Origin: a virus
Lineage: Duplodnaviria; Caudoviricetes
IMG/VR virus record: IMGVR_UViG_3300042518_001073
Location: 1 to 62,409 of that record
Reading direction: 5' to 3' (one strand)
Length of the DNA: 62,409 nucleotides
A program made the translations under genes and the position numbers. The notes under the pieces are model-generated. The model was not told where the DNA came from and ran no database searches. It saw nothing but the letters and a program-made list of their open reading frames with translations. Shown piece after piece: positions 1-62,409 of the stretch (positions are counted from its first letter, which is position 1; each line of letters starts with the position of its first letter).

Positions 1-2518
1 CCAGCATCGAACGCGCCGAGTCGATGTCGCGATAGCCCTCGGCTTCGGTCTGCTCCTGCAACAACTGCAAGAGCTCCGCGTCGCTCGCAGGGCCGCCCTT
101 CTTTCGTCCACCAGGCTTCACGGCTCCTGGAGACAGGATCACGTTGCCGAAACGGTCCGTGTAGTACCCGGCGTTCTCAGCGCCGCCCAGCATGGTTGGG
201 CCGAGGTTCGGGTTCTGCCCAAGTACCTGCAACGGGATGTTGCTCGTTGCAAGGCTTGTCGGTGTTTGGCTCGTGGGAACCGTGCCCGGGGTCAAGCCGC
301 CCGTGTTGGGATTGAAGAACGGCGTGCCGGTGCCCGCGCCAGGCATCGTCGGCAACGGAGCGGCTTGATATCCCGGAATGGGAATAGGCGTCGGCGTGTA
401 GAACCCACCACCCCCCGGCGGCGCGGTTACAGGAGGATTGGCCACGGGCGGTCCGCTCACGTCTGGCGGCATCACCGGCCCCCGGTCGGGACGCGAGGGC
501 AGCCCTCCGCCTGTCTCTGGGATCGGAGTGATCGGCGTGTTGCCACCAGGAAGTCTCGCGCCCGACGAACCACGGCCCCCGCCAATGCGACGGAGAAGAC
601 GGCCGATGTCGGTGTCCTCACCAAAGAAACTACCGAAATTAAACCCGCCGCCTCCGCGCGAGGGGCGTTCGTTGCGATCGTCAATGCCGTTTAGGTTACG
701 GTCAATGAAATCCATTGTGCGCACCGGGCCGCCACCCGGCACCGTGCCCCCACCTGCTGGAGGCTTGATATCGACTACAGGTGGAAGGATCGGGCCCGGC
801 TCATCAGGGGCAGGTTTACCGCCGCCGGTTGGAACTTCAATGCCGCCTCCACCGGAAGGCGGGGGCTGTGTGACAGGAGGCTGTGTTGGAAGAGGACTGG
901 TGACAAGCCCAGGAGGAGTAGCTGTTCCCCCGCCTCCGCCAGTGCCTGGGCCGCCAGGGCTCGGACGGTTTTTTTCTTCCTCGGCTCGGCGACGAGCTTC
1001 CTCTTCAGCTTGACGGCGAGCTTCCTCTTCGGCGGCACGGCGCGCAGCCTCGTCTGCAAGACGGCGCTTCTCCGCTTCCTCGGCTACTCGACGGGCTTCT
1101 TCAGCCGCTCTACGAGCTTGAGCATCTTGCTCTGCAATTCGGCGAGCTTCTTCCGCACGACGAGCTGCGTCTTGTTCAGCAGCTCTACGAGCGGCTTCTT
1201 CTTCGGCAGCTTTTCGCGCAGCGTCTTCAGCGGCCTTTCGAGCGGCTTCTTCTTCTGCTGCTCTTTTGGCGGCTTCCTCAGCCGCACGACGATTGGCTTC
1301 TTCTTCAGCGGCTTTACGAGCGGCTTCTTCTGCTGCACGGCGTTGTCCCTCCTCGTCAAATTGAGTCCCCGCCCCGGCGGTTGGCCCACCAGGCATGTAA
1401 CTACCACCGAGCCCAATGCCTGACATATTGATGCCGGTCGTAAGATTGCCGAATCCTGCGGCGTTGATCTTGGCCAGTTCTGCCAACTGCTCCGGCGTCA
1501 AGGTTGGCGTGGCTGAGGCGCCAGTGAGTTGTGAAAGATCCGCGGCCGCGCTTCCGGGGGCAGTGATCGTCTCGCTCTCTTCCGTACGAGGCGCACGTTC
1601 GCGTGCCTCTTGCTCACGAATAAGTGCTGCCGTTCGCTCACGCTCCTGCTGACGAACGATCTCCGCCGCGCGCTCGGCTGCGGCTTGCTCCTGTGCAACA
1701 CGAGCCGCTTCTTGACGCGCGGCTTCTTGCCTTGCCACTTCCTGTGCAGCGGCTTCTTCTTGCGCGCGACGTGCGGCTTCTGCCTCGGCGAGTCTGCGCT
1801 GCTCTTCGGCACGACGGGCTTCTTCGTCGCGGCGAGTGCGGACAGTATCTTCCCGTGCGACCGTCTCTTGCGCACGAGTGCGGGGCGTCGTTGCAGGCTG
1901 GACCTGTTGGCGCGGAGCTTGTTGCGCGGCGCGTGCTGCGGCAGCGGCTTGCTCTGCCTGCTGACGTGCAGCCGCTTCTTGTGCCGCACGTTCCGCTTGT
2001 TGTCTCGCGGCCTCTTGTGCAGCACGCTCTTCCGCTGCACGCATGGCTGCCATGTCCTGCGCAGCGCTGCCCGGACGGGCTACAGGCTCTTCCCGTTGTA
2101 TGGGGCGAGTGACCATCGTAGGACGCATCGTCCCCGCGGACGACGGGCCGGGGCGCACGGACAGTGGAGAGGCTTGCGGCTCAGGCTGGGCAGCGGGCTG
2201 CGTTACCGCAGGAGCGGCTGCTGCACCAAACAACGGCTGCGTCGCCGCAGGAGCGGAGAACGTCGGGGTCGGCTCAACAACAGGTTGTGCCGCTTGGTTG
2301 AGTTGGTTGAACTCCTCCAGTGCCGTCTCTGCCGCACGCGAGACACCCGGCTCGCGCGCAAACCGCGACGCGGCCTTGTATTCCTTCAGCTTGGTCTTCG
2401 GGTTCTTGGTTCCCGCGCCGCCGAGCTTCTTCAACAGATCACGGGCCGTGGAGCTTAAGTACGCAAGCTCGGTATCGCCGCCACGGCCAGCCGAGGCAAC
2501 CTTCTTGATAAACGCTGC
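1..2518. repeat. Imperfect terminal duplication (1-2518 vs 59784-62409)
   Basis: First 127 bp identical to 59784 onward; last 107 bp identical to 62303-62409; the interior differs by SNPs, indels and a swapped block. Confidence 0.95.
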
Positions 2519-2566
2519 GGTGTCCTTGCTGGACAACGGTTTCGACGACTTCTTGGCCTTCGGCAT
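1..2566 (-). CDS. Large low-complexity virion/cargo protein, allele A (5' part; frame runs off the window start and continues circularly at 59783)
   Basis: ATG at 2566 (MPKAKKSSKP...GRGGDTELAYLS...) is in frame with the 59002..62325 ORF homologue and open to position 1. It is probably missing from the ORF track because its stop lies outside this end of the window. Confidence 0.8.
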   Translation of the reverse strand, partial: MPKAKKSSKPLSSKDTAAFIKKVASAGRGGDTELAYLSSTARDLLKKLGGAGTKNPKTKLKEYKAASRFAREPGVSRAAETALEEFNQLNQAAQPVVEPTPTFSAPAATQPLFGAAAAPAVTQPAAQPEPQASPLSVRPGPSSAGTMRPTMVTRPIQREEPVARPGSAAQDMAAMRAAEERAAQEAARQQAERAAQEAAARQQAEQAAAAARAAQQAPRQQVQPATTPRTRAQETVAREDTVRTRRDEEARRAEEQRRLAEAEAARRAQEEAAAQEVARQEAARQEAARVAQEQAAAERAAEIVRQQERERTAALIREQEARERAPRTEESETITAPGSAAADLSQLTGASATPTLTPEQLAELAKINAAGFGNLTTGINMSGIGLGGSYMPGGPTAGAGTQFDEEGQRRAAEEAARKAAEEEANRRAAEEAAKRAAEEEAARKAAEDAARKAAEEEAARRAAEQDAARRAEEARRIAEQDAQARRAAEEARRVAEEAEKRRLADEAARRAAEEEARRQAEEEARRRAEEEKNRPSPGGPGTGGGGGTATPPGLVTSPLPTQPPVTQPPPSGGGGIEVPTGGGKPAPDEPGPILPPVVDIKPPAGGGTVPGGGPVRTMDFIDRNLNGIDDRNERPSRGGGGFNFGSFFGEDTDIGRLLRRIGGGRGSSGARLPGGNTPITPIPETGGGLPSRPDRGPVMPPDVSGPPVANPPVTAPPGGGGFYTPTPIPIPGYQAAPLPTMPGAGTGTPFFNPNTGGLTPGTVPTSQTPTSLATSNIPLQVLGQNPNLGPTMLGGAENAGYYTDRFGNVILSPGAVKPGGRKKGGPASDAELLQLLQEQTEAEGYRDIDSARSML

Positions 2567-2609
2567 GGCTACTACGCCCCCGCGGTGATTGGCCTTGACA
2601 TTCTAGTCG

Positions 2610-4076
2610 TCAATAGTATTCCGGTACAAGCGGCCGTCCCTGACCGGGCATGTCCTGGTAGTCCGTGTTCAACGACACGAAGTTGCCCTGACGGAAGCGC
2701 ATGATCGCCTGCGTCGTCGAGTCGACCATGTCGTCGTTGTCGCCGTTCGGGAATGCAGCGCACTCCTCGACAAGCTCTTCCGCCCAATCGGTGTCCGGGG
2801 CCCAGACCATTCCCGCCTCGAACACAGGGGCTACCGCATGCGCGCGGCTTACCTTGTCGGTGCCGGATCGCCGGCCACCCGGCGTGTACATCGTCACAGG
2901 AATGCCCATGCGACGAAGCTCCTGCTGCAACGTCACACCCGTTGCCTTGGCTTCGATCAGCACGTTGTCGGGATTCCAGCGCTTGTACTCGTCCTTCGCG
3001 ATCCGCTTCAGTTCAGGAAAGTCCCAACGCCCACGCACGACATCAAGCAAAACAATATTCGGCCCCGAGTCCTGGTTCGGATAAAACACACCCCAGGTCG
3101 TGATCACGCTATAGTCAGCGGTCTCCTTCTTGCTGTACGCCGTGTCGTAGCTCTGGATGATGTAGTTCACAATCGGGGGCTGCGGTTCAGGCCAGATCTT
3201 CCACCACTCGCGTTTCAGGATCGCGCCCTCGTCGTTCGTGGGCTGCTGCTGATACATCGCGTTCCACTTCTGCACGGAAAGCGAAGACTTCACGCCCTCC
3301 AACTCCTCGAGCGCCCAGAACTCCGGCCACAACGGTTTGCCAGACGGCAGGATTGCCGGGAACTCGATGACCTCCCACTTATCGGCGTTGTGGCTCGACT
3401 GAGCCTTGAGCAAGCGGGCCGTCAGATCCTTCGTGCCCCAGCGCGTCATGACGATGACGATCGCACCGCCTGGCTGGAGACGGGTTCGCGGACCGCCCTG
3501 ATACCATTCCCACGCGTTGTCCAAAGCCAGATCCGAGTACGCGTCTTGTTCCGAATGCGGGTCGTCGATGATGAGCAGATCCGCACCACGTCCGGTGACC
3601 GCACCGCCCACACCGACCGCGAAGTAGCTACCGCCATGGTTCGTGTCCCAACGGCCGGCAGCCTTGCTGTCCTGCTTAAGATCCACCTTCGGGAAGAGCT
3701 CTCGATAACGATCGGACATCATCAGGTCGCGCACCTTACGGCCGAACTTCACTGCGAGCTCTGCCGTGTGCGTCGCTTCAATCGTCTGCAATCGAGGTTT
3801 GCGCCCCATCAAGAAGGCCGGCAGTAGGTACGACGCGAACTCCGACTTCGTGTGACGAGGCGGCATGTTGATGATCAGCCGCTTCAGTGTTCCCTTGGCG
3901 ATACGATCAAACGCTGCACCCATGCGCCGATGGTGGTCGCCCAGGATCGCCTCGGGCCAGACGTACCGCACGAAGTCGATGAAGTTGTTACGCGCCTTGT
4001 CCTGCGTTTCCAGCAGCATCAGCCGGTATTCCAGCCGCAGCCGCTCTTCCTCAATGTCCTTCGGCACCGCGCTCAT
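2610..4076 (-). CDS. terL: Terminase large subunit
   Basis: Walker A-like MPPRHTKSE, Walker B LIIDDP, coupling motif MTRW, nuclease motifs YDTAYS and DDMVDS. Confidence 0.95.
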   Translation of the reverse strand: MSAVPKDIEEERLRLEYRLMLLETQDKARNNFIDFVRYVWPEAILGDHHRRMGAAFDRIAKGTLKRLIINMPPRHTKSEFASYLLPAFLMGRKPRLQTIEATHTAELAVKFGRKVRDLMMSDRYRELFPKVDLKQDSKAAGRWDTNHGGSYFAVGVGGAVTGRGADLLIIDDPHSEQDAYSDLALDNAWEWYQGGPRTRLQPGGAIVIVMTRWGTKDLTARLLKAQSSHNADKWEVIEFPAILPSGKPLWPEFWALEELEGVKSSLSVQKWNAMYQQQPTNDEGAILKREWWKIWPEPQPPIVNYIIQSYDTAYSKKETADYSVITTWGVFYPNQDSGPNIVLLDVVRGRWDFPELKRIAKDEYKRWNPDNVLIEAKATGVTLQQELRRMGIPVTMYTPGGRRSGTDKVSRAHAVAPVFEAGMVWAPDTDWAEELVEECAAFPNGDNDDMVDSTTQAIMRFRQGNFVSLNTDYQDMPGQGRPLVPEYY

Positions 4077-4168
4077 GAAAAGTCCGTTGCGTAGAAATTT
4101 GCACAAATTTTTGCACGAGTTGACAAGTTAATCAAAGGGGGTGGTTTTCCTTCCCCCGGGGTCGACGA

Positions 4169-4184
4169 TGTTCCACGTGGAACC
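4169..4184. promoter_or_regulatory. parS-like centromere site TGTTCCACGTGGAACC
   Basis: 14-bp perfect palindrome GTTCCACGTGGAAC matching the bacterial chromosomal parS consensus; intergenic. Confidence 0.75.
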
Positions 4185-4373
4185 AAAACCATTTTGCCGC
4201 TCATCCAATGTGTGAAATCGGGCATTAGCCCCCGAAGGCGAACAACCGGCCCGTTTTTTGGACCCGGCCCCCGTAACTCGTTGATCGGCCACGGGAAAAT
4301 TCGCCGCGGCGCGCGGCTCGCGGGCCAATACGTGCTGCCCTTGTAGGAAATAAACACTCAAAGAAATAACCAA

Positions 4374-4475
4374 ACACGGCCCGCGGACCACGGCCACGCG
4401 CCACGGCCCGCGGACCACGGATCCGGCCGGCCGATCACGTACCACGGGCACGGAATCACAGCTCACGGGCCGCGC
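4374..4475. repeat. Cluster of degenerate ~7-bp (NCCACGG) tandem repeats
   Basis: CACGG/CGCGG cores recurring every ~6-8 bp in non-coding DNA upstream of terL. Confidence 0.75.
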
Positions 4476-4640
4476 ATCGCGGCCTAGCTAGTCGACGGGC
4501 CCGGCGGGCGGATCCGGCCGGGCGCTCGAGCTCGAGGGCGGCCGACGGGCACGCCGAAGGGCGGTCGGCTCCCATACCGGCCGACGGGCGGCCGGGCCCG
4601 GGAAAGGGCGCCGAAGCTCGGGAACGGCTCCCAACGGGCG

Positions 4641-4672
4641 CAAAAAAAAAGGGCCGGCGCATGGCCGGCCCT
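4641..4672 (-). terminator. Intrinsic terminator
   Basis: Minus strand GGGCCGGC-CATGC-GCCGGCCC followed by T9. Confidence 0.8.
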
Positions 4673-4701
4673 CAGTAGCACCAGGGCGAAAAACGGACAG
4701 G

Positions 4702-5388
4702 CTAGCCCGGGCGGCCGATATCGCCGACGACGTGGTGCCGGAGAAAGGATCCCGGCGGAAGCTCGCGGGCGAACCGCTCGAGGGCGGCCGCGTCATCGGG
4801 CGCGCCCTTCGAGCTTGTCGCGCGCCATTGCATGGCCACGTGGCCGCCGGATCCATAGCACCCGCCCGGCTCCTCGGTGCCAACGCGGCGAGCTTGCGAA
4901 CCGTGCGCCGTGAACACGACGACAAAGTCCCGATCGCCGCGGGCACACAACGGCTCGCCGTCGCCGCAATTCGAGCACGTGATATCGGACACTTCCGCCG
5001 GGCAGCGCACAAAGCGCACGCCGTCGACGCGTTTCGGAATCTCGACGCCGGCGCCGATCGTGAGCGTAGTTGGCCGCCCGAGCTTGCGAGCTTTCAACGC
5101 GGCCGCGAGCGTATCGGCCGAAAAATTGATCACGGTTTCACCGGCGGCCGGGGCCGGAAGCTTCGCGGCCGGAAAATGCGAGTAAGTCCACGCGCGGCCG
5201 TTCCGTGGCACGGCCCGCCGAAGGGCGGCCAGATATCCGCGATCGATAGCACCGGCGGCGGCGGCCGGTTGCGGATTCAACGGGCACGTGCGCGGGCACG
5301 TGGAAAATACGTTGGAAGCGCCGGCGCGGTACGTCACCGCGATCGGGCCAGTCTTCGAGTTTGCGGACACTTTCACAGTCTTAAGCAT
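4702..5388 (-). CDS. Cys-rich DUF7227/GP88-like early protein
   Basis: SANSKTGPIAVT, TCPRTCP, WTYSH, CPAE-CSNC-LC, FTAHG, RHHVVGD; ATG 5388 after an AGAAAGGAG RBS. Confidence 0.65.
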   Translation of the reverse strand: MLKTVKVSANSKTGPIAVTYRAGASNVFSTCPRTCPLNPQPAAAAGAIDRGYLAALRRAVPRNGRAWTYSHFPAAKLPAPAAGETVINFSADTLAAALKARKLGRPTTLTIGAGVEIPKRVDGVRFVRCPAEVSDITCSNCGDGEPLCARGDRDFVVVFTAHGSQARRVGTEEPGGCYGSGGHVAMQWRATSSKGAPDDAAALERFARELPPGSFLRHHVVGDIGRPG

Positions 5389-5444
5389 GGCGAGAAATTC
5401 TCCTTTCTGGCCGGGCCGCCATGGCCCGGTTCGGAGAGTGTCGC

Positions 5445-5477
5445 AAAAAAGAAAGGGCCGGCGCAAGGGCCGGCCCT
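5445..5477 (-). terminator. Intrinsic terminator, near copy of 4641-4672, overlapping a possible promoter
   Basis: GGGCCGGC stem followed by TTTCTTTTTT; TTGCGC-N18-GACACT overlaps it. Confidence 0.75.
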
Positions 5478-5502
5478 CGAGTAGCGCCCGGGCGCTCGGG
5501 AT

Positions 5503-6603
5503 CTAGGCGGCCAGATCCTCGAGAATGGCGCCGGCCGTCGCTTCGAATTCGACGCGCTCGGCGGTCCACGGAATCGAGCGAGCGTAGGCCGTGGCGCCCG
5601 TTACCGCATCCCATGCGGACTCGATCGGGCGGCCCTCTTCGGCCATGTGCACGGTTTTAATCCGATCGGCCACGCGCGGCCCGAATCGTGACGCCAAAAA
5701 CGCGTCGACCTTTTCGAGCTTCGAAGCTTGCGCCGTGCGCAGAATGTTCGACACGTTCGAAGCGCTCGCGCGTGAGTACTCGAGGAGCGCCGGGGCGGCC
5801 TCTTCGATGAACCGATCGGGCGCGCTCGCCGTGTGTCGAATCGAGATCTCCTCGAGCTCATGGGCGCCCCACACGATACGGTTGGCGCACACGTAGTCGA
5901 AAAGAAAGGTTTTTATTTTGAGCGCACCGGCGCCGGTTTCCGAATTGGTGACGAAAAACCCGCGGGCAAGCTCGCCGGTCTTACCGTCGCGCCGGTTCGG
6001 AAGCTCTATCCGGTTTTTCTCATCGGCGAGGAACACGAACATATCGCGATCGCCGGCGAATAGCGTGGTGTTCGCCGTGGTGACTTGCGAGAGCTCGCGG
6101 CCGAATTCCCCCGGCACGCGGAAGTCACCCGTCACACCATCGCCGAAGCGATCCTCGAGGGCGCGCACTACGTCGACATTCCAAATGCGCCCGTAGCGCG
6201 GGCCCGTGGCGGCCCGAAGCTCGAGCTCAGAAGTGCCCGGGCGCCGAGTGAGTAGCACGCCGGTATCGATCGCGTCACGTTCAACGCGTAGGCCGTAGTT
6301 CAGACAATCGGCCGCGAGAGGCGCCGGGAGTGTGCGCAAGTAAGCGCCCGGGGCGCCGGAGAGATTCGCCAACTGGCCAAAGGCCCAGTTAGTCGGGGCA
6401 GCCGCGCGGCCGTTCGGGCCCTCGATCACAATTCCGCGATTGTCGGCCGTCGGGATCGCCGAGAGTTGGCGTGAGCTGATCACCTTCGCGGATGAGTACG
6501 CGCGGAGCTCTTCGAGCTTTTCGCGCATCGCGGGCAGACTGGTGAAGCGCTCCTCGAGAGGGCGGGTCGACCATTGGCGGGAAGCTTGCATTAACTCAGA
6601 CAT
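5503..6603 (-). CDS. DUF932-family (phage/plasmid early) protein
   Basis: GFFVTNSETG...FDYVCANRIV...IRHT motif; strong RBS. Confidence 0.8.
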   Translation of the reverse strand: MSELMQASRQWSTRPLEERFTSLPAMREKLEELRAYSSAKVISSRQLSAIPTADNRGIVIEGPNGRAAAPTNWAFGQLANLSGAPGAYLRTLPAPLAADCLNYGLRVERDAIDTGVLLTRRPGTSELELRAATGPRYGRIWNVDVVRALEDRFGDGVTGDFRVPGEFGRELSQVTTANTTLFAGDRDMFVFLADEKNRIELPNRRDGKTGELARGFFVTNSETGAGALKIKTFLFDYVCANRIVWGAHELEEISIRHTASAPDRFIEEAAPALLEYSRASASNVSNILRTAQASKLEKVDAFLASRFGPRVADRIKTVHMAEEGRPIESAWDAVTGATAYARSIPWTAERVEFEATAGAILEDLAA

Positions 6604-6651
6604 TGTCAGTTCTCCTTTCTAGTGGCCGGCACGATATGCGCCGGTGGCCCG

Positions 6652-6680
6652 AGTATGGGCTAACGGTCAGGACGTTGCAA
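6652..6680 (-). promoter_or_regulatory. Sigma70-type promoter for the DUF932 gene
   Basis: TTGCAA-N17-CATACT. Confidence 0.6.
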
Positions 6681-7013
6681 GGGTCGAAGAATTTCGCGCG
6701 ACTCGGGATCGAGCTCGAAGACTTCGCCGGCCGCGTCGACTCCGACGAAGGCTATTCCCTCTTCAGCTTCGAGCGACTCGCGCTCGATCTGCAAAAGTTC
6801 GGCAAGCTCTCCGCCCTCCGCGTCCGCGTCATGCTCGAGGGCCTCAAGCCGAAGGTCGATATATTGCGCGCGCTCTCCGTCCGCTTCCGCGTACGTGTCG
6901 AAGACTACGGGCTCCATGTCCGCGTCCGTCGATCCCTCGAGCGAAACCGACGGGCCGCAGAGCGTCTCAGTAACGCACGCCCACCCGGTGCGGACGAACT
7001 CCGGCGCGCTCAT
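6660..7013 (-). CDS. Acidic hypothetical protein
   Basis: 117 aa D/E-rich ORF, ATGA-coupled to the upstream gene. Confidence 0.65.
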   Translation of the reverse strand: MSAPEFVRTGWACVTETLCGPSVSLEGSTDADMEPVVFDTYAEADGERAQYIDLRLEALEHDADAEGGELAELLQIERESLEAEEGIAFVGVDAAGEVFELDPESREILRPLQRPDR

Positions 7014-7204
7014 CGATCGCCCTCCTCTTCGGCTTTCAGCGCCTTGATCTCTTCGATCTCCGCGTCGAGTTCCTCTTCGGTCATGTTGTTGAAGCCGACG
7101 AACCCCGTGAGCAAGTAATGCATGAGCAGCATATCTTCGTTGCCCTCGAGAATCCGGGTCATGGACTCATCCACCAAAAAATCGACCTTTTCATCACGTG
7201 TCAT
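7010..7204 (-). CDS. Small acidic hypothetical protein
   Basis: MTRDEKVD... with GGAGG RBS. Confidence 0.65.
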   Translation of the reverse strand: MTRDEKVDFLVDESMTRILEGNEDMLLMHYLLTGFVGFNNMTEEELDAEIEEIKALKAEEEGDR

Positions 7205-7226
7205 AACGCCTCCGATTGTGAGTGAT

Positions 7227-7958
7227 TCAAACATCTGCCCAACTAAACGTCCGCCCGAGCCCCTTGATGGTTTTTAGTCCGCGCTCACGCGCGAGCCGTT
7301 CCATCTCGAGAGCTTTGGCGTACAGATCCGGGTGTCGCTCGCGTAACTCGACGATCTCGTCACGCTTCGACGCCGGACAATGAAAGCAGCTCGATTTCGC
7401 CGGGATCGACAATCCGGCCGCGACGATCTCGAGCTTGCATCGATCACGATCCCATCCCCACTCGATCAACGGGAACCGATTTGTGTAACCGTCCGCCGCT
7501 TTGCCCTCCGCCTTAAATCGGCGAACGCTATCGCGAGGGCCGGCGTCGTAACCGACACATTGCGTAACGGTGAGGCCCTGCGCCCATGCGTCACGTGCCG
7601 GCTGCCAGTTCTTCACGAACTTTCGTTGCGGATCGATTTTCCACACGATCGAGCATTGATGCTGCCCGTACGCGAGAGCAGGGAGTACGCGATTGCGCAC
7701 ACAACTCTCCGAAAGGCTCCGATCGTTTGATTTCGGTCGCGGGTTCTTCACGACGGTGACGCGCGGGAATCCAACGCGATCGAGCCATCCGTTGATGACC
7801 TCGAGGTACGCGTAGGTTTCCGGCTTCTCGTCGCCCGTATCAGCGAAGAGAATCAGATCCGGCCGTTCGCCTTGTTGCCACAAGCCGACGAGCATGGCCG
7901 TCGAATCAACGCCCATGCCGTAAGCCACCACTAGCGGGTTTCGTGCAATCGGTTCCAA
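7227..7958 (-). CDS. PAPS-reductase-family (adenine nucleotide alpha-hydrolase) protein
   Basis: PP-loop AYGMGVDS, FADTGDE, WKIDP, FPLIEWGW, KSSCFHCP; probable TTG start after AGAAAGGAGAAAGG. Confidence 0.8.
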   Translation of the reverse strand: MEPIARNPLVVAYGMGVDSTAMLVGLWQQGERPDLILFADTGDEKPETYAYLEVINGWLDRVGFPRVTVVKNPRPKSNDRSLSESCVRNRVLPALAYGQHQCSIVWKIDPQRKFVKNWQPARDAWAQGLTVTQCVGYDAGPRDSVRRFKAEGKAADGYTNRFPLIEWGWDRDRCKLEIVAAGLSIPAKSSCFHCPASKRDEIVELRERHPDLYAKALEMERLARERGLKTIKGLGRTFSWADV

Positions 7959-8023
7959 TTCCTTTCTCCTTTCTGCGGCCAGAGGCCGAATCGAATCCTC
8001 GTACAACGGGAACGCCCTGTCAA

Positions 8024-8176
8024 CTATTTGCGATTCCTTCCATGCAGTATCGTCTGCCAGATCATAAACAGGATGAACTTAAACATATTTTTCTTTGGTG
8101 GGTCTTCCTCGAGCTTGATCGAGCCGGACGGAAACTGTTCTACGATCCTCGAGGCGTACCGATCACGCCGCGTCAT
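8024..8176 (-). CDS. Small hypothetical protein
   Basis: MTRRDRY... with RBS, overlapping the upstream gene. Confidence 0.45.
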   Translation of the reverse strand: MTRRDRYASRIVEQFPSGSIKLEEDPPKKNMFKFILFMIWQTILHGRNRK

Positions 8177-8351
8177 CCTCGGCCTCCTCAAGATCTGGCA
8201 CATCCTCGTATCGTGTGCACTCGCACTCGGGGCACACGTCCCCTTCAAACAACGTCACCCATTGCACGCCGATCCCGTAGTCGATTCGCTCGCGATCGAC
8301 CAAGTGCAACGGTTCTTCGAATTCGTGACTGCAACTGCTGCATCGATACAT
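8163..8351 (-). CDS. Zinc-ribbon protein
   Basis: MYRCSSC...CPEC; AGAAAGGAG RBS. Confidence 0.7.
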   Translation of the reverse strand: MYRCSSCSHEFEEPLHLVDRERIDYGIGVQWVTLFEGDVCPECECTRYEDVPDLEEAEDDAA

Positions 8352-8422
8352 AAAAACTCCTTTCTACTTTCTGGCTGGGACAACCCCAGAACCGCAACCC
8401 TAGTCGAACATCGCGCGCACCG

Positions 8423-8845
8423 TCAAGTGTTCATCAACTCGAGCTCGAGCATCGACCACGGCATCGTGCCGTAGTGCCATTCGGCCAGAGCGATCGTGTC
8501 CACGCCGGACTGCGCCAGCTCGAGCACCTGATCCCCGCGGTAGAGCTTGAGCACTCCCTCCTTCGTTGCCTCTTTCCCGTAAGGCACGAACAACACAAGC
8601 ACGTAGGTCGCGCAGCCGATTTCGGCGTGGCGGGAATGGAAGGCGATCTGGTGTGGCGACAGGCGCACCCGGCGCCCGTGCTTGACGACCTTCAGCTCGA
8701 CAGGGACGAACGTGCCCGATCGGGGCAGCGCGATGATGCAGTCGGGGATGCCGAGATTTACCCGCGACTCAATCCGGGTAATAAGGCAGTTTGATAGGTT
8801 TTCCTTCAGCCGCTGGTACAGCTTCGTCTCTGGCTTCGCCGGCAT
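8423..8845 (-). CDS. VRR-NUC/PD-(D/E)XK nuclease (resolvase-like)
   Basis: E...RIES...GIPD...VELK...LSPHQIAF. Confidence 0.8.
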   Translation of the reverse strand: MPAKPETKLYQRLKENLSNCLITRIESRVNLGIPDCIIALPRSGTFVPVELKVVKHGRRVRLSPHQIAFHSRHAEIGCATYVLVLFVPYGKEATKEGVLKLYRGDQVLELAQSGVDTIALAEWHYGTMPWSMLELELMNT

Positions 8846-9473
8846 CCTCTTCCTCCTCGATGTCTGCTTCGACAGGCGGCTCTTCTTCCTTCGCAAGGCT
8901 CTTCTCCACCTGCTGCGGCGTCACGTCGATGATCGGGCTGCCGTTGCCGTAGAGCTTCTTGATCTCCTCGAGCTTGCGCATGACCTCTTCCTTGCTCATC
9001 GAGTCGATCGTGCCATGTCGAATTTCCTTCCGATCGATGTAGATCGTGCCGAGGGCTTGGCCTCGACGATACTCGGCTTGGACGGCAGCGCCAAAGGCCC
9101 CCGCGGCCAATGCTTGATCACGAATGAGCTGCAAGTCCCTCATGTGCCGCTCGTACGTGGTTGCGTACTTCTCGGCAAGCTCCGCCCGCAGCTTCTGGAT
9201 CTCCGCAACGATGTGCGGGTTGATGTCTGGATCGGTCAGCGTCTCGGCGTAGTACTTCGCCCGCTTCTCGGGATAGCCGGCACGCAGGGCGGCCTCCTTG
9301 GCGGTGACGTGTCCGTCGCCCGCAACGAACTCGTTGACGAACGTCCACTCCTGGGTGGTAAGGATCTGCTTTTTCTTCTTGGTCGCAGGGACAGGCTTGC
9401 TGATCTTGTCGAGCGTGGTTTGGGGAATGCCGCGGCCGATCTGCCTCATCAGCCGATCCGTCGTCTTACTCAC
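8769..9473 (-). CDS. terS: Terminase small subunit
   Basis: HTH FVNEF...AKEAALRAGY, helical core, YIDRKEIRHGTIDSMSKEEV; GTG start coupled to the upstream stop. Confidence 0.8.
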   Translation of the reverse strand: MSKTTDRLMRQIGRGIPQTTLDKISKPVPATKKKKQILTTQEWTFVNEFVAGDGHVTAKEAALRAGYPEKRAKYYAETLTDPDINPHIVAEIQKLRAELAEKYATTYERHMRDLQLIRDQALAAGAFGAAVQAEYRRGQALGTIYIDRKEIRHGTIDSMSKEEVMRKLEEIKKLYGNGSPIIDVTPQQVEKSLAKEEEPPVEADIEEEEDAGEARDEAVPAAEGKPIKLPYYPD

Positions 9474-9685
9474 GCCGTCCTCCAGACTCGCCAACCGCCC
9501 TCGACCTTCCGGCAGGAGAACTTCCACCCGTGCCGCTTGGAGTACATCCACGCTGCCGATCGGACGTTCTTGACCATGGACGGCTCCTCGATGAGGAAGC
9601 TATCGCCGATGTGCATATCCTGAAACGGGTACTTCAGCCGGGCATGGTTCTCGGGCGGTGGTACGTTGGACTCAATTTGCAACAT
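9470..9685 (-). CDS. Small DNA-binding-like protein (DUF7303-like)
   Basis: KYPFQDMHIGDSF...RVWR. Confidence 0.7.
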   Translation of the reverse strand: MLQIESNVPPPENHARLKYPFQDMHIGDSFLIEEPSMVKNVRSAAWMYSKRHGWKFSCRKVEGGWRVWRTA

Positions 9686-9719
9686 ACCGACAGTCTACCG
9701 GGACTCAACTGTCAATGCC

Positions 9720-10060
9720 AAGGCGTTTTACGCACTTTAGTTAAAGAAAAATAGGGTCAATGAAGAAAAAAAATTTCGAAAATTTGTCCGCGCGCGATTT
9801 TTATATCAAATTACACCTACAAAGAGACGTAATGAGTACTGTACGAATACAAGTGATTGATTTGAAACACTTCTTACGTCTATTACGTCTATTACGTCAT
9901 TTTTGTAAAAAATAAAAAAATAATTTCTTGTTGACCCTATTTTTTTCTTACTAAAGGCGTAAAAACGTAATTTTGGCCACGATGCGGTTGTTTTTGGCCC
10001 GTGATCCGTGATTCTTGTCTCATCAAAACCACAGATTTGCTCACGCCCCACGGATCATGC
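9720..10060. other. AT-rich putative replication origin with inverted arms and iterons
   Basis: Strongly AT-rich non-coding tract; imperfect inverted repeat 9724-9760/9931-9967; TTACGTC x3 at 9874-9898. Confidence 0.6.
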
Positions 10061-10130
10061 ACAATAGTCGCAGCCCTCCGGGAGTCCCATCCCGGAGAGC
10101 CACTTCCCATCAATCGAGGAGATTCGACCG

Positions 10131-10421
10131 ATGAGCAAACCTAATCTTGAGCGTATAGCCGAGTACTTTGAGTACGAACCGGACACCGGCACGCTGATCT
10201 GGCGGAAACGCAAGAAAGGGACTCGGATACAGAGTCGTACTATAGCAGGCTGGACGGATTGGCGCGGGGATAGGTGGGTCACCTTTGAGGGCAAGACCTA
10301 TGCCCAGCACCGCATTGCATGGCTCTTGGGCCATGGCGAATGGCCTCCTTTCCGTATCCTCCATATCAATGGCCATCCCGGGGACAATCGTCTCGACAAT
10401 CTTGCGCCGGGGGACATATAA
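10131..10421 (+). CDS. HNH endonuclease (HNH_3-like)
   Basis: YEPDTGTL, HRIAW, HINGHPGDNRLDNL. Confidence 0.8.
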   Translation: MSKPNLERIAEYFEYEPDTGTLIWRKRKKGTRIQSRTIAGWTDWRGDRWVTFEGKTYAQHRIAWLLGHGEWPPFRILHINGHPGDNRLDNLAPGDI

Positions 10422-10450
10422 AAAACCCCGCCAACTTACGCTGGCGGGGT
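10419..10450 (-). terminator. Intrinsic terminator ending the replication/accessory operon
   Basis: ACCCCGCCA...TGGCGGGGT followed by a T-run. Confidence 0.75.
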
Positions 10451-10499
10451 CGTGGCCAATGGCTGGAGTGCTTCAGGACTGGATAGCGGCCACTTAAAC

Positions 10500-10742
10500 C
10501 TATTGGACGTTCGTACCGAGTACGCCCTTGAAGTCTCCTTCTAGCATCCGTGCGGCGGCGTAGGCGGGCATGATCTCACCGAATTCGATGCCTGTGACAT
10601 CGAGGTCTTGGTCCATGATCCCTGGCACGTGGACCACGGGCCCGACGAGCGCGTACCGAGTCCCGTTGATCGTGACGACGATCATCTGGACGAGCGGTTC
10701 GTCGGCGGGGCCGCAGACGCCTGTGACGGTGAGGGTATTCAT
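10500..10742 (-). CDS. Hypothetical protein
   Basis: MNTLTV..., ATGA-coupled. Confidence 0.55.
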   Translation of the reverse strand: MNTLTVTGVCGPADEPLVQMIVVTINGTRYALVGPVVHVPGIMDQDLDVTGIEFGEIMPAYAAARMLEGDFKGVLGTNVQ

Positions 10743-10978
10743 GCCTCGTCCATCTTGCGCCCGGACTCGTACCAATGCAAATCGAGGAGGACGCGTTCGA
10801 GGTGTGTTTGGAGACCATCGCGTTCCTGTTTAAGCCGCCGGACATCCTCCACGAGGGATTCCAGCAGATCCTGTCCCACCTCGATCCGTCTACGGAGGGC
10901 GTAGACATACTCGCGGAGTTGGATGTCGTGGATCGGGATGGGCGGATCGTCCGTCGAGTTGATGGCAGGGCGCATCAT
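10739..10978 (-). CDS. Coiled-coil hypothetical protein
   Basis: MMRPAINS..., coupled to neighbours. Confidence 0.55.
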   Translation of the reverse strand: MMRPAINSTDDPPIPIHDIQLREYVYALRRRIEVGQDLLESLVEDVRRLKQERDGLQTHLERVLLDLHWYESGRKMDEA

Positions 10979-11496
10979 CTGATGACCCCCCGCATCCGAT
11001 CCGCGACGAGGGTCGCGTAGCCGGCAATATCGTCCCATTGGTCGACGCTCTCGGGATCCCCGGTGACGATCCGGGAGACCTTGGTCGCGATCATCTCGAG
11101 GGCTTCCCATTGGTCATCGGCGAAGGTCTTGCCAAGATCCTCCGCTTGCTCTGCCATGGCGCGTTTAAGAGCCTGGGCGAGGCGGGCGTTGTCGCGGAAC
11201 GATCCGTAGGTCGCGGCGCGTTCGTTGAGGATCCCCTTCACGCCGTCTTCGGGGAAGAGCTCCGACTTCACGGTCCACTGCTTCTGGGCCGGGAGCGTGA
11301 GCAACTCTTCGAGCTCGGCGTCCGAGACCAACGCATCGCGCTCATCCACCTCGTTCCCTGCCGCCTGATCACGGAGCTTGTAGGTATACGGCACAGAGAG
11401 CTTGAAGCGCTTGGCAACGGACATGGGCTTGGCGCCCGGGTTATCGAGGAAATGTTGATAGGCCTTTTGGGCTTGGGGCTTTTTGAACTTTTTCAT
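10975..11496 (-). CDS. DUF6378-like protein with N-terminal HTH
   Basis: LNERAATYGSF...EALEMIATKVSRI...WDDIAGYA. Confidence 0.75.
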   Translation of the reverse strand: MKKFKKPQAQKAYQHFLDNPGAKPMSVAKRFKLSVPYTYKLRDQAAGNEVDERDALVSDAELEELLTLPAQKQWTVKSELFPEDGVKGILNERAATYGSFRDNARLAQALKRAMAEQAEDLGKTFADDQWEALEMIATKVSRIVTGDPESVDQWDDIAGYATLVADRMRGVIR

Positions 11497-11714
11497 TGGG
11501 GCAGATCCTTATTCAAAGACAGAAGGGTGTAGCAGGACGCCGGGACGGCGGAGCTGCTGGAGTCGTAGGCACAGGCCGCGTAGAGCGGGTCGGGGGCTGC
11601 GGCGATCATCTGCGCGCGCAGGTATCCGCCGTAAGCGATCGCGGCGAAGAGCGCGAAGAGTAGCAACGCGAAGAACGAACCAATGGCCAAAAGGCCTTTT
11701 TCAAAACCATCCAT
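11493..11714 (-). CDS. Small membrane protein
   Basis: Hydrophobic segment; AGAAAGGAGA RBS. Confidence 0.6.
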   Translation of the reverse strand: MDGFEKGLLAIGSFFALLLFALFAAIAYGGYLRAQMIAAAPDPLYAACAYDSSSSAVPASCYTLLSLNKDLPQ

Positions 11715-11733
11715 AAACAATCTCCTTTCTAGG

Positions 11734-11883
11734 TTAGAAATAATCTCTGCCGCCTCGGCAACTCCTCCAGTTCGGGCGTGGCACGTGGCGCCACTCGTCA
11801 TCTTGAGGCTTGCGTCGGTAGCAGAAGTACAAGCTTATACCAAGTACGCATAACAGAATCAACAATAGCCACAACGAGCTCAT
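11734..11883 (-). CDS. Small membrane protein
   Basis: MSSLWLLLILLCVLG..., ATGA-coupled. Confidence 0.55.
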   Translation of the reverse strand: MSSLWLLLILLCVLGISLYFCYRRKPQDDEWRHVPRPNWRSCRGGRDYF

Positions 11884-12269
11884 GCTTTCTTTCTCCTGGC
11901 TTTCTTCTTTCTCCGAGCCTTTATACCCTGCCGCTCCCGCCAATGCAAGATCCGGTGGCAGTTCGAGCAGAGGGGGATGCACTTCTCCTCGGCCTCGCGG
12001 ATCGCGGCGGGGACGTTGCCGTACTTGACGGCAAGATCGTTGACCGATTGCTTGTTCTCGCGAATGACATGGTGGAAGTCGATCACCGCGGGGTGCGAAA
12101 AGCCACAATGGGCGCAGGCCTTGTCCGCTCTGTAGGCCTCCCAGCGTTTCTTCTGTTCTCTCTTGCGCCGCGCGACGGTGGCGATGGCCTTGGGTTTGTT
12201 GGAGAGATACCAGCGCCGCGAGTATTCCCGCTGCCGTTCGCGTCGGACTTGATCGTCCTTGAACGGCAC
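11880..12269 (-). CDS. HNH endonuclease-like protein
   Basis: CAHCG...DFHH...KCIPLCSNCHRILH. Confidence 0.8.
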   Translation of the reverse strand: MPFKDDQVRRERQREYSRRWYLSNKPKAIATVARRKREQKKRWEAYRADKACAHCGFSHPAVIDFHHVIRENKQSVNDLAVKYGNVPAAIREAEEKCIPLCSNCHRILHWRERQGIKARRKKKARRKKA

Positions 12270-12695
12270 TTAGAGCTTCTTTTTCCAGTACAGGGCTCGC
12301 GCGAAAGAGTAGGGGATGGTTGGCGTGTAGAGCTTGAAGCCACACGTGATGAGGTTATTGGCGCTTGGTTCGTTATCCGTGGTGTCTGACACGGCCCAGT
12401 TGTACCCCTGCCGCTTGGCCCATGTAAGGCGGACGCGGATGAGGCGGCGTTGGATGCCGCCCCCTCGAGCGAGGGGCGTGACCCCTGACCGGGAGAGATA
12501 GACCCCGTCTGGGATCTGCTGGGAAGGCACGAGACACGCGAACGCGACCGGCGTGCGCCGGTGGTACGCGATCCACCAAACCCCCTCTTCTGGGAAGTAC
12601 AAAGCATCGTGCGGCAGACAAGCCCGTTGCAGCTCGATGAGTGTTTCTTCGACTTCCGGGTTTGAAGGGTCAACTTTTTCACAGATGACCTTCAT
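12270..12695 (-). CDS. GNAT acetyltransferase
   Basis: SRSGVTPLARGGGIQRRLI, NEPSANNLITCGF. Confidence 0.85.
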   Translation of the reverse strand: MKVICEKVDPSNPEVEETLIELQRACLPHDALYFPEEGVWWIAYHRRTPVAFACLVPSQQIPDGVYLSRSGVTPLARGGGIQRRLIRVRLTWAKRQGYNWAVSDTTDNEPSANNLITCGFKLYTPTIPYSFARALYWKKKL

Positions 12696-12722
12696 AGGCC
12701 GCGATTCTAGCGGCCGGGGGCG

Positions 12723-13052
12723 TCATTTGAAACCGTATTCCTTGAGCTGATCGGGCGTTGTGTAGTATTTGAGCACTGTTTCAACGGCGAACAAATGGCC
12801 GTTGAGAGTTGCAATGTCGATATCTTTGTCCATGTCGAAGATGCCGATCCTCTTCCCCGCCTTGCGATCCTTGAGGTCGCGGGAGAGGGAAGTATGCAGC
12901 CCGACGAGCTCCTGGACGACGATCTGCTCGATGACGTCGGCCTCGACTTCCAGAGAGACGGTGCTGTGCGACACTTTCTTGGGCTCTTCGGACAAATATT
13001 TCTTGGCGGCCTTCTTGCCGAGTGTGCGCTCGAGTACGGCTTTGCGGTTCAT
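12723..13052 (-). CDS. Hypothetical protein
   Basis: ORF with GAGGAG RBS within the operon. Confidence 0.6.
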   Translation of the reverse strand: MNRKAVLERTLGKKAAKKYLSEEPKKVSHSTVSLEVEADVIEQIVVQELVGLHTSLSRDLKDRKAGKRIGIFDMDKDIDIATLNGHLFAVETVLKYYTTPDQLKEYGFK

Positions 13053-13312
13053 GTTTGGTCTCCTCTTGCTTGAATGTATTCGGATGCCATCTCCAATGCC
13101 GCGCTGCGGATGTCGTTGTGACGTTGCGCCATCTCAAAGCACACCTTCGCACACGCCTCACGCTCCTGCTTCGCGCCCCAGTCAGCGGCGAGGGCGGCGA
13201 AGCGTTCAAGGTTTTCTAGGTTTGGGATATTTACAATGTATCCACCGACAACCTTAGTGCGTTCATGCAGATTGGCCTTTCTCGCCATACGGATAATGTC
13301 GTCGCGGGTCAT
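13049..13312 (-). CDS. Conserved phage hypothetical protein
   Basis: MTRDDIIRMAR...LERFAAL...EREACAKVC motif. Confidence 0.7.
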   Translation of the reverse strand: MTRDDIIRMARKANLHERTKVVGGYIVNIPNLENLERFAALAADWGAKQEREACAKVCFEMAQRHNDIRSAALEMASEYIQARGDQT

Positions 13313-13491
13313 CGGTTGCTTCCTCCTGGCACTTTGCTATGGATCCAGCCTTTGGGCGTTTGCTTGTAGCCGACGGCGACGAGCGCCTCGACGGAGCGAC
13401 AGTTCCCATCGACGCGCTTGTGCAGACGGAACGCATCGGGCGAGGCGAAGACTTGCTTGCACTCTGTGCAGCGGCGTGTGCGGGTAATCAT
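13309..13491 (-). CDS. Zinc-finger protein
   Basis: CTEC...F..H.....C. Confidence 0.6.
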   Translation of the reverse strand: MITRTRRCTECKQVFASPDAFRLHKRVDGNCRSVEALVAVGYKQTPKGWIHSKVPGGSNR

Positions 13492-13688
13492 TGGTTGCGC
13501 ATCTCCAGCATGGCATCGGCGAGCCGATAGGCGTCCTCCGCAACGTAGAACGGCGTGTTCGCCGGGGTGTTGGGGTTCGAGAGAATCCCTGTCAGCGCAG
13601 CGGCGGCGTAGTAATCCCGCAGCGTGATCCCGCCCTCGATCTTCGCGGAGCCTTTGTCATCGGTCACTCGTTCTGGAAATACGTTCAT
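13488..13688 (-). CDS. Conserved phage hypothetical protein
   Basis: GITLRDYYAAAAL...AYRLADAML. Confidence 0.75.
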   Translation of the reverse strand: MNVFPERVTDDKGSAKIEGGITLRDYYAAAALTGILSNPNTPANTPFYVAEDAYRLADAMLEMRNQ

Positions 13689-13922
13689 GTTTCTTCCTCT
13701 CTCAATGCTTCAATGATTTCATCTTCGAGCAGCATGCGCTGCGATTCGCTCAATACTTTCAGGACGTTCACGCGCGCCTTCTTGCCGTCCTCTTTCTCAA
13801 GCTCGGCGTAGGCGGCTTTGATCTCGACCATCGCAGGGAGCACAGCGTGCTCCAGTACGATCGGATCGAGGATGTCGAACGAAAGCTCAACGTCCAGGCT
13901 TATCGACGTACGGTGATACACT
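13685..13922 (-). CDS. Hypothetical protein (start approximate)
   Basis: 3' part of ORF 13685..14221 is protein-like (VYHRTSISLDVEL...). Confidence 0.5.
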
Positions 13923-14303
13923 GTTCTTCTCCCGGTTCTTTTCAATGCGAGCGAGTAGCTCGGCCTGTTTGTAGGCTTCCTCGAACATCGGCTCGACGTG
14001 CTCGCGGATGATCTGCGACATGCTCTTCTTGTAGAACTTCGACAGCTCTTTGAGCTTGAGGTACACGTCCATCGGCACCATGACCGACGAGAACTTCTTG
14101 CCCTTACGCTTGTGCGGGGGCTCCCGGCCTGGATAGCGATAGAGGAAACGCTTCTTGCGGCGACGTTTCTCGAGGCGCGCGGCTCCAAGCCGCGGGAAGG
14201 TGCGGATAAAATCTCTGTCAAACATAAACGTCCATTGTCGACCCTTAGCAGTCGGACGTACCTTTTTCTTCGGCTTCTTTGGAGCGTCTTCAGTCACGCG
14301 CAC
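13887..14303 (-). CDS. Basic protein with ribbon-helix-helix-like C-terminus
   Basis: SVMVPMDVYLKLKELS...SMSQIIRE; GTG after AGAAAGGAG. Confidence 0.6.
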   Translation of the reverse strand: MRVTEDAPKKPKKKVRPTAKGRQWTFMFDRDFIRTFPRLGAARLEKRRRKKRFLYRYPGREPPHKRKGKKFSSVMVPMDVYLKLKELSKFYKKSMSQIIREHVEPMFEEAYKQAELLARIEKNREKNSVSPYVDKPGR

Positions 14304-14354
14304 GTTTCTCCTTTCTTGAACGCTGAATGTACCGTACCAGAATCTTCGCCGCAA

Positions 14355-16223
14355 CTAACCTTTCGCTTCGCCCCACGACGGGCCGATCTCGACGTCGACG
14401 CGGGAGGGGACTTCGAGACGGACGGCCTCTTGCATGATCCGTGATGCGTGGTCCGCGGTCTCTTTCCCATCGACACTGATCGCGATTTCGTCATGCACTT
14501 GCAGGAGGAGCCGCATCCCGGCCTTGTGCAGCGCGACCATGGCGGCTTTGGTCTGATCGGCCGCGGAGCCTTGGATGAGTCGGTTGAGACCCTTGTAGGT
14601 CATGGCGCGCTTGATCCGTGGGCCGTACTCAATGACGGCTTGTTCGCGCGGCAGTGCCTTGTTGATGCCGTACTCGACGGGCTCCCAGAGGGGGAAGCGG
14701 CATTTGCGCCCGAGTAGCGTACGGATCGAGCCGCCCGAGGCCGGGTGTTCGATGCGGCGCATGACGGCGTCGATCGTTCCGCGAAGGAAGGGGACTTTGG
14801 AATGGAAGGTGCCGATGAGTTCGGCGGCTTCGTCGAGCGGGAGGTCGAGGGAGTTGGCGAGCTTTTGCTTGCCCATTCCGTACATCAATCCGAGTCCGAT
14901 GGTCTTGGCGGCTTTGCGTTTGATCCCCGCCATATCTGCCACCATTTGGTGGAAGTCGGTGTTGGGATCGTTGCGGTATGCCTCCGCCATGCGCTCCGCT
15001 CCTGGGAGATCGAGTAGGGTAGCGTAGTGGACGAGAAGCCGAGGCTCCTGTGAGCTGAAGTCGTTGGCTGCCCAGAGCTGTCCTTCTTCAGGCAGGAAAA
15101 GCGATCGTACCAGCGGACCGATGATTTCATGGCGTGCGGGAACCTGTTGTAGGTTGGGGTTGTTCATGGAGAGGCGGCCGGTGACGGTGCCGCCGTCCTC
15201 CGATCGCATCTGGTTGATGTGCGGGTGGATACGTCCGTCGACGGCGCTATGTCGAAGGTAGGGCTCCAAGAAAGTTCCGTGGGTCTTGTTGAATTCTCGG
15301 GCTTCCACGATCAGCTTGGCCACCGGGTGGTCATGGCTATCAAGAAACGTCTTGGTAAAGCTAGGAAGTCCTGTCGCGGTCTTCGGGTACGGCAGCGAGA
15401 GCTTGTCGAATGCCTTGGCGATGCTCGCAGCGGCCCAGATGTCGACCTTCTCGCCCGAGAGCGACTTGATCTGCTTGATGTGCTCGAGCTCTTTGCGCTT
15501 GAACTCGTCGATGAGTTGCTCGCACTTCGGGCGATCGAAGCGGATGCCTTGGAAGGTGAGGTCGATGAGGATCGGCAGGAGTTCAGTCTCCAGCGTGAAG
15601 ATCGACTCGACCTCTTCCTTCTTGATGAGCGCCTTCAGGTGGTGCCAGAGCTTGAGTGTGAGGGCCGCGTCCTGCTCGGCGTAGTCCCCGACGTACATAG
15701 CGGGGAGTTTCCAAAGCTCTTTCTTGGCGTGTACGCCGAAGTCGGAGGCCGCGTCCTTGAGCCCCTGCTCGGACTTGATCTCCTTGAGGTAATCGAAGCC
15801 GAGTGAGTTGAGCGCGTAGCTGTAGCGGTTCTCATCGATCAGCGGCGCGGCGAGCATGGTGTCGTAGACCGTGCCGTTGACCGTGAAGCCTGATGCGCGG
15901 AGCCAGCCGAGGTCGTATGCAGCGTTGTGCATAATCTTGTCGCACGGCAGCTCGAGGACTTTCTTCATCCACCGATTGACGATGCGATCGTCGAGGTTGC
16001 CGCCGCCCTTGTGGGCGATGGGGAAGTAGCCCTTCCAGCCGTCTACCGCGATCGCATAGCCGACGATGTAGCCATCCTTCCGGGGCCATCCTGGGCCCAT
16101 CGACTCCATGTGGGGGTCACATGTTTCAAGGTCGATCGCAATCTCCGTTGCGCTAGAAAGATCTGGGAAAGAAGCAGGCGGCGTCCATTCGGACGGCCGC
16201 GGAAACAGGGGAACGGTGTTCAC
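14355..16223 (-). CDS. polA: Family A DNA polymerase (3'-5' exonuclease + polymerase; Leu762 type)
   Basis: DLET, HNAAYD, TGRLSMNNPNLQQ, DFSSQEPR, RKAAKTIGLGLMYG, QVHDE. Confidence 0.95.
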   Translation of the reverse strand: MNTVPLFPRPSEWTPPASFPDLSSATEIAIDLETCDPHMESMGPGWPRKDGYIVGYAIAVDGWKGYFPIAHKGGGNLDDRIVNRWMKKVLELPCDKIMHNAAYDLGWLRASGFTVNGTVYDTMLAAPLIDENRYSYALNSLGFDYLKEIKSEQGLKDAASDFGVHAKKELWKLPAMYVGDYAEQDAALTLKLWHHLKALIKKEEVESIFTLETELLPILIDLTFQGIRFDRPKCEQLIDEFKRKELEHIKQIKSLSGEKVDIWAAASIAKAFDKLSLPYPKTATGLPSFTKTFLDSHDHPVAKLIVEAREFNKTHGTFLEPYLRHSAVDGRIHPHINQMRSEDGGTVTGRLSMNNPNLQQVPARHEIIGPLVRSLFLPEEGQLWAANDFSSQEPRLLVHYATLLDLPGAERMAEAYRNDPNTDFHQMVADMAGIKRKAAKTIGLGLMYGMGKQKLANSLDLPLDEAAELIGTFHSKVPFLRGTIDAVMRRIEHPASGGSIRTLLGRKCRFPLWEPVEYGINKALPREQAVIEYGPRIKRAMTYKGLNRLIQGSAADQTKAAMVALHKAGMRLLLQVHDEIAISVDGKETADHASRIMQEAVRLEVPSRVDVEIGPSWGEAKG

Positions 16224-17719
16224 AGTCTAAAAGCCTTTTGGGTGTTCTTGGGCAGCACAATGTGCAGAGTCTGCTTGGCACGGGTGATGCCAACGTAAAA
16301 GAGACGGTTGAGGTCATCGGCGTTGCGGTCGTACTCCTGCGCGAACTTCGTCGAGAGGTCGCTAATCAGAAGGACGTTGTCCGCCTCGCCGCCCTTGGCG
16401 CCGTGGATCGTGGAGAGTTTGATGGGCACTTTGCCCGTGAGCTTCACGCCTCGCCGCAGGAGAGCGACGATGTAGTTGCGCTTGTCCTCGCCGATCTTCG
16501 TGAGCGCCTCGTGCCAGATGGCATCGGTCAGCAGTCCGTGTTTCTCGGCAAGCAGGGCGTGTGTGTACATCGTGTGTACATCCGCCGTCTTCAGCCCCTT
16601 GTGTCCGTGCTTGATGAACTTGCCATCGAGGTACTTGTAGACGAGCTTGACCGTCTCGTAGGGAACTTCTTGCCCCTTACGCAGCCGCTCCCAACCCACT
16701 ACGGCGTGGATGACGGACTCGGGGATGCTCCGTTGTCCGTGGCGCTCGAAGAGTAGCCCTTGGGATTTGATCCACTCGTGCATGTCCGTGAGCATGTAGT
16801 TCGCGGCGGCGAGCACGAGCCACTCGCCCTGGGTGAGGTCGACGTGGTGGAAGTCGTTGTGGAAGATGATCGCGCCGCCTTCGGTGCGGGGCTTCCAGAC
16901 CTTGGGCTGGCGTTTGCGGATCCGTTTGACGACCTGGTCGGCGAGCGCGTGGATCTTAGAGGGCACTCGGTAGGACTGATCGAGGATGCGGATGTTGCCT
17001 TCGAGGGTCAGGAAGCTATCGACGTCGGCGCCGGCCCAAGTGTAGACCGCCTGATCGTCGTCCCCGGCGATATAGGTCTTCTCTGCCCGTTCGATCAGCT
17101 CTTTGACGAGCCGCCACTGGAGCTTGGAGAGATCCTGCGCTTCGTCAATAATTAGCGTCTTGAGCGACGGCAGCCGTTCCGGTTCGTCCACGACTCGCTC
17201 TAGGAGGTCGGTGAAATCCAGAAGACCATGTGAGGCTTTGTAATGTCTGTAAGCTCTGTCAACGTACTCGAAGTGATGCCACTCGATCGTCATGCCGCTC
17301 TCGTTGTAGTGCTGGCGAAGATCCTTTCCCTTGATTCGCGCGATGTTCACCTCGTTCAGGATCGGGTGGTCGGCCTTGATGGCAAACTCCTCTTCTCCCT
17401 GCTCAACGGCGAGCTCGATCCCCGCTTCCTTCGCGAACTCTGCGTAGTGCTGCGGCGACATCATGTCCCTGGGGCCGATGCCGAGGCAGCGGTAGGCAAG
17501 TGAGTGCAGCGTACGGAACCATGGGAAGTCGAGATCCGGGTTCAAGTGCGGGAACTTCTGCGTCGCGCGATCACGCGCTTCGGTTGCGGCCTTGCGGGTG
17601 AAAGCGTAGTACCCGATCTGGGTCGGATGGACATCCGCAGCCAACTCCCGCTCTACAACGGAAAGCAGATAGGTCGTCTTGCCAGCGCCCGGAGGGCCGA
17701 ATACTTTCTCGACGCTCAT
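16220..17719 (-). CDS. UvrD/Rep-like SF1 helicase
   Basis: GPPGAGKT, IDEAQD, GDDDQA, QSYR, STIHGAKGGE, YVGITRA. Confidence 0.92.
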   Translation of the reverse strand: MSVEKVFGPPGAGKTTYLLSVVERELAADVHPTQIGYYAFTRKAATEARDRATQKFPHLNPDLDFPWFRTLHSLAYRCLGIGPRDMMSPQHYAEFAKEAGIELAVEQGEEEFAIKADHPILNEVNIARIKGKDLRQHYNESGMTIEWHHFEYVDRAYRHYKASHGLLDFTDLLERVVDEPERLPSLKTLIIDEAQDLSKLQWRLVKELIERAEKTYIAGDDDQAVYTWAGADVDSFLTLEGNIRILDQSYRVPSKIHALADQVVKRIRKRQPKVWKPRTEGGAIIFHNDFHHVDLTQGEWLVLAAANYMLTDMHEWIKSQGLLFERHGQRSIPESVIHAVVGWERLRKGQEVPYETVKLVYKYLDGKFIKHGHKGLKTADVHTMYTHALLAEKHGLLTDAIWHEALTKIGEDKRNYIVALLRRGVKLTGKVPIKLSTIHGAKGGEADNVLLISDLSTKFAQEYDRNADDLNRLFYVGITRAKQTLHIVLPKNTQKAFRL

Positions 17720-17875
17720 GGTTCCATCGGCGGTGAGGGGTAATACGGGGCGAGCGTGATCATGAAACGCTCGGGCTCTTCCTGGCGCTTGTCGTCCGCA
17801 TCGCGATAGTCGTCGTACACGCCGACCACGATGCTGCCGTGATCGAGCGCGACGTACATGACGACGAAGACCATG
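17716..17875 (-). CDS. Small hypothetical protein (start approximate)
   Basis: MVFVVMYVALDHG... fills the gap between genes. Confidence 0.45.
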
Positions 17876-17884
17876 CGCTGATGG

Positions 17885-18175
17885 TTATTCACGCTGCTCG
17901 GCCTCCTGATCCTCGACCATCTCGTTGACCTTTTGCATGGTGCACGGCCAGACGATGATGGGCGTTGTCTTGCCGACGTACGCGCCTTCGATGTTGTAGC
18001 TGATGTACTCGAGCGCCTCCTCGTAACCCATGCCCGAGTCGGAGATGAGAATGCCGACAAGGGCGTCGCCGTTGTAAATCAACGTATCTAGTCGTTCGGC
18101 ACTACCGTCAGGACTCTTTTGCCAAACGGTCGCGATGCCAATCAATGCGCTATCAAAGCCGTCTATCTTGAGCAT
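17885..18175 (-). CDS. Conserved phage hypothetical protein
   Basis: DGFDSALIG...EEALEY...NIEGAYVGKTTP. Confidence 0.75.
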   Translation of the reverse strand: MLKIDGFDSALIGIATVWQKSPDGSAERLDTLIYNGDALVGILISDSGMGYEEALEYISYNIEGAYVGKTTPIIVWPCTMQKVNEMVEDQEAEQRE

Positions 18176-19707
18176 TAGAATGGACTCCTGCCTTTCTTCT
18201 GTTCTGGCGTATCAAACGGGGAATCCTGTCTTTCAAAGCGCGGCATGCGCCAGCAGCGCACGGTGCGGTTCTTGAGAAACAGACTGATCGGCTCGCCACC
18301 GATATCGCGGATACGCTGTGCGATCTTTGGCGACGAGAGGCCCTTGAAGTTGTTGCGCAGAAGGTGCTGGTTCAGATCCTTCATGCGGAAGTACGTCTTG
18401 CCCTCATCATCATTCGTCCACGGGCGACCGAGCAGCATCTCGTCCCGATCCATCGCCTGTTGCAAATGTGTGCAGAACTCCTCGAGCAGGTCATTGAACT
18501 GCCCCGTGACCGTTGTGTCTTCGCTCGCGACCGTGATCTGTTCGGTCTCGACCATCTCGACGAGCAGGGCGTTCAGAAGCTGCTCCCAATCCTGCTTGCG
18601 CACGGCAGGGGGCAGCACGTTCAACTTCTCCACGCATGCCTTTTGAAAGGCGATCTGGTTGAAGAGGCTTTCGGTGTCGAGCTCGATGCGCTTGCCGTTG
18701 ACATCGAGGAACCACAGGGGCGGTTCGCTCGCGTACTTGGAGAGCGCGGAGAGCTGCGGGGAGTCTGGCCCGTGGGCCCCGATCCCGTGTTTGCGAGTCC
18801 TGCACAGGCCGCTATTGCAGAAGGCGTTGAGCGGTGCGTCCTTGCACTTGTACTTGTAGTCCTTCTTGTTGAGCTGCTTGATGATGACCTGGAGCTCGTT
18901 GTTCGGCAGCGGAGGGCTGACGTACTTGAAGTTGTACTCAAGGATCAAGTTGTCCCACGTACCGGGGTGCGCCTTCTTGAGGTATGTGCCGATCGCGAAG
19001 AGCGCGTTGTTCCGTGTTCCTTCGGGAACGCCTTGTGCGCAGATCGCCTGAAGGCACGGCGGCCCGTCCTTGACTGGCGTCTCCGCGGCCTTGGGGGCCT
19101 CGGGGATCTTGAGGTCTTTGTCCTGCACGAACTTGTCGTACAGCGCGTAAAACTCTTCGAGCGTTGCGGCCTTGCCCTCATCGTTGAAGGCGTAGCGCAT
19201 CGTGTCGTCGCCGCCGAAGTACGGCAGGTTCAGGAAGTTCCCGGTATCGCCGCGCTCGACGAGGATCTCCGATTGCTTCGGGAAGATCTCGCGACCGGCC
19301 TCGCCGAGTAACGCCGCCGCGCCCTTGAGATACTTTTGCATCTCGGCAGCAGGGATCGGCTCTTTGGTAAACAGGAATACGTGCGCGCCGCCAGACTTAC
19401 TGCGGCACACGACAAGGGGCAGCTCGAGGCTGCGGATCTTTTTGATCAGCCCAGCATGATCCAGAGGATACTGATCAATATCAATGCATCCCCAAATGCA
19501 GGAATTGTCCGCACGAATAGGGATGATGCCGAGGGAAGGCTCCACACCTTCCAAATGCTTTTGCCAAAGTTCATCGGTTGGGGGCTTGCGAACGACAACG
19601 GCCTTCCCGGCTTGTTTGCCGTTGCCCTTTTCGCCCTCGATTTTGTAGGTTCCATAGGCAATATCCAAGCCCGTGAATATCGCTTTGAACCGTGTGATAT
19701 CGGTCAT
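18175..19707 (-). CDS. AEP-type primase with PriCT-like domain
   Basis: GCIDID, RSKSGGAH, LNLPY, PPCL...EGTRNNALF. Confidence 0.8.
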   Translation of the reverse strand: MTDITRFKAIFTGLDIAYGTYKIEGEKGNGKQAGKAVVVRKPPTDELWQKHLEGVEPSLGIIPIRADNSCIWGCIDIDQYPLDHAGLIKKIRSLELPLVVCRSKSGGAHVFLFTKEPIPAAEMQKYLKGAAALLGEAGREIFPKQSEILVERGDTGNFLNLPYFGGDDTMRYAFNDEGKAATLEEFYALYDKFVQDKDLKIPEAPKAAETPVKDGPPCLQAICAQGVPEGTRNNALFAIGTYLKKAHPGTWDNLILEYNFKYVSPPLPNNELQVIIKQLNKKDYKYKCKDAPLNAFCNSGLCRTRKHGIGAHGPDSPQLSALSKYASEPPLWFLDVNGKRIELDTESLFNQIAFQKACVEKLNVLPPAVRKQDWEQLLNALLVEMVETEQITVASEDTTVTGQFNDLLEEFCTHLQQAMDRDEMLLGRPWTNDDEGKTYFRMKDLNQHLLRNNFKGLSSPKIAQRIRDIGGEPISLFLKNRTVRCWRMPRFERQDSPFDTPEQKKGRSPF

Positions 19708-19784
19708 TTCTGCTTTCTCGAAAGAGGGGGCCTACTAACAATAAGTGGTTGCGGGGATGCATTGCTTTCGGCCCCCGGAAAACA

Positions 19785-20558
19785 TCAGAACGGAACCGCA
19801 CCCGAAGCGGATTCCGCGCCTTCACCTTCGTGCTTCGTCTTCACCTGGCCGGAGCTAACCGACTGGGCAAAAGCCTTTGCAATCTGGTAAACGCCTTCGT
19901 CTTCGACCGTACCGATACGTTCGACTTCCCAACCGAACCACTTGCCCTTGTCGTTCGACTCGGCTTGCGTGGTCAGGCGGTACAACTGCGAGTACATCGG
20001 CGGGGTGAAGAGACCGTTCTTACCCTGCAACTTCACCGACTGCATCATGCTGTTCCACTTGCGGCTCTTCTTGAGCTGCGTGGACTTCATGACGATGAGC
20101 GCCGGCGCAGGTACGCCGTTCTCGTCCACCACCATCACGTAGTGATTGGCTGTGTTCTCGATGTAGTTGCCGTTGTCGAGGTAGTCCTTGTTCTCGCCCG
20201 GTTCGCGATGCGTACGCGACAAGATATCGGAGGTCGACGGGTAGATATGGATCGGAGCGCCCGATCCGCTACCACGCGGAGCCCACTCGATGTACTGACG
20301 CACGTATGCGCACGGGATGACTTGGATGCCCTTCTTACCGTCGTAGAGCTGCCCCGTCACGCTGTTGTAGATCATGCCGGGAAGGGCCCCGTCAATCTCG
20401 CCGACTTCCGGCGACGTGTTGGTGAGAAGGCGCAGGAACGGCAGGGCGAAGTCGTCCTGGTTCATGCCAGCAAAGCTGCTGCTGGCATCCTCCTCAAACG
20501 CGGTGGCGATGGCCAGAGCGGTGCCCTGGGTCTTTTCTGCAAGTGCTGATTTAGCCAT
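19785..20558 (-). CDS. Putative ssDNA-binding protein
   Basis: LPFLRLL...MKSTQLKKSRKWNS; acidic tail ending VPF; located in the replication operon. Confidence 0.65.
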   Translation of the reverse strand: MAKSALAEKTQGTALAIATAFEEDASSSFAGMNQDDFALPFLRLLTNTSPEVGEIDGALPGMIYNSVTGQLYDGKKGIQVIPCAYVRQYIEWAPRGSGSGAPIHIYPSTSDILSRTHREPGENKDYLDNGNYIENTANHYVMVVDENGVPAPALIVMKSTQLKKSRKWNSMMQSVKLQGKNGLFTPPMYSQLYRLTTQAESNDKGKWFGWEVERIGTVEDEGVYQIAKAFAQSVSSGQVKTKHEGEGAESASGAVPF

Positions 20559-20578
20559 TTGTATTGGTCCTTGGTTAA

Positions 20579-21133
20579 TTAAGATTTAATCGTCGCTTTT
20601 TTGCCGATGAAGGCACCAAACAGTTCCGTGGGGAACTCTTGGCCACGCTCCACCCGCTCCTTGACCCAGGCCTTGAGGGTCTGGGGTTCTATCTTCTCGG
20701 ACTGATCGGCCGGATAGCCTTGCTGCCCGAGTAGATTCAGTAGACGAGCGCAAAGCTCGTCCTCGCCGCGGCCGAAACGGACGCTGACGGTGTTCTTGAT
20801 GATGTCGTCAAAGCCGTGGTCACGAAGCCACTGGAAGGCTTCCGCGCGTCGGGCTTCGCTGATTGAAGCACTGTAGAAGGGCTTGATGTCGATCGAGCTG
20901 CCGTCGTCCATACGGAACGACGTCATCCCGAGCTCGGCAAGCGCCTCTGGCAGGGCTTCTTCTGTGATCTTACGGAACTGGGACTTAAGCTCCTTGAGCG
21001 TGTCCTCCTGATCCGCGATCTCCTTCTCGATCTGCTTGGCGCGACGCGCCAGAGCCGAGATTCCCGAGAGCTGGTCGTTTCCGACTTTCAGCGCATCGGC
21101 TTCACTTTCAAATAAGCTCGTAAGGCTCATCAT
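20579..21133 (-). CDS. Conserved phage replication-module protein (gp33-like)
   Basis: AFQWLRDHGFDDIIK...PQTLKAWVKE. Confidence 0.7.
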   Translation of the reverse strand: MMSLTSLFESEADALKVGNDQLSGISALARRAKQIEKEIADQEDTLKELKSQFRKITEEALPEALAELGMTSFRMDDGSSIDIKPFYSASISEARRAEAFQWLRDHGFDDIIKNTVSVRFGRGEDELCARLLNLLGQQGYPADQSEKIEPQTLKAWVKERVERGQEFPTELFGAFIGKKATIKS

Positions 21134-21452
21134 GTTCTCCTTTCTTGAAAAGATCCACCTCGAGCGGGATGTAGCGGCGTTCCCGCTTATCCCACTTGAG
21201 ACACTTGAAACGACCATTGTTTTTGAATGCCGCTACAGCACAACAGATGCCTATCGCTGACGGGTCACCGATGAGGAGCAGATAGTCCGCATCGGTAAAC
21301 TTGTCGAGCTTCCGCTGGATCCGACGCACGGTCGGCATCACGGAAAAGGCTATCTGTGCATTGGGCGGCAGAATGGTCTCAATCTGGCCGTAATCGAGAG
21401 CACTTGCAATGTTGTGCTGCAAAGTCTCGGAAACGACATACACCGTAGGCAC
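21108..21452 (-). CDS. Conserved hypothetical protein
   Basis: VYVVSE...DYLLLIGDP...LKWDKRERRY. Confidence 0.7.
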   Translation of the reverse strand: MPTVYVVSETLQHNIASALDYGQIETILPPNAQIAFSVMPTVRRIQRKLDKFTDADYLLLIGDPSAIGICCAVAAFKNNGRFKCLKWDKRERRYIPLEVDLFKKGEHDEPYELI

Positions 21453-21483
21453 TGATATTTCTCCTTTCTCAAAACCCGGGGCC

Positions 21484-21512
21484 AGTGTAGACTCGCGCTT
21501 CAGGGATTGCAA
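21484..21512 (-). promoter_or_regulatory. Sigma70-type promoter of the replication operon
   Basis: TTGCAA-N17-TACACT at the divergence point. Confidence 0.7.
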
Positions 21513-21536
21513 GCCCTGTTAGAAAGCGAGAGGAAC

Positions 21537-22988
21537 ATGAGCCAATTCTTACAGACGTATCGGTTTAAAAACAAGCCTTTTGTTCACCAAGCAGCGTACC
21601 TACAACGCTTTTGGGATCATCGAGTAGCTGCATTATTTGCAGATACCGGCACAGGCAAGAGCTACATGCTCATCAACAACATTGCGATGTTGTATGACCA
21701 AGGCCGCATCAATGCGGCATTGATCGTCGCGCCGAAAGGTGTGTATCGCAATTGGTTGCGAGTGGAAATTCCAAAACACCTTCCCGAGCACGTTGTACAT
21801 CGTGTAGCGCTGTGGACTCCAGCACCACGCAAAGCAGAACAGCAGGCGCTTGATTCATTGTTCGAGATCACTGAAGACCTGAAGATCTTGATCATGAACA
21901 TCGAAGCATTCTCCACGCCTAAAGGCACTGCATTTGCCAAGCGGTTTCTGCTCGTTCACAACGCAATGATGGCGATCGATGAAAGCACGACCATCAAGAA
22001 CCACACGGCAAAACGTGCAAAAAACACTGTAAAAATAGGCAAAGAAGCTAAGTACCGACGGATCATGACGGGCTCTCCTGTGACAAAGAGTCCGATGGAT
22101 CTTTACCAACAATGCGAGTTCCTGTCGCCAGACTGCCTAGATTCACCGAGCTTTTATTCGTTCCAGGCGCGATATGCGCACGTCATTGAAAGGCGACTAG
22201 CCTCGCATTCCTTCAAACAGGTTGTTGGGTATCAACGTCTTGATGAACTCAAAGAAAAAGTAGATCGCTTTAGTTTTCGTGTGCGCAAGGATGAATGCTT
22301 TGATTTGCCAGACAAGATATTTTTGAAGCGTGAGGTTGAACTTAGTCCAGAACAGCGTCGCGCGTATGATCAAATGGTAAAGGCCGCGCTTGCTACTTTT
22401 GAGCAGGGCATGACTACAACGGTAAACGTGCTTACGCAGATCATGCGCCTACAGCAAATCGTATGCGGGCATGTCACGCTTGACAACGGCCAGATCGTAT
22501 CACTGCGAAATAACCGCATGGATGAACTGTTAGCGGCCACCGAAGAATCCGACGGAAAGATCATCATTTGGGCGCACTTTCGGCAGGACATTGAGGCTAT
22601 CAAGTTGCTGCTTTCAAAACAGTATGGGATGGAGTCCGTGGCGACTTACTTTGGGGACACGGAGGGGGAAGAAAGAGCCGAGATTGTGGCGAGATTCCAG
22701 GATCCAGATAGTGGACTGCGGTTTTTTGTCGGTCAGCCGAGGACAGGGGGGTACGGCCTTACCCTGACCGCTGCGCATACGATGATTTATTACTCAAATA
22801 GCTATGACCTTGAAGTACGACTGCAATCAGAGGCGCGGATCGATCGTTATGGTCAGACCAACAAAATGACCTATATCGACCTCATGGCCCCGGACACCGT
22901 GGACGAAAAGATCGTCGAAGCCCTTCAAAAGAAGATGGATATTGCCAATCTCGTCCTTGGGGAAAAGGCCCGTGACTGGATCAAGTGA
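21537..22988 (+). CDS. SNF2-family helicase
   Basis: DTGTGKS, IDES, TGSP, GGYGLTL, QSEARIDRYGQ. Confidence 0.9.
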   Translation: MSQFLQTYRFKNKPFVHQAAYLQRFWDHRVAALFADTGTGKSYMLINNIAMLYDQGRINAALIVAPKGVYRNWLRVEIPKHLPEHVVHRVALWTPAPRKAEQQALDSLFEITEDLKILIMNIEAFSTPKGTAFAKRFLLVHNAMMAIDESTTIKNHTAKRAKNTVKIGKEAKYRRIMTGSPVTKSPMDLYQQCEFLSPDCLDSPSFYSFQARYAHVIERRLASHSFKQVVGYQRLDELKEKVDRFSFRVRKDECFDLPDKIFLKREVELSPEQRRAYDQMVKAALATFEQGMTTTVNVLTQIMRLQQIVCGHVTLDNGQIVSLRNNRMDELLAATEESDGKIIIWAHFRQDIEAIKLLLSKQYGMESVATYFGDTEGEERAEIVARFQDPDSGLRFFVGQPRTGGYGLTLTAAHTMIYYSNSYDLEVRLQSEARIDRYGQTNKMTYIDLMAPDTVDEKIVEALQKKMDIANLVLGEKARDWIK

Positions 22989-23028
22989 CATGTGGTAGGA
23001 TTGTCTTATCACATGTCGCGAGGGATTT

Positions 23029-23517
23029 ATGGCAAAGAAACACGGGCACACACGAGCCAGGAATGGCCGATGGTCGCGGATTTACATCCGTTTTATGAAT
23101 CTTAAAGCTAGGTGTTTGCGCCCAAGTGACCCTGATTACGTCCGTTACGGGGCCCGAGGGATCACTGTCTGTGAGCGGTGGTTACACGGGGAGGATGGGC
23201 TAACCGGCTTTGAATGCTTTCTTGCCGACATGGGGGAGCCCCCGTTTGAGCAGGCAAGTATTGACCGCATAGACACCACAAAAGGTTACACCCCTGAGAA
23301 CTGTCGTTGGGCATCAGCCAAAGAGCAGGGAAACAATCGTCGAACGAATCGATGGGTCGAGATTGACGGAGTGAAGCACACCGTACAGCAGTGGGCAGAC
23401 ATCAGCGGGGTCGGCCCAAAAACTATCACCTATCGGCTAAATCAGGGAATTCCTCCCAAGGCCGCTGTTTTCACCCTACCGGACCATGCCAGGCGTTGGG
23501 CAAAGGAGACTTTGTGA
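23029..23517 (+). CDS. Free-standing HNH-like homing endonuclease
   Basis: YGARGITVCERW, FLADMG, SIDRID..KGY.PENCRWA..EQGNNRR. Confidence 0.85.
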   Translation: MAKKHGHTRARNGRWSRIYIRFMNLKARCLRPSDPDYVRYGARGITVCERWLHGEDGLTGFECFLADMGEPPFEQASIDRIDTTKGYTPENCRWASAKEQGNNRRTNRWVEIDGVKHTVQQWADISGVGPKTITYRLNQGIPPKAAVFTLPDHARRWAKETL

Positions 23518-24230
23518 TTGACCTAATCCCGATCAGAAAGCTTTACAAGTACGAAAGACTCGAGCGGATCGACGCCCCAGAAGGCCGGCGATACCTGGAC
23601 GGTAATGCGGTCGCGTTGCCAAGCGTGACCACGATCCTGTCTGGCACGAAGGATAAGTCTGGCCTTGAGGCGTGGGCCGCGAAGGTTGGTGAGGCCGAAG
23701 CGAACCGGATCCGTAACGAAGCGGCTGCGGTCGGCACTCATATGCACAACGTCATCGAGCGTATGGTGGCGTACAGAGACCTTCCGCGACCGACGAACTG
23801 GCTCATGATCAAGGGCTACGAGATGGGCTATCGGCTCGTGAACGAGTACTTTCGGAACCTGGATGAGATCTGGGGCTCCGAAGTAAGTCTGCACTACCCC
23901 GGAAAGTACGCGGGAACGACGGATCTTGTCGGCGTGTACCGCGGCAATCCCTCGATCATCGACTTCAAGCAGTCGCTAAAGCCGAAGAAGCACGAGTGGA
24001 TCCAGGACTACTTCCACCAGCTTGCCGCGTACGCGCTGGCGCACGATGTGGTGCATGGCACCACAATCAAACACGGTTACGTGCTGATTGCGCTGCAATC
24101 AGGCGGCACTCAGGAGTTCAGTACGACAGGCTCCGAGTTCGATCGCTACAAGGACGAATGGCTGAAGCGCGTCGAGGCGTTTAGCCAGGCATCGGCGGCG
24201 TCCCCGCCTGAACCGCAGCCGCTCCCATAA
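23514..24230 (+). CDS. PD-(D/E)XK exonuclease
   Basis: LPSVTTIL, GTHMH, E...YAGTTD...IIDFKQS...QLAAY. Confidence 0.88.
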   Translation: MIDLIPIRKLYKYERLERIDAPEGRRYLDGNAVALPSVTTILSGTKDKSGLEAWAAKVGEAEANRIRNEAAAVGTHMHNVIERMVAYRDLPRPTNWLMIKGYEMGYRLVNEYFRNLDEIWGSEVSLHYPGKYAGTTDLVGVYRGNPSIIDFKQSLKPKKHEWIQDYFHQLAAYALAHDVVHGTTIKHGYVLIALQSGGTQEFSTTGSEFDRYKDEWLKRVEAFSQASAASPPEPQPLP

Positions 24231-27200
24231 TCGCGTCGTTCGGGAAGAGCTGCTGGAGCATCATCCGGCTCTGAGAGGTCGGCGGAGCTCCGCCGCCTCC
24301 ACCAGCCGGGGGCGCGCCACCCGCCGGAGGGGGATTTAGGCCAGGCACGCCACGCGTTGTGGGAGCTGGCGGCGCTGTGCGAATACGGCGGGCTTCATCG
24401 CGACGGCGCTGGACGTCTGCTTGACGCTCTTCGGTGACGTTCAATGCAGGGATCGTAGCGCGCTGGCCGTATCCGACGAGGATACCTGCGGCATTGAACT
24501 GCTGCTGTAGGTCGCGCAAGAACGCGAGTTTTTCCTGATCCGTGCGGCCTTTGCGCAAGAGCGCAGCCATGAGTTTTGGATCGGCGGCCGCTTCACGCAA
24601 GCCCGCAAGGGCATTGAGCCGTGGCATTTGATTGAATAGCTGTTGCGCAGTGTTCGACACCGCACTGGCCGCGGCAAGGGAGCCGGGGCCGGACGGGATC
24701 GCGGCCGAGCTGCCGTGCAGCGCGAGCCAACGAACGGCAAACACTTCAAGCGGGTTACCGCCAGAGAGCACGTTCTCGATAAAAAGTCGATTGTTCTTGG
24801 CATCGTCGATGCGGCGCATCGTGCCGAGCATGCGACGAATGTTCTTGACCTCATCGCTCGTCATCAGCCCTTGCGTGCGCAGAAGGTTGACGATCGAGGG
24901 CTGCCCCGGCGCAAGCGGCTTGAAAAGATTGTCGTCAAACGCCTTGACGCTGAACTGATTGCCCGTGCCGCCGGCCTTAGTGTAGGCCCACTCAAAGATG
25001 GACGACTTCAAACCGTTGAGTGCGGACTTTGAATTCTGCGCACTGTTCGCCACATTGATGACGCGGCGCAGATCCGTTACCGGCGTGCGGCTGGCCAGAA
25101 TGTCTGAGATTGCCGCGGTCGGATTTTCGCCACCGGCAAGCACCGTAGCAAAGTCCTGTTGATCGCGAACCTGGCGTGCCGCTGCGCTATTGGGATCCTT
25201 TAGTGCCGCAAATGCGTTCTCCGCATCCAGCGCGGTCTTGAGATCGTTCTTAAGCGAACCGAATTTGTTGAGAGTGGCCTCGTTGCGGGCCATCCAATTG
25301 GCAAGTCCTTGCGCATTTACGCGACCCGTTTGCGGGTTCACGACCGTCGGATCCGTCATAGCGATGCGCAACACGCGATCCATTGCATCCGTAACGGATA
25401 CAACACGCTCGCGCGAAAGCTCCGCCAACGGGCGCAGCTCTTCGAGCTGTTGTTTGACGATGCCGATCTGACGTGCAGGAGCTTTGGCCGCGCGAAGCTG
25501 CACGAGCTGTTGGCTTAACGCCTCGAACTGCTGGTTAAAGAAGCCTACGGCATCTTCGACTTGTTCCATGCGAGCGTACGTTAGGTCGCTGTTGCGACCA
25601 AACATCTGGCTTACCAAAACCTCGGCAGGAATACGTTCTGCGCCGGCCTTGGTCACCGCCGTGATGTCACGTGCGTAGCTGCGGGTGAAGCTGTCGTTCA
25701 GTGACTTCGAGAACTGACGAGCACGATCGTACGCCCTGGTGTTGAGCTGCGAGAAGTCATCGAGGATGGACTCCGCCAGCATGCCGTAGATACGAGCATC
25801 GTTGGGGGATCGCTGGTTCTTGCTGGAAGCCGAGTCACGGGCCCAACCAAGCAGGTCGCTACGAATACGAATGAGCTCATCCACATCCGTCTTGTTGCCA
25901 AGCGGCAAGAAGACAGGCTTGTAGTTACGAGCTTGACGGACGCCGCCGATGAGGTACTCATCAGGTACGCGGCCAGTCTCCAGATACTCTGGCGTGCGCA
26001 TGCCTCGTTTGTACGAAGCGATCGCGTAGTCATTGACGCCAAGACGCGCCATGATCGAGCGAATCTCAGACGGCATTGCCGCATAGCGCTCGGGCGTCAT
26101 GTTGGAGACTACATCCAGGAACGAAGTCAACGTCTTCTTGGGAACAACCTGTTTGGGCACGATCTGCCCAGCACGAACTTTCGTGCTCTGTTGATAGGCC
26201 TGACGCCACAGAAGCTTTTCGTAGTCGCGAGCTTCGCCCAGCGCTTCATCCACATTTCGCTTGATGACATCGCCGATCAATTGACGATTAGCAGGCGTAT
26301 CTCGTGAGATACGGGACACGGCATCCGCTGCGGTGCGTTCGGCTGCACCGATACGACCGAGAATCATCGAGTCGTAGAGTTGAGCCTGCATTTCAGCAGC
26401 CGTGCGCAGGGCCACAGGGCTGCCAATGTTCTGCAACGCGCCGATCAGTGCCTGTTGTGCGCGTAAGGCAGACTTTGCCTGCTCGGAAACCTTCGCGCGG
26501 AATGCAGCATCGCCCCGGGCAAGGCTCTCTTCGAGGAGAGCGAGTCCCGGATCGCCTGTCGCTTGGGCCGCGGTCGGTCGTGCTTCAGGCGGGAAGTTTG
26601 CCTCAAGCTGACGAATGAGGTTCTTGTAGTAGCGATCGCGCAAAACCTGTGCACGTGCCAAGGCATCGGGCGTGCCGAGTTGCTCGAGCTCTTTGATCGG
26701 CGCTGACTCTTTCAGCGTGTTGTCGAGAATGCTGTAAAGACGATTTGCACGGGCCGTATCCACGGCCGAATCGCTGAACTTTTGTCCGATCAGATTCTTC
26801 GTGACGTTGTAGCCCGTTGTAATGCCGTTCAACAACAGTCGACCTGGCGTAAACACGCTCGCGCCAAACTCAGACGCAAAGCGCATGCCTGCGTCGCCGG
26901 GGTAGAACGCCTCGGAGGCGCCGCCTGCCGTGCCTGCGGCACCTGCGGTCAGTGCTTCGGCTCCGAGATAAGCTCTTGGATTGCGCTTGGCGAGTTCCGC
27001 GCTGTAATCAATGATTTTGTAGATACGAGAGGCAGTACCATTGCCTACATACACAGCAGAAGGCGCACGCAGAAGCAGTGCCGAGGGGGCACCTGCTGCA
27101 ATGCCGCCCGCAGTGATTGCACCTTCACGATAGGGGACAAGTTCTTCACGCGGCGGGGCCGGGAAAAAGTCGGCTATCGTATCGCCGAGCAGATATGTGC

Positions 27201-27789
27201 CGCCGTACGCTCCAGCCGCGGCGACAAAAGGAATAAGCTTTGCTTGTGGCACAGGCACCAGTGCTGCAACGGGCAGCGTGGCGTTATAGGCCGCAGTTGC
27301 TGCATAAGCAGGAGTGCCGTAACGAACAGCTCCCTCCGTTAGGCCAAGACCTATCTGCCCAGCTTTCTCTCCAAAGGTGGGAGAGATAGCCATCAAGGAA
27401 TCAGGTAGCGGGGGGACGTTCTCACGAAGAGGATCCGTGATTACTCCTAGCAATGAATCAGTGCCGGACTCCGTAACGGGAACAAGGCTTGGGGGGAGTA
27501 CGGCAGCCGAGGGCGCAGCCACTGAAGGCCCTTGGTCCGTGGTCGGCGCAGCTTGATCAAACGTCTGATCGCCAATGCGCGTAACGGTTACATCGGGTTG
27601 CGCAGAGGCCTGCCTGATGTTCCCAAGCTGGGAGAACAATGCCTGTCGTTTGTCTTCTGGAAGCGTGTTGAAAGTCTCCGCATTCATCGCGAACTGCGGA
27701 TCGAGGCCCATGCCGGACATGTATCCGCGTACAGCAGATACGTCATCCGGCGTCATGTCCTCAAAACGAAAACGACCTGGCGTTGCCAT
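24181..27789 (-). CDS. Large internal virion/ejection protein
   Basis: 1202 aa Ala-rich helical protein; last gene of the ejection cluster. Confidence 0.7.
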   Translation of the reverse strand: MATPGRFRFEDMTPDDVSAVRGYMSGMGLDPQFAMNAETFNTLPEDKRQALFSQLGNIRQASAQPDVTVTRIGDQTFDQAAPTTDQGPSVAAPSAAVLPPSLVPVTESGTDSLLGVITDPLRENVPPLPDSLMAISPTFGEKAGQIGLGLTEGAVRYGTPAYAATAAYNATLPVAALVPVPQAKLIPFVAAAGAYGGTYLLGDTIADFFPAPPREELVPYREGAITAGGIAAGAPSALLLRAPSAVYVGNGTASRIYKIIDYSAELAKRNPRAYLGAEALTAGAAGTAGGASEAFYPGDAGMRFASEFGASVFTPGRLLLNGITTGYNVTKNLIGQKFSDSAVDTARANRLYSILDNTLKESAPIKELEQLGTPDALARAQVLRDRYYKNLIRQLEANFPPEARPTAAQATGDPGLALLEESLARGDAAFRAKVSEQAKSALRAQQALIGALQNIGSPVALRTAAEMQAQLYDSMILGRIGAAERTAADAVSRISRDTPANRQLIGDVIKRNVDEALGEARDYEKLLWRQAYQQSTKVRAGQIVPKQVVPKKTLTSFLDVVSNMTPERYAAMPSEIRSIMARLGVNDYAIASYKRGMRTPEYLETGRVPDEYLIGGVRQARNYKPVFLPLGNKTDVDELIRIRSDLLGWARDSASSKNQRSPNDARIYGMLAESILDDFSQLNTRAYDRARQFSKSLNDSFTRSYARDITAVTKAGAERIPAEVLVSQMFGRNSDLTYARMEQVEDAVGFFNQQFEALSQQLVQLRAAKAPARQIGIVKQQLEELRPLAELSRERVVSVTDAMDRVLRIAMTDPTVVNPQTGRVNAQGLANWMARNEATLNKFGSLKNDLKTALDAENAFAALKDPNSAAARQVRDQQDFATVLAGGENPTAAISDILASRTPVTDLRRVINVANSAQNSKSALNGLKSSIFEWAYTKAGGTGNQFSVKAFDDNLFKPLAPGQPSIVNLLRTQGLMTSDEVKNIRRMLGTMRRIDDAKNNRLFIENVLSGGNPLEVFAVRWLALHGSSAAIPSGPGSLAAASAVSNTAQQLFNQMPRLNALAGLREAAADPKLMAALLRKGRTDQEKLAFLRDLQQQFNAAGILVGYGQRATIPALNVTEERQADVQRRRDEARRIRTAPPAPTTRGVPGLNPPPAGGAPPAGGGGGAPPTSQSRMMLQQLFPNDAIMGAAAVQAGTPPMPG

Positions 27790-27791
27790 TC

Positions 27792-29957
27792 TTATCGGCC
27801 CCTAATTTTTGCCGGAGTTACGCCCATCCACAGAACTTCTGTGACATTAGGCGGAAGTCTAGCAATTTCTTCCTCACTATAGACGGCCGGCGGCAAGCCC
27901 AGATTGGACTTTACGCGCTCAAGAACCTTAACCTTTTTACGGGCATCGGCTACTTGGTCTGGGGCTAGGGTGGCTCCCACACTACCCGGAGCGGTGTCCG
28001 CCTTTGCACGATTGTCAGCAAGTGCCTGATCAATCATCGTCGACAAGGCAATAAGCTGTGTGCCATAGGCCTCGGGATCCTTAAGAAGCGCGGGCTTCAA
28101 CTGCAATACGCCTTGCAGCATGCGCTGCTCGGTGACGCTGTTTTGTGCGCTCTTCAAGAATGCCTCGACGACCTCTTCTGTCACGAGGTTGGCTTGCGAA
28201 CGAGCAAGTGTGATCTCGCGCATAGGATCGCCAAGGCCCGGTACTTGCGAAATTCCGGCATAAACCGTGGCAAATGGCCCAGCGATCTTTGCGCGATCGC
28301 GCCAGAGCGATACTGGAGAGGCCATTGCCTCTTCTCGCGGCAGATAATTTGGTTCGTCGACAGGGCGATCGGCAGGACGGGCAGTGCCTGCCACGGTCGG
28401 TTCACGGCCGCCCTCAGAGAGCAGTGGCTCGGGGGTTTCGACCGGAGTTTCGCTTCTAGGCGGCGTTGTGCTGGGCGGGGCTTCCGTACGCGGCAGTGTG
28501 ACTGCACCTGCGGTCGGGACGCCGGATCCACGCACGCGACGCGCTTCCGTGACGAAGTCTGGCAGGCGGTTGCCTGGCAGTTCTTGGTAGCCACTTGGTT
28601 GACGTGTAACAGGATCAACGACCGCTTGGTATTTTGGCTGTGTCCAGCTCGTAATTGCCGAGTTGACAAGATTCGTTTCTTGCGGAGTTGATTGCCCCGC
28701 AGCGAAACGCTCTATGAGCCCGGGTGTATTGAAGACGTTCATCTCCCACTCACCACGCGTGCCTGTCGCAGCGGCTACGCCACTACGCATCTGTGCCGCA
28801 CGCGATCTAGCGTCGGCCGTTAAGACTGTGTTGAGGATGGAACGCTGCTCGGTGGCCAACTTAGCGTTGAGGTTTTGAATCTCATCACGATCCTTCTCGC
28901 CCGCCTGGAGAGCCAAGAGGCGCAACTGACGTTTCGTGTCCTCAATGTCCGACACGCGCTTCTGTACGGCGGCGGGCAGGTTGCTGAACGCACCGGCAAG
29001 ACGCGCCATGGGCGAGCCGCGGAGGACTTCGCCGCGTGGGCCGCGATTCGCGGCGAAGTTTAGTGCCGCACCAGCAATGTCAAAAAGTAGTCCTGACTGC
29101 GAAGCCGACTTATCGGGAGCCAGAAGACTCTCATATTCCGGGAGTCGTGATGCCATGGCCTCTTTAAGCGTTGGAACAGGCGCAGCCCTTTGTGCCAGCG
29201 TACGTGCCGCTTGCATCTGCGCAAAATCCACCAGCTCCGGCGAATACAGCAGGTTCGCCGCAGAAGTGCGGTCCTCGGGAAGGCCTTCTTCGTCCGCTTG
29301 GGTCACGCCTTCCTCGGTTGACCCGTTCTTAAAACGCTGGACCAGCCCTCCGTCCTTCATCTGGATCGGCGGCATGCCTTCTGGCGGAATAGGTTGACCA
29401 TCTGGCCCAATCATCGGGCCAGCGCCCGGAGGAGGTCCGCCCGGCGGGCCACCCGGTGCCATGCCGCCCCCGGGAGGAGGGCCGGCAGCAGCAAGAAGTG
29501 CGGCCATATCACCGCCGGCAGGCGGCGGGGGTCCACCAGGAGGAAGCGGCGGAGCCCCGGGAGGCGGCGCTCCCATGTCTCCTCCCGAGGGCGGCGGCAT
29601 TGGAGGTTGTGGCCCTTGAGCCATGGGCCCTGATTGTGGAAGCGCGCCAAGTCCGCCCTGTTGCGCGAGCACGGGTTGGAGCATGGCGAGCACGGCATCC
29701 GGTGTTTCGGCTGCCGCGTCGTAGCCGACGAGATCGGCGAGCTCTTCGCGACGCGCATCGACTGAGCGCATGTCACCGCGAAGATTGTTCATGAGGATTT
29801 CAGGCGAATCGGGGCGACGATTGAGAACGCGTGCGGCGGAGGACTCTTCCGAGCCTTCCTCCTCCTCGAGTTCGTCTTCTTCCTCGCCCACCTGGTCGAG
29901 GAATCCCTGCATGATTCCGACGTTCTCGACGTCGTCGTCCATCATTTCGTTTTTCAT
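27792..29957 (-). CDS. Internal virion/ejection protein
   Basis: Acidic N-terminus, Pro/Gly linker, MKDGG motif, helical body. Confidence 0.7.
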   Translation of the reverse strand: MKNEMMDDDVENVGIMQGFLDQVGEEEDELEEEEGSEESSAARVLNRRPDSPEILMNNLRGDMRSVDARREELADLVGYDAAAETPDAVLAMLQPVLAQQGGLGALPQSGPMAQGPQPPMPPPSGGDMGAPPPGAPPLPPGGPPPPAGGDMAALLAAAGPPPGGGMAPGGPPGGPPPGAGPMIGPDGQPIPPEGMPPIQMKDGGLVQRFKNGSTEEGVTQADEEGLPEDRTSAANLLYSPELVDFAQMQAARTLAQRAAPVPTLKEAMASRLPEYESLLAPDKSASQSGLLFDIAGAALNFAANRGPRGEVLRGSPMARLAGAFSNLPAAVQKRVSDIEDTKRQLRLLALQAGEKDRDEIQNLNAKLATEQRSILNTVLTADARSRAAQMRSGVAAATGTRGEWEMNVFNTPGLIERFAAGQSTPQETNLVNSAITSWTQPKYQAVVDPVTRQPSGYQELPGNRLPDFVTEARRVRGSGVPTAGAVTLPRTEAPPSTTPPRSETPVETPEPLLSEGGREPTVAGTARPADRPVDEPNYLPREEAMASPVSLWRDRAKIAGPFATVYAGISQVPGLGDPMREITLARSQANLVTEEVVEAFLKSAQNSVTEQRMLQGVLQLKPALLKDPEAYGTQLIALSTMIDQALADNRAKADTAPGSVGATLAPDQVADARKKVKVLERVKSNLGLPPAVYSEEEIARLPPNVTEVLWMGVTPAKIRGR

Positions 29958-29972
29958 GTGTGTCTCGACCTA

Positions 29973-32837
29973 TTAACCGAAAAGTCCGGCCTTTGCCGCG
30001 CCTGCCGCGGCCGTCAACCCCGCAAGGCCGATGCCTGCGGCCTGTTGGAACGGGCTCGCGGAGGGTTGGCTGACCGCTGTCGTCGCCATCTGCGTGGACG
30101 GCGCACCGCGATAAATGTCTGACAAGAACCCGAGCTGCTGATACGGAGCATAAAGTCTCTGCATCTGCGTCGCACGCTGCGCATCGAGTCCTTGTTGGTT
30201 GAACGCCTGCTGCGCCTGACCGACGTTGTAGAGGAAGTTGATGTCCGACTGCTGCATGCCTTGCGCAGCCTGGCCGATGCCGAGCTGGTTAATGGCCTGC
30301 TGGCCGTACTGCTGGCCCAACGCGCCAAGGCCGGTCGCCATTTGCTGGCCGATGCCGAACTGCTGGCCTGCCAGTGCGCCCACGCCTTGGGCAATATTTT
30401 GGAACTGCCCTGACTGCTGGCCGTAGATACCGGCAAGTGCCTGCGCGGCGTTCGTGCGGCCCGCACCCTGCTGCATGAGCAGATTCGAGATGTTTTGTTG
30501 GATGTTGGACTCTTGTCCGGCAAGTGCACCCTGCTGCGAAGCAAGGTTGCCGTAGCCCTGTGCAGCCTGTTGATAAAGACCGGCAGCGGACTGGCCCAAA
30601 CGCGCTTGTTCCACGCCTAACTGACCGAGGCCTTGACCGGCAGCGATCTGCTGCTGCGAAAGGTTGCCGTAGAGGCCCGCAGCGCCCTGCCCAAGCTGTG
30701 CTTGCTGCACGGCTTGTTGCCCTGCGGTCTGGCCGATGTTGGCGATCTGCCCCGCAGCCGCTTGCTCTGCCGCAGCACGCTGCGCTTCGAGCGAGCCCAT
30801 GGCTTGCCCCGCCTGTACGCCAAGTCCTGCTTGCTGGGCCGCGATCTGCGCAGCCTGTTGCTGCAAGCCGGCCTGCTGCCCCGCCTGCTGCGAGAATGCG
30901 CTGCCGATGCCTTGGTAAAGCTGAGACTGTTGCGCAGCCTGTTGCTGCTGCGTTTGCTCGAGTTGTGCCATTTGCATCGCGGTGTTCGCATCGAACCCCG
31001 CCTGCTGGAAGCGTTGCTGCGCAGCTTGGAACTGGAGCTGCGCCTGTTGGCCCGTGAGCTGGCCCTGGAGCCCCGCTTGTTGTGCCGCGAGCTGGGCAGC
31101 GGTTTGACCAAGCTGCGCTTGTTGCACGCCCGCACCAATGCCTCCGGTGCCTGCGGCCTGCATCATTTGTGCAGCCTGTTGGCCGAGCCCCGCCTGTTGC
31201 GCGGCAGTGGAGGCCTGCAACTGACCGGCTTGCGCGAGCTGCTGCGCGGCTTGTTGGCCGAGCCCCGCCTGTTGCGCCGCGACCTGTGCCGCCTGCCCCC
31301 CGAGTTGGCCCGTGGCCTGTGCGCCTTGAAGCGCGCGCTGCTGTTGCTGCTCAAAGGTGGCCATCGCATTGGCCTGAGCCTGCGAGTAGCCCTGCGAGAG
31401 AAGGTTGGCAATCGTGCCGGCCTTCTGCTCAAGCAGACCGCGCTGCATCTCTGCGCGCTGCACGCCTTCGCGTTCGCCACCGAATGCGCCTGCACGAACG
31501 GCCTGCGCTGAAAGCCCCTGTTGCGCAATGGCTCCCTGACGCTCGATCTGCCGCATCGACTCGTCGATGACCTGCTGGCGGTATGGGTCCATGAAGGCCT
31601 GCGCACGCGAAGGATCGTAGCCCTGCGTGCCACCACCGATCGCACCGATGCCCTGCTGAATCGCCTGCTGCGCAGTCTGGAAACCGGGCTGCTGCGCCGC
31701 TTGCTGTGCTTGTTGCGCGGCTGTCAGTGCCGTGCCAACACCCTGTTGGAACCCCGGCTGCTGCGCGGCCTGCGCCGCTTGTTGCGCGCCTTGATATAGC
31801 GCACCGATGCCCTGTTGGATCGCCGGCTGGGCGGCAGCTTGCTGCGCCATGGCAATGGCTTGCTGGCCCTGGCCGATTGCTTGCCCAAAGCCTGGCTGTT
31901 GAGCGGCTTGCGATGCCATGCGGGAGGCCTCTTCGGCCGTGAACCCCGCACCCTGCAATCGCGCCTGTTCGGCAGCAAAGTTAGACGGGCCCGCTTGTCC
32001 CGCCGCACCCATCGCGGCCCCCAGTGCCCCTGTCGCTTGGGCAAACCCCGGCTGGAAGGCCGCTTGCTGGGCCATTTGTATGGCCTGCTGCCCAGTGCCA
32101 AGCCCTTGTCCGATCGTTCCCTGCGCACCGGCCATTTGCGGCACACCGGCCGCTCCCGCAGCGCGCTGCGCAGCGTTCATCAAAAGTTGTTGCGAGCCGG
32201 AAAGGTCCGCACCGGCTGCCCCCGCAGCCATGCGCTGCGCGTCGGAAATACCGCGCATGCCCTGACCGATCGCGGCGGTGGCAGGCGTCAGATCCGCCTG
32301 TGAGGCACGCGCCGCCATGTTCTGCGACGTGGCAAGTGCATTGATGCCGGTGCCGATGTCTTGGTATGCCGCACCGAAGCGACCCGTGGTGTCCGCGGCC
32401 AGCGCACGCTGCCCCGCCAGATCCATGTAACCAAGGCCCGTATTGATCTGATTAATACCGCCGCTCATGCCCGCAGCGGCTGCGCCGGCTTGCCGCATGG
32501 CGGCCTGCGCATCGGTAAACTGAGCACGCGTGTCTGCGCCACGGAGGATGTCGCCCGCTTCACGGGTCGCGGTCATCGCGCCTGCGAGGCCCTGGTTCGC
32601 GGCTGTTACATACGGCGAGAACGCCCCGACGCCTTGCTGCTCGGCAGCACGCATCGCAGCGATTTGGGCCGGGGAGAAGCCAGCGACCTGATAACCCGGA
32701 AGCTGTTCAGCAAATCCCTGCTGCGTGGCAAGGTCTCTCGCCTGCTTTAAAAGGTCAAGCTTATAGGCTTCGATCTCCGGGGCTTCCCGGACGATCTGTT
32801 GCTGAATGCTGGTGTCTGCTCCTGCTACGCTTGCCAT
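29973..32837 (-). CDS. Gln/Ala/Gly-rich DNA pilot/ejection protein
   Basis: FMDPYRQQVID...GAFGG core; C-terminal glycine-zipper hydrophobic segment. Confidence 0.7.
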   Translation of the reverse strand: MASVAGADTSIQQQIVREAPEIEAYKLDLLKQARDLATQQGFAEQLPGYQVAGFSPAQIAAMRAAEQQGVGAFSPYVTAANQGLAGAMTATREAGDILRGADTRAQFTDAQAAMRQAGAAAAGMSGGINQINTGLGYMDLAGQRALAADTTGRFGAAYQDIGTGINALATSQNMAARASQADLTPATAAIGQGMRGISDAQRMAAGAAGADLSGSQQLLMNAAQRAAGAAGVPQMAGAQGTIGQGLGTGQQAIQMAQQAAFQPGFAQATGALGAAMGAAGQAGPSNFAAEQARLQGAGFTAEEASRMASQAAQQPGFGQAIGQGQQAIAMAQQAAAQPAIQQGIGALYQGAQQAAQAAQQPGFQQGVGTALTAAQQAQQAAQQPGFQTAQQAIQQGIGAIGGGTQGYDPSRAQAFMDPYRQQVIDESMRQIERQGAIAQQGLSAQAVRAGAFGGEREGVQRAEMQRGLLEQKAGTIANLLSQGYSQAQANAMATFEQQQQRALQGAQATGQLGGQAAQVAAQQAGLGQQAAQQLAQAGQLQASTAAQQAGLGQQAAQMMQAAGTGGIGAGVQQAQLGQTAAQLAAQQAGLQGQLTGQQAQLQFQAAQQRFQQAGFDANTAMQMAQLEQTQQQQAAQQSQLYQGIGSAFSQQAGQQAGLQQQAAQIAAQQAGLGVQAGQAMGSLEAQRAAAEQAAAGQIANIGQTAGQQAVQQAQLGQGAAGLYGNLSQQQIAAGQGLGQLGVEQARLGQSAAGLYQQAAQGYGNLASQQGALAGQESNIQQNISNLLMQQGAGRTNAAQALAGIYGQQSGQFQNIAQGVGALAGQQFGIGQQMATGLGALGQQYGQQAINQLGIGQAAQGMQQSDINFLYNVGQAQQAFNQQGLDAQRATQMQRLYAPYQQLGFLSDIYRGAPSTQMATTAVSQPSASPFQQAAGIGLAGLTAAAGAAKAGLFG

Positions 32838-32838
32838 C

Positions 32839-35232
32839 TTAGTTACCCTTCACGTTGCCGCCTTCCAGCATCTTCATGAGTTTATACATCCGACGTGCGC
32901 CTTTGCGACGACTGCCCTGGCCCGCGTTGCGTACGGCTTTGGCCGTGAACACGAACTCGCCGTCCGAAAGCATCGCCGGGATTGAATCCGACGTTCCCGT
33001 GCCCGGTCCGTTGATCGGGCCGGTTTTACGCGGGAATTTCGTCGGCTGCCCGCCTTTGCGAAGCCCCTGAACGCCCATAATCCCCCCTCGATCAAGTGCC
33101 TGTACGGCCATTCCCGCCTGCTGCGCAGCTTGAGGGCCTGCGAACAGCATCGCTTCGGTCTGCGCGACATTGACGGGGTTGCTCGTCGCCGCGCGAACGG
33201 CGTTGTCTACCGCTCCACCCCGTGCATAGCCCGGCGGACGGGAAGTGGGCTGCACAGGATTTCCATACAACAGCGGAACGCCGTAAAGCCCCGAGACATT
33301 GTACGGCTGCGGAACACCGCCCGGCATGTTTGTCACCGCCCCTGGGGGCGGCATGTAGGTCGGCGTCGGTGAGATCGGCAACGTAGATATCGTCGACGGT
33401 CCAGTAGAAGTCGACCCCGCACTAGGCTGCCCCAGTCCATAAGAGGGCGTTTCGACGACCGGATTGTACGGTTCGAGCTTCGTCGGCTGGACGCGGTTCT
33501 TAAAGAGCTCCGGGTTGTCGCGGATGTAGTCCGCTCCGGTGTAATCCCGATCAAAAAGCGGGTTTTCTTCGGCTTTTCCGGCCTTAAATCCGCCCGTTGC
33601 GCCCGTAACAGCCAACGCGGTCGCTACTCCGGGGGCGTACTTGCCAAGGGCGGTTGTCGCCTTCGGATTGACGAGGAAGGCATCCGTGAAAGTGCTCGTC
33701 GAGGGCTTTTCAAAGAATTGCCCAACGCGGCCAAAGAACGTATCCGCAGGGGCCACGCCTGTCGGAGCCGCCGTTGTCGGCATTCCGGTTGAAGGCGTTG
33801 CGGCCGCCGTGGGCGTAATGCTTCCCGGCGCGTTAATCCCGTAGGCAGAAGATCTGTAAGGAACGGCGGATGACGCCGGAGCAGCCGGGCCTTGTGGGGC
33901 GGCGCCTTCGGGGAAGTACTGCTGCCCAGTCTGTCGGACAATCAGTGATTCGGGGGTGCCTCCTGTGGTGGGAGTACGGTAGGCCGCTCCGCCTTCTGGG
34001 CTAAACGCTGCGCCTTGCTCGCCCCCCAGGGCCACTTCTCCCGTAACGGGAGCAGGCGGAGCCTGTTGCCCTTGCGAACTAAACTGCGACATATCTCCAC
34101 GCATTTCAGGAGATTGCGTAGCTTTCGCCGCCGCCGCATTCGCACGAGCGGTTTGAATGCCCGTCATGATGCCGCTTTGGAGGCCCATGCCGAGCGCTTC
34201 TTCGGTGCCCATGCCGGCCAACTTGCCAATACCCGCGCTGGTGACGCCCGCGCCAATGCCCTGCGCAACTGCGCCGCCCGGAGTGACACCGGGGATTCTG
34301 CTAGCGAGTTCTGCAACTTTGCCAACAGGATTTATGCCGCCGATCGTACCGCCTGCGCCAAAGTAACTAGTCGCGGCGTTGATCAGGAGGCTCTTGGCAT
34401 TGAGCTTTTCGCCTGCCATTGCGCTGACCGCAGCGGAGGACAGCGTCGCGCCTGCTGCGGTAGTCGCCGCAGTAGACATCGCAATACCGACCTTTCCTGC
34501 CGCCGCCGCGGCTGCCGGACCAAGGACCGTGGCAAGCGCCACCGTCGCAATGATGCGAACGATGGGGTTCTTAAGAATCTTCTTAACCGCCTTCTTGACC
34601 TTCTTGAAGATCTTCTTCAGGAAGAACTCAGGCAGCCCCGTCTCCGGGTTAATCGTGCCCGAACCGCCCATAGACTTGAGCAGCCGCGCCTCGGATGGCG
34701 TGATGTGAGCGAGCATCGTGTCGCCATTGCGGCCCCTGGAGGCAAGGTACTTAGCCATGTCGGCTAGTCCACCTTCGGCCATGGCCATGGGCTCAAGGCC
34801 TTCAACGACCGGGGCCATCTCCATCGGAGCCTGGGCGCCCTGCACCCCCGCCGCCCGGTATTCGTTCAGGGCCATGATGGCCATGCCGAGATATGCCGGA
34901 TCGTAGGCTTCCGGCAGGTCGTCATCGTCCATCATCCCCATTTCGATCAGCCGCTGGCGGATCTGGGGGTACTCGCTCGGGTTCTGGGACATGTACTCGA
35001 GAACTTCGAGTAGCGAGTCCACTTCGGTCGGGCTGAGATCGAGCTCGTCAATGCTCTCGCGAACGGCCTGTTTCACCGCTTCGATTTGAGCAGGGTCGTT
35101 ACTTGATGCCCCAAGCGCCGTCAGCGCGGCATCATACGTGTCCGCGCTCGATACATAGATCGGCTGGTTTGTGGGCCCCTGGTTTTGCATGGCCTGCCCT
35201 TCGGGCAGACTCATGATGCCTTCATTTTCCAT
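32839..35232 (-). CDS. Internal virion protein with tape-measure-like C-terminal motif
   Basis: GRNGDTMLAHI...INPETGLPEFF, hydrophobic segments, GPGTGTSDSIPAMLSDGEFV. Confidence 0.75.
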   Translation of the reverse strand: MENEGIMSLPEGQAMQNQGPTNQPIYVSSADTYDAALTALGASSNDPAQIEAVKQAVRESIDELDLSPTEVDSLLEVLEYMSQNPSEYPQIRQRLIEMGMMDDDDLPEAYDPAYLGMAIMALNEYRAAGVQGAQAPMEMAPVVEGLEPMAMAEGGLADMAKYLASRGRNGDTMLAHITPSEARLLKSMGGSGTINPETGLPEFFLKKIFKKVKKAVKKILKNPIVRIIATVALATVLGPAAAAAAGKVGIAMSTAATTAAGATLSSAAVSAMAGEKLNAKSLLINAATSYFGAGGTIGGINPVGKVAELASRIPGVTPGGAVAQGIGAGVTSAGIGKLAGMGTEEALGMGLQSGIMTGIQTARANAAAAKATQSPEMRGDMSQFSSQGQQAPPAPVTGEVALGGEQGAAFSPEGGAAYRTPTTGGTPESLIVRQTGQQYFPEGAAPQGPAAPASSAVPYRSSAYGINAPGSITPTAAATPSTGMPTTAAPTGVAPADTFFGRVGQFFEKPSTSTFTDAFLVNPKATTALGKYAPGVATALAVTGATGGFKAGKAEENPLFDRDYTGADYIRDNPELFKNRVQPTKLEPYNPVVETPSYGLGQPSAGSTSTGPSTISTLPISPTPTYMPPPGAVTNMPGGVPQPYNVSGLYGVPLLYGNPVQPTSRPPGYARGGAVDNAVRAATSNPVNVAQTEAMLFAGPQAAQQAGMAVQALDRGGIMGVQGLRKGGQPTKFPRKTGPINGPGTGTSDSIPAMLSDGEFVFTAKAVRNAGQGSRRKGARRMYKLMKMLEGGNVKGN

Positions 35233-35300
35233 AGGTGTCCTTTCCAGTTTGTGCCAAAGACCCTAAGACGGGTCGCGCGCCGGGAAAGGACGCGAGGATG
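35233..35300 (-). promoter_or_regulatory. Structured 5' leader occluding the RBS
   Basis: GTCCTTTCC pairs with GGAAAGGAC; inner GACCC/GGGTC hairpin. Confidence 0.55.
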
Positions 35301-35340
35301 ACTCGGATTATGGGGTAAGTTGTCAAGTGTTGTCCACCTG

Positions 35341-35673
35341 TTATGCCCGATCAATCTCTAGGTATGACAGGTAAAAATCAACGTCCGCGACGCTTGCGGT
35401 CACTTTCAATACGTCCCCCGCGATTAGTACACAGGGAACGCCCGAAAAGACGTCCATGGTCTGGCTCGTCGGCAGGGCATATGTCTTTAAGAGCTTGTAT
35501 GGCGTCGCTCCGCCGGCAGGGTAAATCGCCGCGCTGATGTTGGCGACACTGGCGTTGTCGTTCGTGACCCGAAGCGACGACAGGACGGCATTGTTGGCCG
35601 CAGGAGCCGTGTAAATGGTCGTCTCCGTAGCGGCGCTCGGGGTTAGATACAGGCGTAGGTATTTGTTTGCCAT
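35341..35673 (-). CDS. Small tail/structural protein
   Basis: TIYTAP...GDVLKVTAS...SYLEI, beta-rich. Confidence 0.7.
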   Translation of the reverse strand: MANKYLRLYLTPSAATETTIYTAPAANNAVLSSLRVTNDNASVANISAAIYPAGGATPYKLLKTYALPTSQTMDVFSGVPCVLIAGDVLKVTASVADVDFYLSYLEIDRA

Positions 35674-35674
35674 G

Positions 35675-36388
35675 TCACATCGCCGAGATGAAGTTAATGG
35701 TCAGGATGACCGACGAGATAGTGGGGCGCGTTGGACTAGTGTCTACCGGATACTGCTCAAGAAAAACATCCGTACTGCTCGCCCACCAAGCAAGTTGAAG
35801 GTAATTGGCTGACGGGTCGTTGACCGTGAATATGCCTGTGATTGTGGGCACTACATGCGACCACGTCGTAGCATCTTTGCGTGCTGCGATGTCAAAACGG
35901 CTCCGACTGGCCGGGTAGTTAACGCCCGTGTCCTTTGCCCAAATCTCAAACTCTTGTGCCGCATTGCTGCGGTTAGAAACCTGAACACGTATGGTCACAA
36001 GATAATTCCCCGCACAAGGGACATAGATCTTGGTGTTGTCAACAACGCGAATCCCGTTAGCAACCGGGGTTGAGTTGTAGGTAATAAGTTCTTCGGTGGT
36101 GATGCTGGTTAAGTCTTGATCCTCGTCTGACATCAACATCGCATGCGGCAGGATGATGCCGTTGCTGAGTTGAAAGCCCCGGACACCGCCCGCAAAACCA
36201 CCGCCCGCACCGGAACCTGCCGCGAACCACGAGCCCGCGCCGGCCTTGTCCTCGGTGACAATCGGCGTGTAAGTGTTGTTAAGCTGAAAAATAACCTGCT
36301 CAAGCGATCGCACGAGCTGATCAAACTGCTCCGCGCTGTACCCCTGCTGGGCCGCGTTTGGCAGACGGACATTGTTGATCTTGCTCAT
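35675..36388 (-). CDS. Tail needle/structural protein
   Basis: LPNA...Y...LVRSLE N-terminus followed by a beta-sandwich-like C-terminus. Confidence 0.6.
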   Translation of the reverse strand: MSKINNVRLPNAAQQGYSAEQFDQLVRSLEQVIFQLNNTYTPIVTEDKAGAGSWFAAGSGAGGGFAGGVRGFQLSNGIILPHAMLMSDEDQDLTSITTEELITYNSTPVANGIRVVDNTKIYVPCAGNYLVTIRVQVSNRSNAAQEFEIWAKDTGVNYPASRSRFDIAARKDATTWSHVVPTITGIFTVNDPSANYLQLAWWASSTDVFLEQYPVDTSPTRPTISSVILTINFISAM

Positions 36389-38238
36389 CTCAACCCGTCA
36401 GGTTGGATATCCACACGCATCGTGCCAAAGCGCCACCTGGTGTCGATGTCGCTGCTCTCAATCTGCAACGCAACCTGGCGACCGCGCGCGCGGGTATCGA
36501 CCTTCTGCGTACTCGGTTCGATGATATACGGATCGAGCGAACTCGGTGTCGCAGGGGCCTGTGGGTACAAGCGCAACAGCAAACGAACCGTAAGATTGCC
36601 TTCCTGGTTCTTGAAGTCCGGGATAAAGCGCTTCATGAAGAGCACCTGATCGCCATCGCCGATGTCAAAGTACCCTGACTTCACATACGCGAGGATCGGT
36701 TGGCCATCTCCGTTCGCGCCATTCTCCTGGTTAAAGATCCGTGAGCGGCCGGCCGTGAGCCCGTTGATCGTGCTAATCGTCGCAGCGGTGCTGTCCGGAT
36801 CGTACGTTGTGGCAAGCGGATAAGCATAGGGGCCGAGATCCGTCCAGGCCGTGCGGGGCATCGTGCCCACGGACCAGACCTGCTCAAGGTAGTTGTAGGT
36901 AACAAAGCGGTCGATGTAGTTCGTATCGGCCGTGCAATACCACCACGTCACTTCGTTGAACTGTGTGTTGATGCCGACGTGTACTTTCTGTGCTTGGGTG
37001 AAGTTCAAATCCTTGAACACGTAGTCCTGCACGGTGCACGGGAGCTTCTTTACCGTACCGTCGAACACGAAGAACGCGTCCTTGGCCATCCAGTACGCCA
37101 CACCGTTCACATCCGCAGACGCATGCGGACCGATCAGGCCGCAGTTGGCACCGAGCTGCTGGAAACCAAACGTGTACGGCGGCCCAAGGTACTGCATGCC
37201 GTGAAGCGCCGTGTCCGTCCAGATCAAGATCTGCCCGCGTGAACGCAGTGCCGAAACAATGAAGTTTCCGTCTGTCAGACGCTGGCCGCCGGCGGTGTTC
37301 GTGGCCGTAGCGACGAAAGTGTTGATGTCTTCTTGGCTCGAGAACCGCACAAACATCGGATCCTGCGACGAAGGCGTACCAATCGTGCTTTCCGTGCCGA
37401 AACAGATCAGATGTCGATCCGGCGTCGATACCAATGCGTACTTACTCTTGGTCGGCGCACCAGAGATGGCCGCAGCACGCACACCAATGCCCGTACTCGG
37501 CAACCACTCGTAAATGCCGCCGTCCACGAGCTGCATAATGAGGTTTTCGCCGTACGTGTCGAACTGCCAGACGCTCGAGAAGAGCGAAACCGATGCCGAA
37601 GGCGGTCGCGGCGTGCCCCAAGTGGACAACCCCCACGTTCCTGTGCCCCAGCCGAAGTCCGCGTAGCTGACATCGCTGCCAGTGTTGATTTGATAGGTCG
37701 CGGTCGCGGTGCCAGCAGCCGTAGCAGTGGAGCTGGCGTTGACAGACGCCTGAATGACGTACTCGTTGGCGTTTGGGACTTCTAAGATCTCGTATTCGCC
37801 ATTCATCGTGGCGTTGGCAATGCCACCGGGGTTGCCCGAAGTAGCCGAAATCGTCACAAAATCGCCCGTGATTGCCCCGTGTGCGGCGTCGTTCACTGTG
37901 ACGCGGTTGCTTCCCGAGGTTGTATCGAACGTCACACCCGTGGCCGTGTCCCGAACAGGGGTGATATCGGCCCATGCGCCGCCGTAATAGACGTAAACCT
38001 TCTTGTTGGTGCCTACGACAACGTAAGGAGAGCCCTCAAGGTCGTTCCAGGTAAAGACTTCGCTCGGCGCACCGACGAAATAGACGACGTTTTCGCCAAA
38101 CTGGTTCCATCCGCCGACTTTTTCGGGCAAACCATAGCGGAAACGCACGTAATCGGAGTCGATCCACCCGCCTTCCGCGCCGTATTCGGTGTTTTGCTTG
38201 TCTACACCAGGTTTGAGGAACAGTCTGAGGAGTGCCAT
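36385..38238 (-). CDS. P22 gp10-like tail hub/nozzle (DNA stabilisation) protein
   Basis: VRFRYGLPEKVGGW, VRFSSQED, propeller-like repeats, RARGRQ...DGLR. Confidence 0.75.
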   Translation of the reverse strand: MALLRLFLKPGVDKQNTEYGAEGGWIDSDYVRFRYGLPEKVGGWNQFGENVVYFVGAPSEVFTWNDLEGSPYVVVGTNKKVYVYYGGAWADITPVRDTATGVTFDTTSGSNRVTVNDAAHGAITGDFVTISATSGNPGGIANATMNGEYEILEVPNANEYVIQASVNASSTATAAGTATATYQINTGSDVSYADFGWGTGTWGLSTWGTPRPPSASVSLFSSVWQFDTYGENLIMQLVDGGIYEWLPSTGIGVRAAAISGAPTKSKYALVSTPDRHLICFGTESTIGTPSSQDPMFVRFSSQEDINTFVATATNTAGGQRLTDGNFIVSALRSRGQILIWTDTALHGMQYLGPPYTFGFQQLGANCGLIGPHASADVNGVAYWMAKDAFFVFDGTVKKLPCTVQDYVFKDLNFTQAQKVHVGINTQFNEVTWWYCTADTNYIDRFVTYNYLEQVWSVGTMPRTAWTDLGPYAYPLATTYDPDSTAATISTINGLTAGRSRIFNQENGANGDGQPILAYVKSGYFDIGDGDQVLFMKRFIPDFKNQEGNLTVRLLLRLYPQAPATPSSLDPYIIEPSTQKVDTRARGRQVALQIESSDIDTRWRFGTMRVDIQPDGLR

Positions 38239-38247
38239 ACGCGCATC

Positions 38248-38691
38248 CTACTTGATTGGACCGCCCACGAGCCACGCATCGCACGTCCGATCGCCCGCGC
38301 ACTTAAAGTGAAAGAGCTCGCAATAGCCAAGGTTGGCCGCTTCGACCACATCAGGCGCGTAGTTCTCGTGTTCAGGCCCCTCCTCACTCGCTTCAATGCC
38401 ATTTTCGATACAGGCAATCATCTCCGGCGTCTGTATGAACGCCGCGCAGTTACCGCAACGGGCCTTCTTCGCCTCGCGAACGGTCGTCTGCCAAAGCTCG
38501 GCCTTCTTGTCCCAGAACGCACGAGACTCCGACTCCGGGTTCAACGGCCCGTAGCCGTACTCCTTGATCGCGTTGTTGCGATTCTTGAGATTGACGTGGA
38601 TATCCACCGTCGCTTCCGGGCAGCCCTTCTGGCCACGCTCGTACGACTTGCGGATCTCCTGTCCGATCGCGTCCTTCTTCACGCTCGCCAT
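38248..38691 (-). CDS. Conserved Cys-rich hypothetical protein
   Basis: CGNCAAF...GYCELFHFKC...TCDAW. Confidence 0.75.
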   Translation of the reverse strand: MASVKKDAIGQEIRKSYERGQKGCPEATVDIHVNLKNRNNAIKEYGYGPLNPESESRAFWDKKAELWQTTVREAKKARCGNCAAFIQTPEMIACIENGIEASEEGPEHENYAPDVVEAANLGYCELFHFKCAGDRTCDAWLVGGPIK

Positions 38692-38695
38692 GATG

Positions 38696-38929
38696 TCACC
38701 TGTACTGTGCCGTCTTACGTGCGATCGCCTTCGGCTGCTTTACGAATTGCTTCCCTTTAGCTTTGCCACGGCGCTTTGCAGCCGTTGTGCGAGCGTACTC
38801 AGCAGGGCTGAGAGCCTTGATCGCAGCTTCTGGAAGATATCTTTCGCCTGTTTTACTAGATGGCTTACCACTTTTGGTTCTCCACTTCTGGGCAGTCCAG
38901 TTTTTCAGTGACTGTTGGGGTGCGCGCAT
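38696..38929 (-). CDS. Small basic protein (DUF5872-like)
   Basis: QQSLKNWTAQKWRTKSGK...ERYLP. Confidence 0.75.
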   Translation of the reverse strand: MRAPQQSLKNWTAQKWRTKSGKPSSKTGERYLPEAAIKALSPAEYARTTAAKRRGKAKGKQFVKQPKAIARKTAQYR

Positions 38930-38931
38930 GG

Positions 38932-39126
38932 TTAATCCCTGTACCCGCCGCCTGCGGCTTTATAGCGTTTGGCTAAAAGCTGTGCTTTGCGGGCCGACCA
39001 TTTTCCTGCGCCCGTGCCTTGAGTGTTCGCGGCCTTGATGGAATTAAACAGGCGCTTACGCATCTCAGGCTTCGTGTAATTGCCTGCTGCGTTAACGCCG
39101 CTCTTGGCTTTTGCCTTGCGCTTCAT
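38932..39126 (-). CDS. Small basic protein
   Basis: NYTKPEMRKRLF...WSARKAQLLAKRYKAAGGGY. Confidence 0.75.
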   Translation of the reverse strand: MKRKAKAKSGVNAAGNYTKPEMRKRLFNSIKAANTQGTGAGKWSARKAQLLAKRYKAAGGGYRD

Positions 39127-39338
39127 CGTAGCGTTGCTCCTGCTGCTGCCGGCACGGTCGTCACCTGGATCGACACGTGTTGTCGAAGATTCAACACTTG
39201 CCCACAGTCCGAGCAGGTGTCGGCCTCCAGTTCGGCCTCGTCCAGATCGTATCCGCAGGCCGCGCAAAGGACTTCGATCGCATGAGCGGGTTCGATCACC
39301 CCGAGATCCGTGGTCCGTGGTTCGTGACTCACTCTCAT
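39123..39338 (-). CDS. Zinc-ribbon protein
   Basis: CAACG...CSDCG. Confidence 0.65.
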   Translation of the reverse strand: MRVSHEPRTTDLGVIEPAHAIEVLCAACGYDLDEAELEADTCSDCGQVLNLRQHVSIQVTTVPAAAGATLR

Positions 39339-39700
39339 GTGACCCTCCTCCATTCAGGCTTGCCCGCGCCTCTTGAGAAATGCGGCGTGTCGACAAGCTT
39401 CACGCCGTTGCCGCCCCAGGAGTTGAGGGGGTTTAACGATTCCCAGTACGCGCCTAACGGCGCAAGGACGTGCTTGTCATAGACGAGCTTCCCGTCCTTA
39501 AAGAAGTTCAGGTCCACCGCCCGACGGCTCAAGTGCAGGCTGTTCATGGTCTTGCTGCGACCGGCCTTGACGTGAATCTGCTGTTGCTCCGGGGTGCGGT
39601 ACAACTCGCCGCCTGTGACCACAAAGCCCATCTCGGTCGCCTTCTGGATCAACTTGCACATATCCAGCAAGAACGCAGCCTGTTCGGCAACGGCGCTCAC
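39335..39700 (-). CDS. Endolysin, M15 peptidase family
   Basis: YRTPEQQ, SLH..RRAVD, WGG...DTPHF. Confidence 0.88.
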   Translation of the reverse strand: MSAVAEQAAFLLDMCKLIQKATEMGFVVTGGELYRTPEQQQIHVKAGRSKTMNSLHLSRRAVDLNFFKDGKLVYDKHVLAPLGAYWESLNPLNSWGGNGVKLVDTPHFSRGAGKPEWRRVT

Positions 39701-40239
39701 TTGAGAGCCTCCTTGAGTTGCTCGCCCTTGTCCTTGCTGCCTTGTGAGGAGCCGAAGTAGTAGGAGACGATCTGGGTGGCAATAGCCGACAAGACACCCA
39801 ACACATAAATCAGGATGTCCTTACGGGATGATTCGACCGGCGTGTTGTCGAACATGACAACGCCAAACAACACAAAGGTCAGAATCAGAATAGACAGCGC
39901 AAGGACTGGGGTGACGATTTTATTCAATAAAGGTGCTTTGTCTGAAGTCGCAATCGACACTTCACGGTCCCGCGCTGAATCGGTGTCCTTGAGCCGCATC
40001 TCTAGTTCGGCCAAGTCAAGTTTGTTTTCCTCTATGCGCAGCCGGAGCAACTCTTCTTCGTGCTCCATTTCGGCTGTCTTCAAGCGAATGATTTCATCCG
40101 GCGACATGTCGGGCTTCAATTCCACGCCGAGCTTCTTCTCTACGTAGTCTTTGCCCTTGGCCATGACGGCATTGGCCACGAGATTTAACCCGTTGCCAAG
40201 TAGTGGCGTAAGGATCGCGCTTAAAGCTGCGGGGATCAC
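39697..40239 (-). CDS. Holin-like membrane protein
   Basis: Coiled coil, SARDRE, two C-terminal TM segments, YYFGSS. Confidence 0.65.
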   Translation of the reverse strand: MIPAALSAILTPLLGNGLNLVANAVMAKGKDYVEKKLGVELKPDMSPDEIIRLKTAEMEHEEELLRLRIEENKLDLAELEMRLKDTDSARDREVSIATSDKAPLLNKIVTPVLALSILILTFVLFGVVMFDNTPVESSRKDILIYVLGVLSAIATQIVSYYFGSSQGSKDKGEQLKEALK

Positions 40240-40481
40240 GGCTTGTCTGCCTTGCCATCCAACTTGTCAAAGATCTTGCCGAGCATGTCCTTGATCTCAT
40301 CAATGTCTCGGGCGTACCGGGCCTGATCGCGGTTATAAGAATCTTGAGTCACATACGTCAGCGGCATCTCGCGCACATCCTCGTCCAGTTTCTCAATGGA
40401 TCGGGAGATATTGTTCAAGATCCAGCCGCCGAATACACCGGCAACGCCTACGATGATGTTAAATAGGATCTGCGTGTCCAT
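40236..40481 (-). CDS. Membrane-anchored coiled-coil lysis-cassette protein
   Basis: N-terminal TM segment, ...IFDKLDGKADK. Confidence 0.6.
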   Translation of the reverse strand: MDTQILFNIIVGVAGVFGGWILNNISRSIEKLDEDVREMPLTYVTQDSYNRDQARYARDIDEIKDMLGKIFDKLDGKADKP

Positions 40482-40759
40482 TACTTCTTACCCTGTATCA
40501 CATCCAAGTTGTTATTCACGACCCACAGGTACATCGCGCACATAAGACCCGTGAGCCAGTACATGTCCACCCACCACAGTGCCGAAATGGCCGCAACCTT
40601 AAAGCTAACCATTACCGGCAATGGATCGTACTTTTCAAACAGTTTCGCCAGTATCGGGTTCATTTCCCGATGCCCCCTCTTCAACGCCACCAGCGTTGTC
40701 CAGATGTCGAGCACCTGAAGCAGTACGAAGATGACAAGGAAGAGGGTCTGGCCGGTCAC
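40481..40759 (-). CDS. DUF5658-like membrane protein
   Basis: LDIWTT...G.REMNP. Confidence 0.65.
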   Translation of the reverse strand: MTGQTLFLVIFVLLQVLDIWTTLVALKRGHREMNPILAKLFEKYDPLPVMVSFKVAAISALWWVDMYWLTGLMCAMYLWVVNNNLDVIQGKK

Positions 40760-40971
40760 GCGATTGCGTCCTGCAACGGCTTCAGGTCTTCGTTCGTCCA
40801 GAAGTCCTTTGCCAGCATGATGCCAAGGTGTTCCTTATTGCGCTTGACGCATTCGGCCCAGTCTTCGTCAGACATGCCTTCCGGCTTGCCAGCATTCAAT
40901 AGGTTGACGCTATCCATCGCGGCGCGGTAATCCCCGGCGATGTCTTCTGCGCTACGGATTTCGTTTTCCAT
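40756..40971 (-). CDS. Small tail-fibre-associated protein
   Basis: AAMDSVNLL...VKRNKEHL.IMLAKDFWT. Confidence 0.65.
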   Translation of the reverse strand: MENEIRSAEDIAGDYRAAMDSVNLLNAGKPEGMSDEDWAECVKRNKEHLGIMLAKDFWTNEDLKPLQDAIA

Positions 40972-40981
40972 GATTAAACTC

Positions 40982-41887
40982 CTAAGCAGTCAAGCAATAT
41001 ACGTTTTCGACCGGATTGCTGCCCTTAGTCAACTTGTCCTTGTACGCCGCCACGATAACCGCCGGATCAACGAGGACGTTGCGCGGATCGTTCGGGTCGA
41101 ACTTGGAGTCATCCCACTTACCTTTCATGTGGAACTGCAAGTTGGCATTGTGACTGTAGCCAAACTGCGTCCAGCGAGTTGATCCCCAGATCACCACACC
41201 CGCTTTCTTGGCGCTGGCTGAGAAGTGCTGTAAGCAAGAATCAATGCTCACGAAGCCTTCTGCGCCCTTTAACATTTCATGGACCACGGCCCAGTGTTCG
41301 TCGCACTTGAGCGCACCGGCAAATGACGGTTCGTTCGGCAGCGTTGCGTCGATGATAGCGACGTTTGGGAACTCAGCCTTCAGCATCGATACAACTTGTT
41401 GGGCAAGGTACGCGGGGTAATTTCGACCGGGGTTGTTGCTCTGGTACTGGCTGTTTGCGTTCCAACCAATTGGCGGCTGACCCCCGCTGAACTGCACGAA
41501 CATGTACTTGCCCGTCACGCCGTTCTTCTTGAGCCACTCGGCAGCGCGACCCGCAAGATGATCGGTGTACAACTTCGGGGTCATAGCCGGGTCGTATTCC
41601 ACGCCCATCAGTTCGCAGAACGATTCAATGAGATGCTGCTTGCCGAGCGCAAAGTTTGACTTGTACGGCTCGCAGTAATACAGGTTGTCCGACGCCATAA
41701 TGCGCGGATCGTTTAGCGGCAACGACTGCTCGAAGGCCATCTCAACATCCGGGTTGTTGGCAAAGCAATCGATATACGGCGTGTATACCTGAATCTTCTG
41801 TCCAGCCTTCTCAGCCAGTTTCGGCACGAGCGCGGTGAACGCTGTGCATTTGCCGATTCCGCCTTCTACGACGTAGGTATTCAGCAT
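40982..41887 (-). CDS. GT9-like (heptosyltransferase-fold) glycosyltransferase
   Basis: N-terminal GGIGK; RNYP; FVSIDSCLQHFSAS...GVVIWGST...FGY matches the GT9 C-terminal signature. Confidence 0.8.
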   Translation of the reverse strand: MLNTYVVEGGIGKCTAFTALVPKLAEKAGQKIQVYTPYIDCFANNPDVEMAFEQSLPLNDPRIMASDNLYYCEPYKSNFALGKQHLIESFCELMGVEYDPAMTPKLYTDHLAGRAAEWLKKNGVTGKYMFVQFSGGQPPIGWNANSQYQSNNPGRNYPAYLAQQVVSMLKAEFPNVAIIDATLPNEPSFAGALKCDEHWAVVHEMLKGAEGFVSIDSCLQHFSASAKKAGVVIWGSTRWTQFGYSHNANLQFHMKGKWDDSKFDPNDPRNVLVDPAVIVAAYKDKLTKGSNPVENVYCLTA

Positions 41888-41889
41888 GA

Positions 41890-42123
41890 TTACGGCACCA
41901 CCGGCAGCGTTGACCACGCATAGTTAGCGATATCCAAGTACCACGGCTCTGCGCCAAGCACCTCGTTCGCCTGCGGATCGTTGACCGCAAGCACACAGCG
42001 CCAATATGTTTGCGAGATAACCTCGCCATCCTTCAGCACTTCGGTCGTCTTGCGAACGCCAATGCTGCCGTTGGACTGCACGTTAAACTCGCTGATAAAA
42101 ACTCGTTCTTCAAAAGTTGCCAT
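41890..42123 (-). CDS. Putative tail fibre chaperone
   Basis: Directly follows the fibre gene; VRKTT...DGEVISQTYWR. Confidence 0.6.
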   Translation of the reverse strand: MATFEERVFISEFNVQSNGSIGVRKTTEVLKDGEVISQTYWRCVLAVNDPQANEVLGAEPWYLDIANYAWSTLPVVP

Positions 42124-42173
42124 GTTTATCTCCTATGGTAGGACTGTCCGTCTGCACCGTCCGATGCAGATAA

Positions 42174-45100
42174 TTAAACTTCATACGTTACTGTGAACCA
42201 AATATCCGCAGAGGTGCTAGTTAACGCGCTAACCAAAACTGTATCGGCAATGTACGCAAACGAAACGTATGTAGTTGCTTCAACAACTATTCCAACCGGC
42301 TGAATTTTAGTTACATTTCCAGTGAAATAAGTTGCGCACACATAATAACCTGTTGCTGCCGGAGTATTGTATGCTGTGAACGGAAGCCCACGGACATAAA
42401 GGACGTTTCCAGCCGTCAGTCCGGTCGTATCAATGTTTACGGCAGAACAAGTTGCCGTTACAAGTCGGCCCACTTTTGTATACGTTCCAACACATACCGT
42501 GCTGCTTGCATTTCCTCCAGTCGCAGCATCTGCAACAACTGGCGTCCACGCGCCCTCTTCGTAATCATCCAACGTATTCGCGTTGGACGATGCCGATTGC
42601 GTGGCAGGGAAGGTGATGCCGGTGCCAGCCTGTGGAACTGCGTTATCCAGTGCAACCGTTCCGCCTTCATACATGGACAGTTGGCGATTACCTGCACCGT
42701 CCGATACAACGACGTAATTGTTGCTGGTGCGAATATCAAGACTGTCTTGGTTTCCGTTGTACGAACCAAGGATCGTGTTGCACGCGCCGGTGGTGATGAG
42801 GCAGCCAGCGTTAAATCCAACTGCCGTATTAGTAGCACCACTAGTCGTAAGTTGTAGCGCAAGATCACCAATAGCCGTGTTGCATGATGCCGTAGCCGTG
42901 ATCAGCGCACGCGCGCCGACTGCTACGTTGCTTCCACCTGTGGTGTTGCAAAAACCAACAGTACGAGAAAGCCCCGTGTCCGCCGCGCCAATAAAGACGT
43001 TGAATGATCCTGTTGTATTGCACGTGCCGGTTTGCGGACCGATAAATACGTTCGCGCAACCAGTAGACGTTACCAAGCCAGCACGATCACCAATGCCAAT
43101 GTTAAAGCAGCCAGTGCTGTTTGTGAAAAGCGCGCAGCATCCAATTGCCGTATTTCTAATACCAGTCGTGTTAGATCGTAGAGCGCAAAGGCCGAATGCA
43201 GCGTTTGTTGAACCCGTCGTGTTGTTAAGTAGGGCATTAAAACCAAATGCGTCAATGCCTATACCGGTGGTATTGCATCCTCCCGCGCTCTGTCCGACGG
43301 CAGTGTTATTAGAAGCCGTCGTTTGTGAGCCAAGCGCAAAAACCCCAATTGCGGTGTTATTGCTTGCGGTCACAAGAGTAGCCGTTGCGACCGTAAAGCC
43401 TGAACCCGTACCGCCAATGGACGCAGCAGGGGCGGTCATGATCGTCGTTGTGTCGCGAAACACAGAGCCGCCACTGACAAGCGCAACTGCCGTTACCGCG
43501 CCCCCCGAGACGGTGATGTTTGCGACCGGGTAAGTGACCGCCGCTGTGCCGGATGAATACGTCAACTGAACGGAGTTATACGTTCCGTCCGTATACCCAG
43601 AACCACCGACAATCGCGCCAAACGTCGCGAGAGAAGAAGTTAAATTGCGACCGGCTATCGCTCCAACACCCGTGTTATTTAATCCAATTGTGTTGCACGC
43701 TAATGCAAGAACGCCAATTCCAACATTGCACGAAGCAGTAGTGTTTTGAGTTAATGCAGATGCACCAATTGCAACACTACACGCGCCAGTTGTGTTCTGG
43801 TTTAAAGAACTTTGACCAACCGCTACGTTGAGCGCTCCGGTTGTATTGCAAGTGGCAGACAAAGACCCAACGAACGTATTGCATCCGCCTGTCGTTGTAT
43901 TAACGCCTGCGTTAGAACCTACCGCAGTATTTTGAGCAGCAGTGGAGCATTGAAGCGCAGCAATGCCCATAGCAGTGTTATTGCTGCCGGTTGTGTTTGT
44001 TGTTAGTGCGCTTAAACCAACCGCGACGTTACAGGTTCCACTAGAGTTGTTCAGTAGTGCTTGAGTACCAACTGCGGTGTTGTTATTTGCGGTGTTAGCC
44101 GAAAGCGCGCCACTTCCAACCGCGACGTTATTTATACCAGTTTGATTACATTGCAGTGATTGGTAACCAACGGCAGTGTTAGCATTTCCAGTCGTATTTG
44201 CACGTAAAGCGCACCCGCCAACCGAAATGTTTTGGCATCCCGTCGTGTTTAATATCGACGCGCATGCACCAATTGCAGTGTTATCCGGTCCGGTATTTGT
44301 AAATAGAGCGCACCAGCCAATCGCCGTGTTGTTGTTAGAAGTGGTATTGCATCGAAGCGCGGATAAACCAACAGCGGTGTTCTGAGCACCCGTCGTATTT
44401 GCTGCAGCCGCCAAGTAACCGACTGCCGTGTTATCGGCGGCGGTGTTTGCCGTCAAAGCGCAGAAACCGACAGCGGTGTTATTATTTGATGACGTGTTAC
44501 AGATTAACGCTCTAGCGCCAAATGCGGTGTTGTTGCTGCCGGTATTTACTGCTAATGCGCTACACCCAACAGCGGTGTTGCTACTTCCAGTTTGATTGGC
44601 TCGCAGTGCAGCAAGCCCAACTGCCGTATTACCTCCACCCGTTGTATTGGAACATCCCGCGCAAGAACCCACTGCAACATTATTTTGCCCAGTAGAGTTA
44701 AGCGAAAACGCCTGATTACCAACAGCGGTGTTATCTGCGCCCGTCGTATTTGCCGCGAGTGCGCTCGCACCTACAGCAGTGTTGCTGGCGACGCTCCCTG
44801 CGCCCTGCCCAACGGCCATCCCATCAATAGTCGCCTGATTAGTAGAGACTAGCGTGTTGCCGGTTAATGTCGTGCCATCAAAAGTTAAATTCGTCGATCC
44901 AACAAGTTGTTTAGAGGCGTTGAGATACTGAACCTGATCTGCCGTACCGCCATTGACGGTGACCGTGCTTGAGCTCGTGAGCGTAGTGAACGTGCCAGCC
45001 GCGGCGGAAGAACCACCGATCGTGGTGCCGTCGATCGTGCCGCCGTTGATGTCGACGAAATCATCCATAAAGATGACATCAGTGCCGTTGACGTAGAGGT

Positions 45101-45473
45101 GCGCCTTGCGGCCGTTCGGCACCGTGATGCCCGTACCCGCCGAGGTCTTGACCGTGATGCTCTGGGATCCGGTGGTGTTGTTCTGGACGATGTATTGCTT
45201 CTGGATCGTCGGGACGACGAGCTCGCGCGTGCCCGTGAGGCTGACTGCGGAGGTGACGTTCAAGACCAGCGCACGGGCCGCCTGGGCAGCGTTGGTGTCC
45301 GTGTAGGTCAGGGTCAGGTTAGCGTCCGAGGCGTAGCTCGGGTTGCCGTAGCCGACGATAGCCTGCTCGAGCGCGGTGCCGAGGTTGGTGTTGGTGATGT
45401 TGCCCCAGGTGCCGGAGTTTTCGCCGGTCGCCTGCAACTCGATCTTCAGGTTTGAGGAGTACGAACTAGGCAT
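42174..45473 (-). CDS. Tail fibre/adhesin with YadA-like 13-14 aa repeats, Cys-enriched
   Basis: N-terminal anchor (GENSGTWG), many NTAVGxxALxxNTTG repeats, C-terminal LDDYEEGAWTP...YTKVGR. Confidence 0.9.
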   Translation of the reverse strand: MPSSYSSNLKIELQATGENSGTWGNITNTNLGTALEQAIVGYGNPSYASDANLTLTYTDTNAAQAARALVLNVTSAVSLTGTRELVVPTIQKQYIVQNNTTGSQSITVKTSAGTGITVPNGRKAHLYVNGTDVIFMDDFVDINGGTIDGTTIGGSSAAAGTFTTLTSSSTVTVNGGTADQVQYLNASKQLVGSTNLTFDGTTLTGNTLVSTNQATIDGMAVGQGAGSVASNTAVGASALAANTTGADNTAVGNQAFSLNSTGQNNVAVGSCAGCSNTTGGGNTAVGLAALRANQTGSSNTAVGCSALAVNTGSNNTAFGARALICNTSSNNNTAVGFCALTANTAADNTAVGYLAAAANTTGAQNTAVGLSALRCNTTSNNNTAIGWCALFTNTGPDNTAIGACASILNTTGCQNISVGGCALRANTTGNANTAVGYQSLQCNQTGINNVAVGSGALSANTANNNTAVGTQALLNNSSGTCNVAVGLSALTTNTTGSNNTAMGIAALQCSTAAQNTAVGSNAGVNTTTGGCNTFVGSLSATCNTTGALNVAVGQSSLNQNTTGACSVAIGASALTQNTTASCNVGIGVLALACNTIGLNNTGVGAIAGRNLTSSLATFGAIVGGSGYTDGTYNSVQLTYSSGTAAVTYPVANITVSGGAVTAVALVSGGSVFRDTTTIMTAPAASIGGTGSGFTVATATLVTASNNTAIGVFALGSQTTASNNTAVGQSAGGCNTTGIGIDAFGFNALLNNTTGSTNAAFGLCALRSNTTGIRNTAIGCCALFTNSTGCFNIGIGDRAGLVTSTGCANVFIGPQTGTCNTTGSFNVFIGAADTGLSRTVGFCNTTGGSNVAVGARALITATASCNTAIGDLALQLTTSGATNTAVGFNAGCLITTGACNTILGSYNGNQDSLDIRTSNNYVVVSDGAGNRQLSMYEGGTVALDNAVPQAGTGITFPATQSASSNANTLDDYEEGAWTPVVADAATGGNASSTVCVGTYTKVGRLVTATCSAVNIDTTGLTAGNVLYVRGLPFTAYNTPAATGYYVCATYFTGNVTKIQPVGIVVEATTYVSFAYIADTVLVSALTSTSADIWFTVTYEV

Positions 45474-45485
45474 GTGAATATCCCT

Positions 45486-46457
45486 TTACGTCGAAATCTG
45501 AGTCCAAACCACCGTATTGCCATCGTTGACTAAAGCCCAATTCTGCGCTTGCGAGTCGTCTACTGCCTGCCAAGTTGCGGCCTGTGCAGCGTTGACTGTA
45601 GCCCAGTTTTGTGCCTGCGAGTCATCGACATTCTGCCAGTTAGGAGTCTGGTTGTCATTAATCACGCCCCAAACGAGGACGCCGCTGACCACACCCGTGG
45701 CTTGGACGCCGGTGAGAAGTACGTCCGCATTAGCTGCTACTGTAACGGAGCCAACTTGGCCCGTCGCGGAAACGCCCGTGACCGGGACGTTCTGTTCGGT
45801 GACGATCGTGACATCGCCTAGCTGAGCCGTCGCGGAAACGCCTGTAAGCGTGACATTGGCGTCTCCGGTAAGTGCAACCGAGCCAACCTGCCCCGTTGCC
45901 GAAACGCCTGTAACAAAGACGTTTGTGCCCGCATTGACGTCAACCGATCCGACTTCGCCGGTGCCTTCAACGCCTGTAAGCGTGACATTGGCGTTGCCGC
46001 TGATCGTGGCGGTGCCGATAAACCCGGTGGCCTGAACGCCTGTAAGCAGTACGTCCGCACTGCCTGTGACCGTAACGGAACCGACGGAGCCTGTCGCCTC
46101 CAAGCCGATGACGGGGACGTCTGCATTGGCGGCGACTGTGACCGACCCGACCTCGCCCGTGCCCGCAACGCCGGTAAGATCGACGTTCGCGGTGCCGGTA
46201 ACCTGGACGGATCCGACGGCACCTGTGGCCTCTAGCCCCGTAACGGGGACATCTGCCCCAGCGGTAACAGTGACCGTGCCGACAACGCCGGTGGCCTCGA
46301 CGCCCGTAAGACTGACGTTTGCATCGCCAGTCGTCGCAACGGACCCAACCTGGCCCGTCCCCGTCGGAAGTGCCGCGAGGCTTTCACCCCAAGGATCGTC
46401 GCCCCAGCCTACGCCAGAAGCATTCCACCCTTGGAAAGCAACGACAGCATCGGTCAC
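45486..46457 (-). CDS. Val/Thr/Gly repeat structural protein
   Basis: About 11 x 21-aa repeats (VxxTGVxATGxVGSV), Trp-spaced termini. Confidence 0.8.
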   Translation of the reverse strand: MTDAVVAFQGWNASGVGWGDDPWGESLAALPTGTGQVGSVATTGDANVSLTGVEATGVVGTVTVTAGADVPVTGLEATGAVGSVQVTGTANVDLTGVAGTGEVGSVTVAANADVPVIGLEATGSVGSVTVTGSADVLLTGVQATGFIGTATISGNANVTLTGVEGTGEVGSVDVNAGTNVFVTGVSATGQVGSVALTGDANVTLTGVSATAQLGDVTIVTEQNVPVTGVSATGQVGSVTVAANADVLLTGVQATGVVSGVLVWGVINDNQTPNWQNVDDSQAQNWATVNAAQAATWQAVDDSQAQNWALVNDGNTVVWTQIST

Positions 46458-46469
46458 TTCCGCCTCGGA

Positions 46470-46907
46470 TTAGGCGATGCGGATGATCGCGCTGGTCGAA
46501 TCAGCGGTCGGAAAGATGATCGTGAACGTGCCGTTGGTCGAGGTCTTCGCACCACCGAAGTCGAGCACACAAACCGCCGGGTCGCCCGCCGCCGAGTCGT
46601 TGTAGATCAACGCGCCATAGGCCGTGATCGTCGCGCTCGTGAACGAGAGATCCGCAAAGTCCGTGAACGCCGTCGTGCCCGAGCTCGTCGGGGTCACGTT
46701 CGTGAGCGTGCCGCCGCCAGCAGAGTACGTGCCGGAGTTCGCCACTTCGTTGCTCGACGTGTACGCCGTGGTCGCGGCCGTGAAGGACGCGTTGTTGTCG
46801 TACAGCGCCAGCTTGAAGGTGTTGCCGGTGCCGTTCGTGAAGTTGTGAACCGCCCGCATCAGCTCCACTTTGAAGCTGGTGCACATGAAATTGCCTGTAA
46901 ATGCCAT
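46470..46907 (-). CDS. Conserved virion structural protein
   Basis: CTSFKVEL...FKLALY...GALIYN...VLDFGG. Confidence 0.75.
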   Translation of the reverse strand: MAFTGNFMCTSFKVELMRAVHNFTNGTGNTFKLALYDNNASFTAATTAYTSSNEVANSGTYSAGGGTLTNVTPTSSGTTAFTDFADLSFTSATITAYGALIYNDSAAGDPAVCVLDFGGAKTSTNGTFTIIFPTADSTSAIIRIA

Positions 46908-46909
46908 TT

Positions 46910-47197
46910 TTAATCTCCCAACAAATGAACCAGCTCTGGATGCCCCGCCTCACGAAGACGATTGGCCAACGTAAGCCGGTCCTGCTCGACGGCCTCCCTC
47001 AAATAGAAGGCGACCACGTGCTTTACTTGCGCTTTAAAGGCTCGCGCCTGCGCCTGGACAGCCGGATGCGACTGATCCCCGACGAAAATGATCTTGTCCG
47101 CGGCCCGTTGAGCGAGTTCTTCGACGTCCCAACCCCGATTCTGGGTCGTGGCGACCGATACTCCGTTCGTCAAAACAGGCATTTCTACAGTAATCAT
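46910..47197 (-). CDS. Conserved hypothetical protein
   Basis: VATTQNRG...QARAFK. Confidence 0.7.
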   Translation of the reverse strand: MITVEMPVLTNGVSVATTQNRGWDVEELAQRAADKIIFVGDQSHPAVQAQARAFKAQVKHVVAFYLREAVEQDRLTLANRLREAGHPELVHLLGD

Positions 47198-47850
47198 GGG
47201 CCAGGTGACTCCGATTTGACCGGAATACGAATCATACCATCGCGGTACTCGTCGCGGCGGCGGCGTCCCTGCTGCTCGATGCCGAGGCCCTGGATCGCTT
47301 GCTGATAAGCGTTCTGGAAGTACTGCATCATCTCCGGCGGACCCTTGGTATAGCTATATGCCTGGATCATGCAAGCATAAAACAAGGCTTCCGGGGCGTT
47401 ATTGCTGATCCAAGTCGTCGGAGTGGTCGACGAGAGCTGCGCCGGGCGGTAGATATAGCCCAGTTCGACCACAAAATTAGCGTTTGGGGTCGGTGCGATG
47501 TAGAAGGTGTTCTGATCCCAGACCGAATAATACTTGGGGACGCCCGTGCTGGCCCCGTTTGGCCAGTATTCCTTCATGAAGGACGTGTCACGGAAGTCCA
47601 AAAAGATCTGATCGTTGCCCGAGGTGATCATCATGTAACGATGGGTGAGGATGTCACTCGGGGCGGTCAGAAACTTGTTGCCCGAAGTCATGTTTCCGCT
47701 GACTTCGAGCTTAAAAACGTCCAAATCGATGTCGCGGAGGATCCGATTCTCCGCAAACGTGATGAAAGTGTTGATTACTGCGTTGGTAAAGACGTTAGAA
47801 CCCGTCTCCGAGTAATTCCGAATGTCCGTAACCAGTTCATCGTACGTCAT
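47194..47850 (-). CDS. Head-tail adaptor/tail tubular protein
   Basis: MTYDEL...AENRI...G.PKYY...APTP...LFYAC. Confidence 0.7.
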   Translation of the reverse strand: MTYDELVTDIRNYSETGSNVFTNAVINTFITFAENRILRDIDLDVFKLEVSGNMTSGNKFLTAPSDILTHRYMMITSGNDQIFLDFRDTSFMKEYWPNGASTGVPKYYSVWDQNTFYIAPTPNANFVVELGYIYRPAQLSSTTPTTWISNNAPEALFYACMIQAYSYTKGPPEMMQYFQNAYQQAIQGLGIEQQGRRRRDEYRDGMIRIPVKSESPGP

Positions 47851-48197
47851 GACGTGACCACCGTGACCGATCCTACGAGCCCTGTGGTAATCAAGGCCTG
47901 CCCAACGATGTATGGTCGCATGTCGTTCGTGTTTCTGGCAGTGCCAAAGCTCTGAAAAGCGGTGAAACCGGGCGCCCCGACGAACACGGAGACAGGTTCA
48001 ATGCGGTCGGGGCGAGGATCGCGCAGTGCGATCGCATCTCCGCGATACCGTAGCGGCTCCAACTGCGGCTCTTTCGGCTCGTAATCGTCAGGGCAAACCA
48101 TGTATCCCTGCCAATTTTTGCGCAGGACGTTGTATTTGTACCGCTGGCCGCAGTAATCACACAGCGCAAGCGAGTATTTGCCAGTTGCGTAGGCCAT
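47847..48197 (-). CDS. Zinc-binding conserved protein
   Basis: CDYCG...VCPDDYEPKEPQ. Confidence 0.7.
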   Translation of the reverse strand: MAYATGKYSLALCDYCGQRYKYNVLRKNWQGYMVCPDDYEPKEPQLEPLRYRGDAIALRDPRPDRIEPVSVFVGAPGFTAFQSFGTARNTNDMRPYIVGQALITTGLVGSVTVVTS

Positions 48198-48862
48198 TAG
48201 ACCCCCAAATCAGGCACGAACTGCACGCTCGCCGTGTCCCGATCCTCCATCGCAGCGCGGTTGAAGTCTTCTTCGTAGATTGCCTTGAGCGCAGGGGTGC
48301 GATCCGGGGCAAACTTCAACGACAACTGGTACGCCAGGCCCGAGGTCAAGCAGGGCAAGAAGCGGAAGTTGACGTCTGAGGTGTTGGTGTAAACACCAGC
48401 ATCCTGGATCCGACGGATTCGGTAGTACACGAACGTGTACGTCTGATCCGCCGCCGGATAGAAAAAGACCTTCGGCGTATTCGTGCGCTGCACGTAGAAC
48501 TGCGCAGGACGCGCCTGAGTGGTCTTGTCAGGCACATTGAGCCAGTCCTCGCGACTGATCCGCTCGATGTAAACGTCCGTGTTGATGCCTTGGTTGTTCT
48601 GGCGAATGATCGCCTCCAAGACATTGACCGTGTCATTGGCTAACGAGATCTCGTTGATGCCCTGCGTCAGCGTGTACGTTGCCTGCTCAATCGTCCAGAG
48701 GTTGAGACCCCTGTTGGCCCAGTCCAGAAATAGCAAATTGAGCGAGCGACGTGCGGACGTGAGGTGATAACCACTCGTCGGCCGCATGCCGCATCGCTCA
48801 AACGCCTCTTCAATCAGATCGTCGATCGATAGATTGAAGTCTGTGGTGCCAGAAGTAGCCAT
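48197..48862 (-). CDS. Head-tail adaptor-like structural protein
   Basis: IEEAFERCG...WANRGLNLWT...RFLPCLTSGLAY. Confidence 0.7.
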   Translation of the reverse strand: MATSGTTDFNLSIDDLIEEAFERCGMRPTSGYHLTSARRSLNLLFLDWANRGLNLWTIEQATYTLTQGINEISLANDTVNVLEAIIRQNNQGINTDVYIERISREDWLNVPDKTTQARPAQFYVQRTNTPKVFFYPAADQTYTFVYYRIRRIQDAGVYTNTSDVNFRFLPCLTSGLAYQLSLKFAPDRTPALKAIYEEDFNRAAMEDRDTASVQFVPDLGV

Positions 48863-48865
48863 CGA

Positions 48866-49120
48866 TTAGCCGCAAGACCCGCCGTAGCGCATCTTCTTGA
48901 CCTTTTTCTTGGCCATGCCGCCCTTCTTGTATCCGCGCATCGGCATACCACCGCCCATCATGCCCATGGCCATTTCTTTGTGCTGGTTCATCATGCCGCC
49001 CTTGGCCGCCATGACAACCTTGCCAGTCTTCATGCTGGGTTCAGAGAGCATCTTGTTCTTCGGGCCTTTGCCCACTGCGCCGCCGCCACGGACGGCTGCG
49101 CCCATTCCACGACCTGCCAT
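48866..49120 (-). CDS. Small Met/Lys/Gly-rich basic protein with xxGG repeats
   Basis: AAKGG, MMGGG, YKKGG, MRYGG. Confidence 0.7.
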   Translation of the reverse strand: MAGRGMGAAVRGGGAVGKGPKNKMLSEPSMKTGKVVMAAKGGMMNQHKEMAMGMMGGGMPMRGYKKGGMAKKKVKKMRYGGSCG

Positions 49121-49121
49121 A

Positions 49122-49292
49122 TTAGTACCCTCGCATCGCGCGACCACGCGCGTCTTTGCCGCCCTTCTTCATAGCACGGCCTTTCTTATCGGCCATGCCA
49201 CCCTTCTTCATCTTGCCGACGCCGTCAGCAGCGAAGGACGGAACCTTTTTACCGCCCTTCATAACCATCTTCATCTTGCCAGGCATTGTCAT
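49122..49292 (-). CDS. Small Met/Lys/Gly-rich basic protein
   Basis: VPSFAADGVGKMKKGG; AAGGAGG RBS. Confidence 0.7.
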   Translation of the reverse strand: MTMPGKMKMVMKGGKKVPSFAADGVGKMKKGGMADKKGRAMKKGGKDARGRAMRGY

Positions 49293-49306
49293 TTCCTCCT
49301 TAAGGA

Positions 49307-49633
49307 TTAACACTTCCACCGACGACGCGCTTGACGGATCCGACTATTCGGATTCTTAGCGGCCTCGGGGTACATCTTCATCTGCCCCGCCGAACGAGCG
49401 CAAAAAGACTTGCGCCGTTTGGCTCGAGCAGGGCCAGGGGTACTTTCCGTTACTGCGGTCTGAAGCTTGCTGCCGGGATTGGCGCGACGGTATGCCGCCA
49501 CGCCTTTCCTAGTCATGCCCGCCCCGGATTTCGTAGAACGGAAGTTTCCGCTTTTGACCGACGTGGCAATGCCCATGCCTTTGCGAACGGCACCGCCGCC
49601 ACGAAGAGCCAGGCCCATGCCGTTACGTCTCAT
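49307..49633 (-). CDS. Basic conserved protein (DUF6321-like)
   Basis: GMTRKGV...NPGSKL...RRKSFCARS...RRWKC. Confidence 0.75.
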   Translation of the reverse strand: MRRNGMGLALRGGGAVRKGMGIATSVKSGNFRSTKSGAGMTRKGVAAYRRANPGSKLQTAVTESTPGPARAKRRKSFCARSAGQMKMYPEAAKNPNSRIRQARRRWKC

Positions 49634-49935
49634 TACGCAGGCGCTCCGCCGACATACAACAGCGTGACGCTGAGTACTTCGGCCGAGGAAAGCGTGGCAT
49701 GCACGCCGTTCGTGGCCAAAATACCGTCGTCCGGGATGATGATGTCGTAGGCACCGGCAGCGGCCGGAGTCTTAATTTCCATCACCGTCGTGCCACCAGA
49801 TCCTCCCGTTTTTAGGGTGATCGCAGCAGCCGTCCCCGTGCAGGTGTAGTAGACGCCTTGGATACGCGTGCGGCCATTCACCATGTCGCCTGTAGCAGTC
49901 ACGGTTTTGGACTTAACGTCACTTGCAAAACTCAT
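49633..49935 (-). CDS. Small structural protein
   Basis: SDVK...RTRIQG...IPDDGIL. Confidence 0.7.
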   Translation of the reverse strand: MSFASDVKSKTVTATGDMVNGRTRIQGVYYTCTGTAAAITLKTGGSGGTTVMEIKTPAAAGAYDIIIPDDGILATNGVHATLSSAEVLSVTLLYVGGAPA

Positions 49936-50132
49936 TTGTTTGCTTCCTCTATCGGGATGGGATCGGGAAGCCCCAGGTCAGACACTTCTGACACTGGGGC
50001 ATCCAATCGCTTCACCAAAGATTGCAAGGTGTCCACTGCGGCCTGGCAAGCAATCGCAACCTCATGTGCATGAGTACGCTGCTTTTCCAGACGAACGATT
50101 TCGTCTTGCAGATATTCCTTGGTGATTTCCAT
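49932..50132 (-). CDS. Small coiled-coil protein
   Basis: Coupled ORF with heptad pattern. Confidence 0.6.
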   Translation of the reverse strand: MEITKEYLQDEIVRLEKQRTHAHEVAIACQAAVDTLQSLVKRLDAPVSEVSDLGLPDPIPIEEANK

Positions 50133-50719
50133 TAGGCGATCGTGCTCACCATGATGTAGTACGTGGTGCCCGCGCTCACAATCGGAATGGTGTGCGTGGC
50201 AGCCGGGCTGCCCACCGCCGCGCGGAACACACCGCCTGTGGCCGCTGCCGGAAACACCGCAAAGGTGCCTACGGTGCCAGTGCCCGAGTTGGTGACGCGG
50301 AGGAACGAAGCATTGCTCCAGGTGCCACCCGAGGCGAAATCACTATCAAGCTGAAGCGCCGCAAGCGTGCCGCCTGGATTCGTCGACGAGCCACCGATCG
50401 TCACGCGGAGCGCGTTACCCGCGCCCGAGACCGTGCCCGAACCATTGATCGACAGCGAGATGTGGCCGCCGTTGACCGTGCCGCCAGTAGCAGCGTTGGC
50501 CGCCGTGACGCGCGTGAGCCAGCGGCCCGTTTCGCCCGAGCCCGTGCTCGCAACTTCGAGACGGCTGTAGTTCAGACGGACGTCGCCAGTCGTGGCCGTT
50601 GAGGTGGCGTACGAGCTAGAGATATTGCCGGCGGTGTTGACAACGACCGGAGAAGAGGCAGTGCCGGAAATAAAGCCATTTTGCGACTGTACCGGCCCAG
50701 AAAACGTGGACAAACTCAT
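50132..50719 (-). CDS. Capsid-associated/decoration fibre protein
   Basis: TFSGPVQSQNGF N-terminus; Gly/Ser/Thr-rich beta body; immediately downstream of the MCP gene. Confidence 0.65.
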   Translation of the reverse strand: MSLSTFSGPVQSQNGFISGTASSPVVVNTAGNISSSYATSTATTGDVRLNYSRLEVASTGSGETGRWLTRVTAANAATGGTVNGGHISLSINGSGTVSGAGNALRVTIGGSSTNPGGTLAALQLDSDFASGGTWSNASFLRVTNSGTGTVGTFAVFPAAATGGVFRAAVGSPAATHTIPIVSAGTTYYIMVSTIA

Positions 50720-50727
50720 AGAATTTT

Positions 50728-50805
50728 CCTCACATGCGAGTTAGGTACGTCTGTCTGCATGTCGTCAGCCGGGTCTGTCAGACGTACCGGAATTTCCCCG
50801 GAGAC
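50728..50805 (-). ncRNA. Probable Mu-gpT-DE-like cis RNA (double pseudoknot)
   Basis: Stem GGTACGTCTG/CAGACGTACC; loop CCCGG pairs with upstream CCGGG; loop ACATGC pairs with GCATGT beside the RBS; downstream of a gpT-like MCP. Confidence 0.65.
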
Positions 50806-50831
50806 TTGACTATACGTGAAGGAAGTGCATA

Positions 50832-50858
50832 GAGAAAGGGGGCCTTGCGGCCCCCTTC
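50832..50858 (-). terminator. Terminator after the MCP gene
   Basis: GGGGGCC-GCAA-GGCCCCC-TTTCT. Confidence 0.75.
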
Positions 50859-50873
50859 CACCTTGCTTGCCTC

Positions 50874-51782
50874 TTAGGCCGCACCAGGCGAACCGAAGAT
50901 GCCTCTCGGATCAGAAAATCCGAAGCTGTACCGCTCTCGCGCTTTATAGCGCACGTTGCCGGTATCGAAGTCGCCCTCGAAACCAGTCTTGATGGCAACA
51001 CGCTGGAACATCTTCATGCCGTTCGGGGCGTCGGTCTTGATAAACCAAGCGTCCGGGTCGGTCAGGAAGTGGTTCACGGTGTAGCCCTGCGGCACCATGC
51101 CCATGTTCTTCACGGCGTTGATGTCGTTATCCGCAGTGCCAACGCGAAGCGTCGACTTGAGGATACGGTCAGCCGTAAACATGAGTTCCTTCGGGATGAT
51201 GAGCTTCAAGCCCTGAACAGCGATCTTCAAGCCACGCTCGTCGGTGAACGCAGCGATGTCGATCAAAGCCTGCTCAAGGGAAGTTTCACTCAGGTCAGCG
51301 GAGGTCGCCAGCTCGTTCTTCAGATTCGGGCCCGAGAGGGTCGGGTGGTCATCTGCGCAGAGCGGCTTTCCGTCGCCACCAAGCGAAGTCGTGAACGCGC
51401 CGTTGAGCACGCTCGCCGCCTTGATCTGCTTGGTCTGAGCCATGGAACGGGCCAGCGCCTTCGTGTAACGCGCCGAGAGACGGTCGTAGAGGTTGTCCTC
51501 AACGGCTTCTTCGGTGAGCGAGAACGCGAGGGCGACAGTCTCGTGGGTGTAGCGCGCGGTGTAGACTTCCTGCGCCTGGTCGTATGCAACGCCAGCGCCT
51601 TCCGTCTTAACCGGAGCTTCCGCGAAACCCGATTCCATCACTTCTTCTTCAAACGCACGATCGGAGCTCTCGACCGAGTAGATCTCGGCGTGCTCGTTCT
51701 CGTAGTTCTTGTACTCAAGGCCGAACAGGGCATTCAAGCCCGGCTCGAGTTCCTTGACCAATTGTGCACGTGAAATTGCCAT
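50874..51782 (-). CDS. Major capsid protein (Mu gpT-like, HK97 fold)
   Basis: MAISRAQLVKELEPGLNALFG, GGDGKPLC...HP, KARERYSFG. Confidence 0.9.
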   Translation of the reverse strand: MAISRAQLVKELEPGLNALFGLEYKNYENEHAEIYSVESSDRAFEEEVMESGFAEAPVKTEGAGVAYDQAQEVYTARYTHETVALAFSLTEEAVEDNLYDRLSARYTKALARSMAQTKQIKAASVLNGAFTTSLGGDGKPLCADDHPTLSGPNLKNELATSADLSETSLEQALIDIAAFTDERGLKIAVQGLKLIIPKELMFTADRILKSTLRVGTADNDINAVKNMGMVPQGYTVNHFLTDPDAWFIKTDAPNGMKMFQRVAIKTGFEGDFDTGNVRYKARERYSFGFSDPRGIFGSPGAA

Positions 51783-51800
51783 TTTTTATGCCCCTATATA

Positions 51801-52379
51801 TCAGGTTACGGCCTTGACGCCGGCGCTGCCGTACAGGTGCTCGTTGATTTTCACAACGACAACGGCAAAGTCCCCAAGCGCGTTGCCCGGGACGTTCCAC
51901 AGGCCAACGATCTTAAGGTTAAGAGCCGCCGTGTCCGCGATGGTGGACGAATCCAATTCCATCGAAGAAACGCCCGTGGTGGTGCTACCGCCCGTGCCAA
52001 CGACATCCGCGTTCTTGCCGATATCGGCCTGCTCGATGTCTTCGTCGGCCTGGATGATGAACAACTGACTCGGATCGTCGATCACGTCGGCAGTGATTTT
52101 GCCTTCGGTGATGTTGACGCTGCCCGGGTAGTAGTTCTTCCAAGTCGGCTTACCGCTCGTCGGATCGATATAGAAGCAGCCGTTGAAGACGCCGAGCGCC
52201 GCAGAATGCGTAGCCGGAGCAAACTTCACGACATAGCCGTTCACGATCGTTACCAGGTCACCCTGGTAGATCACGCCTGCTTGAGTATCCGCAATCTCGT
52301 AACCGTACTGCTTCTGGGATCCAGTCGCAGACAAATTGCCGAGAGGACGGAGACCAAAGGCTTTGTCTACATTAGCCAT
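51801..52379 (-). CDS. Capsid decoration/minor capsid protein
   Basis: AFGLRP...IYQGDLV...GVFNGC...DDP; directly upstream of the MCP gene. Confidence 0.65.
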   Translation of the reverse strand: MANVDKAFGLRPLGNLSATGSQKQYGYEIADTQAGVIYQGDLVTIVNGYVVKFAPATHSAALGVFNGCFYIDPTSGKPTWKNYYPGSVNITEGKITADVIDDPSQLFIIQADEDIEQADIGKNADVVGTGGSTTTGVSSMELDSSTIADTAALNLKIVGLWNVPGNALGDFAVVVVKINEHLYGSAGVKAVT

Positions 52380-52400
52380 TTGATTAATCCTCTGAAAAAG

Positions 52401-52892
52401 TTATTCACTGGTTCCATTTGTTTTGGAACCTCCGAATGAAACGCGAGATCTACGGGTCGGTCGCTCAATGACCATGCTCGAGTGAGCATTGCTCTTGAGA
52501 AGCTCGTTATCCGCAGCCTGCATTTGGTCGCTCGCTCTGCGGGCATAATATGCCGCGCGCTCTTCCACGCTCTCTTCAGGGATACGTGCCAGAAGAAGAC
52601 CTCCCACGCTGATTACTCCAGCATGTCGGCCGTCGTCTGCCACTGAAGCTGGGAAGTCAGGATATTCGTCCGCACGAACCAGCTCGTACCCCTCACGGAG
52701 ACGACCTGCAATGTTCGAACGGTCTTCTACCCCGCCTGCCGAAGCCCGAATCCAGCGGTGTTTGTACCCCATAGGAGCTGGCGGTGCGTCCAGTCGTGAA
52801 GGTGGAGCCCATGGGCGACGTCGCGCGGTCTTCGTACGAGTATCGGTCTCGCGGGAAGCGCGGTTGATGGTAGGCATTTTGACGTCTGACAT
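52401..52892 (-). CDS. Conserved head-module protein
   Basis: WAPPSRLDAP...HRWIR...REGYELV...GGLLLARIP. Confidence 0.7.
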   Translation of the reverse strand: MSDVKMPTINRASRETDTRTKTARRRPWAPPSRLDAPPAPMGYKHRWIRASAGGVEDRSNIAGRLREGYELVRADEYPDFPASVADDGRHAGVISVGGLLLARIPEESVEERAAYYARRASDQMQAADNELLKSNAHSSMVIERPTRRSRVSFGGSKTNGTSE

Positions 52893-52896
52893 AGTT

Positions 52897-53805
52897 TTAC
52901 TCCTTCACGTACTTGGCATATTCCTCGAGAGGAACGCCCAGCTTTTTAGCAATTGCCACTTGACTTGGCGTCAACCTGACAGTGCGGCGTGCAGCATTGT
53001 TGATCCCGGAGGATCGCGAGGCAGGCGCAACCGTTTGCACGTTACGGCCCCTGCTCTGCGTGCTCGAGCCGCTTTCCTGAAACTTATGCGGAAAAGCGTC
53101 TCGAATACGTTTGTCAAGCTCATCATAGTACTCGTCTGAGTTGGGGTCAACGCCGTCAACTTGTACCAACTGACGGTGAATGCCCCACGCGGCATGGGTC
53201 ATGACGGTGTCACGGCCATACCACTTGTTCTTCTCGGCCCACTCCTCGACCCGGGGGTCGACCTGTTGGACCTGCTGAACCGGCTGCTGGTAGGCCTGTT
53301 GTTGCTGCTGATAGGCCGCCTGCTGCTGCATGTAGGCTTCGCGCTGGGCATTGGCCGCCTGGATCTGCGAGTTCTCCAGGGTCAAGGCCGTCAGACGCTG
53401 CTGGGCCTCGGTTTCGGTGTCCACGTCGCCCTCTTCACGGGCCTTGCGGATGATCTGCTTGAGCGCCACGGCCTGGGTTTCGACCCGGTTCTGCGCCTCG
53501 ACGAGCCGCTCGGCGTCACTTCTCACGTACCGTTGCTCAAGCTCTTGCGCGCGCGACTGCACCTGCTTGGCATAGTCCAAGGCCGCCTGCTCACGGCGTT
53601 GGGTCTCGCGCAAACGAGCCGTCAGCTTGTCAATGCGCTTTTTGACCTTGTCACTGTAGTCATCGAGCTCACGCTCGTTCTTTTCCGATGCGGCCGCCTC
53701 GTTATTGACCTGCGGCAGCGTGGGAGTTTCCTCCTCCATCGGCACCTGGACGGTGGCGGGCTGTTCGCCCTCCCCGACACTAAATTCCAACTGTTCGTTT
53801 ACCAT
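52897..53805 (-). CDS. Putative scaffolding protein
   Basis: Coiled coil YSDKVKKRIDKLT; C-terminal LTPSQVAIAKKLGVPLEEYAK. Confidence 0.7.
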   Translation of the reverse strand: MVNEQLEFSVGEGEQPATVQVPMEEETPTLPQVNNEAAASEKNERELDDYSDKVKKRIDKLTARLRETQRREQAALDYAKQVQSRAQELEQRYVRSDAERLVEAQNRVETQAVALKQIIRKAREEGDVDTETEAQQRLTALTLENSQIQAANAQREAYMQQQAAYQQQQQAYQQPVQQVQQVDPRVEEWAEKNKWYGRDTVMTHAAWGIHRQLVQVDGVDPNSDEYYDELDKRIRDAFPHKFQESGSSTQSRGRNVQTVAPASRSSGINNAARRTVRLTPSQVAIAKKLGVPLEEYAKYVKE

Positions 53806-53817
53806 CTAGAACTCTCC

Positions 53818-54285
53818 TTACCACATGTGAAGGACGTCTTCAGGATCGTTCACGACCCCCAAGACCTCGTCATCGTTGATGAGCCGGATCTCGCCGCCGT
53901 CGATGGGGATACGCGCTCCCGCATAACGGCCAAAAATGATCCAATCACCCTGCTTGCACCACGGGCCGGTCGGGAACTTGCCCTCGTCGGCGTAGGCGAT
54001 CGGACCGACCTTCAAAACGTAGCCGCATACAGTCGTCAACTGCTGCTTGCGCTGCGTCTCTTCGGAAAGAGCGATGCCGCCCTTGGTCTTCTCAGCCCCG
54101 CGATACGGGAGAATGGCGATACGCCAGCCCGTAGGCGTGGGAATGCGATCCACCACCGACTCGTCGAGTTTCTCAGGCTTGAACCCTTCGGCCGTGTAGG
54201 CGTCCTCTAGGCTCGGCACGTGTTTGGCTGCCTCTTCCGCCCACTTCTTCTCAAGTGCGGTCGGCTCTTTTGCTGCTGCGCTCAT
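53818..54285 (-). CDS. groES: GroES-like co-chaperonin
   Basis: PTGWRI...KTKGGI...VLKVGP...GD.IIFGRYAG...LINDDEV. Confidence 0.9.
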   Translation of the reverse strand: MSAAAKEPTALEKKWAEEAAKHVPSLEDAYTAEGFKPEKLDESVVDRIPTPTGWRIAILPYRGAEKTKGGIALSEETQRKQQLTTVCGYVLKVGPIAYADEGKFPTGPWCKQGDWIIFGRYAGARIPIDGGEIRLINDDEVLGVVNDPEDVLHMW

Positions 54286-54294
54286 AAGTCTCCT

Positions 54295-54495
54295 TTAGAT
54301 TGAAAAGCCATCGTCATCCGTTCGCGATTTCAAAAGCGCTCTCACGGATTCCTCTACTAGCTTCAATCCTTCAAGACGACCCATCATGAAGCGATAACGC
54401 TCCATGTCAGCAATCGTGCCGTTCAGGACGATATCTTCCGATGCTTCACGGAGATTTCTAATTTCTTTCAGAACTGCTTCTGCAAATTCAAGCAT
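54295..54495 (-). CDS. Small conserved protein
   Basis: DMERYRFMMGRLEGL. Confidence 0.7.
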   Translation of the reverse strand: MLEFAEAVLKEIRNLREASEDIVLNGTIADMERYRFMMGRLEGLKLVEESVRALLKSRTDDDGFSI

Positions 54496-54552
54496 GGTAG
54501 GTTTCCATGAAAAGCAGACGGTTTTGCGCACCGTCCGAAGCGCTTAATCAAC

Positions 54553-54792
54553 TTAATAAATCTTGACTGGGCGGTTACCGTCCTTTTTCTTGACCGTACG
54601 CACACCACCGCCGGTGCCCATCTTGCGCGACTTGCCCGCCTTGGCGTACGCAATCGCTGCGGCCTGCTTCACAGCAGCGCCCTTGCTCTTCGGCTTGCTC
54701 GTGCCAATGCGGCCCTTCTCTTTGTAAGCCCCGACGAGCTCGCCGATGTTGCGGCTAATCGTCTTCTGGCTTGATCCTTTCTTAAGCGGCAT
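54553..54792 (-). CDS. Small basic protein
   Basis: MPLKKGSSQKTISRNI...KQAAAIAY. Confidence 0.75.
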   Translation of the reverse strand: MPLKKGSSQKTISRNIGELVGAYKEKGRIGTSKPKSKGAAVKQAAAIAYAKAGKSRKMGTGGGVRTVKKKDGNRPVKIY

Positions 54793-57109
54793 TTCGTCCT
54801 CCTTTTGCTGCTTGTAACTGCAACCGCGCCTGGTCGATTTGCAGCGACTGCTGCATCTTTTGCGTCTCCAATTGCAGCTTGGCTTGATCCAACTGCATCT
54901 TGGCCTGGTCAGCCGCGGCCCGCTGATCAAGTTCTTGCTTCTTGAGCGCGACAAGGGGGTCTTCTCCGCCCGCACCTTCGCCGGAGATCTGCGACTGCAT
55001 GTTGCGCATCTCCTGCATGTAGGTCGTCGCCTTGATCGCGATCATGCCTTCCTTCTGGATCGACGAAACTATGCGATCAGGGTCCACGCCGTACATACGG
55101 AAGAGATCCGCCTCGACATCCTCTTCGGCCTTGATCCGCAGATGCTCCAAAATGTGCTGCTGAAGCTCCATCGCGGCCATCGGATTGGACTGAAGCATCG
55201 GCGACATGCCCATCATCAAATGCGCCGCAACATGCGCGTCGTGCTGCTGACCCGCGAACGCCTTGAGCTTCATGTTGTTCAAAACAGCACTGTTCTCGGA
55301 CAGTGGGTCGCGCGGCATCTGGTTGTTTTGTGGTAACAACAACCCGTCGATGTCGCGAATGTTCAGCGCGGCGTACACACGGTAGTACGCCTCGTACATG
55401 TTGTGCATGTTTGGCGCGCTCTGCGCCATCTGCAACTGCATCTGGGCAAGTTGAATGCGCTGCGCGCTGCTGAAGATGTTCGGATCGGCGACCGGCTGCA
55501 CCGACACCATGTTGTCGAAGTCCGCACGCTTGATCTTGCGGCTCGCCCCCGGCACATCGTACGGATATTCGTCCGGCAGGTACTGGCCAAAGCCCTCAAA
55601 GAGCAGCCGGAACTCCAACGACTGCGCATAGTGCAACCGTTTATGGATCGCGGACATGACCATTGCGCCGCGCTCGAGCAACGCGAGCGTCGTACCGACC
55701 TGCGCGTACTGGTTGCCGTCGCCGACCTGCATATCGGCCGTGCTCGAGAGCCGTTTGCCAGCGTCCACGACAAATCCGAGCAGCGCAAACAGCACTTGGC
55801 TCGGCTCCTTGTACGGAAGCGGCAACAAAGACGAAGAAAGCTCCGCGCCACCCGCGTCGATGTCGCGCCACTCGCCCGGCTGGATCGGATCCGAGTCGTC
55901 CGCGATGCGTGCGCCCTTGGCTTTGAAGCCCGCAGGCAGGTTGGCAAGCGTTCCAGCGTCAATCAACTGCCGCAACGCGCTCGAAGCCGCCTTGGAAAGG
56001 CCGCCGATGAGGTGCACAAAGCCCAAGCCGTACGCGCCAGGGCCCTCGACGAGCACGTAATGCACAAAATAGTTGCGACGACGCTTTGTCTCATCGTCTT
56101 CGCGCCAGTTTCGGCGGATTCCGATAACTTTGAGCGTGTCTTCGGCCAGCGTGACAACGTACGGGAGCTTAATCCCCGTCGGTTCGCCGTTTTCGCCCTT
56201 GTCTTCAAAGCCCGGAAGGTCCAAATCGACCAGCATTTCGAGCAAAAAGACCTCTCCGGCCTGATCCGTGGGCTGTACGCCCGTCACTTTGTCGATCGCA
56301 GCCTGGATTTGGCTCGGATCTGCGGGGGTCGGCTCTAGTTCAACGGCAATATCTAAATATTCACCGATTAAAACGCGCTTGCGGTACTCGTTTGCGTCCA
56401 TCGCAATGCGGTGAGTCAGCCGCGAACACTGCGACACGACACTCGAACCGTTATACGGGATGTATACATCGTCCGCGAGGCATAGTTTTGACACCATGCG
56501 ACCGAGCTGCATGTCGTAATAGACCTTCTTGAAGGTCGATCCACCGTATCCGGTGTAGTACAGGAGCTGATCGAACTCCGGTGTGTACTCTTCCATCACC
56601 GTCGTGATCTGGTAATTCATGAAGTCCTGCACGCGCGAGGCCTGCTGGAACTTGTCGACGGTCTCTTTGCCTAGAATTTGCGTGCGAACAGGGCCGCCAG
56701 CCGGCATCAGCTCCTTAAAAGCCTGCGCCTGGAACTGAATAATGGCCTCTTGCAGCATCGGATGGGTCACGCCAGCCGCGCCACGAAAGGGTTTGGTGCG
56801 CTCTTCCATGCGCAAGCCCAAAAGATCAAGGCCCTTGGCGTACATCTGCTCCCAATCGGAGCGCGATCCCTTGTCCGCCTCGAACATTGCGGACACGTCT
56901 AGGGCAATCCGGCCTAGCTCATCGGGGTCAACAACTTCCGCAAGGTTGGCGTAGAAGTCGACTTCCTTCGCCTCGCTCTCGCCAATCTCGATAACCGCCC
57001 CGCCTTCCTCGTCCAGGACAATCTCGACGTCCGGCATCTCAGGCGCTTCCTCGGCAATCACCAGGATGCTGGCGTCCGGGGCTTGGTTAATAGCTTTGTC
57101 AATTGGCAT
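54782..57109 (-). CDS. Portal protein (P22-like, with C-terminal barrel)
   Basis: 775 aa; SRSDWE, HPML.EA, GSTFKKVYYD, Gln-rich coiled C-terminus. Confidence 0.85.
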   Translation of the reverse strand: MPIDKAINQAPDASILVIAEEAPEMPDVEIVLDEEGGAVIEIGESEAKEVDFYANLAEVVDPDELGRIALDVSAMFEADKGSRSDWEQMYAKGLDLLGLRMEERTKPFRGAAGVTHPMLQEAIIQFQAQAFKELMPAGGPVRTQILGKETVDKFQQASRVQDFMNYQITTVMEEYTPEFDQLLYYTGYGGSTFKKVYYDMQLGRMVSKLCLADDVYIPYNGSSVVSQCSRLTHRIAMDANEYRKRVLIGEYLDIAVELEPTPADPSQIQAAIDKVTGVQPTDQAGEVFLLEMLVDLDLPGFEDKGENGEPTGIKLPYVVTLAEDTLKVIGIRRNWREDDETKRRRNYFVHYVLVEGPGAYGLGFVHLIGGLSKAASSALRQLIDAGTLANLPAGFKAKGARIADDSDPIQPGEWRDIDAGGAELSSSLLPLPYKEPSQVLFALLGFVVDAGKRLSSTADMQVGDGNQYAQVGTTLALLERGAMVMSAIHKRLHYAQSLEFRLLFEGFGQYLPDEYPYDVPGASRKIKRADFDNMVSVQPVADPNIFSSAQRIQLAQMQLQMAQSAPNMHNMYEAYYRVYAALNIRDIDGLLLPQNNQMPRDPLSENSAVLNNMKLKAFAGQQHDAHVAAHLMMGMSPMLQSNPMAAMELQQHILEHLRIKAEEDVEADLFRMYGVDPDRIVSSIQKEGMIAIKATTYMQEMRNMQSQISGEGAGGEDPLVALKKQELDQRAAADQAKMQLDQAKLQLETQKMQQSLQIDQARLQLQAAKGGRNAA

Positions 57110-57127
57110 GTTGTAATCCTAGTACGT

Positions 57128-59002
57128 TTAGTCGCGGCCGTAAATGTTTTTCGCGTCCAGTGACTTTTTATACCCCTCCAGAAGAGGCGTTAGATACGAT
57201 GAAGATTCCTCTATAGCAATGGGCTTGATGCTTTGATCTAGGAACTGATAAACCGAATAGTCATAGTTGCTTGGTGGTTTATTGCCCGTAGCGCGACCAT
57301 TGCCCTTGATCTGCGAAACAATCGGACCTTGCTTGGTGTTCTTTACCTCGATCGTTGTCACCGGACGGTTGCGATCGTCCCGTAGCGAATAGATCGATAC
57401 ATCACCATTAACAAACCGTTGATAGGCGTCAGGGCCGTATCCGCCACCCTTCGAGTATCCGCCTACGGAATGTCCTACATATGCCCCTTCTGGAGCAGTA
57501 GCCTCTGGATCTTCGATCTTACGCCAAGTGAACCCAGGATTCGGGCTGTCGTCCCCAAAGGTCAAAAGCGGGGCGCTGACTCCTTCTGTAAACACACGAT
57601 CTGGAACTCGCCGACCTGCCTTAATGTCCGCAACAATCGAATCACGTTCCATGAATCGCTTGTTGTATTTAGCAGCATTGATTAACGCGTCCTCGAAACG
57701 AATGCTTTGGATTTTGTTCGCAGGCAGTGTGCTCAAGTATCGAACAAGCATCCTTTCGTCAAACGCGTGTTGGAGAGAGCCTTTTGGAGACATGGTGTAC
57801 AAGGGCTCCCCTTTCTCCATCGCGCGCTTTAGGTTCTCAGGGAGTTTTTTCTCACCCGCCGCTTCCAGGAGCGCAGACATGGTGGAGTCATACACTCCTG
57901 GAAAACGATCTCCGGCCGGTACAGCCAGTTCCATTTTGACATTGGCCTGGGACACAGGAACGCCCTGTGCCAGCAGCTCTTCGATTTGTCTTTCCTGAAG
58001 CCCCATTTCCTGGGCGCGAGCAACGTCCGTTTTCCAAGTGCCTTCTGGGTTTAACAATGACGGATCGTTTCTGTAGACGTACGACTGTACGTTAGCCAGT
58101 TCGTCATAACGTCGAGTAAGGCTTGGCAACAGATCAGGGTACTTCGGAAAGAACCGTGTCTCCCCCGTTGGGGATACCTTGGTTTTACCTTGAGTTAGTG
58201 CGTCAATACGATCTCGCGGGAAATCATCCATCATCTTCGTGTTGGATAGATCGCCACGCAGGATTGCTTTGAAAACCGGATCGTTTGGTGTTCCAAACTG
58301 TTTTACAAAATAGTTCTTTGCTTTGTTTTCAAAGAAAGTCTTAATGGCCGTTTTCTGCTCTAAACTCAGTGGTTCCGTTGTGTACTCAACAGTCCGCTTA
58401 CCGTCACGAACGTACCTGTCTACAAAACTTCTTGGGATGTCTTTGTCATAAACCCCAGTGACAACCTGACCGATGTTCTCTGGGCGAGAAGCCTCAAGTT
58501 TGGTCCGAGTGCGGCGCCCCGGAGTAATGTTGCCTGCAATGAACTCCGTCATACTGGCTGGGGATTTAACAGCTTCCGCCCCAACGTCTACAAAAGCAGA
58601 AGCTAACTTACGCGCGGCCGCAACAGGATCTCCTGCCGCTTCTGCCATCGCTTGGTTGGCCATGTCAAAAGTTTCCCGACTCTGTGCGGGTGCGGTGCCA
58701 CGAAGCTCTTCAGGCGATCGCTCGCGAATAGACTGCATCAGCCCGCCAAGATAGTCTCGTGCGGATCCAGCTAATTGCTTCGTGCCCTCAAGCGCGCCCG
58801 TAATGCCACGGCCCGCGGCGGCACTAAGTACTTGCGGGTCGTACGCCTCGATGTCCCGCCAACTCGGCTGCTCGGCAGGAGCGGCCGTCGGAAAGCTCGT
58901 CGGCACCGAGCGCAGCAAATCCGCGCTCGTCTCGCCCGTACGCGGGCTGCCGTTCGCGCGGCGCTTCGGTCGTACTTTGAGCCCTGCCAGTGCGTTCTTC
59001 AT
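57128..59002 (-). CDS. Putative capsid-packaged protein with C-terminal PcfJ-like domain
   Basis: EG..VGHSVGGY...IYSLRD...PVTTIEV...QIKG..; lower-GC body. Confidence 0.65.
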   Translation of the reverse strand: MKNALAGLKVRPKRRANGSPRTGETSADLLRSVPTSFPTAAPAEQPSWRDIEAYDPQVLSAAAGRGITGALEGTKQLAGSARDYLGGLMQSIRERSPEELRGTAPAQSRETFDMANQAMAEAAGDPVAAARKLASAFVDVGAEAVKSPASMTEFIAGNITPGRRTRTKLEASRPENIGQVVTGVYDKDIPRSFVDRYVRDGKRTVEYTTEPLSLEQKTAIKTFFENKAKNYFVKQFGTPNDPVFKAILRGDLSNTKMMDDFPRDRIDALTQGKTKVSPTGETRFFPKYPDLLPSLTRRYDELANVQSYVYRNDPSLLNPEGTWKTDVARAQEMGLQERQIEELLAQGVPVSQANVKMELAVPAGDRFPGVYDSTMSALLEAAGEKKLPENLKRAMEKGEPLYTMSPKGSLQHAFDERMLVRYLSTLPANKIQSIRFEDALINAAKYNKRFMERDSIVADIKAGRRVPDRVFTEGVSAPLLTFGDDSPNPGFTWRKIEDPEATAPEGAYVGHSVGGYSKGGGYGPDAYQRFVNGDVSIYSLRDDRNRPVTTIEVKNTKQGPIVSQIKGNGRATGNKPPSNYDYSVYQFLDQSIKPIAIEESSSYLTPLLEGYKKSLDAKNIYGRD

Positions 59003-62000
59003 TAACGCTTCTTCCGCTTTACCGCCCCGCCCCTGGCGTATCCCGTACGCTCTTCCTTCGGCAGGATCTTCGCCTTGTTCTTCTCGACATACTCGCGCGC
59101 CAGACGCACGACATCCTGCTCATCCTTCGCACGCTGACCAATCTCCCGCCCAAGCGCATCGTTAAAACGATCCATTTCACGCTCGGCTTCCGTCTGCCCC
59201 GGCGAGCCCAGCCGCGACTCGTACGCCATGCTCACAAGGTCAGCAATCGTCGGATTCGTCTTGCGCGTTAGATCAGCCTGATACATCAAGTGCCGCATCG
59301 CATCCGCTTTGCCGCCACCTGACTCCTTCACACCAAACGCCGCGACCGACTCGCGCTCTGCACGGGCAGGAATGTCCGCAACGCCGAGCAACTCCGCCGC
59401 GCCACGCTTCAATTTCCGCGTGCCACGGCCCGCGTACTCCACAAGCTCGTCCAACTTCTCTCGCGCCGAGCTCTTCGCCTCGCCGCCTTCGTTAAACCGC
59501 TTCGCCAGCAGCTCGCCTTCGCGCGCAAGACTCGCCTGCGAAAACGTCGGCATGCCGAGCGTCTCACGGATTAACTCCATCTTCTGCCGCGACTCCTCGG
59601 TCTGGCGCTTGGTCCGTGGGCCTTGGGTCTTGGTGACCTCTTCAAACTCCATGGCCATGCCACGCGCACTACCGCGATCCGTCTCTTGACGAATCGGACG
59701 ACGCGACGTGCGACGGACGCTCTGTGAGGTGGGCGACAAACTGACTTCGGTCTTCGAGGACGCCGGCTGACTCATGAGCTGATCCAGCATCGAACGCGCC
59801 GAGTCGATGTCGCGATAGCCCTCGGCTTCGGTCTGCTCCTGCAACAACTGCAAGAGCTCCGCGTCGCTCGCAGGGCCGCCCTTCTTTCGTCCACCAGGCT
59901 TCACGGCTCCCGGCGAAAGGATCACGTTGCCGAAACGGTCCGTGTAGTACCCGGCGTTCTCAGCGCCGCCCAGCATGGTTGGGCCAAGGTTCGGATTCTG
60001 CCCAAGCGCCTGCAACGGGATGTTGCTCGTCAGGAGACTCGTCGGCGTCTGGCCCGTGGGGATCGTGCCCGGAGTCAAGCCGCCCGTGTTGGGATTGAAG
60101 AACGGCGTGCCGGTGCCCGCGCCAGGCATCGTCGGCAACGGAGCGGCCTGATATCCCGGAATGGGAATAGGCGTCGGCGTGTAGAACCCGCCACCGCCGC
60201 CCGGCGAAGTGACAGGAGGACTCGTAACAGGAGGCGCGCCGCCACCAGGAGGCATCACGGGCCCCGGACCGGGGCGCGCGGGCAGACCGCCGCCTGTCGG
60301 CGGTAACTCGGGGGTTTTTCCACTACCCGGCTCACGGGGGCGCGGTACATTTCCACCGCCCCTACCTACGCCACGGCCGATACGGTTGAGCAAACGGCCG
60401 ATGTCGGTATCGTCGCCGAAGAAGCCGTAGTTAAACCCAGGACGTGGACGAGCAGGGCCACCAGCCATAGGAATGTCACGTACGGGAGGCTCATCCTTCG
60501 TCGGTGGTTTTCCACCGCCCGTCGGGACTTCATCACGATCGTCAATGCCGTTTAGGTTGCGATCGATGAAGTCCCCTGTTCGCACATTACCGCCGCCCGG
60601 TACGGTGCCGCCAGTCGTCGGGGGAGGTTGAATGCCGCCACCGCCAGAAGGCGGAGGCTGTGCAGGAGGCGGCGTTGTCGGAAGAGGGCTGTCGATCAGA
60701 CCAGGAGGCCTTGCAACGCCGTCGCCACCGGGGCCACCGGCACCTGGGGCGCCAGTCCCTGGGCCGCCCGGAGTACCACCACCACGGTTCTTCTCTTCCT
60801 CCCTGCGACGGGCTTCCTCCTCGGCTCTACGGCGAGCCTCATCCTCCGCCGCCTTACGCGCGGCCTCGTCTGCAAGACGACGCTTCTCCGCCTCTTCGGC
60901 TACTCGACGGGCTTCTTCAGCCGCTCGACGAGCTGCTGCATCTTGTTCTTCACGTCGGCGAGCTTCTTCTGCACGACGAGCTGCTTCCTCTTCAGCAGCT
61001 CTACGAGCGGCTTCTTGTTCGGCAGCTTTGCGAGCAGCCTCTTCAGCGGATTTACGAGCGGCTTCTTCTTCAGCGGCTCTTTTGGCGGCTTCCTCAGCCG
61101 CACGACGATTGGCTTCTTCTTCAGCGGCACGACGGGCCGCCTCTTCTTCTGCCCTACGGGCGGCTTCTTGTGCGGCACGGCGTTCGATCTCCTCTTGAGC
61201 AATTCTCTTTGCCTGGTCGCCATAAGGCTTCCAAACATTCGTGATGTCAGGACGGTTGGCAAGATCCTCTTTACTGCGCAACCGCTTCAAATCCTCCGCC
61301 GCGGTGCCGCCAGTGGTAATCGTCTCGCTCTCTTCCGTGCGAGGGGCACGATCACGAGCTTCTTGTTCACGAATAAGAGCTGCTGTTCGCTCGCGTTCCT
61401 GCTGGCGAACGATCTCCGCCGCACGCTCGGCTGCGGCTTGTTCCTGTGCAACACGAGCGGCTTCCTGACGCGCGGCTTCTTGCCTTGCAGCTTCTTGTGC
61501 CGCGGCGGCCTGGGCAGCTTCTTCTTGTGCGCGACGGGCGGCGGCTGCTTCAGCAAGTCTGCGCTGCTCCTCGGCACGACGGGCTTCTTCGTCGCGGCGA
61601 GTGCGGACAGCATCTTCCCGTGCGACCGTCTCTTGCGCACGAGTGCGGGGCGTCGTTGCAGGCTGGGCCTGTTGACGCGGAGCTTGTTGACGGGGAGCTT
61701 GTTGCGCGGCGCGTGCTGCGGCAGCGGCTTGCTCTGCCTGCTGACGTGCAGCCGCCTCTTGCGCTGCACGTTCGGCTTGTTGTCGTGCAGCCGCTTCCTG
61801 CGCCGCACGCTCTGCCTGCTGACGCGCGGCCGCTTGTGCCGCTTGCTGACGGGCCGCTTCCTGCGCGGCTTGTTGTCTCGCGGCCTCTTGTGCTGCACGC
61901 TCTTCCGCTGCACGCATGGCCGCCATGTCCTGCGCAGCGCTGCCAGGACGAGCGACAGGCTCTTCCCGTTGTATGGGGCGAGTGACTGTCGTAGGGCGCA

Positions 62001-62409
62001 TCGTCTCCGCGGACGACGGGCCGGGACGAATGGATAGCGGGGACGGCGTTGGTTCCGCGACAGGTTGTGCCGCTGGCGGCGGAGCCGCAGCTTGCGGAGG
62101 CGGAGCAGTGGGCGCACCGAACAACGGCTGCGTCGCCGCAGGGGCGGAGAACGTCGGGGTCGGCTCAACAACAGGTTGTGCCGCTTGGTTGAGTTGGTTG
62201 AACTCCTCCAGTGCCGTCTCTGCCGCACGCGAGACACCCGGCTCGCGCGCAAACCGCGACGCTGCCTTGTATTCCTTCAGCTTGGTCTTCGGGTTCTTGG
62301 TCCCCGCGCCGCCGAGCTTCTTCAACAGATCACGGGCCGTGGAGCTTAAGTACGCAAGCTCGGTATCGCCGCCACGGCCAGCCGAGGCAACCTTCTTGAT
62401 AAACGCTGC
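59002..62409 (-). CDS. Large low-complexity virion/cargo protein, allele B, with DUF6973-like C-terminal domain (true start at 2566 via the circular join)
   Basis: E/R/A single-helix tracts, Pro/Gly region, DRNLNGIDD, ADAMRH...E...EMDRFNDALGREIG. Confidence 0.8.
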   Translation of the reverse strand, partial: AAFIKKVASAGRGGDTELAYLSSTARDLLKKLGGAGTKNPKTKLKEYKAASRFAREPGVSRAAETALEEFNQLNQAAQPVVEPTPTFSAPAATQPLFGAPTAPPPQAAAPPPAAQPVAEPTPSPLSIRPGPSSAETMRPTTVTRPIQREEPVARPGSAAQDMAAMRAAEERAAQEAARQQAAQEAARQQAAQAAARQQAERAAQEAAARQQAERAAQEAAARQQAEQAAAAARAAQQAPRQQAPRQQAQPATTPRTRAQETVAREDAVRTRRDEEARRAEEQRRLAEAAAARRAQEEAAQAAAAQEAARQEAARQEAARVAQEQAAAERAAEIVRQQERERTAALIREQEARDRAPRTEESETITTGGTAAEDLKRLRSKEDLANRPDITNVWKPYGDQAKRIAQEEIERRAAQEAARRAEEEAARRAAEEEANRRAAEEAAKRAAEEEAARKSAEEAARKAAEQEAARRAAEEEAARRAEEARRREEQDAAARRAAEEARRVAEEAEKRRLADEAARKAAEDEARRRAEEEARRREEEKNRGGGTPGGPGTGAPGAGGPGGDGVARPPGLIDSPLPTTPPPAQPPPSGGGGIQPPPTTGGTVPGGGNVRTGDFIDRNLNGIDDRDEVPTGGGKPPTKDEPPVRDIPMAGGPARPRPGFNYGFFGDDTDIGRLLNRIGRGVGRGGGNVPRPREPGSGKTPELPPTGGGLPARPGPGPVMPPGGGAPPVTSPPVTSPGGGGGFYTPTPIPIPGYQAAPLPTMPGAGTGTPFFNPNTGGLTPGTIPTGQTPTSLLTSNIPLQALGQNPNLGPTMLGGAENAGYYTDRFGNVILSPGAVKPGGRKKGGPASDAELLQLLQEQTEAEGYRDIDSARSMLDQLMSQPASSKTEVSLSPTSQSVRRTSRRPIRQETDRGSARGMAMEFEEVTKTQGPRTKRQTEESRQKMELIRETLGMPTFSQASLAREGELLAKRFNEGGEAKSSAREKLDELVEYAGRGTRKLKRGAAELLGVADIPARAERESVAAFGVKESGGGKADAMRHLMYQADLTRKTNPTIADLVSMAYESRLGSPGQTEAEREMDRFNDALGREIGQRAKDEQDVVRLAREYVEKNKAKILPKEERTGYARGGAVKRKKR

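Follow-up and report, generated by a model that had tools for sequence, protein, structure and literature searches.

Results

Our analysis supports a short protein tag that is conserved, spacing-specific and restricted to probable internal virion proteins, in which it is found at module seams and at protein ends. The tag would be a short linear motif of the form [M/F/Y, sometimes R/K/L]-[A/K/N]-x-G-G-[E/L/M/A]-[V/A], and in proteins that pass along the tail channel it would mark where modules meet and where the chain ends at its C-terminus. The window, i.e. the whole stretch of DNA analysed (62,409 nucleotides), is the whole 62-kb record of a podophage whose closest phage is DSL-LC04. Seven proteins are concerned, named here by their first coordinate; 32839 is tape-measure-like, 48866, 49122 and 54553 are small and basic, and the others are 27792, 57128 and 59002:

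27792..29957, minus strand: 721-aa acidic, Pro/Gly-rich probable internal protein, syntenic with a DSL-LC04 hypothetical protein adjoining the 'DNA transfer protein'
32839..35232, minus strand: 797-aa tape-measure-like ejection protein (PHROG tape-measure families, aa 711-782, best E 3.6e-8)
48866..49120, minus strand: 84-aa basic Gly/Met/Lys-rich protein (YKKGG 48917-48931; C-terminal MRYGG 48878-48892)
49122..49286, minus strand: 54-aa basic protein (MKKGG 49197-49211)
54553..54792, minus strand: 79-aa basic protein just downstream of the portal gene (MGTGG 54607-54621)
57128..59002, minus strand: 624-aa protein with N-terminal KRRANGSPRTGETS (RRANGS 58946-58963)
59002..62409, minus strand: giant protein of >1135 aa with Pfam DUF6973, its 5' end beyond the window end (RKKGG 59875-59889; FNEGG 59482-59496; DUF6973 59110-59382; C-terminal YARGG 59026-59040)

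The initial annotation had proposed a looser motif, [MFYL]-x-x-GG, shared by many virion proteins, and all 15 pentapeptides that it quoted, together with the variants RFKNGS and RRANGS, are indeed found in the named minus-strand ORFs. As written, this loose motif is only weakly above chance. In the late set (38 ORFs, 12,509 aa, 155 GG) it occurs 31 times; shuffling within proteins gives 18.2 +/- 4.2, and 3 out of 1000 shuffles get to 31. Sixteen non-late proteins have 4 against 4.6 expected. The whole proteome of DSL-LC04 is not enriched in the loose motif (31 vs 27.1 +/- 5.2). What is more, given the 155 GG, about 24 loose motifs are expected, which leaves a 1.3-fold excess, and M, F, Y or L stands at position -3 in 12 of 38 conserved GG as compared to 18 of 91 non-conserved ones (129 evaluable sites; Fisher P = 0.11). 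One could argue from these figures that the motif mostly reflects composition and chance in Gly-, Met- and Lys-rich proteins, the more so as it was defined after the fact and roughly one listed site in three lacks conservation.

That said, a composition-only account is contradicted for the core set by conservation, spacing, recurrence and class counts. Across a class of 10 proteins that are probably internal or are basic (5,839 aa), which was assigned by synteny, composition and the annotation of relatives rather than by proteomics and drawn partly after the data had been seen, [MFY]-x2-GG occurs 17 times against 6.0 +/- 2.4, a count reached in 0 of 400 shuffles. The spacings x0, x1, x3 and x4 in the same proteins stay at expectation (5-9 vs about 6), as do the other 29 late proteins at x2 (5 vs 4.2 expected). 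Among non-redundant relatives, the refined tag is found 235 times in the internal groups against 60.5 expected and 23 times in the other groups against 27.8; it is depleted in the Gly-rich 29973 family (3 vs 16.9 expected) and absent from 13 relatives of the major capsid protein (0 vs 0.9 expected). Within the window, the capsid protein, the scaffold, the adaptors and the 36385 protein lack it, and the portal has one loose instance (MPAGG) and zero of the refined form. Adding the strict conservation of the tag within variable linkers and the recurrence of a 7-mer up to 4 times in single relatives, we consider chance a very improbable explanation. The sharing of the motif is thus real for the probable internal class, whereas the wording "many virion proteins" was an overstatement, because conservation is missing for roughly one in three of the instances listed.

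The conservation of individual sites is uneven; the counts come from orthologues that inherited the same site, and should not be read as so many independent events. Of the 15 quoted sites, 10 retain GG in 90% or more of their orthologues, and the values include 26/26 for MKDGG of the 27792 protein, 14/15 for LRKGG of 32839, 8/8 for MRYGG of 48866 where the segment exists, 8/9 for YARGG of 59002 and 92% of 13 for RKKGG of the same protein. MMGGG of 48866 (9/19) and MGTGG of 54553 (34/51) are partly kept and LDRGG of 32839 is not (0/13), and most of the unlisted instances (LPPGG, MAPGG, LSEGG, LVSGG, MYEGG, MPPGG, YSKGG) are not conserved. In the small basic proteins, the YKKGG site of 48866 (pI 10.6, as computed for a 93-aa ORF) is kept in 27/27 non-identical orthologues, which have 1 to 4 copies of the tag; the first MKKGG of 49122 is kept in 22/22 and the second in 3/22, and the alignment of 54553 places its true start at MPLKKGSS. 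The 27792 protein, which has no family match in Pfam or PHROGs, carries the tag followed by a variant, F-x-[DEN]-G-S in the alignment:

29319..29360, minus strand: MKDGGLVQRFKNGS, the tag plus an F-x-x-G-S variant (M-x-x-G-G in 26/26)

What is strictly conserved is the -3 residue and the two glycines, with the two middle residues free to vary, and at three linker sites the key columns are 0.86-0.94 conserved as compared to 0.37-0.47 for the flanks. Because the codons at the tag vary synonymously, the constraint acts on the protein, which rules out a repeat or recombination seam at the DNA level.

The position of the tag relative to protein modules can be seen in the 32839 protein, for which the loci of relatives yield 71 orthologous ORFs and whose conserved tags are MAEGG, YARGG, LRKGG and MLEGG:

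34768..34782, minus strand: MAEGG (aa 151), upstream of the LAHITP...GGSGTINPxTGLPEF module; [MF]-A-x-G-G in 36/36 orthologues
34606..34713, minus strand: LAHITPSEARLLKSMGGSGTINPETGLPEFF module, nearly invariant in 38 orthologues
33214..33228, minus strand: YARGG (aa 669), in the variable linker before the C-terminal module; GG in 36/36
32842..33063, minus strand: C-terminal module LRKGG...GPGTGTSDSIPAMLSDGEFVFTAKAV...KLMKMLEGG, also found in siphophage tape measure proteins
32857..32871, minus strand: MLEGG (aa 788), five residues from the C-terminus; [MK]LEGG in 36/36

At YARGG, position -3 holds a bulky or basic residue in 35/36 orthologues, and the flanks are 0.37 conserved against 0.86 for the key columns. 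The N-terminal module, used as a query, matches only 4 phage records, all uncharacterised; the LAHITPSEARLLKSMGGSGTINPETGLPEFF module recurs near the N-terminus of the 59002 protein (62275-62367), and BLAST links aa 4-69 of the latter to orthologues of 32839. The C-terminal 170 aa match 336 phage records, mostly annotated as tape measure proteins, and BLASTP relates this module to the tape measure protein of JBD30 (E 7e-10) and to lambda gpH (E 4e-4). In particular, the segment GPGTGTSDSIP...GEFV...helix flanked by tags, characteristic of the tape measure hairpin-helix module, is present in 32839, although against NCBIfam the protein reaches no family at E <= 0.01, TIGR01541 included (1.1e-134 for the lambda gpH control). 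An AlphaFold2 model of aa 640-797 from 28 sequences, with a mean pLDDT of 57 too poor for a fold search, predicts a hairpin and two helices for the C-terminal module (pLDDT 70-76) and has pLDDT <50 in the YARGG region.

The 59002 protein shows the same arrangement around a different domain. Its DUF6973 match (PF22322; 34.6 bits vs a gathering cut-off of 27) spans aa 1010-1100 and is, just as had been suggested, bracketed by FNEGG (aa 972) and YARGG (aa 1124); in an atlas search, the nearest cluster was 75% DUF6973, with weaker matches to the serum-amyloid-A family (scores 0.85 and 0.83). DUF6973 is bracketed by tags in four relatives as well (L130, L099, L108, L083). At the FNEGG site, [KR]RF-x-x-GGE is kept in 15/15 and alternative C-terminal domains follow it in relatives: DUF6973 in the window and 5 relatives (Pfam), an HExxH-containing domain in L127 and L141, and other sequence in L087, L090 and L129. 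More broadly, x-x-[FMY]-x-x-G-G-E-[AVS] occurs in 26 instances in 11 relatives of 59002, up to four per protein, with synonymously varying codons; since the junction codons are not conserved, RF-x-x-GGE is not a DNA recombination seam. Polymorphic toxins and the MuF toxins of phages have polymorphic C-terminal domains behind a conserved junction. The conserved motif before exchangeable domains resembles that design, but here no toxin family and no immunity gene were identified.

A further seam is provided by the 57128 protein, in which a 15-residue leader precedes ANGS. It is fused to the 59002-like protein in L141, L127, L129, L128 and L121, and separate from it in the window, L087, L089 and L090; the fused forms carry (K/Y)RA(G/E)GS(P/T)xEGE at the seam, so that the point of gene fusion or fission falls between two tags. 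The earlier statement that the motifs lie at domain boundaries is supported for the conserved tags, which sit at module seams and protein ends.

Could the tag be an address for loading into the capsid, as had been considered? The capsid targeting sequence of T4 is a precedent for such an address, whereby the tag would bind the scaffold, the portal or the capsid interior and bring cargo into the procapsid. Its restriction to probable internal proteins, the fact that the small basic proteins hold little else, and the swappable C-terminal domains that come after it would all fit. However, the same tag is carried by the tape measure proteins of siphophages, whose assembly takes place in the tail without loading into heads, and an address does not need several copies per protein at internal seams, which makes this role improbable in our view.

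A maturation signal cut by a phage protease was the other proposal. The adenoviral protease AVP recognises (M/I/L)-X-G-G↓X (the arrow marks the cut), with one residue between the hydrophobic residue and GG and the cut after GG, and ASFV pS273R cuts at G-G↓X. The likeness lies in Gly-Gly sites in basic core proteins and polyproteins, the bead-on-string layout of the tagged proteins is polyprotein-like, and the small ones share their basic character with adenoviral core proteins. The adenoviral site, in contrast, has one residue fewer before GG, is cut after GG and requires a virus-encoded cysteine protease. Here [MIL]-x1-GG is at expectation in the internal set (13 vs 9.6 +/- 3.0), with only x2 enriched, and the one mapped cut at such a tag, in T5 pb2 (see Discussion), falls before A-x-G-G. 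The analogy with the two viruses is thus not borne out.

The absence of a recognisable protease gene, on the other hand, was confirmed by family searches of the 68 predicted proteins: neither Pfam (38 late and 30 further proteins) nor PHROGs (the 38 and 26 further ones) gave a peptidase family, though many of the proteins have no assignment. PHROGs named 'head maturation protease' do match the capsid protein, but in its capsid part alone; NCBIfam returned nothing useful for 14 window proteins, and PDB sequence and profile searches of 52897, the C-terminus of 59002, 52401 and 51801 gave a best E of 0.012. A pattern scan for HExxH, HxxEH and GDSG gave matches only to a helicase, the portal and one dubious ORF of 110 aa, and neither HExxH nor GDSG was seen in a credible gene. 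The structure search for a protease fold in the head module covered 52401, whose AlphaFold2 model (mean pLDDT 68.8) had 0 Foldseek matches in the PDB at E <= 0.001 and a best VIA-align Z of 4.3, to GNAT-like fragments that are not meaningful. Two further genes bear on the question:

50874..51782, minus strand: 302-aa major capsid protein, whose alignments to Pfam Phage_capsid_4 and phrog_371 start at residue 1
52897..53805, minus strand: 302-aa acidic coiled-coil protein, probable scaffold by composition and sequence

The capsid protein has neither the tag nor an N-terminal delta domain, which was looked for as a sign of prohead-protease maturation of the HK97/T4 type, and the scaffold-like gene, which has at least 596 relatives and no match in the PDB, Pfam, PHROGs or NCBIfam, is separate. 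Taken together, a phage-encoded protease of the adenovirus or ASFV kind, cutting a core polyprotein after Gly-Gly, is extremely improbable.

Discussion

What, then, does the tag do? A mapped cut at such a tag comes from T5, whose tape measure protein pb2 is split after R1127 to give pb2* and pb2C (Linares et al. 2023, PMC10038345). This places the cut at FVPR↓AEGGMM, although pb2 has no more than 5 GG in its 1219 aa; a C-terminal module is thereby detached from the main part of the protein, which exits by way of the tail. The pattern x↓A-x-G-G-hydrophobic has counterparts in MAEGGL and YARGGA of 32839, and at the aa 669 site 9/36 orthologues read RAKGGE where T5 has R↓AEGGM. That said, T5 pb2 is linked to the tag solely through this seven-residue resemblance: an hhalign comparison of the 32839-module alignment with the C-terminal 158 aa of pb2 was not significant (E 0.63, 15 columns) and aligned FVPRAEGG with FPRKTGP. 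T5 also differs in being a siphophage with a single site.

Lambda gpH and JBD30 gp46 share with 32839 a bulky-A-x-G-G, the (GPGTGTSDSIP)...GEFV hairpin, helices and a second tag in the same order, the difference being that 32839 belongs to a podophage without a tail tube. According to PMC12617516, gpH is cut somewhere in the Gly-rich region adjoining its C-terminal module, by an enzyme and at an exact site that are unknown, and residues 818-849 are resolved with gpI; the C-terminal MRDGG (aa 842-846), which parallels MLEGG of 32839, lies uncut inside this segment and docks on gpI. JBD30 was rejected as a precedent for cleavage, since position 1066 is a predicted Arg-C site and a speculation of its authors, with no measurement.

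Two further systems concern ejected or injected proteins. According to a note in record NC_002371.2, host OpdA removes the N-terminal 20 residues of P22 gp7, so that the cut reads E20↓KGGKGG; gp7 is a podophage ejection protein cut beside Gly-Gly, by a host peptidase, but the cut lies one residue before GG, with a Tyr four residues before GG. The 15-residue leader of the 57128 protein, ahead of ANGS, offers a parallel to the removed stretch. In crAss001, a phage of a distant order, Bayfield et al. 2023 (PMC10172136) modelled two segments of cargo protein C1 (gp45), 214-245 and 425-552, which lie between x-A-x-G-G sites at 206-210, 260-264, 424-428 and 559-563. This injected cargo has a portal-bound domain modelled from A425 of N↓AFGG; that article contains no words starting with 'cleav' or 'proteoly'.

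As the best explanation we tentatively propose a tag at module boundaries which may well have two uses, a reading that has a substantial chance of being right while falling short of probable. Namely, internal copies would be separation points at which the chain is cut directly behind the bulky residue, on the model of R1127↓AEGG in T5 pb2, and copies a few residues from the C-terminus would stay uncut and serve as docking ends, as MRDGG of lambda gpH does against gpI. The machinery reading the tag would not be encoded by the phage, and a host peptidase would be the likely cutter, as the P22 record states for gp7.

Alternatively, no copy may be cut here, the tag being a hinge or docking element in which a Gly-Gly turn and a bulky anchor join modules flexibly for unfolded threading through the channel and dock the ends on the portal, nozzle or hub. 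In 32839, 59002, 48866 and relatives, tags lie 3-7 residues from the C-termini, where removing so few residues seems pointless, and the resolved lambda end is uncut. Protease sites seldom tolerate as many residues ahead of the cut as are seen here (M, F, Y, R, K, L), which counts against cutting, as does the failure to find a protease gene among the predicted proteins; the virion proteomics of phiRIO-1 (PMC4819975), cited irrespective of the tag content of that phage, reported no processing. Against this stand the exact cut of T5 pb2 at such a tag, the rarity of plain linkers so conserved, and the lack of homology between the supposed partners (hub, portal, tail lumen) in the different kinds of phage in which the tag occurs. 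We regard such a purely structural role as unlikely, albeit a serious contender.

If the two-use reading of the tag were extended beyond this phage, Bulky↓A/K-x-G-G could be a general code of tailed phages for where channel-passing proteins (siphophage tape measure, podophage ejection and crAss-like cargo proteins) are separated into modules or docked; its reader would be either the channel or a host peptidase that is conserved. This generalisation is doubtful at present, but, if true, it predicts that lambda gpH is cut near F733↓A734 and explains why a single cargo protein of crAss001 is seen in the head as well as in the tail. A full-text literature search, whose coverage lies mostly outside subscription journals, found no description of the tag.

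The building, loading, processing and release of internal and ejection proteins are among the least understood steps of phage infection. With a tag common to tape measure proteins and the ejection proteins of podophages, exact positions can be put to the test in lambda and T5. In uncultured phages the tag could help to draw the borders of cargo modules, and it may serve as a handle for placing foreign cargo in particles.

Results

The window, a complete IMG/VR virus record of 62,409 bases, shares its gene order with phage DSL-LC04 (OR003939.1), where a 'tail tape measure protein' and a 'DNA transfer protein' are among the counterparts of the last four proteins listed here. A 6.2-kb query from the head module aligned to that phage across 82% of its length at 72% identity.

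Gene order of the window, genes mostly named by lower coordinate; nearly all window genes are on the minus strand
2610-4106: large terminase
59002, 57128: two large genes, after the terminase in gene order
54782-57109: portal
54553: small basic protein
53818-54285: GroES-like (Cpn10) protein of the head module, between portal and scaffold-like gene
52897: 302-aa acidic coiled-coil protein, scaffold-like
52401, 51801: two proteins without assignment, between scaffold-like and capsid genes
50874: capsid protein, 302 aa, without delta domain
49307, 49122, 48866: small basic protein cluster
48197, 47194: SU10/Pam1-type adaptors
42174: tail spike
32839, 29973, 27792, 24181: four large proteins

Judged by its genes, the phage belongs to the podophages; its scaffold is separate, and a set of its proteins is probably internal (ejection proteins), an assignment based on synteny, composition and homology. 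The GroES-like protein has a 50-residue N-terminal extension and is kept in 73 relatives. Between tail spike and adaptor region, 45486-46457 encodes a 323-aa acidic protein (pI 4.1, 14.9% Gly) with zero Lys, Arg or Met beyond its GTG start. A GNAT acetyltransferase (12270-12695) lies among the early genes; a passage of the phiRIO-1 paper (PMC4819975) states that the T7 internal-protein assembly factor IVP-A matches acetyltransferases. At its two ends, 1-2566 and 59784-62409, the record carries similar sequence (76-90% identity, with indels): the N-terminal region of gene 59002 recurs in diverged form as the minus-strand ORF 2..2566, and the right-end copy lacks about 16 N-terminal codons. The genome is probably circularly permuted, about 59.8 kb, and assembled across two strain variants, a true duplication being disfavoured.

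The initial annotation had proposed a shared [MFYL]-x-x-GG motif, and every pentapeptide it quoted, with both variants, is indeed found in the window. As written, the motif is weak. Namely, 38 late ORFs contain 31 instances versus 18.2 +/- 4.2 in shuffles, or about 24 expected given their 155 Gly-Gly dipeptides; the DSL-LC04 proteome shows no enrichment (31 versus 27.1 +/- 5.2); and M, F, Y or L stands at -3, three residues before the Gly-Gly, in 12 of 38 conserved versus 18 of 91 non-conserved sites (129 evaluable, P 0.11). In the late ORFs Met is enriched at -3 (10 versus 3.8), and Pro even more so (21 versus 8.4). Controls on spacing and relatives sharpen the picture. In ten probable internal/basic proteins, a class whose boundary was drawn partly after the data were seen, [MFY]-x2-GG occurs 17 times versus 6.0 +/- 2.4, a count reached by 0 of 400 shuffles, with spacings x0, x1, x3 and x4 at expectation, while the other 29 late proteins hold 5 versus 4.2. 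Chance is a very unlikely explanation of the tag.

For relatives, searches with the 32839 protein supplied 72 loci; those with the 52897 protein gave at least 596, of which 80 were used. Of the 15 quoted sites, 10 retain the Gly-Gly in at least 90% of orthologues, with the two middle residues varying; it is partly kept at MGTGG (34/51) and MMGGG (9/19), and hardly or never at the second MKKGG (3/22) and LDRGG (0/13). Conservation at three linker sites is 0.86-0.94 in the key columns versus 0.37-0.47 in the flanks. In non-redundant orthologue sets, where inherited sites are counted repeatedly, the refined tag [MFY][AKRNEQ]xGG occurs 235 times versus 60.5 expected in internal groups, and 23 times versus 27.8 in the remaining groups; the Gly-rich 29973 family is depleted (3 versus 16.9). 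The window member of that family (29973-32837; 954 aa, 14.7% Gly) lacks the tag, and its neighbours differ.

The tape-measure-like 32839 protein (797 aa) has four conserved tags.

Tagged features of the 32839 protein
MAEGG: precedes the nearly invariant LAHITP...GGSGTINPxTGLPEF module
YARGG, LRKGG: one or two tag copies in a variable linker
GPGTGTSDSIPAMLSDGEFVFTAKAV...KLMKMLEGG: module ending five residues from the C-terminus

The YARGG stretch has pLDDT <50 in an AlphaFold2 model. A capsid-loading address, another reading of such a tag, is hard to reconcile with tape measure proteins carrying it, and is improbable. We also note that the 32839 and 59002 proteins have a second module in common, (LA)HITPxExxxLKxxGG(S/A)GTxNPxT(G)L(P)E(F), encoded at 34606-34713 and 62275-62367. 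Their relatives have it too, and it usually lies 25-60 residues downstream of M-A-x-G-G; searched as protein against a phage collection, it matched only 4 records, none characterised.

Among relatives of the giant 59002 protein, which reach 1809 aa, a single protein can hold as many as four copies of [FMY]-x-x-G-G-E-[AVS], and 11 relatives together gave 26; the tag codons differ synonymously, so what is constrained is the peptide rather than the DNA. Tags were said to bracket the DUF6973 domain, and they do so in the window and also in loci L130, L099, L108 and L083. In L127 and L141 an RF-x-x-GGE junction is followed by a different domain with HExxH. The domain filling this slot (L127:1843-6333; L141:1604-6646) spans about 230 aa with a conserved LAHEMAH motif, matches no Pfam family, and is possibly a zinc metallopeptidase. 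Parts resembling 59002 and 57128 are fused as one gene in five loci (L141, L127, L129, L128, L121) and separate in the window and in L087, L089 and L090. The fused genes have (K/Y)RA(G/E)GS(P/T)xEGE at the seam, the same element as the RRANGS at the start of the window 57128 protein.

The 48866 and 49122 proteins are conserved, very basic and consist mostly of tag copies, whose number differs between relatives. An N-terminal G-x-A-x-RGGGAV-x-KG peptide is common to the 48866-49120 protein and the DUF6321 protein at 49307-49633, and many 48866 orthologues end in Gly-Gly plus 2-4 residues including Cys.

Discussion

What might read the tag? Family and motif searches of the window proteins, several of which lack an assignment, recognised neither a peptidase nor a catalytic motif, and a search with the 52401 model gave no match to a protease fold, in line with the earlier remark that no prohead protease gene was apparent. 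The adenovirus analogy drawn alongside it is not supported: the adenovirus-type spacing shows no enrichment. A viral Gly-Gly protease is very unlikely.

The C-terminal 170 residues of the 32839 protein match 336 phage records, mostly annotated siphophage tape measure proteins; pairwise, the module matches lambda gpH (HFATGG...GEFVFT...YATGG) at E 4e-4 and JBD30 gp46 (GFASGG-GPGTGTSDSIP...RHATGG) at E 7e-10, with the protein below the threshold of the lambda-family model TIGR01541. We rejected a JBD30 cut as precedent, it being its authors' speculation and not data. T5 pb2 is cleaved after R1127, according to Linares et al. 2023 (PMC10038345), at FVPR/AEGGMM (slash, cut), in a protein whose 1219 residues include five Gly-Gly in all; since the profile comparison is not significant, the tie to the 32839 module is the tag alone. 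In P22, host OpdA takes 20 residues off gp7 (note in record NC_002371.2), giving E/KGGKGG. For lambda gpH, parts of one report (PMC12617516) describe the loss of a roughly 14 kDa fragment from a Gly-rich region, by an unknown enzyme at an unmapped site, and residues 818-849 resolved uncut against gpI; MRDGG (842-846) falls within the latter. A wholly uncut hinge or docking tag, as that stretch would suggest, is somewhat doubtful, yet nearly as likely as our best reading. In crAss001 gp45 (L165, 11988-14516), the two segments modelled in the cryo-EM report (PMC10172136) lie between x-A-x-G-G sites: the portal-bound domain starts at 425, the Ala of N/AFGG, and ends 7 residues upstream of the next F-A-Y-G-G, and S-A-Y-G-G and F-A-E-G-G flank the tail-bound helix 214-245.

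Our tentative preference, by analogy with these systems, is that an agent not encoded by the phage may read the tag, in which case internal copies would be joints where modules can be severed from one another, on the T5 model, and copies near a terminus would be docking ends left uncut, as in lambda. In our reading, the tag is a module-boundary motif on proteins that pass through the tail channel.
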